DNA from: Octopus sinensis
Taxonomy: Eukaryota
Reading direction: 5' to 3'
Assembly (NCBI RefSeq): GCF_006345805.1
Contig: NC_043013.1
Span: 54,560,001-54,624,000 of the forward strand
DNA: 64,000 nt
The notes beneath the pieces are model-generated. The model was not told the origin of the DNA. It made no database searches and saw nothing but the letters and a program-made list of their open reading frames with translations. This document shows positions 1 to 64,000 of this stretch, in pieces (positions within the stretch are counted from its first letter, which is position 1; every line of letters begins with the position of its first letter). The translations under genes and the position numbers were made by a program.

Positions 1-235
1 ACAAAAAAAAATAGCATTCAGTTATTTTTTTAGGTTGTGGCTTTCATTATTCCTAAAGAACAAAGAAATTATACATACATAAATACAAACATACATACGT
101 GTGTGTATATATAGAAAGAGAAAGAGGAAGGAAGGGAGGGATTGATAGATAGATGATTGTATACATGTGTGTGTGTATGTGTGTGTGTGTGTGAGTAGTG
201 TTAGATCTCATGAGATTAATCTGATGTCGTCTTAC

Positions 236-304
236 AAAGAACCAGGGTTGGGAATTGTTCTCTTCAGGATTCTACAGAAGTCTTTTCTTGTGATTAATGT
301 ATTT
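236..304 (-). CDS. Candidate 69-bp internal exon (xNTLITRKDFCRILKRTIPNPGS), product unknown
   Basis: On the minus strand: ttttttttaactcctag acceptor, 69 nt with one open frame, then a gtaaga donor. No homology recognised. Confidence 0.35.
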
Positions 305-789
305 CTAGGAGTTAAAAAAAAAAGCTGATAAAGAATATGTTTACTAACGAATGATTTATGTCTGTCTACCAATCTGTGTTTACATATAACTGCTGTATGT
401 TTGACAGTGCGCATATGTGTATAAAGATATATAAATACCTATGTACATATTATATACCAGTACGTGTCTATATATATGTGTGTGTGTTTGTGCGTGTATG
501 CACACACACACACACTAACACTAACATATATATACATGACAGAAGCAATGCACAATCTCTGGATAGATAATTATGTGGTTAACTTTGGGGTGGGTGTATA
601 TACGTGTCTGTGTGTGTGTTTGTATGTATGTGTATTCAATAAAGCCACATCTTAGCTACTGTGTAAAGTAGATGCTGCAGTCAAACTGTATCTCTTCTTT
701 TCTCTGTGACCAGAGAAACAAGATCAACCTGGCTACAGAGAGAGGATTAGTTCAGCACTATTTATGGAATACACTGGCATAGATACAAC

Positions 790-901
790 TAAATTAGCCT
801 GCCCTAATTTGCATAAAGGGGTGGCAACATTTAATGCTCTTATTAATTAAATGTTTCCTGTGTTTGCATTATTGTTATGCAAATTAAGGCAGACCAATTT
901 A
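790..901. repeat. Imperfect hairpin / inverted repeat with 27-bp outer arms and a 10-bp inner stem
   Basis: taaattagcctgccctaatttgcataa vs ttatgcaaattaaggcagaccaattta (3 mismatches); inner aacatttaat/attaaatgtt. Confidence 0.75.
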
Positions 902-1530
902 TCTCAATCCTAGTTTGTTTAAACTAAAAATAACTCTGAGCTATTAGTTGTCTGCTCAGGAAAATACAAAACCACTACTGCTCTCTTCAACACAATCTCC
1001 CCTCTATTACTCCTCAATACCCTTTCTCTTGTACGTGCACACACACATTCTTTTATTTTATTCTCTTAGTGGCTTCAGTCACAGGACTATGGACATGCTA
1101 GAGCACCTCCTCATTTATTTTCATTCAGTTTTGTCCCTGCTTTATGACTGGAAGATGGTCTCAGATTGAATTTGTAGCACCTGATCATCCCTGAGTGACT
1201 CCTCAAATGGTTGGTTAACTCAGTATTGTTAATGTTGATGTTGCATGGCTTCATGATTTGAACCTTGCTCACATCATGACCAGTTGCTTTGCTTGATGAA
1301 CAGGTATGGGTTGTTCACAGGAAGGGTGTCTGGCCAAAAAATACTGCCTCAAATATGTCCCCATCTAACCCATGCTAACATAGAAAAACTGATGTTAAAC
1401 AAACTAGTAATCAAATATGTATGAGCATTTTTGTATGTCTATATATCTCACTCTCTCAATACATACATATATACATATATTATATGTGTATGTGCGTGTG
1501 TATGTGTGTGTGTGTGTATGTATGAATGTA

Positions 1531-1565
<35 letters not shown>

Positions 1566-1730
1566 TTAGATAGTGAGAGAGAGATGACGTTGATGAACTT
1601 CCATACAGTGTCTGTACAACAAATTTCCCTCACAAGGCATTGGTCACTTCACACCTACATACAGTGGTATTGAACCCAGAAACTTATGTCTGCAAAGCAA
1701 ATTTCTTCACTACACCATTATGCCTAGATA

Positions 1731-1942
1731 TTATTTACTACTCCAAGCACAAGACCTGAAATTTTTGGTGGGAGTGGTCCAGTCAATTAGACTGACCGAA
1801 GTATGCAACTGGTACTTAATTTATCGACCCCAAAAGGAATGAAAGGCAAAGTTGCCGGAATTTGAACTCAGAACATAAATACAGATGAAATGCCGCTAAG
1901 CATTTTGCCCGGTTTGCTAACGCTTCAGCCAACTTGTCTCCT
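1731..1942 (-). mobile_element. tRNA-derived SINE, family 2
   Basis: Reverse complement has a gagttcaaattcc B-box and the cctttcatt ccttttggggtcgataaattaagtaccag central domain; matches copies at 14267, 56530, 58903. Confidence 0.8.
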
Positions 1943-1975
1943 TAATTATTCTGTCCTTCTGCTGCATTCACTGCA

Positions 1976-2205
1976 TTAACCCTTTCATTACCAGCCTGGC
2001 TGAAACTGGCTCTGGCTCTGTTGTACAAATGTCTTGTTTTCATAAGTTTTGAATTAAAATCTTCCACCAAACCTTAATCGCAATTTATGTTCCTAACACT
2101 AGCTGAATGATAACTAAGTTATTTTACTAAATTCTTTGTTATATTTAAAATTAATTGAAAGAAACACAAAGCATCTCAAAATAAATACAGTAACAAAACG
2201 GTTAA
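1976..2205. mobile_element. piggyBac-type MITE, family P1
   Basis: TTAA|ccctttcattac ... gtaacaaaacgg|TTAA; partial inverted copy at 13930-14085. Confidence 0.75.
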
Positions 2206-2219
2206 TATATTGGTTTAAA

Positions 2220-2407
2220 ATCCTTTGAGCACAAGACCAGCAATTTTAAGAGAGGAGGTAAGTCAATAACATTGGTCGTAGAGCTCAACTGGTTCTTACC
2301 CTAACCCTGACCCTGAAAGGACGAAAGGCAAATTTGATCTGGGTAGAATGTAAAGCCAGATGAAATACTTGCTAAGCAATTTGGCCGGCATGCTAGCAGT
2401 TCTGCTG
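2220..2407 (-). mobile_element. Degenerate SINE, family 2
   Basis: Similar to 1731-1942 (ccctgaaaggacgaaaggcaaa, gctaagcaatttggccggcatgcta). Confidence 0.65.
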
Positions 2408-3931
2408 AATATATTGAAATGGAGGATGTGTGTAGCATAGAGACTGAACTGATGTTGAACTAATGCAGTAAGTGAAATGACTAGATTTTAATTAATGAAA
2501 GTTTTGACATTTCAATGAGTGTAAGCGCAGGGTTAGGGTGTTAGTTGTTGTTGCTGCAGGGGTCAGTGAATCTGGTAAGGCTAAGGTGAGAAATTAGTCA
2601 AAACTGAAGATGAAGATGTCACAATCAACTTGAAGTGTGTTGGATCAAAACCAAAATTCTAAGAATGGTTGGCAAGGAAGATGTTATCTAAAGGAACCTT
2701 TATTTCCTGTTGTTAAAATAAGATCTCAGGACAAGGCACAGCTTATTAAAGTAGATACCAGAAGCAACCAGAACTGTTAAATGTGTTAGTTTGCAATACA
2801 ACAAGGAATTATATGCAAATGAAGCTAGAATATTCCTGATTTAATGAGACAATTTGATAATTATTTTCTTTGTGGTGAGATGATAATGACAGGCACACTA
2901 ATAATCATTTATTTTAACCAACAAAAGCAGCCTGAGTACCTGTGGCTGAATATTTACTAGGTAAATGTTTCAGAGGAAAATCAGAAGTGGGGAAATGAAA
3001 GGTAAAGATGCAAGGAAAAGAGAGAGAGAGAGAGAGAGAGGGAGAGAAGGGGGTAATAGAGAAAGTGGAATGAGAAACTGTAAGCACCTACTTGTTGGTT
3101 TTTTTCCTTTGTGCTGAGTTTAATGACATTGTAATGTTTTTTTTATTATGACCTACCCAAGAGAGAGAGGGGAAAGGGGAGAAAAGGTTAGTAAAGGGAG
3201 GGAAAGTGAGAGTAAGGTAGGAGGAGAGAAGGAAATAAAAGTCAGTGGGTGCCAGCTGCTGGAGCAGAACTGATCTGCCTTCAAGACAACCAGCTGTTAC
3301 CCATTTCTGTGTCGGTGGGAGGAGAGGCTGTCTTCCTTTCAGAAATCAAACTAATTTCTCAAGTGATATTAAGGGGAAACATTCTTATGGTTGTCTTTAT
3401 TGTGTTCTACACACCTTTTGTTTTCCTGCATTCAAATGTTGCCAGTCACCAGAAGAGCCATGACCAAAAACAGAAGAAAAATATTACAAAACAGAAGGAT
3501 TCGAAGTCCAACTGTGAACTAATTGCATCATGGCTGTTCTGTTTTGTATTTAATCAAGTGTGACAGCAGATATTACTGCTGCCATGGCTACTGCTGCTTC
3601 GATGCACACACAAAAAAAATTTGTCTAAACATGTTTATTGACTTCTATTTTTTTAAATTTTATTTTACCATATGTTAACAGGAATAATATTGATTGCCAA
3701 ATTTCGATATTTGTCTATGTATTTGAAACAGGAGTCTACATCTTTGCTGCTCTTTATAACTGTAACAGGTCAATCACAAAATGAAAATAGTTCCAATGTT
3801 CCAGTTAACAACATTCAAATAAAATAATGGTGTTGATGTTCTGGTTTATGCTGCACTTTCTTCCGTATTTCTAGAAAACAAAATGCAATTCCAGTTCATA
3901 ATTTCAGTTATGTCTCCTAAGAAACAACACC

Positions 3932-4157
3932 TTAACTCTTTTGCATTCAAACCAGCCATATCCAGTTCAAATAGTTTGCCTGTTTTACATTCCAGCCAGC
4001 TTGATCCAGCCTCTCACACTTACCCTACAATGTCATTCTAAAAATAAACAACTGCATCATCAAAACCTCACAGCTATGAAATGTGGGATTAATTCAAAAC
4101 AATGTGAAAGAATAAGCATTTCATTTGAGAGAGTAATCTCAATGCTGAAGGATTGAA
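3932..4157. mobile_element. piggyBac-type MITE, family P2 (degenerate)
   Basis: ttaactcttttgcatt ... aatgctgaaggattgaa; homologous in reverse to 37768-37996. Confidence 0.65.
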
Positions 4158-5640
4158 TACTTAATCAGCAGAACTTTCTCTCTGTGTGAAAATTCTCCAT
4201 TTTGAGAGAATTTAAAATGGAAGCTTATTCTTGTTAGTATCAGAAATATTGGCAATGTTTGACCAGTTTGATTTGAATAAGAAAGCACCTCACTAAAGGC
4301 ACTTGGAGAGCCAGGCTGATGGACTAAGTTCACCACTTGGGAAGGTCATGGCGAGATTTGAATGCAGAACACTAAAAGCTGGAATGAACAGCACAAGGCA
4401 CCTGATCCAATGTTCATCAAGTTCTACGAATCCATTGTCTTAGATTGGTACCTTTTTTTCTATTGACCCCAGAAAGAATGAAAGATACAGTTGACCTTGG
4501 CAACGTTTTTGTGGTGAAGTGATCCCCAAATGTCAAAACAAATACAGAGTGGCTCACTGCCATGGTAACAGCTCCACCAATTTGCAACATCAAATGACTT
4601 TAAACAATGTTGTTAATTATTGCAGAAAAGGTGTGAGAGAAATTATTTAGGTACTTATAACTGATACAGCCTGGCTAGACTGTATATAGTTATAATTGGT
4701 ATATAATCCATACTTTTGATGAATAAAGAATTGTTGGATTTAAATTGCTCCAGCATGGCCACCATCAAAATGACTGAAATAAATAAAAGAATTGATTCTG
4801 TCTACTCAATAAGGTGATCAAACTTATTTTCCCTACTTCCTCTCTGTTAAAAGATATGTGATAAGATACATGTGAGAAACTAGATATAACTAAATAATTA
4901 TGAATAATTAAATATAATTAATTATAAATAATAACTGAGTGATAATAGAGTAAACACAACAGTCTTTAAAACTTTAAATACAGCTCATGCCCTTTCCTCA
5001 ACAAACTTTTTCGATCACAGGGTATCTAAGGACACCCATACTGGGAGATACTAGTCTATAGTTATATTGTGTCTGTACAACCCTAATATATGTAGAGAGA
5101 CTAGAAATCTATTATACATGCAAAATTTTTTGATTATGCACACACACACATTATATACATCAGTGACAGACAAGTATAAGAAGACAGGTTACGCTGATAT
5201 TTATGATAAAGTAAATGCTAGCATCGGATGATAAATATTGATCTACTGAAAATACATTCTAAGCATACATATACATACGTACGTACGTACATACATACAT
5301 GCATATGTATCTATGTATGGATGTGTGCATGTATATATATGTATATACATGTATGTGCATGTATGTATAACAAGAAGAAAAAAAATCTGTTGGCTTCATA
5401 TGGTAAAATTCAGAGTGCTACAAATCTGCTGAAAAGACCTCTACTCCATATTTCATAAAAACACAAAAAAAGGGGGGGGGAGAAAAAAGTTGTATACAGT
5501 CACGAAAATGTAAACTAAAATGAAATCAGGAATAAAAGAGGAGGCAATGGACTCTGGCAATTCGAAATTTTTAAAAATTATTATCTTACTTTTGGTATGG
5601 ATTCTCTCTCTATCTCTCTCTCTTGATTTTACATACATAC

Positions 5641-6028
<388 letters not shown>

Positions 6029-6035
6029 CAACAAT

Positions 6036-6576
6036 TCAGGGTAAAATTAATTAGTTATTAATCAATTTCACCAAGTAGTGTTCAGTATGTAAAAGGACCA
6101 TTTAAGGCGAATTCAAAATATTACATTATATAATTAGGGCTTAGTAAAATAAATTACTTTGCCACATACTGAACTTTCTAGAAATAGCAGCCAAAAAGTT
6201 TTTAGCCATTTCCACTTGCTAGTACTGGCAGTTTTGAAGATGTTTGTCTGAGGTGATACATCGTTGGACGGGTATGTTCATTATTTTTAGTGCTTTCAAA
6301 TCCACAATTAAGAAATGTTGAGCTGACGAAAGAAATGCTGAGTTTTATTTCGGCTAATCTAGAAACGTTGACGTTCTCAAATGATCTTTGTACTTGTGAT
6401 ATTTTACTGTTTTTACCTCCATATCTTCGTGAGTTATTTTTGAGTAAACATTATCTGAGAGAAGTTTTTCTTAAAGTAGTGGAAATGGCTAAAAACTTTT
6501 TGGCTGCTATTTCTAGAAAGTTCAGTATGTGGCAAAGTAATTTATTTTACTAAGCCCTAATTATATAATGTAATAT
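6036..6576 (+). mobile_element. (TA)n-embedded hammerhead-bearing element with a 99-bp perfect inverted repeat; Penelope-like pLTR derivative, family A
   Basis: Arms 6118-6216 and 6478-6576 are exact reverse complements; hammerhead in the spacer; (TA)n on both sides; related sequence at 17590, 18243, 26102, 54273. Confidence 0.8.
6318..6380 (+). ncRNA. Type I hammerhead ribozyme motif, GUU cleavage triplet
   Basis: UUGAG-CUGACGA-A-[AGA..GCUGA/UCGGC..UCU]-A-GAAACGU-UG-ACGUU^CUCAA; stems I, II and III all pair. Confidence 0.75.
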
Positions 6577-6855
6577 ATAAATATATATACATATATATAT
6601 ATATATAAATATATATACATATATATATATATATACATATATATTATAATATATAAGTAATATATATAATATATATAAGTATATATATATAAATATGTAT
6701 ATATATATACATATATATAAGTAATATATATAAATATATAAGTATATATATATAAATATGTATATATATATACATATATATATAAGTAATATATATAATA
6801 TATAATATAAGTATATATAATATGTATAAATATGTATATATATATATATAATAAG

Positions 6856-6886
<31 letters not shown>

Positions 6887-6911
6887 TATATATATATGTG
6901 TATATATATAT

Positions 6912-6944
<33 letters not shown>

Positions 6945-6950
6945 GTATAA

Positions 6951-7018
<68 letters not shown>

Positions 7019-7040
7019 TATATATATATTATATTATAAG

Positions 7041-7085
<45 letters not shown>

Positions 7086-7087
7086 AA

Positions 7088-7133
<46 letters not shown>

Positions 7134-7335
7134 ATAAGTATAATATATATATATATATATATAAGTAATATAATATATATATATATATTATATATATAAG
7201 TATAATATATATATATATATATATATTATATATAATATATATAATATATATTATATATATATAAGTATATATATATATATATATAATATATATATATAAG
7301 TATAAATAATATATATAGATATATATATATATAAG

Positions 7336-7367
<32 letters not shown>

Positions 7368-7385
7368 ATATCTATATATATATAT

Positions 7386-7427
<42 letters not shown>

Positions 7428-7466
7428 GTGTATATATATTATATATATATATATATTATATATATA

Positions 7467-7509
<43 letters not shown>

Positions 7510-7631
7510 ATATATATATATATAATATATATATATATATAATATGTATATATATATATATATATATAATATATATATATATATATAATTATATATATAT
7601 ATATATATATATATAATGTGTGTGTGTGTAT

Positions 7632-7663
<32 letters not shown>

Positions 7664-7678
7664 AGTATATATATATAT
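6577..7678. repeat. About 1.1-kb interrupted (TA)n microsatellite
   Basis: Directly visible, with recurrent TAAG and TGTG interruptions. Confidence 0.95.
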
Positions 7679-9310
7679 CCTCAAAAGTGTTCTGCAGGTG
7701 AAACAGGGGCTACAGCTTATTGGAAAATATTTTTAAGAGATGCTAACTAAGGCAAAATGCAGATTAACATTTAGTTAAAGGCATTCAATAAAGCAGGTGT
7801 ATCACTCTCTTAATTGCAATGCTATTGAGTGTGTCAGGTGTATTGTCAGTTATGTATGTATTTAATATGACTTTATCAAGCCATCATTAGGTGTTATAAG
7901 ATTTGTTAATGCTACTTACTACAATAAATCTAATATCTTTAGTCTTCAAAATGAAATATCTAGAAGGAATCTTTACAAAAATAAAAGATATATTATTTCA
8001 AGTCTCTCAATGTATATCAGATGGCCATCATTCAAAGATACTTTATCGGCAAATTGTTCTGTTGGTTGTCTTTATTACACTCAGGGTGAGAGTCATTGAA
8101 GAAAACTTGGAATAAAAAAAATAAAAAGGCAAATTCTCACATTACTAATGCTCTTTCTCTCTCTTTTTTTTCATCCACTAAAAGAAGCATCGATATGACA
8201 CAATCTGATTTCCTCTCCCCATATATATATCTACTGTTTTCTGCCTAAATAATCAATACACACACACACATGCACACACACACACTCTTGTTTTATTTTA
8301 ATCTTGCTCATTTTACAAGAGGCCTCTTCTTAGTCTTTCTATCAACAGCCTAAGATATTTATTCTTCAATATGTTCACTTATTACCATTTACACTTAGAT
8401 TTTATTTCTATTTTTGCTTTTTATTTTATTTTCATTAATTTTCTTCTTACTTCTTGCTATGATCTGTGTGATGTCATAAGGACAGATACATTAATGCCAT
8501 GGCCTTCGGTAATGCATTGCATCATACTTTGAAGAGGAGAAAAAGTTTAAAAAAACCAACAAAAGAAAGAAAAACATTGGCTCAGTGCTTTGTCAAGGAA
8601 ATATGTAATAGATTTAGTGTTTAAGCATTGTTTTGTAGTTTATATTTTAAGTAACTGTCTCAGGGCCAGTGTGGTATGTAATATACTTTGTTGGGTTTCT
8701 CATTATAAGTCAGTCTCATGTATTTATAGCAGCAAACACAGCTTCAACTACTTGTGACAATAATTCCAAAGATATTCATGGACAGGCACACACAAGCATA
8801 AAAGTCAATGATTCATAATGTTCTGACTATTGCAATGGTGATTCCATTATAAATTCTACAAAGTGGTATAGAAAACACAGACAACAACAGCAACAGATTT
8901 CAAGCATGTATTGTTGGCTGTTGGCTGCAATTTATTTTCTCAAGTTAGCTGCTGTAAAATAACCACATAACATGATTGAATAGAGGACAAAAAATATATT
9001 ATTGTTACAACAATTGATTATATTTAACGATTGAAATTTATAAGATAAACTTTTTTTATTTCAGTCTTTTTTTTTTTAAATTTTATTTTTCTACATCTAA
9101 TCTGACCACAATGGATTTACAAAATTGAGAAAAAAAAACTAGATTCTTATCTCAGAAAATGCAAGAACCATTAACAAAATAATAATAATAACAATAATAT
9201 AAAGAAGAAATGTAGTTAAAGAATGAATAGAAAGATGAGAGAGTATTTAATTTAATGTTAGGGAATGGAGAAAAAGATTTTGGAAATGGAAGATCTGAAG
9301 TAAGTGATGA

Positions 9311-9321
9311 GTATATGTGTA

Positions 9322-9385
<64 letters not shown>

Positions 9386-9392
9386 ATGTGTA

Positions 9393-9439
<47 letters not shown>

Positions 9440-9788
9440 ATTTATATGTATATATATATATATATAGAATATGTATGCATATATATGTATGTATATATAT
9501 ATATCTATATATATATGTATATATATACATATATATATATGTGTGTGCATATGTATATATATATAAGAATATGTGTATGTATATTATATATATATTATTA
9601 TATATATATATATATATTATATATATATATATAAAAGAATATGTATGTGTGTATGTATATATATATGTGTGTGTGTATTTTTATATGTTGCACTTGTTTT
9701 TCAAAATAATTTCCCATTGATTTTGCACCTTTCTGTGGAACCCAGAACTACTTATATATGCATGTCTTGGCACACTCATTGACACACA

Positions 9789-9852
<64 letters not shown>

Positions 9853-9860
9853 ATACATAT
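9311..9860. repeat. Compound (TA)n/(GA)n/(TG)n/(CA)n microsatellite cluster
   Basis: Directly visible. Confidence 0.9.
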
Positions 9861-10283
9861 CTATCTAGAGCTAAATCAATACTTAAACACTAGGGAAAGT
9901 ATGTATATGTGTGGGTGTACATGCACCTGTATATATAAACATTTTCCAATCTTTAGACACACCTACATCAATAAATAAATACAATGTCTTTGCAAAAAGA
10001 CTATTTTCATATAAAAAAAACATACAAATATGTAATAAATACACATATATACACAAAACACATTATGTACATACAAACATAAACATGCAAAGCAAATATA
10101 TTGACTAATATAAGCACGTGCAAACATATACCTATGTAAACATATACAACAAATATACACACACATACACACACATGCTTATATTTACACACACAAAAAT
10201 ATATGTATACATAAAGTACATAAAAATATGTCTTGTATAGACAAGCTATATGTGTGTGAAAACTTAAACATCTGCTTACGTAT

Positions 10284-10704
10284 ACTCTTTTTTCTTTTTA
10301 CTCTTTTTTCTTTTTACTCTTTTTACTCTTTTTACTTGTTTCAGTCATTTGACTGCGGCCATGCTGGAGCACCGCCTTTAGTCGAGCAAATCGACCCCGG
10401 GACTTATTCTTTGTAAGCCCAGTGCTTATTCTATCGGTCTCTTTTGCCGAACCGCTAAGTGACGGTTGTCAAGCAATGCTAGGAGAACAAACACAGACAC
10501 ACAAACATATTCACACACACTTATATATATATACATATATACGACAGGCTTCTTTCAGTTTCCGTCTACCAAATCCACTGACAAGGCATTGGTTGGCCCG
10601 GGGCTATAGCAGAAGACACTTGCCCAAGATGCCACGCAGTGGGACTGAACCCGGAACCATGTGGTTGGTTACCAAGCTACTTACCAAACAGCCACTCCTG
10701 CGCC
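10284..10704 (-). mobile_element. tRNA-derived SINE, family 1 (octopus CORE-like type), near full length
   Basis: Reverse complement has the ggcgcaggagtggctgt head, ggttcagtccc B-box, cttgggcaagtgtctt, an internal (TA)/(TG) tract and a (gtaaaaaga)n tail. Confidence 0.9.
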
Positions 10705-10764
10705 TATGTACGTATATTTATATACGTATATGTATGTATTTATATACGTATATGTACGTATATT

Positions 10765-10797
<33 letters not shown>

Positions 10798-10881
10798 CAT
10801 ATATATATATATATATATGAATATATGTGTGTGTGTGCATATTGTTTATACACATACAGATACAGGCATGGTTGTGTGGTG

Positions 10882-11210
10882 TGAAGGCTAGTATGCTGTG
10901 CTGGATGTGTAATATAAGAGTACCTGTTTGACAAGTGTACTGAGGGAGAAGTTGGGCATAAGAGGAATTAAGATGCTGAGTGCAAGAGAGAAGACTGCAC
11001 TGGTTTGGTCATGTGATGTGGATGGATGCTGATGGCTCTGTAAAGAAGTGCCGATCTCTCAAAATAAATGGAACTTGTGGGAGTTGGAGACCCAGGAAGA
11101 CATGGGATGAACTACTGAAGGACAGTTGCAGGGTACTGAATGTTTCAAGTGAGATGACAAAGGCCCGAGATAACTGGCCCCTTGCTGTACTCAAGAAGAC
11201 TTATTTTCCA
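10882..11210 (+). pseudogene. RTE-clade LINE ORF C-terminal fragment
   Basis: Translates to ASML.WMCN ... LREKLGI ... RRLHWFGHVMWMD ... RPRKTWDE ... RDNW, motifs typical of the RTE ORF C-terminus; frameshifted. Confidence 0.85.
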
Positions 11211-11239
11211 CAGTAGAAGTATTAAAGCCAGATCCCCCC

Positions 11240-11460
11240 CCCACCGGTGGAGAGGACTGGCCTGCAAAGATGCTGTGCTGGTGCCACATGAAAGGCACCC
11301 ATGCTGGTGCCACGTAAAAGTACTGAGCACACTTTGTAAAGTGGTTGGCATTAGGAAGGGCATGCAGTCATAGAAACTATGCCAAATCAGACTGGAGCCT
11401 AGTGCAACTCAAACTATCCAACCCATGCCAGCCATGGACAACAGACGTATGATGATGATA
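11240..11460 (+). mobile_element. RTE-type 3' tail
   Basis: gtggttggcattaggaagggcat ... ccaacccatgccagc ... (gat)n; same as 36941, 58453, 62452. Confidence 0.8.
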
Positions 11461-13181
11461 ATATATATATATAAATATATTTCTATTTGAAGAAAAAAGC
11501 TATATAAAACGTTACTATCAACATTATTTCTCTTTCATTATCAATTTGACACAATTTTTACTTTCTCTTTTTTTAGTTTTTGTTTTTGGTTCTTTTTAAG
11601 AATTTATTCCTCTGTTTAAGATGCCTTCATTTCTATTTTTATTTTCGTATATGTTTCTGCCTCTTCTATTTCTTTGTTTTTCTATTCATTATTGACTACA
11701 TGGGCTGAGATGTTTTTTGTTCAGAGTTGTTGTTGTTGTTGTTGCTGCTGCTGTTTGCAATCTATCATTATTATAATCCACTCCCATCCCCCACCGACTG
11801 TTTTCCCCCATCCCTTTTCTGTCTGAATGTGGCATTTCTCATTCTTTCTAAACCCGCCCCCATCCTCTTCTTGATTCTCTTGTTTCCACCCTCACCCCAC
11901 ATCATTTCTCAGCTCCTCCTCTTCCATTTCTTTTACACCCACCAACAACAGCTGCCTTACCCTCTACACATTCTGGTTTGTTCTTAATATCTTACACAAC
12001 AAATATTCCACCAACACCAAACAGAAGCCAAGGATAGTGATTCTATGCAAGCCATCAAACCATTACCTCCTATCAGCAGTCGTAATTTCCTTCATCTAAA
12101 TTCTTAGTGCCTAATGTGTTACTATTTTATACCCAATGTTCAGAGATAATGGTATGAAGCTAAGATTAGTTGAATGTAACACTGGTGCTAATAAAATAAC
12201 AAGATACTAATAAACTTTGCACGTCAGATTTTAAGGCCACAAAACAGTTCCATAGTTAAATGTTAGTCTTTATTGAAAACTGGTGAACATGTTGCTAACT
12301 TATACATCCTGAATTAGCATTCTGTAAAGATGAATTTAATTTTAAAATAAATATCAGAGTTTGAAGAAAGAAATAAGAGTTTGAAGAATCATGGCTCAAA
12401 AGTGGAATAAAGTGACCGACCACAGACAAAAGTGCAGGAAGTGATTTTTATAGAAGACACAAGAGGTGTTATTAAATGATTTTCCTTCTTTCAGGCTTAC
12501 CCTGGCCATTGTTGTGGAACAAAGTTCTTTTCTAGAATATATCTCCTATCACTTAAATTTATTCTCTTTTGTAAAACCCAGTTTAAGTGTAAGACAAATT
12601 GGGGAATGGGCAGAGAGAAATTGAATGTGGTTATGCTGAAGTGAAGGGTCCTCACCGAAACACCTCAATTCATCACAGCCCACAGAGGATCTCCCACAGG
12701 GGATCAGTCAAAGATAATTGGATGTATTTCACATCAAAAATAAAGATATTAAATTTAAACATCAGCACAAAACTGTACATTTTGTGTGGGGAAAAAAATT
12801 ACATCGACCATCCTCCATAGACCTTATTTTATCAATCTCGGAAAAATGAAAGTCCCTTACGCCCAGCAGGAGCTAAATTTCAAGCACCAAGAGATGTAAC
12901 AAACCACTGCAATACAGTCCAGTGCTCCACTGACTTTGACAGTCACGAAAATAACATTAACCGTGTCAACATAATAACAAAAGGAAACTTTTTCTGTAAG
13001 GAATAATTTAAATAAAATGACTCTAGAGTGTGTAATTTGTCTACAGTTGTGAAGCAGTACCTTCCCATGATTCCTATATATAGAGACATGAGCTAGTAAA
13101 TTGGAAAATATTATGTTCCTCTCGGAATATAGCCCACCTATATGTATGTGCCTGTGTATATATATATATATATATATATAG

Positions 13182-13219
<38 letters not shown>

Positions 13220-13546
13220 TTATTGTGTAACCCATCATAAAGTGTGGACTAATTCAAAATATACAGTATCTATTTTCCATCTAAAATATGATTAATTAAT
13301 AATCCCAGAAGAGAACACATTATGTTAACTCAATGAAAAATTTAGTTATCTTTTGTGATGGCCTTCATTCCATGCTACCAAACTGACTACATTAAAAAAT
13401 GTTCATATTTTAAGATCTCAACGAAGATTCTATAATTATTGTTGTACTTATTGTATTTTGTATTTTGTAGCAACCACACGACTGAAGCTTCACAAAGAGA
13501 GAAGGTGTTATGTACTTTTATGCTAATTGAATCATGTTTCTGTCAT

Positions 13547-13772
13547 TTAACTGTTTCGTATTTAAACTGACCATATCCGGCCAAAATATCCTATTTTTTT
13601 ATGTTCAAATTGGCCACATCTGGCCTCTCACACCAACCCTACAATATCATTCTAAATAAAACTTAACAGTTACCTCACCAAAATCTTCTCATTGTTAAAT
13701 AATTCACAATTAATTCAAAGCAATCTGAATGAATAAATATGTCTTTTGATAGAATGCTGTGAACGCTAAATG
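13547..13772. mobile_element. piggyBac-type MITE, family P2 (degenerate)
   Basis: Shares ggcctctcacacc.accctacaat.tcattcta with 3932-4157. Confidence 0.6.
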
Positions 13773-13929
13773 TAATGTCAGGGTGCAAGGGAAATGGATG
13801 AGGTGGGGTGGGAGATGAATGCTTTAATATAGACTTATAAGGTGCATGGCAGTCTTGTTACATTGCTTTTTCATAAGCTTTTAACTTTTTTAACCAGGCC
13901 TATTTTTATAATTAAAAGTTATAGCAGTT

Positions 13930-14085
13930 TTAACCCTTTTGTTATCATATATATTTTGAGATGCTACGTGTTTCTTTCAATTATTTTAAATATTACAAAG
14001 AATTTAGTAAAATAACTTAGTTATCATTAAGCTAGTGTTAGGAACATAAATTGTGACTAAGGTTTGGTGGAAGATTATAACTTAG
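13930..14085. mobile_element. Partial MITE, family P1, inverted relative to 1976-2205
   Basis: ttaacccttttgtta ... ctagtgttaggaacataaattg ... ggtttggtggaaga. Confidence 0.75.
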
Positions 14086-14094
14086 CACTTTTGA

Positions 14095-14199
14095 AAGGCC
14101 AGATCAACCTTGGTGGAATTTGAACTCAGAACATAAAGACAGAGGAAATACCATTAAGCATTTCACCTGGCATGCTAACGATTCTGCCAGCACACTGCC

Positions 14200-14269
<70 letters not shown>

Positions 14270-14479
14270 TTTCAAATTTTGGTACAAGGCAAGCAATTCT
14301 GGGGTCGAGGTTAGGTCAATTATATCAACCTAAGTGTTCAACTGGTACTTATTTTATCGACCCTGAAAGGATGAAAAGCAGTCAGCCTCAGCAGAATTTG
14401 AACTCAGAACATAAAGATAGAGGAACTGTCGCTAATCATTTTGCCTGGCATGCTAAAGATTCTGCCAGCTGGCCACCTT
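14095..14479 (-). mobile_element. Two family 2 SINE copies separated by (TAA)n at 14202-14266
   Basis: Two gaatttgaactcagaacataaaga ... gcatgctaa.gattctgccagc units. Confidence 0.8.
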
Positions 14480-14757
14480 AAGAACATTAAAGTGACAAGT
14501 ACATGATTCTGTTGGTTTAAAAGGTGTCCTTGTCATAATACTGTATGTCTTACGTGGTTGCTAGGGCAAATCATTGGCAATGAATATAACAATAGCCTTG
14601 GATTTTATGAATTTGTTTTGAAGATAAAATATTTTAAATAAAATTCAAATGAAATTGTAAATGTGACAAATCACATATAACTTGAGATAAAAATAAGGAA
14701 ACAAATACGAACAGCTTAAAGTACAAACAATCAAGGACAAAGAGTAAAGTAACAATG

Positions 14758-14797
<40 letters not shown>

Positions 14798-15688
14798 ACG
14801 AAAAATGAGAAAATAAAGAAGGGAAGAGTGAAAAAAGCAGATGAAATAATAATGGAGAAGAGCTTATTGAATCCAATTGGTTGGTTGCAGGAATGAAAAT
14901 GTCTGTTTAGTTTATGAGGTCCATTAATAACTTGTATTTTCTTGTTCACGATTGTAGCATCAGTAATTGTTAACTCTAATCTCTTTAGGAAAGGAAAAAC
15001 TTTGGCGGCAAAAATAAAAAAAGAAAAATGATAAGACAGATGATGAGGAAGGCAAAGATTTCTCACAAGAAATATGTTTTCATTTTGAATTAATTTATAG
15101 ATTTTTAAAGAATATTAAGATTTTTTTTTTACTTTAACGATATGTTGCCTCTGTAATGTCTTAATTTGATAACTATTGGAAAGAAGGGGTTTAATTGATA
15201 ATGTGTACTCCTCAAGATGGTTAACCCTCTACATCCCCACCACTCTTTCAATAACTTTTTTTCTTCAAGGCTGTATATGGTCATACAACCTAGAAATAGC
15301 AAGTAAATCACCCTTGGATCATACGCTTTTCTGTTTTGAATGAAAAACACATTCAATAAAATCAGTGCTAGATATGGATGTTTGGACAAAAAAGATAAGA
15401 AGGCCATGGATGGAATGCCTATGATCATAAATGTGCATGGAGAGGGCTGGTCTGGACTTTAAACAAGAACATCAAACAAAGGTTTGACAATAAATTATTT
15501 CATTATAACACTGAAAAGAAAATTGAAATTATTGAATCTGTTGAACTGGTGTTTATTTAAAAAGAAGATAAATATGTAAAGGATAGAATGGGTTTCAAGA
15601 GAACAAGTGGGTAGAGAGTATTTTTAGTTGAATGTTTTATATAGAATGAAACTAGTAAATAAACAAACATATAAACAAATAAATAGAT

Positions 15689-16084
15689 TCTTTTATTTGT
15701 TTCAGTCATTTGACTGTGGCCATGCTGGGGCACTGCCTTTAGTCGAGCAAATTGGCCCCTGGACTTATTCTTTGTAAGCCTATTATTTATTCTGTCGGTC
15801 TCTCTTGCTGAACTGCTAAGTTACAGGGATGTAAACACACCAGCATCGGTTGTCAAGCGATGTTGGGCAGCGGGACAAACACAGACACACAAACATATAC
15901 ACACATACATATATATACATATATACGATGAGCTTCTTTCAGTTTCTGTCTACCAAATCCACTCAAAAGGCTTTGGTCAGCCTAAGGCTATAGTAGAAGA
16001 CACCTGCCCAAGGTGCAATGCAGTGGGACTGAACCCAGAACCATGTGGTTGGTAAGCAAGCTACTTACCACACAGCCACTCCTG
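15689..16084 (-). mobile_element. SINE, family 1, full length
   Basis: Colinear with 10284-10704 and 50406-50778. Confidence 0.9.
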
Positions 16085-17127
16085 ATGCAGAATATTAATT
16101 TAGTGTTTTGAGTAAAATGATTCAATCTCATTTCTACTCTCTACACTATCAACATTATTACCACCACCACCACCACTACTACTACTACTACTATCATCAT
16201 CTGTTTGTCTGTAGTTGTTGTTGACTGTGGTTTTGTTTAACCCAAGGTCAACTCTAATTGGGTAAACTTATGATCATCAATTTACACTAACCAATGAGAG
16301 AACCTGATGATGGTTATTTATCTTACAAGAAATCACAACCAAATCTTTTTCAAATCACAACTTGACCATCAGGAAGGACACATTGAATATGAGTTTGAGG
16401 AAATTATTGGAATGGCCATGGTTAGAATGCTTTTGATCTTTGGTCTGATCAATCAGGCTTGACCTGTGGTTAATCACCAACAACAACAACTGTTACAGAC
16501 ATTCTCACCAATCATTTCTTTTATTACATGCACCAGTAAAGAGACTAGTCTCATAGCATGTATGGGTGGATGGGTGGGGGCAAGGTTTGGTTGAACAAAG
16601 GTCAAATGATAGGGCACCGCAATCTTTTAGAAATACATTTAATTAAACAAGAAAAAGAAAAACTAAAGAATAATATTACCAAAAAACAAAAATGTTTTGG
16701 TATACACTTCTATCTTTTGAAACACGAATGGGAAGTCAAAAGTGAATATCATAAAATATTGGAAACTTGACTACAATCAAATTAAACCAAAAATACTTTC
16801 TCTTTGTATATAACATTTTTTAGTCCAATAATCTATCTTTGCAGATGAAAAATTGTATGGTTCAAAAAGATTGTAGTAGAAGAAATCCATGATTTTTCAA
16901 ATTAGATGAGAACTGTCAAAAGCATATACAATGCATTAATAACCTTTGGGGATTTAAAACTGGTTCAATTGTAATTATAAAATAACTGTGGTTATATATA
17001 TATATATGTAGGTGTATAGGTGTGTTCTATGATTGTCTTTTGAGGTTTTGGTGGTTTTCTGTTTGTATAGAAGATGCATTGAGGTAATATGTGTGAGTGT
17101 GACTGTCTGTGTGTCTGTCTATGTGTG

Positions 17128-17128
<1 letters not shown>

Positions 17129-17222
<94 letters not shown>

Positions 17223-17300
17223 ATAGATGGATAGATGGATGGATGGATGGATGGATGGATAAATAGATCTAGATAGACAAATAGATAGATAGATAGGTAG
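17129..17300. repeat. (GATA)n/(GATG)n microsatellite
   Basis: Directly visible. Confidence 0.95.
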
Positions 17301-17589
17301 AGAGAGACAGAGAGATATGTATATACATTCTTCTTAAAGTGGCTGCAACCAAGATGGCTTTTTAAACCCTGTCTTGCTGGGAATCTCTGCCAGCCATTAG
17401 CTTTCAGCATCTACTAAAGCTGATGGGGGACAGAGGTTCATGGGTCAGCCTGTTGAAGGTCATCACAGTTGGAAGAAGAAAATAATAATAATGCTGATGT
17501 GTTTTGGAGGAGAGGTGTAATATATTTGCAATATGAATGCAAGTATAAAAAACACATCCAATTATATATATATATATATATATATATAA

Positions 17590-17772
17590 ATTTGCATTCC
17601 TAAATTCAAAGCCAGAAATCTGGGATCTGGAATTATCCAGTAATTTTTTACTAGTTTTATCTTGTCTTTTTGTCTTCTCTCCATGTTGCTATATGAACAC
17701 TTAAGGTGGTTTTAGAGTCAGATCATAGCTGCTATTTTCAGCATGGCAGTATCTCATAGATACCCTAAGTTA

Positions 17773-17777
<5 letters not shown>
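17590..17777 (+). mobile_element. (TA)n-flanked fragment related to family A
   Basis: gctgctattttcagcatggcagt ... ccctaagttataattat resembles the 6478-6576 arm. Confidence 0.5.
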
Positions 17778-17820
<43 letters not shown>

Positions 17821-17823
<3 letters not shown>

Positions 17824-18218
17824 TCTACTCTTTTACTCTTTTACTTGTTTCAGTCATTTGACTGCGGCCATACTGGAGCACCACCTTTAGTCGAGGAAAT
17901 CGACCCCGGGACTTATTCTTTGTAAGTCCAGTACTTATTCTATCGGTCTCCTTTGCCGAACCGCTAAGTGACGGGGACATAAACACACTAGCATCGGTTG
18001 TCAACCAATGCTAGGGGGACAAACACACACATACATATATATATATACATATATACGACAGGCTTCTTTCAGTTTCCTTCTAACAAATCCACTCACAAGG
18101 CATTGATCGGCCCGGGGCTATAGTAGAAGACACTTGCCCAAGATGCCATGCAGTGGGACTGAACCCGGAACCATGTGGTTGGTTAGCAAGCTACTTACCA
18201 CACAGCCACTCCTGTGCC
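17821..18218 (-). mobile_element. SINE, family 1, full length
   Basis: Colinear with other family 1 copies; flanked by (TA)n. Confidence 0.9.
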
Positions 18219-18242
18219 TATATATATATATATATAATAATA

Positions 18243-18427
18243 TAGGGTGAAATTAATTAATTTGGAATAATCATTAATTTCACCAAGTAGGTTTCGGCAT
18301 GTAAAAGCCCCATTCAAGGAAGGTTTAAGTAATACTAAGTAATTAAGGGTTTAGCAACGATTTGCCTCACCACACACCGAATTTAGAAATAGCAGTCAAA
18401 GAGTTATGGCTATTCTTTCTACTTATT
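18243..18427 (-). mobile_element. Family A terminal segment
   Basis: agggtgaaattaatta ... tttcaccaagtag ... tagaaatagcagtcaaa aligns with 6036-6216. Confidence 0.75.
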
Positions 18428-18437
18428 ATATATATAT

Positions 18438-18905
18438 ATATAATAAGTATAGGAAAGAATGGAGCTGAGCGAAGATTTAACAAAATTCCTTTATTTTATT
18501 TGGAATTTGACAGGGCGGTGTCTCTGCTCATTATTTATCATTATCGCTATGGGCTCCTCATGAGCAGTCATCTAAAAACTTGCTGTGCATTTTGTTGGCG
18601 AAAGAAGTTCCTGGATTTTCCTGAAGAGAAAGCTGCATAATGGACTCCTTATTCATTCGGAATTAGGAATTTTGCAGACTTCGAAACATATGTCGAAAAT
18701 AAAATAAAGGAATTTTGTTAAATCTTCGCTCAGCTCCATTCTTTCCTATACTTATTATATTAAATTAAACTTCAAATTTCCGGACTAAGGCACGGAGTAT
18801 ATGCCCTATGGTCGTAACTTCAACCGTGTTCTTTCTGTTGTGATTTTGCTACCCAGGTATCGGTTATCTTTCGTATTATCCGTAATAAGATAATTCATTT
18901 ATCTA
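18438..18905 (+). mobile_element. (TA)n-embedded hammerhead-bearing element with a 64-bp perfect inverted repeat
   Basis: Arms 18438-18501 and 18697-18760; hammerhead at 18615-18700; (TA)n on both sides. Confidence 0.8.
18615..18700 (+). ncRNA. Type I hammerhead ribozyme, canonical core, GUC cleavage after 18694
   Basis: AUUUUC-CUGAAGA-GA..AG-CUGCA...UGCAG-A-CU-UC-GAAACAUAUGUC^GAAAAU; 6-bp stem I, extended stem II, palindromic minimal stem III. Confidence 0.85.
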
Positions 18906-18965
<60 letters not shown>

Positions 18966-19782
18966 AGTGTGTATGTGTTGGCACATAAAATGCATAATTT
19001 GTGTGTGACTGATGCCAGTGCCGCCTGACTGGTACCATTTGAGTGTGGCCAATGCCAATGCCACTTGACTGGCACCTGTGCCAGTGATATGTAAAAAGCA
19101 TCATTTGAGCCTCCATTGAGTGTCCCTTTCTCCTGAAAACCCTTTCCCACACCAACCACTGATGTTGCCACTCTTTATTTTTGTCCCTTTCAGTATCCCC
19201 ACTTACATGCCTCTCACCCCAGTCTCTGTCACTGCATTTTTTTCTTCCCTACACTTCCCATCATCTCCATATCTACTGCCTGATAACTGCTGCCCTGACT
19301 AACTACTACCACTTCTCTTACCTTCCCCCACCAAACTGAGATTAACCATTGTCTACATCACCCATGTTCACCATTCACTGCATTCATCTTTATCCTCATC
19401 TCTTTTCTCTGTCTCACACCTTTCACATGCATTCAACTGTCCTTGACCTTCAGTCCCTATTCTCTCTTTATGCACTTTCTTTTTTGCACTTTGGCACCTC
19501 ATCTCTACCACCCTTTTTCCCCTCCCTTGCTGGGGTGACTCTCTATTCCCTCTGCGCAAGACACTTGTTCCTACCACTTTAGCCTCTCACTGTCTGACCC
19601 AAAGCCACCTCTCTCCATTTTGATGCATGATACATGTTCTTGTGTTGGTACCTGTCCTAGACAAAATGGCATTACTTTTTCACTCACCCTTGTATCCATA
19701 TATATATGTGTATCCAAATATTCTTTCATTCATTTCATGTATATTTCTCCATGTTTGAATGGCAGATTAATAAATATATATA

Positions 19783-19994
19783 TTCTTTTACCTTTTTACT
19801 TATTTCAGTCATTTGACTGTGGCCATGTGGAAGCACCACCATATAGTCGAACAAATCGACCCCACAACTTATTTTTTGTAAGCCTTGTACTTATTGTATC
19901 GGTCTCTTGCCAAACTGCTAGATTACAGGAACATAAACACACCAACATCGGTCGTCAAGCGATGGTGGGAGGGGGGACAAACACAGACACACAA

Positions 19995-20037
<43 letters not shown>

Positions 20038-20110
20038 TATATGTGATGGGCTTCTTTCGGTTTCTGTCTACCAAATCCACTCACAAGGCTTTGGTCAGCC
20101 CTAGGCTATA
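19783..20110 (-). mobile_element. SINE, family 1, head missing
   Basis: Matches the body and tail of family 1. Confidence 0.85.
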
Positions 20111-20159
20111 TCATTTTGTTTAACTTAACATAGATTTACTTTAAGAATGCAAATCATTG

Positions 20160-20552
20160 TATAGTCCTGAGAAAGCATCTCATACAGACGTATAATACTA
20201 AAAAGGAAACATGTCCAGCACCAGTGGTGGAACTGCAAGATCAAATAATTTCAATGCTTTTTGCACTTCACCAACAATATTTATCTCCTATCACAATATA
20301 CTTAACCAAATTTCGTCAATGCTAATCAGTCACTGGTGCTGCAAATAGCTGGTTAGTCACTATTTTTCTATATATCAGTATGGCTGAAATTTGGTTAGCA
20401 TATGGTGATATGCTGCTGATAAAACATAAATATGCTGAAATCACAAGATCTGACAGTTCCACCACTGATGCTCGACATATTTTGTTTTCTGCTGATATTC
20501 TGAGCATTTTAGCACTATACATCTATGCTAGATGCGTTTTTAGGATGACTAC
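20160..20552. mobile_element. Old foldback/MITE-like element with degenerate 80-100 bp arms
   Basis: aaacatgtccagcaccagtggtggaactg pairs with cagttccaccactgatgctcgacatattt; outer segments also pair. Confidence 0.6.
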
Positions 20553-22120
20553 CACAGTTTTACAGTGTTTTTAAACCATATCCATATTAAGATATAAACA
20601 CTACTATTCATTACTAATACTACATTCGTTGATAATAACTAATATAAAATCATTGTCATTGAATGCCCATGCCTTTGTCATTTAATGTGTATATACAATT
20701 AACTAATTATATCATTAGTTTCCTAAGATTCCTATAAAGCCATTTTTGGATTCTCAGTTCAAAATTCTTAAAAGATTCTTAAGTGGAAATTATTAAGGTT
20801 ATTTTAATAAGCTGGAAGATGAAGTGTGTTAATATCTGTTTATTAAAATGCCATAATCTTTCAAGAATCAAGAAATTAGTTTCCAAAAATGGCTAAGAAA
20901 TATCAATTGTTTTTGTTTTTTTTAATTTTAAGTAATGTTACCTTCTAGATTATTTTCTGCTCTTTCTACTCCCAGAATAAAGTCAGCACCTAAACTTAAT
21001 CCAAGTAGTTCCACAGTAGTCTTCTAATTGATAATATCTTTCCTCTGGTGAAATGGAACATATCATTAGAAACAGATGTGTTTCAAACGACTTCAGGAAA
21101 ATTCAAAGACAGCAATTTGTAGGCAGAATTTAGCAAGGAACAATTCACTGATTAATAAATTCCCCTATCAGCAATTGACTAATTTACATAATCACTGTTG
21201 GCAAATTATTAATTAATATTAGGATTTCAATGATGAGTAAAAAATAAAACATAAATATTTATTACTTTAACAAAATTATTTTAAAAGCACAAACATGTTG
21301 ATAAAAATTTTGAAACAGTTTCTAAAATGAGATGTTATGAGTTTAACCTCTTTAATATGGGACAATAAATTCATTAAGTTCATTTTTATATTCTCGCAGC
21401 ACAGGATACATTCAGCACTTCAATGGATGTTTTACTGATTGGACAAAGAATGGCCAGTTGTGAGTTGCCATTGGTGTATTTTCTGCACAACATTTTGACA
21501 ACAAATATATTTTCCGTGAGCAATAAAGTTTATAAACTGCAGCAATATTTGTGAGATTTTCAATGCAATGTTATTTTTAAATATTTAATCTTAAAACTAA
21601 CTTTAAAATGCAATAAAGAAATTCCCTTTTGAATTATTTAGCTATTTCTGCCAGCATTCATGTAGATAAATCGTTATTGCTAAACATTAATTACCTAAAT
21701 TTGTACATTTCCAAACGTTAGCTATAATTATTAACACCTTGTGCTTTATGGTTTTATGGGTGGTTAGACAGTGAAGGCATGTTCCAAATAATGATCAATA
21801 ATAATATTTATCAAATTATCTATAACCAACATAATTAATTTATTCCCTCATAATTTCTTGCTTGAATCCCAAGAACTAAGATGGGGGAAATAAAATCAAT
21901 AACGTCAAACAAATAGTTCATTTTTGGGTCAAAGGTTACAAATATATATTTACATATTAAATGGAAAAATAGTAAATCTACAGAAGAAAAAAAACATTAT
22001 GTGACAACCTTTCTTTATGCTTTAATCCTTCAGTTTTCAATCGCTTCTATCAAACATAATTCTTATTTATTCTCAGTGTTATAATTAATATATATGTTAG
22101 TATGTACATATATGTATACA

Positions 22121-22170
<50 letters not shown>

Positions 22171-22960
22171 TATACACCCATACATACATACACACAGCAA
22201 GTAAAAATGCAATTATTTATTGTGCAGATACTCATAAATAGGATACACACACACATAGAGTATATATATTTTATACGGTCTATGCTTTATTTCTTTCTTA
22301 TGTTAAATTTTATTCCATTACATTCTTTAATCCTTTGGCACCTTTTGTGTTTTTTTCTCCTATTTTTCTCATTTTTGCCTTGCTCATCTTTGAGCAGAAA
22401 ATCCCAAACCTCATCCATTCTAGAAACTCGCTACCATAGCAAAAGCCTGTATATCTAACAGCCATTATGTAATTTTATTCTATAAAGTTGCCAAATGCTA
22501 ATTCTGAATAAAGTAGAAGCATACTCAGTGGCAATGTCACTGCAAGTGTATGTAGCACCATTTCTTGGGTGTCATGAAGCTCTAGAAGGGAACAGTCAGA
22601 AGGTAATTACAGCTTATCAGCCTCTGTCTTCATTTATTATTTCTCAAAGCAGCCAGCACACACAGAAAACGTTTTCTAACTCTATGGAATAGCAGATTCT
22701 TCATAACCATTTTTTACCTTCAAGCAAAGAAATTTTTCTTAAAACCTGAACTTAAGTTTTCAGATTCCTTCAGATTATTATCATTTATTTCTAGTTTTCA
22801 ATTTAAATGCAGCCAAATTGAAAACCACCCCTGCCCCCACCCACGACATTTGGTCATATTCCTGCTGCTTAAGGCAGGTGAAAATATCTCCATATTATTA
22901 TCGTATTTATCATCATAGTAAGATTTCTTCTTTTTTTTTTCTCTCTTTCTCTCTCAACAG

Positions 22961-23033
22961 ATTGGATGAGTCAGTCGAACTATGTTTTGTCACCAGAGAA
23001 GTTATTTTTGTATCAGATTGATCTGTTTCTGTG
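22961..23033 (+). other. Candidate small exon
   Basis: Strong polypyrimidine tract plus caacag acceptor, weak gtgaat donor; one open frame (WMSQSNYVLSPEKLFLYQIDLFL). Confidence 0.25.
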
Positions 23034-23125
23034 GTGAATCTTATGACATGGCATCATGTAATAGAATTGGCAATGTTATCTTTCACAAATAAGAATTTTT
23101 TATGGAGACAATGCACAGAGTTGCT

Positions 23126-23543
23126 GGCATGGTCATATGGTTAAGGTGTTTGTTTCCCAGTCATGTGGTTTCAGGTTCAGTCCCACTGCAGAGCACCTTG
23201 GGCAAGTGTCTCCTATTGAGCCCAGGACTAACCAAAACTTTCTGAGTAGATTTGGTTGACAGAAGATGAAAGAAGTCAGTTGTGTGTGTGTGTGTGTTTG
23301 TTGCTCCTTGTCTTGACATAGCATGATAATTGTAAATGAGAGTCACCAGCATACAAGCAGTGTGGTTCATTTCCAATCTTCCATGAAAACATGTCCAGTG
23401 ATGGAGAAATAGCACCTTGCTTGGAAACAAGTGAGGGTTGGCAACAGGACAGGTATCCAGCCACAGAAAATCTCTGCCTTTCACAATAAATACCCTCTGA
23501 CCCATTCAAGCATGGAAAAATGGACGTTAAAATAATGAGGATG
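23126..23543 (+). mobile_element. SINE with a family 1 head, different body and RTE-like tail
   Basis: ggttcagtccc B-box and accttgggcaagtgtc, then gggttggcaacagga ... gcatggaaaaatggacgttaaa. Confidence 0.75.
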
Positions 23544-23687
23544 AATGTCTTCTGTTCACATATGACTGAAAAAGGAAACAGCAGATCTAAGTTTTATATG
23601 GAAATGGCCAATAGCATCACAGAGACTAGTGACTCTTGTTTTGTAGAATTATTTTGTTTTAACAAGGTCTATTAATACAAGTTGTGA

Positions 23688-24005
23688 AGGCACGGACCCT
23701 TTTGTGGTTAGAGTATTTTTCTCAAGATCATAAAGTTTTGAGTTCAATTCTCAGTGAGACATTGGGTCCTTGAGCAAGATACTTTACTCCACGTTGCTCC
23801 AGTCCACTCAGCTGGCAAAAATGAATTGTACTTGTAACTCACAAGGGCCAGCCTAGTCTCATTCTATGTCACACTGAACTTCTGCGAAAACTATGTTAAG
23901 GGTATGTGTGTCTGTGGAGTACTCAACCAGCTGCACGTTAATTTCATGAGTAAGATGTTCTGTTGATTGAATCAATTGGAACACACCATCGCAACTAAAC
24001 AGAAT
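23688..24005 (+). mobile_element. tRNA-derived SINE, family 3
   Basis: gagttcaattc B-box, ccttgagcaag, gttgctccagtccactcagctg; related to 25040-25327 and 55735-55950. Confidence 0.7.
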
Positions 24006-24437
24006 CCCTGTTTTTAATAATACAAGTCAAGTTTGACAAACCCCAGTCAAAACTCCTCACTGGTGTGCGACCGACATCACTTAATCATGAACGAGATTTC
24101 TATTTCCTCGTTAAGCTTAATTAATAACAATTTAAGCTCAACATTGATGCAGGAAAAAGAAAATACACACACACACACTCGTTTAACTCTGAATACAAAA
24201 CAGTGACTATGACTTCAATGTAATCAAACAACAGCTGACGACAGGAATTATGTATCACATAACGAAGCAAACAATAAGCGGTGTTGTTGTTGTTGTTGTT
24301 GCATACCCAATTAAACTACAAATTATAGATTAGCAAGTCATGAAAAAAGACGAGGAAAACAAATTGCTTTCATTAACAGTTTGGAATGTCAGTCCTCACT
24401 TCTAACAAAGAAGCCACAGATAATTTTTCATTGGTAG

Positions 24438-24478
24438 TACCCAGTAAACTGTGGAATGAATGCAATGTTTACTGGGTA
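24438..24478. repeat. 41-bp unit bounded by a 12-bp perfect inverted repeat
   Basis: TACCCAGTAAAC-17 nt-GTTTACTGGGTA. Confidence 0.7.
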
Positions 24479-25039
24479 TAAAACAGCACCCAACAACAAC
24501 ATCAACAATAACAATATGCTAGCAACTGATTTAGTATAGTGGATCTTGTCAGAGAACAACAATTGTTGTTTGAAATAGGAATTAAGTGAGAATAAAGAGA
24601 AATGATGAAATATTTACAACTCAATATTTTGTGTTTTTAATATGTATACAGCTAAATCATATGAAGATATATCTAAACACACATAAATACACACGTGCAC
24701 ACACACACACACCTACACAAATATATATACAGATCTTGGATTTAGTTGTGTGTAAGTTTTACAGATAAACAATATCCTGGTAGTTGAGTATAGAAGCATT
24801 TGGTCCTGAAAGTTTAGATGCTTGGTATAAGAACACACACACATTTGGAGACACAGTCTGCAGAAGCAGCAGTTGTCAACACAGAGTCAACAGCTTTTAT
24901 GACATTGAATATTATTTTTCTATTTAATGCATTTACACTAATATGGCTCTACACGCATGCATATGTACATTCAAACATACATACACACGTACTATATATA
25001 TATATATATATATGTGCTTCAGTACGAAGTATCAGTCGA

Positions 25040-25327
25040 GTAATAAGAAATTGGGTTGACAAAGGAACGAAGAATTATGCCATGAACACTTCATTAGCTT
25101 GTAGCTGTTTCTGCTACAAGGTGCTGTGCACTGGTAGTAGCCAGCTTGAGTATCACCCTGTAACTTTGATGAAGCTTATACCACATGTCAGGGGTCAAAG
25201 TGACCACAGAGCAATGTGAGTGAGATGAAGTGATTTGCTGAAGAAAACGATGCACTGCCTGATCCTGGAATCGAATCCACGATCTTGCAATCATATGTGC
25301 AACACCCTAACTACTAGATCATGTGCC
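25040..25327 (-). mobile_element. SINE with a family 3-like head
   Basis: Reverse complement: ggcacatgatctagtagttagggtgttg ... ggattcgattccagg. Confidence 0.6.
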
Positions 25328-25596
25328 CTCACACACACATATATACACATGCTCCCCCTCCAACACACACAGATACACACAAACACACTAACAAAACACA
25401 CAGAGAAACGTTCAAATATTTGTACATAAATCTCAAACATATGTCTGTTAATAATCTGTTATCTCCCATCCAAGTGATGAGTGTTCATATTCTGTTACAA
25501 GTAGTTGAGATTTTGTGATGACATAAACTGCAATGATCTGTGTACATGTGTGTCCCTTTATCTCGTATATATGTGTGTGTTTGTGTGTATGTATAT

Positions 25597-25667
<71 letters not shown>

Positions 25668-25669
25668 TA

Positions 25670-26054
25670 TTCTTTTATTCTTTTACTTCAGTCATTAAAC
25701 TGTGACAATGCTGGAGCACTGCCTTTTGTCAAGCAAACTGACCCAGGACTTATTCTTTGTAAGCCTAGTACTTTTTCTATCAGACGCTTTTGCCAAACCC
25801 CTAAGTTACAGGGACATAAACACACCTGCACTGATTGTCAAGCGATGTTAGGGTGACAAACACAGACACACAAACACACGCACATATATATATACAACGG
25901 GCTTCTTTCAGTTTCCATCTACCAAATCCACTCACAAGGCTTTGGTTGGCCCAAGATTATAGTAAAGACACTTGCCCAAGGTGCCATGTAGTGGGACTGA
26001 ACTCGGAACCATGTGGTTGGTAAGCAAGCTACTTACCACACAGCCACTCCTGCA

Positions 26055-26056
<2 letters not shown>
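25670..26056 (-). mobile_element. SINE, family 1, full length
   Basis: Colinear with other copies. Confidence 0.9.
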
Positions 26057-26101
<45 letters not shown>

Positions 26102-26102
<1 letters not shown>

Positions 26103-26489
26103 ATAATTATAACAATAAGGGTTTTTGCAACAAGTTGCTTGACCACATACCGAAATTTTAGAAATAGCAGCCAAAGGACTACTATTTCCTTTTTCTACAA
26201 AAATATGTCTCCACAGACAACAATATTTGTAACTCACATATGGCAAAAAAAGAAGAAATATTGTTGTCTGTGGAGACATATTTTTGTAGAAAAAGGAAAT
26301 AGTAGTCCTTTGGCTGCTATTTCTAAAATTTCGATATGTGGTCAAGCAACTTGTTGCAAAAACCCTTATTGTTATAATTATAATTATATAAGTTTTTACC
26401 GAATATGGTCCTTTTCCATACCGAAATACTACTAGGTGAAATTTGTTGATTTTATTAAATTGATTATATTTCAACCTATATCTGTAATG

Positions 26490-26491
<2 letters not shown>
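26102..26491. mobile_element. Family A element forming a 127-bp hairpin plus a one-sided extension
   Basis: Arms 26102-26228 and 26256-26382 with 1 mismatch and a 27-nt loop; the extension matches the reverse complement of 6036-6117 and 54273-54370; (TA)n flanks. Confidence 0.85.
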
Positions 26492-26525
<34 letters not shown>

Positions 26526-26800
26526 AAACTCAGTGGTTACTACTAAATTCAGGCCACGACAGACAGAGAGGCTGTTCTTGAAGCTGAAAATCTGAACTTA
26601 TGGAGATAATATTTACATATTGCCCAAAGAAACACAGCTGGATCACATAATGCAGGGAAACGGTTGCATAACCAAGTACTTGCATGCCTGGAGAACTACA
26701 TTGTGTGGAAACAATTGTAGTGATTAAAAAATAAATCTCCAATGATACTGTTTCTTGTTGACTCCAAATTTTTTCAATTATATATATGTGTGTGTGTGTA

Positions 26801-26879
<79 letters not shown>

Positions 26880-27587
26880 TCAGAGCATTTTTCACATGTT
26901 TGCAGTGTGATGAATAAAAGATAGAACAGTTGTATGAACTGAATGAATAGATAATTAGAACCCTGCAACGATGGTGAGTAATGGCTGATTAGACAAAACA
27001 AGTGAATGTGCTAGGGTTTCCTTTCTGTGTATTGGACAGACTTACATTCATAAATATATATATATCACCGGTGGCACGTGATATCGAAAGAGATTCCGGT
27101 GCCAGTGAGATGCGTACATGTCAATAGAAATCTGCAATTTCTGAAATCACAGATGATGTTTTAGATACATGTAAATATGGTTTGGATATTGCTATTTCCA
27201 GACCAAATATCCTGCCAGATCACAGAAAAGCTTTATTTCATTATTCTAGACTGAATGCCGATAAGTCTAAATGTATATTTTTAATGAAAATATAAACGGA
27301 AACAAAATAAAGCCATCAAAACTGCTTGCATGAAAGGAAAACATAATAATGACAAAATCAAAAAGTCCCTCACTCCTCTCTGCTAAAAGAAGGTTCGCAG
27401 TTCCATTTCTGGTAAATCAACTTGGCAGAGAATCAACGTAAACAATAATCTCTTGTACATTAGCTTTGTTATTTTGTCAGCTGTTGTGCAACCTATTCAA
27501 CAGAATAAACACATTGACAATACACACACACACACACATGTATATGTGTATAGATACATCTATACACATATATGTAAATACATTGAT

Positions 27588-27622
<35 letters not shown>

Positions 27623-27645
27623 ATATATATATATATATAATATAT

Positions 27646-27700
<55 letters not shown>

Positions 27701-27903
27701 ATAGATATTACACACACACACATGCACTTATACTTACATATGTAATGCATACATAATTTTTAATCAGCCAAAGTTACTAAAGTGACTCAAATGCAGCACC
27801 TTTGTAAGCTCCATGCTTACATTTACATTTACTGGTTTAAAAAATATGTATATGTATAGAGTTCTGTTTGGTCAAATATATGTGCACACATGCATATACA
27901 TAC

Positions 27904-27945
<42 letters not shown>

Positions 27946-28216
27946 GCACATGCACACAAACTCGGATATACTTACATATCTATATATGTATTTCTATGTG
28001 TATATATTATAAATATACATGCTTATTTATATGTATAGACATATCTATATTTGCATATATTATATAAATATACACTCATATTCATATCTATCTATCTATC
28101 TGTGTGTGGGTAGTAATAGTTGTAAATACACACACACACACACACTGGTTCATATCTGATAGACTCCTTGGATGAAATCAGTAAATCCTAAGAAACGTTT
28201 TAGATCTCACATCTAC

Positions 28217-28265
<49 letters not shown>

Positions 28266-28407
28266 ATGTAATAGCAAATATTTTGTGGATTTTGTTTTTT
28301 AAAGATGGCTATGAATTATAAATGCTGATCTAAATTCAATGAATTGATGTCTTCCACTCAACCGACTTTAAAACATTCTTTATTGTGTTTGCTATTATTT
28401 CTTTCAG

Positions 28408-28495
28408 GTTAACATGGTTCAAGTAAATGAAACAGTAGATTCAATAGGTAGGAATCTTCTTTGCAATTCACTTACTCTCATCTGGAACAACAAAG
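28408..28495 (+). CDS. Candidate 88-bp exon (VNMVQVNETVDSIGRNLLCNSLTLIWNNK)
   Basis: ttatttctttcag acceptor, AAG|gtaaga donor, one open frame containing an ATG. Confidence 0.35.
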
Positions 28496-28533
28496 GTAAG
28501 AAATAGCTATGTACATCATACATATACAAATAC

Positions 28534-28583
<50 letters not shown>

Positions 28584-30793
28584 ATGTATATTGAAATGTA
28601 AGATTTCATTTTCAATGCATGGATGTTTTGGAAACGAATTTATGTATCTGCTTCTGCTTCTGATTTCGTTTAACATTTCATTTTCGAAATTTACGGAATA
28701 GCAGGACTGGTATTTTTTTCTTTTTTAAATGAAAGCGAAATTGCTGAAGCATGATTCATTTTCCTGACAACAATTCAGTGAGGCGTTAATAATAATAATT
28801 AAACTATGAAACAAAAGCAAATAAATAAATATATTAAATAGTCCAATGTTGGGAAGAAACATCATGAATAAAAGAATATATTGTTTCGCTCTACCCTAAG
28901 GTAATTTTTGTTCTTGTTATTTATATTTCTGAGCATTGCAGAGAATAATATATCAGAAGATATTTTCCAGGTTTAAATATTCGTGTAGAAATATTTAAAC
29001 AATAAAAAGAAATTGGGAGGGAAAAAAGTATTTTAAAAAAATATTTGACTATTTATTCTACCCTGTAAAAGTACATTTTTGGTGAAATAGTTCCTGAGTT
29101 CTATAATGATGGCAATATATGTCTATGGCCACCAACAATAAAAGGCTGATATTTTAAAAGAACTCCAATTGATTGAGAATCTATGAGTTGTCAGCTGTCC
29201 ATTGTTGAGCTCTCCTTACTTTTGAATCAAGTAGTTATGAGTTAGCTACAGTGTCATTTCATTCTGAGAATATCTCTTGGTCGAAAGGAACAGAGTTCTC
29301 CTAAGTGCTTTTTACATTTCTTCATTCTGTCTTACCAGTTGATATCAAAAGCAATTAACAAACAGGTCAAATCAATGCATATTTAATACAGAAATCATAT
29401 CGGAATCTATTTTATACACCGACAGAGAATAACTACATTATTAAACAAACTGCCATTAATTTCAAAGAACACGAGAGAGGTTTCCTTAGAGTAAAGGAAT
29501 TACAGTAGAGTCTTGAAATTCTTCATCGATGTAAATTTAGAGCACTCTAAACAATGACTGGCTTTGAAAGATATCTACTTGAATGTGTGTGTATATATAC
29601 ATGTGTATGTATTTGTGTGTATATATGTATAGACACACACATATACATACATATATATATGTGTATGTATGTAGACACACACACAATGCTAATTTTAAAA
29701 TCCTTGCCATTATATTTGGCAATAGATTGATTGAATAAATAATGGATATAATGCTTCGTAGTTGTTACATGTGTACCTTTACTTTGTGAGTTCAAATACT
29801 GGTGAGATCTACTTTACGGTTTGTCCATTTGGGGTTTACAAAATAAGTATTGCTTAAATAGTTTTCCTTACAATCACTCCCAACAGGTTTTCACCTCCCT
29901 TGTTAACTCACCTGAAGGCTTTACAAAAGTTACACACCTCCTCTCCAATGAAAATATTAATAAGTCTAACAACAAAAGATTGTCATTCACTTCCCTGTGG
30001 TGGTCTGTGTTGAAACTGGATCAGGTATTTTTACCAGTGTTGTTTAGACTCGGTCTTGAGTTGAACCTCTGCCTCTATGACCAATGATGTCTCCGCTATG
30101 AGATTTTCATTGTTATTTAGACAGTCCGTCATTAACTAAATTATCTGAAATCTCCATCCATTTTAAAACTGTTAGATATAGTTTGCAGGATGTTTAGCAA
30201 CAATTTCTAGCAGATCATAAGACAACACAGAGACTGCTCCATTGGTTCATTTCTACTCATTAAGACGCTTTTAACAGAACAAAATAAAAATGTATTTTTT
30301 ACCTTTATCCTCTAATTTTACGTAAATTCCTTTTTGAATATCAGACCCTCACCTCCACACACAAATATATCATTATATGCCAGCACGGACCAGGGACAGT
30401 AAATAATGATGAGGAGGAGGAGGAGGCATATAAGTTGCATTGAATGTATTTTAATTGAGCGGATCTAACTGTGAATGATTTTAAAGAATTTGTGGGACAA
30501 AAAATGTATTTGAATGAGTTTTAAAAATATGAATTCATTCATTCACTTTCCCACCTCACATACACACTGTGTATATATATGTGCATAACTTTGTATGTAT
30601 GTGGTGTGCATGTGTGTGTGTGTATATATATATACATGAATACATATACACACACACATACACACAGACAGATTATTATACCCAGATATATCAAGGTAGG
30701 TCCCTATTATATTTATTACAGCATATAATAATACTTCTTAATCTGAAAAATTAAGGCAATGTAATTATGTGTTATGTGACTCATAATTATTAT

Positions 30794-30881
<88 letters not shown>

Positions 30882-31175
30882 ATATTATATGTAGAAAAAT
30901 ACAAACTGGGACAAGAACGTAAAACATTTAGAAGACGATACAAAAAACACGGACAGGACATTCGAAGCCTTCAATCTTCAGTTAGAACCGGATCATCCTA
31001 GCAATTTCGGCTGATTAATCTTATATATATATATATATGTATGTATATATGATATATATATGGGGAATGGATGTTAAATGATGGATACTCTGACTTTAAT
31101 AATTAGTCATTATGAATGATTACAGATACATTAGAATGTACAGAAGTGTTGAGATATATCTTTATTCATACTTAC

Positions 31176-31605
31176 ATAAAAAATAAAGGGCTGGATATTG
31201 TCGTTTGGGACAGACAAGAAAAAGTATGGAGTGTCATTGAGGTCAGCTGTCATGTTGATGTGAATATCTCTTTGAAAATCAAAGAGAAAGAAAATAACCA
31301 TGGACAAATGCTTTGAAACCTCCAGCTTCTATATCCAGATTATAAATTCTCATTTTTACCAACAATAACTGGTGACCCTTGGTTTTGTAAGTAAATGCCT
31401 AACTGTTAATCTGGATAAGTTTGGATTTTCAGAAAAGGAAATCAACCAAGTAACTTGCACATTACAAATTGTAAATGGAACAGTAAAAGTATGCAAGTCT
31501 TTTCTCAAGTTTAAAATGTGACATTGTTTTCGTTATCTCCATTCCAATGACGGAGCTTTATATCTTTGTTAGAAACCAGCTTCTTCCTCAGAGAGGAAGA
31601 ATTTA
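31176..31605 (+). pseudogene. 3' end of an RLE-type (R4/Dong-like) non-LTR retrotransposon, copy 1
   Basis: LDIVVWD..IEVSC..D.N....KEKE ... LYPDYKF...G(A)LGFV ... KSFLKFKM*: a decayed PD-(D/E)xK restriction-like endonuclease with an internal stop and a frameshift. Confidence 0.85.
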
Positions 31606-31672
31606 AATAGTTGAAAACAGAAGAGAACATATGTACACACAAACATACATATACAGACAAAACACATGTGTA

Positions 31673-31728
<56 letters not shown>

Positions 31729-32010
31729 GAAAAATACAAACTGGGACAAGAACGTAAAACATTTAGAAGACGATACAAAAAACACGGACAGGACATTCGA
31801 AGCCTTCAATCTTCAGTTAGAACCGGATCATCCTAGCAATTTCGGCTGATTAATCTTATATATATATATATATGTATGTATATATGATATATATATGGGG
31901 AATGGATGTTAAATGATGGATACTCTGACTTTAATAATTAGTCATTATGAATGATTACAGATACATTAGAATGTACAGAAGTGTTGAGATATATCTTTAT
32001 TCATACTTAC

Positions 32011-32440
32011 ATAAAAAATAAAGGGCTGGATATTGTCGTTTGGGACAGACAAGAAAAAGTATGGAGTGTCATTGAGGTCAGCTGTCATGTTGATGTGAAT
32101 ATCTCTTTGAAAATCAAAGAGAAAGAAAATAACCATGGACAAATGCTTTGAAACCTCCAGCTTCTATATCCAGATTATAAATTCTCATTTTTACCAACAA
32201 TAACTGGTGACCCTTGGTTTTGTAAGTAAATGCCTAACTGTTAATCTGGATAAGTTTGGATTTTCAGAAAAGGAAATCACCAAGTAACTTGCACATTACA
32301 AATTGTAAATGGAACAGTAAAAGTATGCAAGTCTTTTCTCAAGTTTAAAATGTGACATTGTTTTCGTTATCTCCATTCCAATGACGGAGCTTTATATCTT
32401 TGTTAGAAACCAGCTTCTTCCTCAGAGAGGAAGAATTTAA
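32011..32440 (+). pseudogene. 3' end of the RLE-type non-LTR retrotransposon, copy 2
   Basis: Duplicate of 31176-31605 with one extra 1-nt deletion. Confidence 0.85.
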
Positions 32441-32538
32441 ATAGTTGAAAACAGAAGAGAACATATGTACACACAAACATACATATACAGACAAACACAC
32501 ATGTGTATATATATATATATATATATGAAACATATACG

Positions 32539-32593
<55 letters not shown>

Positions 32594-33568
32594 ATATGTA
32601 TAAGCACACACACGTATATACATGCATGAATTTATGTATGCATATGTACATATCAGAGAGAGAGAGAGAGAGAAAGAGAGAAGGCTTTAGAACTCATTTG
32701 TTATTGTTAATGAGTGAGCAGGTGGTTTATTCAACAGTTCAAATATACTTTTCCCCCCAACATGACACGTCAGCCAACATCTAAATACTGTTTATTCTAG
32801 GAAGATAGGACTTTCTACATCCGTATTAGTAAAACAATTACTCGTCTGTATATAACAGTCAAACAGACTTAACTATGAGGGGTGTCAAAGAATAAAGCTA
32901 ATTATAGATTTAATAATTAAAATAAACAAGCCAAATATATTAAAAATAAAAGAGGAAAATCAAAAATAGTTGGTTTCTATTTACAACTTGTTTTCTTTGA
33001 TAAAAATCATTATAAACAATTACATGATGAATGTGAACCTATTTAGAAAAGAATCTAAATGGAAACAATATTAGTCAACATGTTTAGTTGAATCAATATA
33101 CAAATATCTCTGGTAGATATCTTGGATGACTCGTTTCTTCATTTATTCCTCATTCTTTGCTTTCACTCTCGCCATTGCCTCAAAAACTGTTGCCTTGTGA
33201 CTAAAGCTCTGCATTATTAGTCACCAAGAGTCTCTGTGTGTTACTGGCATAAAACTGCAGTGGTTAACTGGTTTTGCTTTTGAAGAGGAGTTTACTTACT
33301 TAATGACATGAGTTGATTGAGTTTGTTGCATATATTGGAAAATAGGTGCCAACTCGGAAGTATGTTATTGTTTTTAAATATTCAAGGCAGTGCCCCAGCA
33401 TGGCCACAGTCTAATGACTGAAACAGGTAAAAGGTACAAGACAGTTGATGCTAAACTACAGTTTAAGATAAAAAGGACTGCTCTCCTATGTTATGGATGT
33501 TTCCTACAATCTGAGCTAGACTCAACACAGCAATGCATTACTGATTGGAAACCCAAGCTGGCTGTAAA

Positions 33569-33780
33569 CATCATCATCATCATCATCGTTTAACGTCCGC
33601 TTTCCATGCTAGCATGGGTTGGACGATTTTTACTGAGGGCTAGCGAACCAGAAGGCTGCACCAGGCTCCAATCCTGATCTGGCAGAGTTTCTACAGCTGG
33701 ATGCCCTTCCTAACGCCAACCACTCCGAAAGTGTAGTGGGTGCTTTTTACGTGCCACCAGCACAGGGGCCAGTCAGGCGC
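33569..33780 (-). mobile_element. RTE-type 3' tail element
   Basis: (cat)n cgtttaacgtccgctttccatgctagcatgggttgg ... gcccttcctaacgccaaccac. Confidence 0.9.
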
Positions 33781-35703
33781 ACTATACAATTCAGGCAGAA
33801 TTTATCAGTTTCTTCCGCAACACCAACTTTAAGAATTCTACAGGTGAATGTGATCTAGGTATTATTTTCAACAGTGATCAACACTGAATGGACCACATTT
33901 CCAAAATGTCAAAAAAGGGTGAAAGTATTTCAGCATCACTCAGTCAGACATTTGTCAGTCACTCACCAGTTATTATTTACATTTATGTTTGGTTATGGCA
34001 CATTCATATTCAGAGTTTGTTTCTCTGGTGTGGAACCCCCATCTTGTTCAAACTATCTATTGGAAACTAAAATCTGTCTAGAGACATGCAAGTAGATAAA
34101 TATCTTCCATCAGTCGCTTACCATATGTTGAATATCTTCCTTCTCTTGGCATTGACACACTGAAGTTTCCGTGACTGGCAGCTGACTTGATAGAAACCCA
34201 CAAGATCATTTACCATCTTTCCAACAGCAACATGGAATGGAATACTCAAATAAGTTGTTAGCAGTTAGAACAGTATTTTCTTCAAGAATTCCATGCTTCC
34301 CCAAACCCCCGACGCTACTTCCTCCTTATTCTTTTGCCGTTCACTTTTCTCTTTTCTTGTGTTTCATCCTGATTTTCTATATTTTTATATTTTTGGGTAT
34401 TGTTGGTGCCTTCCACTACTTCACTTACTGCAGCTTTCAGTCCCTATTTTTTTCATTCATCTTTTTCTGACAAATTGCAAGGCCCCTGAGCATTGTATAC
34501 CATAGGCTCATTATTATCACATTTTTCTTCACCAATTATGAAATTAATATATTTAGCAGGTAGAGGTTTCTCCAGCTGCACATGGAGAAATAGAGTGATA
34601 TATTATGTAGATGAGAGAGTGAGAGAGAGAGAGAGACATAGAGAGAGGGACAGAGAAAGAGAGAGATGCACTCTACTCTAATTATTAGTTACGAAAACTG
34701 AAACAAATTTTAATGATATCAAATAAATAAATTGCATTCTGGGAAACTTCAAAACAGGATTTTTCAAATATTTTTCTTTCTTTTTTTTTGTGTAATTTTT
34801 ATTTCTGGATTGCTAAATATTTCGTCGACACCAGTCAAGACAGCACGTGACAATTGTTTAATAAATGAAATATTTAGTTTAATAATAGTCAAAGTGCCTG
34901 GAGACAAAAGAATATCTACATGTTGCCACATGATAATTATAATAATGACGATAATAATAATCATAAAGGTATTTAAAGAGAAAAGTAATTAAAGTAATTA
35001 AATATAATATATTTAACGAGGAACAGAACAAAATAGTTTCACTCTGGTGAAAGATTTGTAATTGAGGATCATTTAATGTGTTAAAAGATTTTTTTTTGTG
35101 TGTTGATAATTATTTGATAGATAAACTCTGGCACTCATATATGAAAGAGTTAGCTCTGGTACTTGTATTTGATATAACCAACTCAGGTACTCATCTGCCT
35201 CTCTGGTCACCTACACTCAAGACGATCGTAATACACACAGTTGGATGGAGTCACCTAATATTGAAGCTCCATAACTGTTTTTCAACTCCGCTCCTTGCAT
35301 AAATACACATTCTGTCTACAAATATAGCTGGTCTCTATTCTATATGAGTTACTTTATATATACTTCTATATGAGGTACCAATGATGTTGTTTAGTTGCAA
35401 GCAGAGAAATAATTCACCTCAAAAGAAATAGTGGCTGCTGCATGAAGAAAATGGTGAATGTCTTTTAAGGAACTACATTATTGCAAGAGAAATAATTATC
35501 AAAAACACCCAGAAATTGACCTTGCATTATCTTGGATATATATATATATGCATACACACACATATATGACCTGTATGTGTACTTGTGTGTATATATATTG
35601 ATAAAAACGGTAAGATAACAAAAGAAAGAAAGAGACCTCGATATTATGTAAATAGAGGAATTTATCTGTAAAAGTAATATGTGACAATTATTCGGTAGCC
35701 AAG

Positions 35704-35762
35704 ATAAAACTCTGAGTTTCGGATGCTGAGGTGGAAATCCACGCCACCATCTCTTCAGTTAT
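35704..35762 (-). ncRNA. Mirror copy of the hammerhead motif
   Basis: AUAA-CUGAAGA-GAUG...CAUC-C-GAAACUC-A-GAGUU^UUAU on the minus strand. Confidence 0.6.
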
Positions 35763-35768
35763 CCAGTT

Positions 35769-35827
35769 ATAACTGAAGAGATGGTGGCATGGATTTCCAC
35801 CTCAGCATCTGAAACTTGGAGTTTTAT
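35769..35827 (+). ncRNA. Type I hammerhead motif with imperfect stem II base, GUU triplet
   Basis: AUAA-CUGAAGA-GAUG-GUGG..CCAC..CAUC-U-GAAACU-UGG-AGUU^UUAU. Confidence 0.6.
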
Positions 35828-35863
35828 CTTGGCTACCGAATAATTGTCACATATTACTTTTAC

Positions 35864-35894
<31 letters not shown>

Positions 35895-36745
35895 CTCTGG
35901 TACGTCCACTCTGTTGTTATTTGTTTGTTTGAAGTCCTGACTTTCCACAAATTTTATATTTTCAAGTTTTCTGGATGCAACTGTCTTATGAAGTTTCTTC
36001 AGCTTGTCCATTGAAAGTATGAAATAGGGAGTAGTAAAACGGTCGACAACTGATGAAGAGTTTTCTCCTTTTGCTATTTTGTCCTAACTCCTTTATCTCT
36101 TGTGTGTCTATGTATTTTTCACTTATTGGTGATGTCCTGTACACAATGTGTATTATTTATATATATATAGATACATATACATACATACACACATACACAT
36201 ACAGGTCATATATGTGTGTGTATGTATATGTGTGTGTGTGTATATATATATATATATACATACATACATATATATATACACACATACAGGTCATATATGT
36301 GTGTATGTGTATATATATATATAGATATATACATATATATACACACATACAGATCATATATGTGTGTGTGTGTGTATATATGTATATATATATATATAAT
36401 ATATATATATATACTCTGGTACGTCCACTCTGTTGTTATTTGTTTGTTTGAAGTCCTGACTTTCCACAAATTTTATATTTTCAAGTTTTCTGGATGCAAC
36501 TGTCTTATGAAGTTTCTTCAGCTTGTCCATTGAAAGTATGAAATAGGGAGTAGTAAAACGGTCGACAACTGATGAAGAGTTTTCTCCTTTTGCTATTTTG
36601 TCCTAACTCCTTTATCTCTTGTGTGTCTATGTATTTTTCACTTATTGGTGATGTCCTGTACACAATGTGTATTATTTATATATATATAGATACATATACA
36701 TACATACACACATACACATACAGGTCATATATGTGTGTATGTATA

Positions 36746-36777
<32 letters not shown>

Positions 36778-36922
36778 ATATATATATATATATATACACA
36801 CATACAGGTCATATATGTGTGTATGTGTATATATATATATAGATATATACATATATATACACACATACAGATCATATATGTGTGTGTGTGTGTATATATG
36901 TATATATATATATATATATATA
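35895..36922. repeat. Tandem duplication, 519-bp period
   Basis: The complex core at 35895-36158 is repeated identically at 36414-36677, along with the following microsatellite pattern. Confidence 0.95.
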
Positions 36923-36940
36923 CACATAGATACATATACA

Positions 36941-37094
36941 TGGTTGGCGTTAGGAAGGGCATCCAGCTGTAGAAACTCTGCCAGATCAGATTGGAATCTG
37001 GTGCAGCCATCTGGTTTGCCAGACCTCAGTTAGATTGTCCAACCCATGCTAGCATGGAAAGTGGACGTTAAACAATGATGATGATGATGATGAT
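36941..37094 (+). mobile_element. RTE-type 3' tail element
   Basis: tggttggcgttaggaagggcatccagctgtag ... ggacgttaaac(gat)n. Confidence 0.9.
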
Positions 37095-37767
37095 ATGTAT
37101 ACATATATGCATACATACACACGCACACACACATATATGACCTGTATATTTGTGAATATATAAAAGATCTTTAAAGTAAGTTTACTTGTACAAATAGGAA
37201 GATGACAGGGTTTTGTTTAAAATCCGCAATTGTAAAGTTGCTGGTTGTTTATGGAGGATTAAACCAAATAAAACCAGGTTCTATTACACCTCAGTGAAAA
37301 CTCTCCACAGCCTGTGAACAAAGCCATCAGAAGAAATATAATTGTCAAGTAAAAGCTACTAATAGACTAAATCTAATTAAATATCAGTGTAGAAGTTCAC
37401 TTTGATACATGTCCACAATGGCTGGTCTTTTCCGAGATGTAGGAGTTTAAAAATTTGAAACCAAGCAGAACTGGGGTAGAAAAACCCTCTCTTCTACAGA
37501 ATTATGTATTTGTAGATTGAAATAGTATATTTAGGTGTTTGGAGGAAACATATAGACTACAGAGTAGCTTCTTATTTGAAGAACTGCAGAAAATATTCAG
37601 AAAATGGATGAGTGGAATTGAAAGAAAATGCAAATAACTTAAGGTAATGAATGCATTGCTTAGGAAGCCAAGAGTAAATGATTGCAGCAGTAAGAGGGAT
37701 GATGTGAGTGGGTGTGTCTTATATAATACGGTAGAATGAGGGTAGATGTGAACTCAATGCTGTACGT

Positions 37768-37996
37768 TTAACCCTTCAGCATCCAGATTTCTCTGTTAAA
37801 TTTAATAGTTATTTATTCACATTGCTTAGAATCAATCATGCATTATGTTGTAGCTTTGAGATTTCAATGACGTGATTCTTTATTTTCAGAATGACATTGT
37901 ATGGTAGGTGTGGGGAAACTGGTTCTGGCTGGTTTGAACATAAAACAAGGAGAATATTTGGACTGGATTTGGCCAGTTTAAATGCTAATGGGTTAA
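37768..37996. mobile_element. piggyBac-type MITE, family P2 (best-preserved copy)
   Basis: TTAA|cccttcagcat ... atgctaatggg|TTAA. Confidence 0.8.
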
Positions 37997-39417
37997 AACA
38001 CACTGGAGTTCCAACAGACTAACAGCTCACTAGATTCTAGGCTGAGAAGATGACATAAAATTAGATTGCTCAAAAGAAGTGCAAGATGGTTTCTACTAGT
38101 TTACATAATATAGAAACTACTAAGTAAATTCTAAAGACTAGAGAGAGAAACTCATAGAAGTTGTGAGGGTTGATAGTCATTTTGGCAATGAAGGTTTCTT
38201 GTCTTTCAGTGAAGATGTGTCTTTTAAGTAGTAAAAGAGAGCAATAAGTTGGATATGGTTTAGGTGTTTTATTAAGCTATGAAATAAGATGAACCCAAGT
38301 AAAGTGAGGAAGAAGCTGTATGACACTTGTCAAAGTGTAGCACATTATTACATTGCATGGAAACATTGGCTATATTATAAAAGAGAGAATTGGAAGAACC
38401 ATTTTAGTGTTTGGTAAAACGCTTGCGGTATTTTTCCCTGCCATTTACACTCTGAGTTCAACTTTACTTCTCATCTGTTTTCTTTTTTTTTTTGGTGGTG
38501 GTGGTGGGGGGGTTGATAAAAGTAAGCACCAATCAGGTACTGGGGTGGATGGAATTGACCAGACCTTTCTGTTCGAGACAGTTTACTTTCTGCTGAAATT
38601 AGCAGCAATTTCATACTGCAACATAGAAAAAATTGTAATTTCCTTTAAGTGGTTGTAATGGTGGTGGTGGTAGTGTTGAGGCAAACTTGGTGATGAGGAG
38701 GAAGTTGTTAGAAAAGAGAGCAAGGTGATTGTTTATGAGAGTTAAGAATGTACATTTGTTATAAAGTATTGTGCTGTTTTACCGAATTCTAAAATGTCTC
38801 TCGGAATCTATGGAGATATTTTAAATGAAAATATTTCTATTTCTGTTTTATAGAAAATATCATTTCCTAATACCTCTTATAATATATTCCTATTGTTGAT
38901 CTGAGAGAGAGAGAGATTCAGTTCTATTGGAAAGACATTTTAATATTTCTCTGATATTCTAACCAATCTTCTACTTCAATATACAATTCTTCACTTTAGA
39001 CTGGAAGAAACTTTCAACAGATAATTCAGACTTTTGAGGTTGACTGGTTTACAAATAAGTATTTCAAATGTGTGTGTGTGTGTGTGTGTGTGTGTTTGTA
39101 TATATATATATATATATGTATGTGTGTATACTTATTTACATAGATACATACATACATATAGATACATACGTACATATATATATATATATGTTTGTCTGTG
39201 TATATATAAATATGTGTGTGTGTATTAGTTTTCATGTAACACTGTTAAACATTTTTAAATAATCTCAATGTGCCAAATATTAAATTTCTTATTTTAATTT
39301 TCTTTTAATTTAATAACAAATTTATTAACTTTCTTTCCGTATGTTTTACAAAAGTTTTAAAGAATTTTGGTAAATCATATTCACTTATTTTCTTTCTCTT
39401 CCTCTACATTTTTGTAG

Positions 39418-39521
39418 AATTTCACAACTTGAAGAAGTGATTGAAATAACAAACCACAAAAGAGTTGAGCAAGCCCCAGGAGGAAGCGAAATCAAAATTG
39501 ATGATAAAAACACAGAAGCAA
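39418..39521 (+). CDS. Candidate coding exon (ISQLEEVIEITNHKRVEQAPGGSEIKIDDKNTE)
   Basis: Long polypyrimidine tract plus tttttgtag acceptor; purine-rich, protein-like open frame; donor is either gcaagt after 39517 or gtaaat after 39521. Confidence 0.5.
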
Positions 39522-40589
39522 GTAAATAAAAGAATATTTTAAATGAATATAAGTAAGTATAGATTGATGAAATTAGTATAGTGATTGTAAAGAAAACATG
39601 ACGACGATGATGATGATGACAACGGCAATGATTTCTTTCTTAATAAAGACAAGTTATAACAACCTCAATAATGGTCAGGATCATTATCACATTTCTTCAT
39701 CATGTTGATGTTTAACCATCACAAAGGCTAAGCGGAGAGGAGTGGGCCTGTGTGGGGAAGTGGCGATATATTTGTGCCTTTCCTAAAGGCATTGGCAAAT
39801 TAAATGAAATATTTCTAAATTGGAATAAACTCAAGCTGCAGGGCTGAGTTCTGAAAGAAATTAATAATGATGTTTCCGAAGCCGGGTGTGAAAAAAATAA
39901 GTTATCTTGAACAAACACAAAACCTAACACCTGCTATGAGATATAATCTCATGGTTTAGAAATAGAGGTGAAGAACTGGTCTTCATCCTTCTAACCTCAC
40001 TACTTCTACTGCTGCTGTTATACATCTGATTATCAGTTATACTAAATATAAAACAGAATTCCTGGAAATTAATGGGGGGTCTCTGTCAATGAAACTTATT
40101 TAGTTAAGCTTGCAAATTTGTGGAAGTTCCTCTGATGTCAAGAGAAAAAGTATCCCAATATTTTGAATGAAACTCTCTACCAATGAGGGAATATTTTAAA
40201 AATAAATATTTATTATAGCCTTGAGAAGTTACTCACTGATACCTCATAATCTCCTTTGCCAAAGATCCTATCACCACCACCACTACCACCATCATCATCA
40301 TTGTCACTGTTTTAGTGTTCAATTTTCCTCTGCTTGCATTGGTCAGATGAAACTGCATTGAGGTAGATTTCCTATGGATGGATGCTCTTCCAACATTCTC
40401 CTGTTTCCATGTGAAGTAATATTTGCCTCTATTTTTCTTTGAACTGTAAACAACTCAATGGCTGGGCAAGCTTTTGCAGAGAACTGCAAAAGACAGCATT
40501 TGTGTGACAGCCATTTGTTTGCAACTTGAACAGTTACAATAGGAATCACACACACACACCTATATATATTCACAAATACATACATTCAT

Positions 40590-40916
40590 ACAGACAAGGG
40601 ATCGGGAGATTTGATGATTTGCTGCATATGATAAGATACATCAAGGTAATAAAATCGCTGCCTACCACACATACAGGCTTGTCCTTTCAGGTGTCACAAA
40701 AAAAAGCACCTTTGCTGGGACTGTGTAAATGCAGCTCTGTCAGCTACACATAAAGAGAACCCAGCACTTTCTGTTAAGTGGTTGGCAACAGGAAGAGCAT
40801 CCAGCTGTAGAAACTATACTACAACAGACAATTGGAGACTGGATAGCTCTCAGCTGGCCAGCTCCATCCGACCCATGCCAATATGGAAAGCGGACATTAA
40901 TTGATGATGATGATGC
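40590..40916 (+). mobile_element. Degenerate RTE 3' end and tail
   Basis: gtggttggcaacaggaagagcatccagctgtag ... cccatgccaatatggaaagcggacattaa(tga)n. Confidence 0.7.
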
Positions 40917-41240
40917 ATACAGAGACATAGACACATAGATATCTCTCTTGATTTCTTTCTATAAAAGTGCATAGGCTCGAAACATCAAAGACTTCTTCCA
41001 TTTTTCCTGTGTGTTAAACTAATTCACTTTGTTTGCTATTCCCTCACCCGTCTCTATCTTGATTCTTTTTTTTTCTTTTTGCACAATATGATCAAGTGAT
41101 CAACAGACAGAAAAACACACACATACACATACAGAGATACATTCTCACACACACATACGCATAGAGAGAGAGAGAGATACACTCTTACACACACACACAG
41201 ATACACTCTCACACATACACACACACACACATACATAATA

Positions 41241-41363
41241 GGCTTCTTTCAGTTTCTTCCTACAATGGCTATAGTAGAAGACAGCAGCAGGTAGTGTCCC
41301 CATGGTGGAAATGAACCCTAAACCATATGATTCTGAAGCAAACCACACAGCCACGCTTGCACC
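41241..41363 (-). mobile_element. Internally deleted SINE family 1 head
   Basis: ggcttctttcagtttc ... ggctatagtagaagac ... ccacacagccac. Confidence 0.65.
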
Positions 41364-41693
41364 TATAATCCCACTCACAGATGAAATTCTTTTATTACTG
41401 TAAATTAGGTTCCTGTCAAGAATTAACGGTCATTCCAATGATTTCCAAAGATGAATTCAAATCTAAATGTGGGTCTGAAGATAGCAAGATAAGTTGCAAA
41501 TCAACGCTGTCCTGTGATGGTCAGCTTTGACCATTGGACCTGGGCCCTAGATCTCCCTCCAGGCATCATATGATGGTTGCTGTGTGTCTTACTCAACCCT
41601 TCTACTTGCAAGCATCACTAATACTAAAATTATGTTATTCTAAACTACTCGGTTATTTCACAGCAATGACTGTTATTTCTAGCTTACCCTTTC

Positions 41694-42072
41694 TCTAATA
41701 TATATATAAAGCTGAAGTTCTCTGTGTATGGCAGGTTTGGTAGCCTTCAACTAACACTATATCCTCCGAGACCCTGTGGCGCAAGTTGACCAAAATTGAG
41801 AGTATGATAGAAGAAGGCTTGCTCTTCAAATTGGACCATGTTAACACCAAAAATTATTTACATCAAAAAGGTGCTTTTTTTCTATGAAAATCCCTATTTT
41901 TTTACGATTTTTTGACTGCTGTGTCACCATTTTTCGGTGTATTTCAACCAGAAAAATGTTCACTTAAAGAGAATAACAAGCTACATAATGCAAAATTTTT
42001 ACTCTTCAAAAATTCCAATTCTAAAGGGTTGAAAAGAAAACAAACCCGAGCAACGCCGGGTTATACTACTAG
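41694..42072 (+). mobile_element. Non-autonomous Helitron-like element
   Basis: 5' TCtaatatatatataaagctgaag; 3' subterminal hairpin cccgagcaacgccggg, then CTAG followed by T; no TSD. Confidence 0.75.
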
Positions 42073-42561
42073 TATTGCAATAAAGTTTACCCACAAAGAC
42101 TTATCTTTTAGAAGGCACCCATTAAAATATCTCCACCTCCACCACCACCACCACCACATATATAGGAATGGGCAGGCCACCCTGGTTACAATTGCTATCA
42201 GTGTGATGATTTAATGACTGCTGTTGCTGTATCATAAGATGAGGGCAAGAGGAAGGTATCCAATTACTGTGAGCTCTATCATAGGGTTTAGCAAACAGAT
42301 GACAGGATTCCTGCAGAGGAAGCAAGTATGGTAGACATTTTATCAGATAAAACACTTAAGTTCCACAAGAAAGACATGGTAAATGTTACAAAGGTAATGG
42401 GGTGGGTGGAATAATGGAAAGAAAAGAAGAAAATATGAAGATGCAAGAATTTACAGGAATCTAGTTTTGGTTCAAGAACTGGGTATTATGAAATCAATAA
42501 TAACAAGATGAGGTCTAGAGTTACATAACTCACCCTTAGTATTTAACTGGTATTGTGCACT

Positions 42562-42745
42562 GAGCTGGCAGAATCATTAGGGGTATTTCATCCGTTTTCA
42601 TGTTCTGGGTTCAAATTCTGCTGAGGTCAATTTTGCCTTTAATCCTTTCAGGAGTTGATAAAATAAGTACCTGTTATACATTGGGGAGTGATGTAATTGC
42701 TCACTTGAAATTGCTGATCTTGTGCCAAAATTTTATGTCAATATT
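42562..42745 (+). mobile_element. SINE, family 2, degenerate
   Basis: gagctggcagaatcattag ... ggttcaaattctgctgaggtc ... gataaaataagtacc. Confidence 0.75.
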
Positions 42746-42979
42746 AACTGATATCGTTGAGATCAACTTTTAGAGGGTGACAGGAATAATTAAGGGACCA
42801 TATTGAAATGTTTTAAATCCAAGCAGATCAGCCTCCTCTTAACTTCAACAGTAATTATAATGTTTGTGCTTTAAAAGGGAGAAGCAACAAAGAAATATGT
42901 TTAGAGTCTCACTGCTTTATGTGTTATCATAAAAGGATGGCATCTATAAACATGTACTCCTCCTCTCTCTCATCCGTCT

Positions 42980-42980
42980 G

Positions 42981-43026
<46 letters not shown>

Positions 43027-43350
43027 GTCTGACTGTCTATTTGCTAGTCTATCTATCTATCTATCTGACTGTCTATTTGCTAGTCTATCTATCTATCTAT
43101 CTATCTATCTATATATATATATATATATATATATGTATCTGTCTATCTGTCTGTCTGTCTGTCTGACTGTCTATTTGCCAGTCTATCTGTCTGTTTGTCT
43201 CTCTACCTATCTATCTATCTATCTATCTATTTATAATCTGTCTGTCTGTCTATTTGCCAGTTTATCTGTCTGTCTGTCTGTCTATCTGCCAGTCCATCCA
43301 TCCATCTGTCTACCTATCTTTCCTCTCTGTCTCTTTGGCTGTCTGTCTGA
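42980..43350. repeat. (TCTA)n/(TCTG)n compound microsatellite
   Basis: Directly visible. Confidence 0.9.
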
Positions 43351-43635
43351 CACATACATCACTGAATTGGTATCAGTTGGGTACATTTGCTTGTAGCTGT
43401 ATTTGTATGAATTTTTGGTCTTTTATTAAATGGTGTACAGAAAAATGGAGGGAATTACAGAAGAATTCTATGTGAGTTAGTTGAATTAGTGAAAAAAAAA
43501 AAGACCCGTAAACATCTTCAAGAGTTAGTGAGCATTAAACACAGACACACAAATGTGTAAAGTGAAGTCACACGTGTTTATATTTTGTATGTATTTACAT
43601 ATGACATGAATGTATACAAGAGTTTGATGCAACAG

Positions 43636-43683
<48 letters not shown>

Positions 43684-45964
43684 TGTATATGTTGTTTTGC
43701 TGTGGTGGGGGGGTCAGTTTATTTGTCTGTTGTATAAACCATGAATTCTTTTTTTTTTCTTTTCTTTTTGAAGTTTTTTGTATATTTATGTTTGTATGTT
43801 CTGTATGCAAGTGTTATTTATATTTGAAGTTTTCTCTCTGATATATTCTTAAACAAATGTGTGTAGGTTTATTTTCCCTTCTTCTCTTGTGTGTGTCTAT
43901 TTTTATCCTTCCACTCGATTAAATAATATCAATGATTTAAAAGAAAAAAAAAAAGGAAATTTTTTATTCTTTTTTCCCCCCCACTTTTTTTTTTCAATAT
44001 CACAATTTGTTAGAAATGTTTTGATTCTGACCTAAGAATTTTCCTGTTTGACAGAAAATGTAAGTCCTCTGTAAAATAATTCTAAAATGAATTTCACTGG
44101 CAATTGAGCTAGAATTTACATCTGTGTGTTTATGCAAGGTTGAAAATAACAGAAAAGAAAAGGTAAAAAAAAAAAAAAACAGAAACAAAACTAAACAACA
44201 CTTGCTTGTAACAAAAAATTATTAAAAAATGTTTTCAAAATGGATCGAAGACCAATAAATCAATGTTAAAAATGAAGGAAATGAAATCCAGTAATGTCTG
44301 GTTATTTTTTTTTATAATCATGTATTTTGGATATTTATCTGTTGTCAAATGGTTTCTATTTTGTTTATTGAACATTTAACACACATGTTAATAAGAAAGA
44401 GTTGAGAATATTGAGTAGGTGCAGTTGAGAAATTCTGCTTCTCTTATTCTTTCTTCCTCTATCAGATTCCCATTTTCACTGTGGTGTTGCTCTATTTATT
44501 GCTATTGATGTTGGCATCATGTTCATCACTGCTGTTTGTTTCACTCTATGGATGGCACCGTTGCAATAAATGATACAGTTATCACAAGATTGAATTGTTT
44601 TTATGGCCTCATATTTACTTCAGTAATTCACTAGGTTCTCTGATTTACTAGGTTCAAATGTCAGCCACATTGATCTTTCTTCTTTTTACTTTTATTTTTA
44701 TTATAAATTGTTGATTAAATCACATTTAAACATTTCTCTGTAAAATACATCCGTCCCACCATCATCCTCATCTTTATTACCACCACCACCACCACCACCA
44801 CCATAGTTATTAACACCATCACCCCCTCTACAAGTAGTGGTGTTTTCTTAAATAAGTACAAAGACTGTATTTTTGAAGCGTAAAAATGAAATTTGTGCAA
44901 AGTTCACAATCCTTTTCAAGGGTTTATCAATAAAAGAAATGAAAGCTAGATTACGGGGCTTGTTCACTGGAACTCGTCTATATTTTCCAGATGTGACTAA
45001 CACAGAACCACAGTAACTCATTTTGTATAAATCCATTTTGTAGACTCAAATTGCACTGGGCTCAGCTTTAATCCATATTGGGTTTAACTTTAAACCGATT
45101 ATCTGGTTTAACATTAAATCCAAGAAGATTTTAACTTTACTTTTCATACATCCATACAGGATTCGGTCATTCTCACCTCTGGAATCATTCCTCTCAAATT
45201 CACTTTCATCTTAATTATACGGTATCAAGATTCAAATTTAATTTAATATTTTCACTCCCAATAAGTTATACGAATAGAATTTAGTTAATTGCAATGACTC
45301 AATGCAGATATACAGAAGTGTGTATGTGCACATGCATGCATGCATGCGTGTGTGTGTGTGAGAAAATCATAGTTATTCTTGCAGCTGTCCCCATGTGCTT
45401 CGTCCACTTTCTTTCCTTTAATATTCAGATCACTGGGCAGAAATTACACAGCAATTGTGAAGCTCTGTTTTAATTAGTTAGTTCATATTAGTTAATACCA
45501 GTTCTGAGTTAATTAAACACAAATGACTGAATAACTGCTGCACATCATGGTTTGATGGTAGCCCAATAGAAAGCTATTGTCAACTGATCTACAGGTGAGT
45601 CCAAACGCCTGCTGCTCCATGGTGTCCCAGGTGTGTAGCCATGTTGTTTATACCCATTCTACCCTAGACGTCAGAAGCTAAAACTGTTACAAATGACCAT
45701 CACCCATCAATGGAGCATAAAGTTATGCATGTTTGATGTTACAAGTGCTGTGGCTTTACAAGTGTCTCACATGCATATCTGTATGGAGTACACAATACAG
45801 ATGCAGAGTACGGTACTTTATTTTAAGTTGAGCGGCCGCATGCCTTGTAAACTCTAGAATAAGGAGCCACTGGAACAACTTCAATAATGTAGTGTCTCTC
45901 TCTCTCTCTCGCACTTGATACATATCTACATATCTATATATACACATATACATACATACATATC

Positions 45965-46190
45965 TTTTTTTATCTTATACTTGTTTCAGTCATTAGACTA
46001 TGGCCATACTGGGGCACCACCCTGAAGAATTTTAGAGAAACGAATCAACTCCCATACCTTTTCTTTTCTAAGCCTGGTACTTATTATATCGATCTCTTTG
46101 GCTGAACTACTAAGTTATGGGGATGTAAACTCATCAACACCAGTTGTCAAGCAGTGGCTGGGGAACAGTTGCAGACACAATGGTACACAC
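45965..46190 (-). mobile_element. SINE, family 1, 3' half
   Basis: ttgtttcagtcattagactatggcc ... gttgtcaagc. Confidence 0.8.
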
Positions 46191-46200
46191 ACACACATAT

Positions 46201-46379
46201 AGGTGTGGCTGTGTGATAAGAAGCTTGCTTCCCAACCACATGGTTCCCGGTTCAGTCCTACTGCATGGCACCTCGGGCAAGTGTCTTCTACTATAGCCTC
46301 AGGCTGACCAAAGCCTTGTTAGTGGATTTGGTAGTTGGAAACTGTCATATATAGCCTATTGCATATATATATATATATC

Positions 46380-46441
<62 letters not shown>

Positions 46442-46715
46442 GTATGTATATATATGTGTGTGTGTGTGTGTATATATCTCTGTGTGTGTATATATATCTG
46501 TGTGTGTGTGTCTGTGTTTGTTCCCCCGCTACCTTGCTCGACAACTGATGCTGGTGTGTTCATGCCCCCATAACTTAGTGGTTTGGCAAAAGAGACCAAT
46601 GGAATAAGTACCAGGCTTACAAAAAATAAGTCCTGGGTTGATTTCTTTGACTAGGATCTTTTAAGGTGGTGCTCCAGCATGGCCTCAGTTAGATAACTAA
46701 AAGAATAAAAGAATA
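46201..46715 (+). mobile_element. SINE, family 1, with an expanded internal microsatellite
   Basis: Head at 46201-46345, (TA)/(TG) tract, then body and tail to about 46715. Confidence 0.85.
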
Positions 46716-47998
46716 CACACACACACAGAGGGAAACTGCATGTGACCATTGTACATAGGGAAAATTTGTGAATATATTTCACGATTATATTGTCCAATGG
46801 TTTTTAAATGCAGATATACATATAAAATTTTAATGAGAATTAAAAATCCAACAAAAATATATCGGACAAACAGAAAGAAGAGGTCCATTTCTAATATGAC
46901 CGTGTAATGCACAGGACATGCTTCAATGGCAACAGAATTCCAATATTTAGATTTTTCCTTTTTCTACTTGGACAACGAGTTTCAATTCCCTCAACTATCT
47001 TGAAAAGACGTGACACTGCGTTTGACCGGGGAATAAATTAAATTTAAAAAATGTCAAAACAACAGCTTCGTTTCAATGAATTCAACACTTATAAACAATG
47101 AATTGAAAGTGGAAATAGCTGTTTCGAAAGTCCCTTAAAAAATTACAATCTTCAATGTAATAAATTCGTTTTTGATCTCTTTGCAAGAATGCTCATGTTA
47201 TTATTATTGTTATCATTGTTGTTGTTGTTGATGTTGATGAAATTAATAATAATAGTGATAATAATAATATGAGAAAGATGAATAAGTAATAATCATGTGA
47301 GGATTTGAAATAAATCAAATTTACCTTCTGGTTGATCTGTGCTTTAAATTATTTTCCTCACAAAAGCAAAAAGAAATGTTTCCTTTGTAAATTTATAACC
47401 ATTGATATCTTTTATCATCATCATCATCATCATCCTCATTGTTCTTATTGTTATCATCATCATCATTATCATTATTATTGCTGTTGATGTCAGTACCACA
47501 ATCTTTGTCATTATTGTCGTCGCCAACATCACCCCCAGTATTGTTATCACATCATCCTCATCATCACTGTCATCACTGTCATCATCACCTCCCTCACCTC
47601 ACACCACTCATTTGATTAATTCGACTTGTTTAGAAGTGATTCTCTTCTCTTTCTTCCCCGTATGCAAAAGGACTTCTCCATAGCAGCAGTGTTTAGACTG
47701 ATTGTCCATTGTGACCACCAACCATAGGCATCTTTACTAACCAGACAGTTATCGAGATAAATGCATCAATGTTTCAATACACAGTTGGCATTAAATCTGT
47801 TTTGTTTTCATAACATATAATTCTTTCAGAACAACACAAATTGAACAAATCCCATTTGTTTGGTTCTGAGTTAATTGTATAAAGATTAAACGTCTGGCGA
47901 GAAGAGACAGAAAGTTCTGGTTCAAATACTTGCTATAGAGAGCCTTGTCTCGGAAAAATTATCCACGAATGTAGACAGACATGTGTAAATGGATATAG

Positions 47999-48032
<34 letters not shown>

Positions 48033-48183
48033 GTATGTATGTATGTATATATATATATATATATGAGTATATATATGTGTGTGTGTCCATGTATATATAT
48101 AGGCTTGTGTGTATATATATATATATATATATATGAGTATATATATGTGTGTGTGCGTGTGTGTCCATGTATATATATATGCT

Positions 48184-48243
<60 letters not shown>

Positions 48244-48980
48244 TACGTATGTATATGTATTTATATGTATGTGTGTGTGTGTGTGTGTTTATGATATGGC
48301 AGTTTTAAAAGGGCAGAATGTAAAAATTTAAATAAATACCTCATAGAAAGGAAATAAGTGGAAATGATGGAAATAGTAAATAAGAGGAGAAAAGCAGAGG
48401 AAAATTAGAAAACTGATTCAATGAAAATAAAACCAAAAGCAAAAAGGATGGGGTCATGAAGAATTAGGAATGGTCTTGGATGGAAACTTGTTAATTTATT
48501 GTATTGTGTTTCTTCTTTGTATAGTTCTGCTTCTATTTTGTTATCTTACCAAATTGGATGTGATTGTGAATGTCTAGTTATTTACATATATTATGGCTGT
48601 AATGAGTTTTTATACGGATAGTGATGTTTCCTAAACAGTAACCACTTAATTTTGAAGTAAGAGAGATATATACACATATATCATTTAATGTCAGAGTGTA
48701 TAGACACGCACTGCTTATAGTTTCTTGCTCTGGTGACATGTGTCTAGGCAGGTTTTTATAACGTGGCTTGTGTCTCCAAGAAATCTTCAGTCTCTGAGTG
48801 CATGGTCTACTGTGTTCTATTTGAAAATCTATTTCGAGGAAATAGACAGAGACAGAATAAAAAAAAAAACTTGTGGATTTAGGGTCAAACATATATATAT
48901 AAGTGTGTGTGAGTGTGTATATGTACACAAACACACATACACTCATATATATAACATATATATATATATTATATGTACAC

Positions 48981-49062
<82 letters not shown>

Positions 49063-49196
49063 TTTGAGGGAATATTATGCCTAACTTACAGGGAAAAATT
49101 TAATTTAGAAATACTAATATTTCTATTATATGTAATTTTCTACATGGTGTAATTTAATTGTTCATTTTGAATTGATAAAAGGTGGATTTTTCTAAT

Positions 49197-49233
<37 letters not shown>

Positions 49234-50405
49234 CCCAATTGTTTTAACATGTGCTTTTTGTTGCTCATGTGGGTCGGATGAGATTGGTTGAGACAGATTG
49301 TTTCTATTGCTGGATACTCTTCCTGTCTTGAACCTTCACCTGTTTCCAGCTAGGTAATATATTCCCTCAACTCCGGACTTGTTTTCATGCAAAAGTAACT
49401 GTTTGTTTCAAAGTGAAACTTGTTTCGAACTAACACGAAACACCAAGGCAAGGACACACACTTACACAGGCACATTATATCTATATGCATGGACACAGCC
49501 AGCTTTTCTTCTTTTTTTTTTTCCTATTTCCATCATCCAAATTCACAGACAAGGCTTTTGTTACCCTGAGTCTGTAGTTGAAGACACATGCACAAAATGA
49601 CATGCAGGGTGGCTGAACGTAAAGCTATGTGTTTGTGAAGTAAATTTTGTAATTACACACACATATCTATCAATCTATGATGATGATAATGATATGGATA
49701 ATGATATGCATGTATATATATATATATATATATATATATTGCTGGGCATGTGTGCATACTCATGCATACATGCAGCTAGGTACATTGAAACAGAATGAGA
49801 CTTATGAACCTTGCTTAATGCGTAGCTGTGTAATTGAATTGTGTTTCAACTGATTGAAATGTAAATTGATATGAAATAGATCAGCAAATGATCCAATTCT
49901 CCGCTGTTGTGCATTCAAACCCAGTGGATTTTGATTTTGGATTTCATTTCTAAAAGATCAATAACATAAATTTGAATAGCAGAGTGGGTGCAATTCAATA
50001 ATCAATAGCCTTATCAGAAAAATAAAATAAAATAACAGAATGGTTTATCATTTTGTTTAAATCTCTGATGGAAACAGTGTTTTTCTGTGAGTTTGTATGA
50101 AATCTGAGGGAACTGTAAATATATTATTCCATTCGTTCCATGAAAGAAAATATATTTGAATATTTCAACAGCTATAATCTTGATGGGAAAAGAAGTCAGG
50201 GTGGGGACACTTGTTTTTTTTTATCCTTTTATTTTTCATTGTGATTATTCGAAATTAGAGCATTTTTAGAACATTCCTGATACCTAATCCTCTGGAATAT
50301 CTCTCAACAATATTGTTTGGTTGATCGCAACCACAATGGTTTAGACAAAAGTAACTAAATTGCTAAAAAATAAATAATATATATATAATAAATAATATAT
50401 ATATA

Positions 50406-50778
50406 GGCGCAGGAGTGGCTGTGTGGTAAGTAGCTTGCTAACCAACCACACGGTTGCGGGTTCAGTCCCACTGCGTGGCATCTTGGGCAAGTGTCTTCTG
50501 CTATAGCCCCGGGCCGACCAATGCCTTGTGAGTGGATTTGGTAGACGGAAACTGAAAGAAGCCTGTCGTATATATGTATATATATGTATATGTGTGTGTG
50601 TTTGTGTGTCTGTGTTTGTCCCCCTAGCATTGCTTGACAACCGATGCTGGTGTGTTTAGGTCCCCGTCACTTAGCGGTTCGGCAAAAAGAGACCGATAGA
50701 ATAAGTACTAAAAGGTGGTGCTCCAGCATGGCCGCAGTCAAATGACTGAAACAAGTAAAAGAGTAAAAGAGTAAGAGT
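50406..50778 (+). mobile_element. SINE, family 1, young copy with a short internal deletion
   Basis: ggcgcaggagtggctgtgtgg A-box, ggttcagtccc B-box, CpGs retained, (gtaaaaga)n tail. Confidence 0.92.
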
Positions 50779-51300
50779 ATACACACACACATATATATGT
50801 ATGTATATAAAATATAGTATAAAAAAAGATGAAAAAATAAAACATTTATTCCTCAATAAATCAATGAAAGAGGAATTTCAGAAATTCTACTCAACATATA
50901 AATCATTAGTGTTTGCTTCCAAACATTTACTTGGTTCTTTAGTAACATGACACAAGGAAAAATATATTGAAACCATAGAATTTCTATTAGTATAATTTAC
51001 AAGCATACACACACACACACACACATGCACACACACGCACATGTGCACACATAGACATTATTGTGTTTCAATGTTAAACCACAGAGAAGAGATATAGCCA
51101 GCATATAGAGTACAGATAATCCTGATTGGATTACATAATATCCAGAGGGATATTTACCACACCTAAAACTGTCAAACGCTAATCTATCTACTTTTATACA
51201 AAAAAAAAACATGTCAATCAAAGCTGTAACTCTTAGAAAAACTCAGGATGTTTCTGTTGGTTTTGTTTCAGGTTTTTTTTTCTTTCTTCCTTTTTTTTGT

Positions 51301-51312
51301 GTATGTGTGTGT

Positions 51313-51391
<79 letters not shown>

Positions 51392-51602
51392 TGCTATAAA
51401 GAAATGGTTGCAGCCTTGAAGATTTACGAGTTGAAAAATACACGTTCTGCATTCCACACCTCACTGTCTTGAAAGAAAGAAAGGAAAAAAGAAGGAAGGA
51501 AGGAAGGAAAGAAAAAAAGAAAGAAAGAGAGAGAGAGAAAGAAAGAGAGAAGGGAGAGAGAGCAGAAGAAAGGGAGTGAGAAAGAGAGCAGGAGAAGGGG
51601 AG

Positions 51603-51642
<40 letters not shown>

Positions 51643-51660
51643 GAGAGAGAGGGGGGAGCT
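51301..51660. repeat. (GA)n and purine-rich low-complexity tract
   Basis: Directly visible. Confidence 0.85.
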
Positions 51661-51985
51661 GGTGATTTGAGGAGTAACAAACAAACAATCTCTCAAAGGA
51701 AAATTTTGATGAGAAATGAAATGGCTGAAATATTTAGTATTAAAGTATTTAAAGTTGGTAAAGACATGGAAAAATAAATGAATGAATAAATTGACCAAAG
51801 AGGAATAAGAAACGGCAAAAACAGGGAGTGCAATTGCTTAAAATGCTGACCTGAAATTTGAGTGAATTCAATGTTGAAATTTAATGTTTTAGAAAAATAA
51901 AAATTAAGGAAAGGATCGGTTTCTGTGAAATTGTGAAGATGCATGTTGCATCTGTTGTGTGTATTGAACTGTAAAGTAGGGGCTA

Positions 51986-52192
51986 TTAATTTTTGGGGTC
52001 AGTCATGCTGTGTGTCTTATGTGTACTGAGCTGTAAAGTGGTGTGGTCTGTGATGTGGTGGTTCTCATTTGTGGTAGTAGCAGTCCATGATGTGGATGTT
52101 ATTATACATGGCATTTTGTCATCAGACACCTTTTCATATAAGTACTGGGCTGTGGCCATTGAAGTTTGCATCGCATCTGTTACTATCGACAC
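51986..52192 (-). CDS. Candidate exon (VSIVTDAMQTSMATAQYLYEK...)
   Basis: ttttatggttttattag acceptor directly before a phase-0 open frame; possible AAG|gtgtct donor at 52130, otherwise open to the stop at 51986. Confidence 0.3.
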   Translation of the reverse strand: MSIVTDAMQTSMATAQYLYEKVSDDKMPCIITSTSWTATTTNENHHITDHTTLQLSTHKTHSMTDPKN

Positions 52193-52246
52193 CTAATAAA
52201 ACCATAAAAACAGCACTTGCAGAAACAAAAACAAAAAAAAATTAAA

Positions 52247-52968
52247 TGAGTGGCTGTGCGGTAAGTAGCTTGCTTACCAACCACATGGTTCCAGGTTCAG
52301 TCCCACTTTGGGCAAGTGTCTTTTGCTATAACCTCAGGCCGACCAAAGCCTTGTGTGCAGATTTGGTAGACAGAAACTAAAAGAAGCCAGTCATATGTGT
52401 GTGTGTTTATGTGTCTGTCCCCCACCATTGCTTTGCAAATGATGCTGGTGTATTTACATCCCCATAATTTAGCGGTTCGGCAAAAGAGACTGATTGAATA
52501 AGTCCTGGGGTTGATTTATTCAACTAAAGGCAGTGTTTCAGCATGGCTGCAGTCAAATGACTGAAACAAATAAAATGAGTAAAAGATAAATAAATAAAGT
52601 ATGGCTATGTGATAAGAAGTTTACTTTCCAACCACACAGTTCTAGGTTCAAACCCACTACATGACACTTTTTGCTATTGCCTCAGACTAACCCAAATCTT
52701 GTGAATGGATTTGGTAGATGGAAACTGAAAGAAGCCTGTCATATATATGTGTGTGTGTGTGTGTGTCTGTGTCAGTACCCCATCACCATTTGACAACTGG
52801 TGTTTATGTTCCTGTCACTTAGTGGTTCAGCAAAAGCAACCGATAGAATATGTACCAGGCCTAAGAAGAGAAAAAGTCCTGGGGTCAATTCATTTGACTG
52901 AAATACTTCAAAGCTGTGCCCCAGCATGGCCACAGCCTAATGACTGAAACATGTAAAAGATAAAAAAG
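52247..52968 (+). mobile_element. Two tandem SINE family 1 copies
   Basis: Heads near 52247 and 52598; each ends in atgactgaaaca plus an A-rich tail. Confidence 0.85.
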
Positions 52969-53412
52969 AAAGGTGTAAGGTGAGTTAATGTAGGAAACAA
53001 ATTAAACCGAAATATGTTGAATCTCATAGACAAAAAACAAAAACAAAGCAGAAACGATGCTATAGATTACAATCCCACTTTTTCATTCTTCCATAATACT
53101 AATTAGTGAGATGACTGATCTTTTTCTATTTATTTAGTTGTCATGTATCAGTATTTAGCTCTCGTTATTGACATGGAAAAAAAAAGAAGTTTCAGGTAAA
53201 AAACAACGTGTATCTATTTCATTACATTTCCAGATAGTGTCTCTACATCAGGCATGCAGACACATATACATACATATATTATATAATATATATATATTTA
53301 TATATATATATATATATTATATTTTATATATATATATACCTGTGCCTGCATATATGTGTGTATATATATGTATATGTGTGTGTGTGGTGTGTGTGTGTGG
53401 TGTGTGTGTATA

Positions 53413-53465
<53 letters not shown>

Positions 53466-54042
53466 CGCACATATATGCATACATACATATCTTTGCTAAA
53501 TTAACTTTGTTTCTTTCCCTGACCTTATTATTTTAGTATAATGATATCTTCACTTTTATGACATTAAGTAAATTGGATTTTGCTGAAGGAAGGTAATGTC
53601 AATCAATGGAAGTGACAATTAACACATTAGTGCACGTTCATTAATCACATTTTGGATTAGTCAAATTATCTTAAGTTTAGAATATCTCATAAAAGGAGAA
53701 AGGAAAAAAAGTGTTCAAATAATGAAAGCTAAAGTAATTACTACAGAGAGAAATAGGTGTAAAACTGCTAAAATATGATAATTTTAATTTAGGTTAAATT
53801 CTTCAACAATTTAATTGTGACCCCCTAAAGACATAATTCTTGCTGAAGTGTTGCAAAATGAAGCAAAGCAAGCAGGAAGGTCAATGAGACACACGTCTGC
53901 TTTGCTCTTGTCTCTGAAACTACAAACAGTTTTGTTCAATACACTCACCGTATAGCTACTATTACATAAAATATCATCTACACTCTGGTTTCAATAAAAT
54001 AAGCATTGGTGTGTATGTGTCTATATTTATATACACACGTGT

Positions 54043-54088
<46 letters not shown>

Positions 54089-54091
<3 letters not shown>

Positions 54092-54235
54092 GAGTAAACT
54101 GTCTGATGAACGGCAACGAGAAACTCAGAGTAACAGATTTTGTTGAATTTTCTGCTGCTTAAAATAAAGCATTACTCTACCACTGGTATTTGAGTACTCT
54201 TTTTCCACCTTGTTTCACATTTATGTGTTTACTCC

Positions 54236-54237
<2 letters not shown>
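54089..54237 (+). mobile_element. 149-bp (TA)n-embedded hammerhead mini-element with 11-bp inverted ends
   Basis: ccggagtaaac ... gtttactccgg; pure (TA)n on both sides. Confidence 0.8.
54099..54136 (+). ncRNA. Minimal 38-nt type I hammerhead ribozyme, GUA cleavage after 54132
   Basis: CUGU-CUGAUGA-A-CG-GCAA-CG-A-GAAACUC-A-GAGUA^ACAG. Confidence 0.8.
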
Positions 54238-54272
<35 letters not shown>

Positions 54273-54276
<4 letters not shown>

Positions 54277-54426
54277 TTACAGATATAGGGTAAAGAATTA
54301 TTAATTTAATAATTAATAAATTTTACCAAGTAGCTTCAGTATGGAAAAAACCACTATCAGTAAAAACTTATGCAAAAAGTTTTTTATAATTATAAATATA
54401 AACCCTCAACTATATATGCTAAACTC

Positions 54427-54432
<6 letters not shown>
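54273..54432 (-). mobile_element. Family A terminal segment
   Basis: atcattacagatatagg ... accaagtag ... gtatggaaaa ... gtaaaaactta matches the reverse complement of 26383-26491. Confidence 0.75.
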
Positions 54433-54472
<40 letters not shown>

Positions 54473-54630
54473 TTGAATAATGAGAAAAATAATTTCCCAA
54501 TCAATCAGGTACACACCCTTTAGCATTACATGCATCTGTGTATCGTACAGTGGGGTCTTGATTATAAAATATTTATATATATTTTCATATTTTTATATAT
54601 ATATTATATATTTTGTATTTCTAGATAATA

Positions 54631-54710
<80 letters not shown>

Positions 54711-54747
54711 GAGACATATATATATATATCTACATACATACACATAT

Positions 54748-54893
54748 GGGCTTACCCACAGTTTCCACCTAGCAAATTCACTCAAAAAGTATTTATCATC
54801 CTGGGGCTGTTATAGAAGACATTTGAAGTGCAGCAAAGTGAGTTTGAACCTGAAACCAAATGGTTGCAAAGTAACCATACCGTTATTCCTGTA
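54748..54893 (-). mobile_element. Degenerate SINE family 1 head
   Basis: cagtttccacctagcaaattcactca ... tagaagaca ... tgaacctgaaacca. Confidence 0.6.
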
Positions 54894-55734
54894 CCAATAT
54901 ATTGTTTTTTTTAACTAAAGATCCAAATTTGTTGCCATCAAAGAATTCCAAATTCAATTATTTTTGCTTTCTTGAAGTTTCAAACGTTCTTATTGTGTGA
55001 TTACATTAACAGACTTAAGCAATAGTTCATATAGATTTCATAGCAACGGTGTGGTTGGTGTTGCGTCCATAATTGGTAGCAAGTTGTTGTTGTTTACACC
55101 CAGGCATGTCACAACTGAGCATGCTTATGACTGTGACCAAATGCATTTCAGCAATGACCACCGTCTTTCCAGTCTTCAGGGACTACACTGTCCAATGTGT
55201 CCTTCTTTAGTTATTTACTGTAGCAGTAGAGGGATTTGCATGTTATTTCTAGCAGGTTGAATGACTATTATAGAGAATCCCTTTTTGGCTCATCTCGTTA
55301 TCAGATTAATGCCTCTTTAAAAAACCTATTTTGTCTGTTTTTTCTTTGTTGTGCTCATTTTATCACTAATCACTTGTGTTAACGAACAAACTCTGTTTAA
55401 ATGATGGTACAAAAAATATTTTAATGAGGGGAATGAATCTCAGGTGTTCAAATGAAAATTAAATTATAAACCAAATATTTTAGTGGAATCAGTCTTCAAA
55501 GTACGGTCATATTAAATTCTGCAAATTGCAAGGGAAAATTCCAAGAGGTTTTAATAATGATGTGAACTGAACTTGGTGATGCCTCCAAACTCCATCGATG
55601 GCACACACAGAATCTTTCCTCAAATTCTTACCACCTGTTTGCTTCACAAGATCCTCCTCTCAACAAAACGGTTCCCTCGTCAGCATTCTTTCAGTTGCTT
55701 GTACTTAGGCTTCATATAAAGGCTAAAATTGTGG

Positions 55735-55950
55735 AGGTCCATGGCATAGTGTTGGACTCATGATCATAAGATTGTGGTTTCGATTCCAAGACTGGGTGAT
55801 GTTTTGTGTTCTTGAGTAAAACACTTCATGTTGTTCCAGTCCACTCAGCTGATAAAAAAAAATGAGTAATCCTTCAATGGATCAGTGTCTCATCCAGGGA
55901 GGAATATTCATGCACCAGAGACACCATGAAACTGGTCTCATACTCCTTAC
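55735..55950 (+). mobile_element. SINE, family 3
   Basis: ggtttcgattcc B-box, cttgagtaaaacact, gttccagtccactcagctg. Confidence 0.65.
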
Positions 55951-56529
55951 GGAAGAATGTGGACTAACCATAAAAGTTAACATTACTTATCCAGTGGATA
56001 ATGCCGGCCTCAGATTTCACCAACCTTCACAAATATTTCCCATTCAGCATCCATGTCTCCATACCTTTGCAATATCACATTTAAATATTCATCATATAAA
56101 CTATTGTTTTTTTTTGTTTTGTTTTTTATCATTCATGGAAACAGAAATTCTTTCATCTCTTTCTTAGTTAACATTCGGTCCCCACCTCCAGTCACCTCCC
56201 ACATATCAACAACTCTCAACTGAATCCCCTTAACCATCAAACTATTCCAGGGACTGTATTTCACAAGAGCTTCCTTCTCCTGATTAATTCCTACCAAATT
56301 TACCTCAATCTGTTTTGATACGAGTCATTCAGAAACCACCTTTGATTGCATCAAATTTCCTGTTGTTCAAGAGTCTACATTTAACACACTCTGCTGTAAT
56401 ATTATGTCAGACTAGTTCGGTAAAGTTCTGCTCTGAACACCAGTTTGATATAGAAATATATTCCCCTAAATCTTTAAAAATGTTTTGATAATTTCAAAAA
56501 TTAATTGAAAGACATAAATCAATAAATAT

Positions 56530-57088
56530 TCTTTTCTATTCTAGGCACAAGGCCCGAAATTTTGGGGGAGTCGATTAGATCGACCCCAGTATGCAACCAG
56601 TACTTAATCTATCAACTCTGAAAGGATGAAAGGCAAAGTTGACCTCAGTGGAATTTGAACTCAGACAAAATACCTATTTCTTTACTACCCACAAGGGGCT
56701 AAATATAGAGTGGACAAACAAGGACAGACAAACGGATTAAGTCAATTACATCAACCCCAGTGCGTAACTGGTACTTAATTTATCGATCCTAAAAGGATGA
56801 AAGGCAAAGTCGACCTTGGTGGAATTTGAACTCACAATGTAACGGCAGACAAAATACCTATTTCTTTATTACCCACAAGGGGCTAAACACAGAGGGGACA
56901 AACAAGGACAGACATAGGTATTAAGACGATTACATCGACCCCAGTGCGTAACTGGTACTTAATTTATCGACCCCAAAAGGATGAAAGGAAAAGTCGACCT
57001 CGGCGGAATTCGAACTCACAACGTAACGCAGACGAAATACCGCTAAGCATTTCGCCCGGCGTGCTAACGTTCCTGCCAGCTTGCCGCC
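56530..57088 (-). mobile_element. SINE family 2 with a tandemly triplicated B-box/central module
   Basis: One head at 57030-57088 plus three 170-185 bp modules containing aaaggatgaaagg.aaagt.gacct...gaatt.gaactca. Confidence 0.85.
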
Positions 57089-57620
57089 TTTATGAATCAA
57101 TAAATATTGTTAGAAACATGGTCACGAAATGGATAAGGTCAATGACTATAGATATGACAGTGATGTTGACGGATTCTTTAGAATTTTAGTTCTATGAGAA
57201 GAGGAACCATTGTCAGACCGGTGCCATAAAGGCAAATACATGCAACAAGAAATAGAATGTAATTAAAACACAGACCCTCACAAAATTAACTTTTGCAATG
57301 TGTGTAAATATAGTGGATATGACTGTAGGGTTATTACATTCCCCTACTCTAAAGAAATTTACAAAACAGATAACAATCTTTAGCATTTTGAATTTCCTTA
57401 GAAGAAATCCTAACTGTTAGTTCATCTGAGCCAAAGGTTTGAAGTTATTTTAGCATCAAACTTCCATGTCAAATTGATTAGCTGCAAATTTGGAGGAATT
57501 TCAGATATAAAAAGATAACAGAAACAGAAAGAAACGAGGAAATTAAAGAAAAAAAGAAAGCATGAAAAACAGTAGAAGTTGATTAAAAATCAAAGTGTAA
57601 GAAGATAATATCAAACTTAC

Positions 57621-57754
57621 TTGGTTCGTGCAGGTGATGTGCACAAAAGTAGCTTTTCTAAGTCTGTACGTCATCGCTTCTGAAAAGTTCATTGTAAAGG
57701 CAAGCGGCTCCTAATTGCTATATCACTGAAGCCCTCACTTGCTCCATCACCAAT
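57621..57754 (-). CDS. Candidate 134-bp exon containing a start codon at 57692 (MNFSEAMTYRLRKATFVHITCTNQ)
   Basis: ttattttctgtttttatcag acceptor, CAA|gtaagt consensus donor, phase-0 end, locally raised GC/CpG. Confidence 0.45.
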
Positions 57755-58452
57755 CTGATAAAAACAGAAAATAAATGAGATTTAAGTAAAAATGAAATGA
57801 TGTAGGCATGATAGAGAAGATTGCAATAAATACTGACATTGAAATTATTAAAAAGGAGTGCATTTTCCTTCCACAATTTTCTATATATATCTGAATATGT
57901 ATGCGAGTATAATACTTCAGAAATAACTATATATTTATATTTGCTATATACACACCTATACAAATATACACACACACATTTGTAATGAGATATATTTCCA
58001 ATTCATCATTATATGTCTGTATGTGTGTGCAGTTGAAATATATAACTCAGTTGGGAAATCTTGTTAATTTGAAAATATATTTTAATGAAACAAACCCAGT
58101 ACAGAGCTGAGGTGACTTATACTTTAAAACTGCCTTCACGTGAAATTGTTCCACAAAACAATTCTTTGCACTGTTTGACGGCAAACAGTGGAGGGGAAAA
58201 TACAGGGATCCTACAACCTTAAAATATAGTCATCTCTAAATTATATTACTGGGACCAAAAGTAAAATGTGATGATTATATATACACACACAAACACATAC
58301 ATGCATATTATCTCTCACTCAATTTTTCTCACTATATATATATATATATTATATATATATATATAAACATATACATACATACTTGCACATTATATCACTC
58401 CCACTTTATATATATAAACATACACACACACACATATATATATATACACACA

Positions 58453-58663
58453 TGCAGGTGGCACGCTGTGCAGGTGGCACGTAAAAAGCACCCACTACAC
58501 TCACGGAGTGGTTGGCGTTAGGAAGGGCATCCAGCTGTAGAAACATTGCCAGATTAGACTGGAGCCTGGTGCAGCCTTCTGGCTTCCCAGAACCCCGGTC
58601 GAACCGTCCAACCCATGCTAGCATGGAGAACGGACGTTAAACGACGATGATGATGATGATGAT
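58453..58663 (+). mobile_element. RTE-type 3' tail element
   Basis: Nearly identical to 62452-62632. Confidence 0.9.
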
Positions 58664-58733
58664 ACACACATATATATAATTATAAATAATGAGGGAAATA
58701 TTAGTTGAATCCATATATCGTTACTTAAATATA

Positions 58734-58865
58734 TCATCATCATCATTTAACATCCATTTTTCATGCTATAATGGGCTGGACAGTTAGGCAGAAGCTGGTC
58801 AACCAGGGAGCTGTCCAAACTCTAATTTGTTGTGGCATTCTTTCTACAGCTGGATGCCCTTCCTA

Positions 58866-58870
<5 letters not shown>
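58734..58870 (-). mobile_element. Degenerate RTE-type tail
   Basis: (cat)n ttaacatcc ... tctacagctggatgcccttcctaatgcca. Confidence 0.75.
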
Positions 58871-58902
<32 letters not shown>

Positions 58903-58905
<3 letters not shown>

Positions 58906-59133
58906 CAGAGCCATGGCAGAAACATTAGCACGCTGGACGAAATGTATAGCAGTATTTCGTCTGCCGCTATGTTCTCAGTTCAAATTCTGCTGACGTCGAC
59001 TTTGCCTTTCATCCTTTCGGGGTCGATTAAATAAATACCAGTTATGCACTGGAGTCGATATAATCGACTTAATCTGTTTATCTGTCCTTGTTTGTCCTCT
59101 CTGTGTGTAGCCCCTTGTGGGCAGTAAAGAAAC
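58903..59133 (+). mobile_element. SINE, family 2, monomer
   Basis: ggcagaaacattagcacgc ... gttcaaattc ... gcctttcatcctttcggggtcga ... ccccttgtgggcagtaaagaa. Confidence 0.88.
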
Positions 59134-59134
59134 A

Positions 59135-59269
59135 AGAAGCTTGCTTCCCAATCACATGGTTCCGGGTTCAGTCCTGTGGCACCTTAGGCAAGTGTCTTCT
59201 ACTATAGCTGTGGGCAAACCAAAGCCTTGTGAGTAGATTTGATCGACAGAAACTGAAAGAAGCCCATTG

Positions 59270-59312
<43 letters not shown>

Positions 59313-59530
59313 TATATATATGTCTTTGTGTCTGTGTTTGTCCTCCAGCTATTGTTGGACAACTGGTATTAGTGTGTTTACGTCCCTGTAACTTAGCAGT
59401 TCGGTAAAAGAGACCGATAGAATAAGTGCTAGGCTTATAAAGAATACGTCCTGGAGTTGATTCATTTAACTAAAGGCAGTGCTCCAGCATGACCACAGCC
59501 AAATGACTGAAACAAGTAAATGAATAAAAT
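59135..59530 (+). mobile_element. SINE, family 1
   Basis: Colinear with 50406-50778; the first bases of the head are missing. Confidence 0.88.
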
Positions 59531-59734
59531 AATATACTTACATACACGTGTATGTATGCATGTATGTATACACAAACAAACGTGCATATATATATAAATA
59601 GATCGTGAGAATGCACTGTATCCACACTCAGAGACTTCTAAACTGCATACCATGTGCATATTAATTGCAAACTAATTTCTTCTGTCCTCTATTTGAAAAC
59701 TCAAGTATATCTAGGTGTTACATAGCCCAGTGCA

Positions 59735-59860
59735 TCAACCACATGGTTCCAGGTTCAGTCGTATTGCATGGAACCTTGGGCAAGTGTCTTCTATTATATC
59801 CTCAGGCCAATCAAAGCCTTGTGAGTGGATTTGGTAGATGAAACTGAAAGAAGCCCATCG

Positions 59861-59902
<42 letters not shown>

Positions 59903-60012
59903 TGTGTGTCTGTGTTTGTCACCCCAACATCGCTTGACAACCAATGCTGGTGTGTTTACATCGTAACTTAGCAGTTCAGCAAAAGAGACCGATAGAATAA
60001 GTATTAGCCTTG
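59735..60012 (+). mobile_element. SINE, family 1, truncated at both ends
   Basis: caaccacatggttccaggttcagtc ... gagaccgatagaataagta. Confidence 0.85.
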
Positions 60013-61721
60013 CTTGTTCTTTATTAGTACTTTATACCTCTGAAATTCCAGTTGTCGCTATGGAGATTTCAATCATATTCAATATAGGAGAAGTAATAAA
60101 TGTTTAAAAATACAAAAAAAAAAGATGGAGAATACATGCACAGAATAATCAATTTCTAATCATTATCAAGTCAAATTTATAAGATCATTCACATTGCCTA
60201 CGCTGCATTTCAGTTAATTGCTCTCGACCACATTTACTCTTTTACAGTGCATTATGAAGTTGAAAAAAGGGAAAAGGCCTCCTCAGGGCATGATTGACTG
60301 TTATATATATATATATATATACACACATAAGCAAAGACACGCCTAACACACATATAAACATCCATACCACACATGTGTAAGACCAATTCTTGGAAAGACT
60401 TAAAACAGACCCTGAGGAGACAGGGCAATCATTGAAAAGGTCATAAATAGTGATGAAATGACCTTGACAGATAAACAACTGATTAATTGCTTAACCAACA
60501 AATTATACAAATGTTCATTAAGTTAGTTGGTTAGATATTTAACAAATTATCTAACAATAAAGAAGTAATATTTAATTAGTGCATGTGTTATTATTATAAT
60601 GACTCACCCAAGATACAACAAGATATATATATATATATATATGTAGACACACACACACATAGTGTAACAAGTTTATATACGCCAGTAGAAACTTCCACCA
60701 ATTTGCAGAAAGGAAACATTCTCCAGTCCTTGTTGGATAATGGATGAAAAGTTTCACAAAATTCCCCAAAGACAATAAAATGAATTTGTAGTTTCTATTT
60801 TGATCATAAACTTGTTATTTAACCCTTGGACATATCTAAACAACTGATCAACTAGTAGTGACTATCCTTCCTATTTTGTTTACCTATTTATCTATTTCTT
60901 TAATTATTTATTAATTATTGACTGTGCATTTTACCTGATATCATCCAATCTTTTCTTATTTTTGTAAGGCATTATCTATGAAAGATTTGTCTTCTATTTC
61001 TAGCAAGTTCAATAACCTTTCCTCTTGTTGGCTCTTATCTCTCATTGGCTCACTTATGAAGTTAATTCAAAAGATGGTTCACAGAACAAATAACCCAAGT
61101 GAAAAAACATCTACATCTCTTTCCTGGCAAATTTGAATTGATTTGGATTGCGATGTCCAATAGCCAGTATATGGAATCTCTTTGATTGGTGATGAAGAGA
61201 AATCCAGAGAGACCATTTTCGCAAAGAGAAGTTATTCCAGTGTAGTCAAGAACAACAATGAAACTACTTGGCATGTTAACAGCAAGCCACAAGCAACAGT
61301 TTTTATGGCGTTCAGCCATTTATCCAGGGTTCCATAAATAAAGCTATTTTGTTGGAATAAATCTGTTATAATGGGGTTTCCTTTCTAACAGGGAAAGTGA
61401 ATCAAGTGTGAATTCCTCCCTGGATGTGATTTGCTTCTTTAAGGAAGCAATGTTTAAATTTGAGGAGACTTTTAAACCCTCCAAAGCACACATTTGTAGC
61501 TTTCTCATATGGTACCTCATAGCACTTCGATGATTATTAAGTAACTCTAAGCTGAATGGTTATTTGGTATTTATTTATACATATTTTTATAAAAATCAAT
61601 ATATAATATGTATATAAATGTGTTTATACATATACACATATATGGATGTACATCTATACATATGTGTGCATCTATATATACATATGTGTGTGTATATATA
61701 TATATATATTACATATATATG

Positions 61722-61752
<31 letters not shown>

Positions 61753-62049
61753 ATATGAGTCTATATACATATATATACACACACACATATATGCATATGT
61801 ATATATGCATATATATATATGTATGTATGTATACATACATATGCATGTATATAAAATAATATATATACATATATATGTATGCATATATACACATTTGTAT
61901 ATATATGTATGTATATATAAGCAATTTATTCAATGATAAGAACTGTTGATGTGGGCAGGGGACAAGATATGTTTAGGGGTGGGTATGACATTTTGTTTAT
62001 TTCTTATATACTTACATAAACACACACACATACACATGTTTGCATACAT

Positions 62050-62280
62050 CTGTTGGTGTGTTTACATTCCTGTAACTTAGTGGTTTCGTAGGAGAGACCG
62101 ATAGAATAAGCCCCATGCTGAAGTACTGCCTTTTAGTTGAAGAAATCAAACCCTGGACTTATTCTTTGTAAGCCTGGTGCTTATTCTATTGGTCTCACCT
62201 GCCAAACCACTAAGTTACAGAGTTACAGGGATGTAAACACACCAACATCGATGGTGGTGGGGACAAACAGACACACACAC
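62050..62280. mobile_element. Two SINE family 1 fragments in opposite orientation
   Basis: 62050-62112 on plus, 62120-62280 on minus. Confidence 0.7.
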
Positions 62281-62398
62281 ATACATGTATGTATATATAC
62301 ATATATATATATAGATGTGTATATAGGCATATATATTACATATAAATATATACATATATATAGATGTGTATATACATATATATTACATAAATATATAC

Positions 62399-62434
<36 letters not shown>

Positions 62435-62451
62435 ATATATATGTATATATA

Positions 62452-62632
62452 TAAAAAGCACCCACTACACTCACGGAGTGGTTGGCATTAGGAAGGGCAT
62501 CCAGCTGTAGAAACACTGCCAGATCAGACTGGAGCCTGGTACAGCCTTCTGGCTTCCCAGACCCCAGTCGAACTGTCCAACCCATGCTAGCATGGAAAAC
62601 GGACGTTAAACGATGATGATGATGATGATGAT
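62452..62632 (+). mobile_element. RTE-type 3' tail element
   Basis: taaaaagcacccactacactcacggagtggttggc ... ggacgttaaac(gat)n. Confidence 0.9.
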
Positions 62633-63902
62633 ATGTGTGTGTGTGTGTGTGAAGATAATAAATAAATTTCACAGATTTTATGAGTGGCTGGAAGTAAGTC
62701 TTTCACATAAGTTACCTGTTAAGCAGCACCCTAAAATGCACCAATTCTATAGATTGCTGAACAAAAATTAGTTCAAGTTTGATCAAATTCAGTCTCAGCT
62801 AAATTTAGAGCCATGGTTGCCAGTTTTATCTCCTCTTGAATGGGCAGAATGTCACTGAAACTTGTATAATATCATCCACCCTGCAACTGCTCTCAGTTAC
62901 TTCATGTTATCACAGATTGAGCTACACACTGGCAAAACAATTTGGCACAATTTTCAATGATTGGTTCGTCTTTTGAATTTCTTTCTTTTTTTTCAGACAA
63001 ATATTGATCTAAGCAACCGATAGATTCTCGATTTTTCAGGTAGTTACACTTTAGACATTTTAGACAACTAATTTTTTTTTATTTGTTTTGCTATCTTTTC
63101 ATTACATCATCTTTTCTCTTCATGTCTCTACCCTGCCTTCCTCTCTCCTCCTTGTCTTCTTCTTTTCCTACAGAAATAAATTAGAGATGAACCAAATGCA
63201 AATCGTATTTCATTAAAATTACTTAAAGGAAATGATTTTGAAATATTGATCTGATTAAAGTCATCTTTCTCAGAATGGTATCTTTTGTCCAAATTCTACT
63301 CAACTTTCTTTGAAAAATTAACTAACTTCATAATTGCGATTTGGAATTTCTTTCAATGTTTTCCTTTCCTTATTTATTTTTTCATTTGTATGTTTATATT
63401 TCTATCCTTTTCTTTTTATTTTGTTATCATTTAATCATTAATAAAACATGCAATTTACAATGTATACAAACATGTGAATGTGTGTGTGTGTATATGTGAG
63501 TGTATATGAAATAAACAAAATTACATACCCACCAGTGAACATATCCTGCCCCCTGCCCACCCCCAACAGTTCTTAGCAATGAATAAATTGGAAAGAACAA
63601 TGACCAACAGCAAGAAACTGTCAGTGGCTGTCTCCGCTAGACACAACCTTTCATCTGACATTATGAGAAGGAATTGGGGCTTAGGGTGGAGGAATATTGA
63701 AATAAATTCTAATTATGGTAATTAAAATTAGTTTTAGGAATGGTTTAAACCAGAAGCTCCCACCCTTTTCACTACCAAGGACTCCTTTTATTTAAGTGAG
63801 CTTTCTCACAGACCCCTTTTAATATGCTTATCCTTAATTCTTATTTCATTGTTTTGAATTAATCATGCATCATCTCATAGCTTTGAGATTTCAATAATGT
63901 GG

Positions 63903-64000
63903 TTATTACCTCTGCCTTAGTGAAGGCGGAGGTATTGTTTTCAGTCGTGTTTGTTTGTCCATAGGCAAGATGTCTCAAGAACCACTTCCTTTCTTTGTAA
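63903..64000 (+). mobile_element. Helentron/HINE-like element end inserted in a P2 MITE fragment
   Basis: ttattacctctgcctt-agtg-aaggcggaggta hairpin followed by ttttc, gtttgtttgtcc and gcaagat.tctcaa; preceded by P2-like sequence at 63830-63902. Confidence 0.55.

Follow-up and report, generated by a model that had tools for sequence, protein, structure and literature searches.

The 64-kb window (the whole stretch of Octopus sinensis DNA analyzed here) contains cut-down, 5'-truncated element ends with inverted arms, one of them with a tail, lodged inside (TA)n and bearing type I hammerhead motifs. All elements of the window sit in (TA)n, where target-site duplications are not resolvable. An inverted, 5'-truncated partner copy abuts the 5' end of elements A, B, C, D, and E, and a tail or longer arm is present on one side only in A, B, C, and E and is lacking in D. 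Element A begins with an 88-nt tail that prolongs the long arm at its 3' end (6030–6117, minus strand), which is found on the left arm only and is homologous to the ends of E, F, and G; a 99-bp inverted arm follows (6118–6216, minus strand), is identical to 6478–6576, and has its 5' end 103 nt past the predicted cut. The hammerhead-bearing arm of A (6217–6576, plus strand) starts 106 nt above the core and holds a motif at 6318–6380 (plus strand) with a palindromic stem III and a predicted cut after 6375 (GUU), and thus both 5' ends of A lie ~100 nt away from the hammerhead. Element F, an A-related 3' end with a tail and without a hammerhead (18237–18426, minus strand), adjoins B. The inverted arm of B (18438–18501, minus strand) is the exact reverse complement of 18697–18760, and its long arm (18502–18905, plus strand) starts 119 nt above the core of a motif at 18615–18700 (plus strand) with a predicted cut after 18694 (GUC; relatives also have GUA). 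The inverted arm of B therefore begins at the third base past the predicted cut, and the first two bases of the 3' cleavage product are absent. Family B is present in high copy in related species, and one subfamily has a TATA motif ~100 nt above the core.

The fifth inverted pair, E (26100–26491), is related to A and lacks a hammerhead; its short arm (26100–26255, minus strand) and its long, tail-bearing arm (26256–26491, plus strand) have 5' ends ~30 and ~70 nt past the position of A's cut, both downstream of the hammerhead position. In element C, the long, tailed arm (35600–35764, minus strand) contains a hammerhead at 35764–35702 with a 6-bp stem I that reaches 35764, a predicted cut after 35708, and a 5' end ~6 nt above the core. 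The short arm (35769–35868, plus strand) contains a hammerhead at 35769–35827 with a 4-bp stem I and a predicted cut after 35823, and it starts 4 nt above the core; because stem I is longer in the left arm, the right arm is truncated inside stem I. A 6-nt spacer (35763–35768, unstranded) repeats the last bases of the arm (CAGTTA twice) and resembles the templated fillers of the sister families discussed below. The two arms of C differ at four sites, all readable as CpG decay, and an assembly artifact was rejected on this basis. Element D consists of an 11-bp inverted arm (54089–54099, minus strand), which copies the last 11 bases of D (54227–54237), and a hammerhead-bearing arm (54099–54237, plus strand) that starts 4 nt above the core of a motif at 54099–54136 with a predicted cut after 54132 (GUA); position 54099 is common to the 11-bp arm and the 4-bp stem I. 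Element G (54275–54431, minus strand), a tail-bearing 3' end related to A and E and without a hammerhead, adjoins D. Rechecking bore out the coordinates that an earlier, sequence-only reading had given for A, B, C, and D.

The hammerheads of the window are predicted self-cutting motifs, identified by a CUGANGA and GAAA core, an NUH site, stems I and II, and the short palindromic stem III of the minimal/dimeric type I class known from metazoan Penelope-like elements (PMC4209133). Five such motifs occur in four elements, as compared with six matches in 30 shuffled sequences (0.2 per shuffle). Stem II of D is weak (2 bp), A and B gave no Rfam hammerhead match at E ≤ 10, and no hammerhead was present among the 150 of 309 Rfam matches listed for the window.

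The sequence-only reading proposed that inversion breakpoints coincide with the ribozyme in three of four elements. The junctions themselves are real: the duplicated segment of B begins at 18697, three bases past the predicted GUC cut, the arms of C meet at 35762/35769, and the inverted 11-bp copy of D stops on 54099, the first base of stem I. The count, however, mixed two landmarks and took a single 5' end of each element into account although each has two, and placing the C junction at the exact 5' edge of stem I was circular in a truncated copy whose other arm has a longer stem I. The statement that only A differs was right about A, with ends ~100 nt off, but passed over the related, hammerhead-free E, F, and G. 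With all arms included, 4 of 12 5' ends fall at a landmark (three of them independent): both ends of C and one of D within the 5' strand of stem I, and one of B 3 nt past the cut. Under a geometric-truncation null conditioned on hammerhead retention, the probability of at least three coincidences in four elements was 0.0001–0.01 and that of at least two in four was 0.005–0.10. These low values suggest more than chance, albeit with landmarks picked post hoc, and the coincidence in the window probably exceeds chance. It is quite improbable that chance and ascertainment are the whole explanation, with only hammerhead-bearing copies being noticed and stem I being delimited by the truncation itself, although the omission of E, F, and G from the earlier count, the longer stem I in one arm of C, and the freedom to count either landmark at either end of an element all favor it; the conditioned null (P ≤ 0.01 for at least three of four) and an identical pile-up in sister families argue against it.

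The window stubs are likely to be the ends of Penelope-like retroelements (PLEs) inserted head to head after 5' truncation. Insertions of endonuclease-bearing (EN+) PLEs have the same head-to-head 5'-truncated copies, one-arm tails, junction palindromes, (TA)n targets, and pLTR hammerheads, with tails of 30–40 nt as opposed to ~65–145 nt here (Craig et al., 2021, PMC8557442; Arkhipova et al., 2013, PMC3846280). The inverted, truncated architecture is already known. Searches of the window with tblastn and an HMM built from 19–20 relatives revealed no PLE protein remnant, as expected for 3'-end stubs, and without an ORF in the window the clade of C and D can be approached only through relatives. 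Two sister families, P1 and P2, resemble C and D in stem III, in 3'-end spacing, and, by eye, in a downstream hairpin motif. The ORF upstream of P2 is the C-terminus of a 703-residue protein (P0003) with the RWK, DKT, CxCX5C, CxxC, and CxH motifs of the Hydra clade, and by these motifs P2 has a telomerase-like RT and GIY-YIG endonuclease ORF; neither the P2 peptide nor P0003 had a Pfam match. Hydra-clade elements combine canonical hammerheads with (TA)n insertion, as here (PMC8557442). On these sequence likenesses, C and D may belong near the Hydra clade of C-terminal EN+ PLEs. At the DNA level, D matched locus L028 at 78% over 49 nt in a partly circular comparison, and a profile built from the downstream part of 12 families missed C and gave D a nonsignificant E of 4.5. 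The A/E/F/G group and B have no similarity to P1/P2-type families and may come from different clades. A non-LTR retrozyme was also considered and rejected; the arms are head to head, and no element occurs as a direct head-to-tail tandem.

P1 and P2 come from animal DNA within metagenome assemblies. Both have the anatomy of the window elements and a C/D-like hammerhead; they were chosen by a pattern derived from C and D and are families of other animals. From 118 loci collected, we dropped 55 outside P1 and P2 (members of other families or matches by chance; we inspected 20 of these) and L070, which is the same insertion as L088; L004 and L084, although flagged, have the tail but not the flank in common and were kept. 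Among 72 arms, 30 were censored by contig ends, leaving 42 with observed 5' ends in a sample in which short-read assembly under-represents long copies. In a sharp pile-up, 39 of these 42 ends fall at −1 to −14 relative to C3 (mode −11; 33 at −7 to −14), and the end hazard in the pile-up is 28 times that at −15 to −125 (p 1e-16). Counting one arm per locus gave 29 versus 3 ends (p 3e-13). Junctions are thus non-uniform beside the hammerhead, as the sequence-only reading supposed, with strong support in the sister families and weak support in the window (C and D). Arms that lack a facing inverted hammerhead arm end at −2 to −14 in 17 of 20 cases; a near-palindrome, ATTAAAT, was rejected as the sole cause of the edge given that the pile-up remains in these arms.

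What sets the edge? In P1 and P2 it is the A of TCATT (−11 and −12, respectively), 28–34 nt below a TATATA run. Among 12 representative families, 7 have a TATA-like motif at −47 to −37 and 7 have an initiator-like A at −6 to −12, both raw counts of short motifs in AT-rich DNA. A TATA and an initiator-like motif are also noted in an Adineta pLTR (PMC8557442; PMC3846280), whereas the Penelope promoter of D. virilis is internal and TATA-less (PMC2377424), which counts against a TATA-based start. A splice acceptor was rejected as the cause of the edge, as P1 and P2 have no AG at −11/−12, and a cap origin of additional G's was rejected because the partner arm serves as their template.

We consider it probable that the C and D junctions beside the hammerhead arose by RT run-off at the natural 5' end, the predicted transcription start, of uncleaved RNA. 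This start would lie only 6–12 nt above the ribozyme core and would adjoin the ribozyme by happenstance. In such a mechanism, the endonuclease would nick both strands of AT-rich DNA, and each nick would prime RT at either of two internal sites, ~40 and ~108 nt past the cut site. Priming in the promoter-proximal pLTR would bring RT to the RNA end after 85–150 nt, and the cDNA ends would be joined head to head via microhomology, snap-back, or short re-copied fillers; the long arms of A and B would reflect priming in the downstream pLTR with random stops. Several observations favor this mechanism. First, 3' ends past the cut are co-linear among families, at 41/108 nt in P1, 45/109 nt in C, and 105 nt in D. 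Second, fillers at sister junctions are mostly pieces from −9 to +14. Third, the Poseidon element PAc of Anolis has two internal RT start sites that give short and tail-bearing 3' ends, like those here, with nicking and extension of both target strands, use of uncleaved RNA as the main template, and ribozyme mutations without effect on insertion in vitro (Frangieh et al., 2024; PMC11167929). The sister pile-up argues for uncleaved RNA, with its start just above the ribozyme, as the source of inserted copies, in agreement with this in vitro work. Finally, Naiads, which lack canonical hammerheads, form the same inversions (PMC8557442). Against the mechanism, the 5' ends of C and D (−4, −6, and −4) lie nearer to stem I than the sister mode does. 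Partnerless sister copies have 13–15-nt target duplications in 4 of 9 cases.

The sequence-only reading offered two ways in which the ribozyme could set the RT stop. The first, the fold, was widened here: the folded ribozyme, alone or with bound protein, would fix the 5' end because RT stalls on it or because it protects RNA from 5'-3' decay, with trimmed templates ending at a constant distance upstream of stem I. In its favor, C and D do terminate inside the 5' strand of stem I, P1 and P2 have their pile-up edges at similar distances from stem I, and a 5' ribozyme fold stabilizes the R2 template (PMC11331408). Only 3 of 39 piled ends lie at the edge of the 4-bp stem I, however, as compared with 24 at −13 to −9 (6 lie at −1 to −6), and an initiator 30 nt below the TATA stands exactly at the pile-up edge. 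A structural stall, moreover, should arise at the 3' strand of stem I, a position without observed ends; RT that had passed this strand would leave no fold to cause a stop at the 5' strand. A stop set by the fold fares poorly against these positions, and we regard a fold or shield as unlikely. The decay-shield version and a transcription start fit the present data equally.

The second way, RT run-off at the cut site of self-cleaved RNA in some families, seems slightly less likely again. It accounts for an inverted arm of B that begins at the third base past the predicted cut; family B in relatives retains a cleavable triplet (GUC/GUA) and has a longer and better-paired stem II, and thus may cut better than minimal motifs; and in R2 it is cleavage by the ribozyme that sets the 5' junction (PMC3774820). 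B is a single case, however, with a 16–21% chance of arising among the seven arms of the window whose ends lie downstream of the core, and its junction lies inside a polymorphic AAAAT repeat, where microhomology could move it further 3'. None of nine sister partner arms that end inside or past the core begins at the cut site (+32 to +36), which excludes only a strong peak, and no Anolis reads stop at the cut site (PMC11167929). A cleaved end as the determinant of RT stops is not supported, and the B junction, which falls outside run-off at a transcription start, is most likely chance. Cut-site run-off could apply to family B alone, alongside transcript-start run-off in C and D. Among public sequencing runs, the best matches share 0.44 of B's words, all of them as contigs, and no RNA run was among those listed. 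As contigs collapse fold-backs, there was no power in the zero joints among 2991 contigs from four runs compared with 18502–18904 (421 partly on it) or in the absence of loose ends at 18695–18700 in the 24 of 226 groups listed. A family-B word had no match in metagenome or viral contigs.

That the hammerhead itself fixes the template 5' end in vivo, through run-off on the cleaved 3' product in B and through a fold that protects the RNA end in C/D-type elements, is doubtful, although less so than either route alone. If it does, genomic junctions would provide the first in vivo footprint of a functioning hammerhead in PLEs, whose role PMC8557442 and PMC11167929 treat as unsettled; junction mapping makes this question testable from genomes alone. 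Run-off at the transcription start, which we favor, would account for many 85–150-nt palindromic stubs as products of misplaced priming, in the promoter-proximal pLTR, and offers a reading of transcription starts from dead copies. The pile-up refines what is known of an established system and does not define a new one. A literature search, covering few subscription papers and no supplements, found no published account of it; the accessible portions of PMC8557442 and PMC3846280 contain no mapping of 5' junctions against the hammerhead and no pile-up at a predicted transcription start. PAc differs in being an in vitro system with an ORF that begins inside the hammerhead, and genomic 5' junction positions are not analyzed in the part of PMC11167929 available. 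The HDV-like ribozyme of R2 is a precedent for a ribozyme-defined 5' junction and for snap-back and extra-template junctions (PMC3774820; PMC11331408); in R2 the cut makes the 5' end (PMC3774820), whereas here ends pile up upstream of the ribozyme, at least 40 nt before the cut site.

The arms of the elements studied here are mostly overlapping inverted duplications. In L1 twin priming, by contrast, both target strands prime cDNA to yield an inversion, and the inverted parts do not overlap. The sister loci L022, L051, and L098 come near this non-overlapping form.

The window holds four hammerhead-bearing inverted stubs (A–D) of likely Penelope-like elements (PLEs) and three pieces related to A that lack a hammerhead (E–G). 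We re-derived the limits of the head-to-head copies, or arms, of A, B, C, and D, and the element coordinates of the sequence-only reading proved right. Element A (6030–6576) has arms at 6118–6216 and 6478–6576 and, in addition, an 88-nt tail extending one arm at its 3′ side; B (18438–18905) has identical arms at 18438–18501 and 18697–18760; the arms of C (35600–35868) meet at 35762/35769; and those of D (54089–54237) are 11 bp. E (26100–26491) is an inverted pair, and F (18237–18426) and G (54275–54431) are element ends that abut B and D, respectively, across short (TA)n, which suggests clustered or nested insertion. The F 5′ end and the left arm of B start with similar sequence, each facing away from the other, possibly by chance.

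Counting upstream from C3, the base that opens the CUGANGA core, and downstream from the predicted cut, 5′ ends lie at –106 and +103 in A, –119 and +3 in B, about –6 and –4 (both from C3) in C, and –4 and +95 in D; the E ends lie about 30 and 70 nt after the cut position of A. Inversion breakpoints had been read as coinciding with the cut site or stem I edge in three of four elements. Because each element has two 5′ ends and E, F, and G also count, what survives is four of 12 ends at a landmark, only three of them independent. Nor does C fold back exactly at the 5′ edge of stem I in any informative sense, as truncation itself sets that edge in a truncated copy; stem I is 6 bp in the left arm and 4 bp in the right, so the right arm was cut inside the stem. 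These omitted ends and pieces, and the truncation-set edge, favor chance plus ascertainment, but under geometric truncation conditioned on a retained hammerhead the probability of at least three of four was only 0.0001–0.01 across nine settings, and we regard this explanation as very improbable. Between the C arms there are four differences, each explicable by CpG decay, and the two were probably the same when inserted; on this ground, an assembly fold-back was rejected.

Scanning 9 of 64 parts of metagenome assemblies with a C/D-type hammerhead pattern gave at least 118 loci (about 970 estimated), of which 63, with 73 hammerhead-bearing arms, belong to sister families P1 and P2 from animal DNA. 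Their anatomy is that of the window elements: arms lie head to head, 3′ ends fall at two fixed positions, and targets are AT-rich. Four of nine partnerless copies have 13–15-nt target duplications. Upstream of one P2 copy (L072), a 68-aa ORF end has the same sequence as the C-terminus of a 703-aa protein containing RWK, DKT, CxCX5C, CxxC, and CxH. PMC8557442 assigns these motifs to the Hydra clade of PLEs, whose insertion targets are (TA)n. The layout of C and D is co-linear with that of P1 and P2: after the cut, 3′ ends lie at 45 and 109 nt in C and at 105 nt in D, compared with 41 and 108 nt in P1. A downstream-only profile gave no significant recovery of C or D, so their clade assignment is putative. 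At another locus (L040), two hammerhead-like cores stand in direct tandem, at 176–209 and about 140 nt downstream, a retrozyme-like arrangement.

After one duplicate was dropped, the sister families provided 72 arms in 62 loci, 30 of them censored by contig ends or the 125-nt reference. Among the 42 observed 5′ ends, 39 fell at –1 to –14 (33 at –7 to –14; 12 at –11), and the other three at –39, –115, and –121. The 5′-end hazard in this pile-up was 28 times that of –15 to –125 (p = 1e-16), and counting one arm per locus gave 29 versus 3 (p = 3e-13), in a map that covers other animals and few assemblies, is biased against long copies, and may be shifted by 1–2 nt by chance AT matches. Of the 20 arms that face no inverted hammerhead arm, 17 also ended at –2 to –14. 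One insertion represented twice (L070 and L088) stops at –1 in one assembly but extends 89 nt in the other, which means that a contig ending at the hammerhead is not a truncated copy. Inter-arm fillers are mostly re-copied pieces from –9 to +14, and the C spacer, with CAGTTA repeated, is filler of the same kind.

Junctions thus do cluster at the ribozyme, as proposed, but the ribozyme probably does not cause them. We think it reasonably likely that they arise by run-off of reverse transcriptase (RT) at the predicted transcription start of uncleaved RNA, beside the ribozyme. First, the pile-up is bounded on its upper side by the A of TCATT (–11 in P1, –12 in P2), 28–34 nt below a TATATA run. 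Second, by raw count without a null, TATA-like motifs at –47 to –37 and initiator-like A's at –6 to –12 each occur in seven of 12 representative families. Nicks on both target strands would prime RT at two internal sites of an uncleaved transcript, as PMC11167929 shows in vitro for PAc, the Anolis Poseidon element. When priming falls in the promoter-proximal terminal repeat (pLTR), RT would run off the transcription start, 6–12 nt above the core, and the resulting ends would be joined head to head; the ribozyme would be the junction's neighbor, and the long arms of A and B would be ordinary random truncations. The same study reports normal insertion in vitro by ribozyme mutants.

The fold might instead set the 5′ end, by stalling RT or shielding RNA from decay. 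The ends of C and D, at –4 to –6, are closer to the stem than the sister mode and leave this alternative in play for both elements, but sister stem I is 4 bp and only three of 39 piled ends fall at –5 to –3 versus 24 at –13 to –9, making it rather unlikely, although the sister-family data fit both shielding and run-off. Self-cleaved RNA as template, in family B, we judge unlikely: the B end at +3 fits, but a cut-site match has a 16–21% chance among the seven window arms ending downstream of the core. Moreover, the nine sister partner arms whose ends fall within or beyond the core, none of them chosen by the search pattern, begin at +4, +12, +14, +22, +27, +65, +67, +71, and +103; none lies at +32 to +36, where a cleavage product would start, a result that rules out a strong peak only (0.7^9 = 0.04 if 30% were there).

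PMC8557442, PMC3846280, and PMC4209133 already describe inverted 5′-truncated partners, tails, palindromes at junctions, (TA)n targets, and hammerheads in pLTRs; the first of them reports the same inversions in Naiads without canonical hammerheads. A pile-up at the predicted transcription start was not found in the literature searched, although supplements of PLE papers may contain junction data; RT run-off would be a modestly useful refinement of mechanism in a known system.

Public sequencing runs contained up to 0.44 of the words of B, and family B was not found in metagenome and viral collections. Alignment of four runs to 18502–18904 (2991 contigs) showed that the family is high-copy and varies between GUC and GUA at the cut position; other variants improve stem II, and a 5-nt repeat is polymorphic at the B junction. 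One subfamily has, by motif, a CCAAT/TGACGTCA/TATA promoter some 100 nt upstream of the core. In relatives of family B (18519–18529 equivalent) and in a sister family (L023, L105), CCAAT, (T/C)GACGTCA/CACGTCA, and TATA motifs precede the hammerhead in the same order. The relatives' variant table suggests a stem I considerably longer than 6 bp and a stem II that can pair over 10 bp (18600–18724). None of the 2991 contigs contained a junction joint, which we read as lack of power because the window itself has such joints.

The window is AT-rich (GC 0.33), non-coding animal DNA with many microsatellites. A relaxed scan found exactly five type I hammerhead motifs, in A, B, both arms of C, and D; 30 block-wise dinucleotide shuffles yielded six matches. 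Rfam searches of A and of B gave no hammerhead match, nor was one among the 150 of 309 window matches listed; the E hairpin (26100–26491) produced spurious microRNA matches. A SINE-like family is dispersed in more than 15 copies (10314–10741, 15656–16084, 17776–18244, 25632–26092, 50368–50824, and others) and presumably resembles octopus SINEs. As assembled, near-identical tandem duplications occupy 30833–31727/31671–32563 (98.7%) and, as matching segments, 35895–36413/36414–36932.
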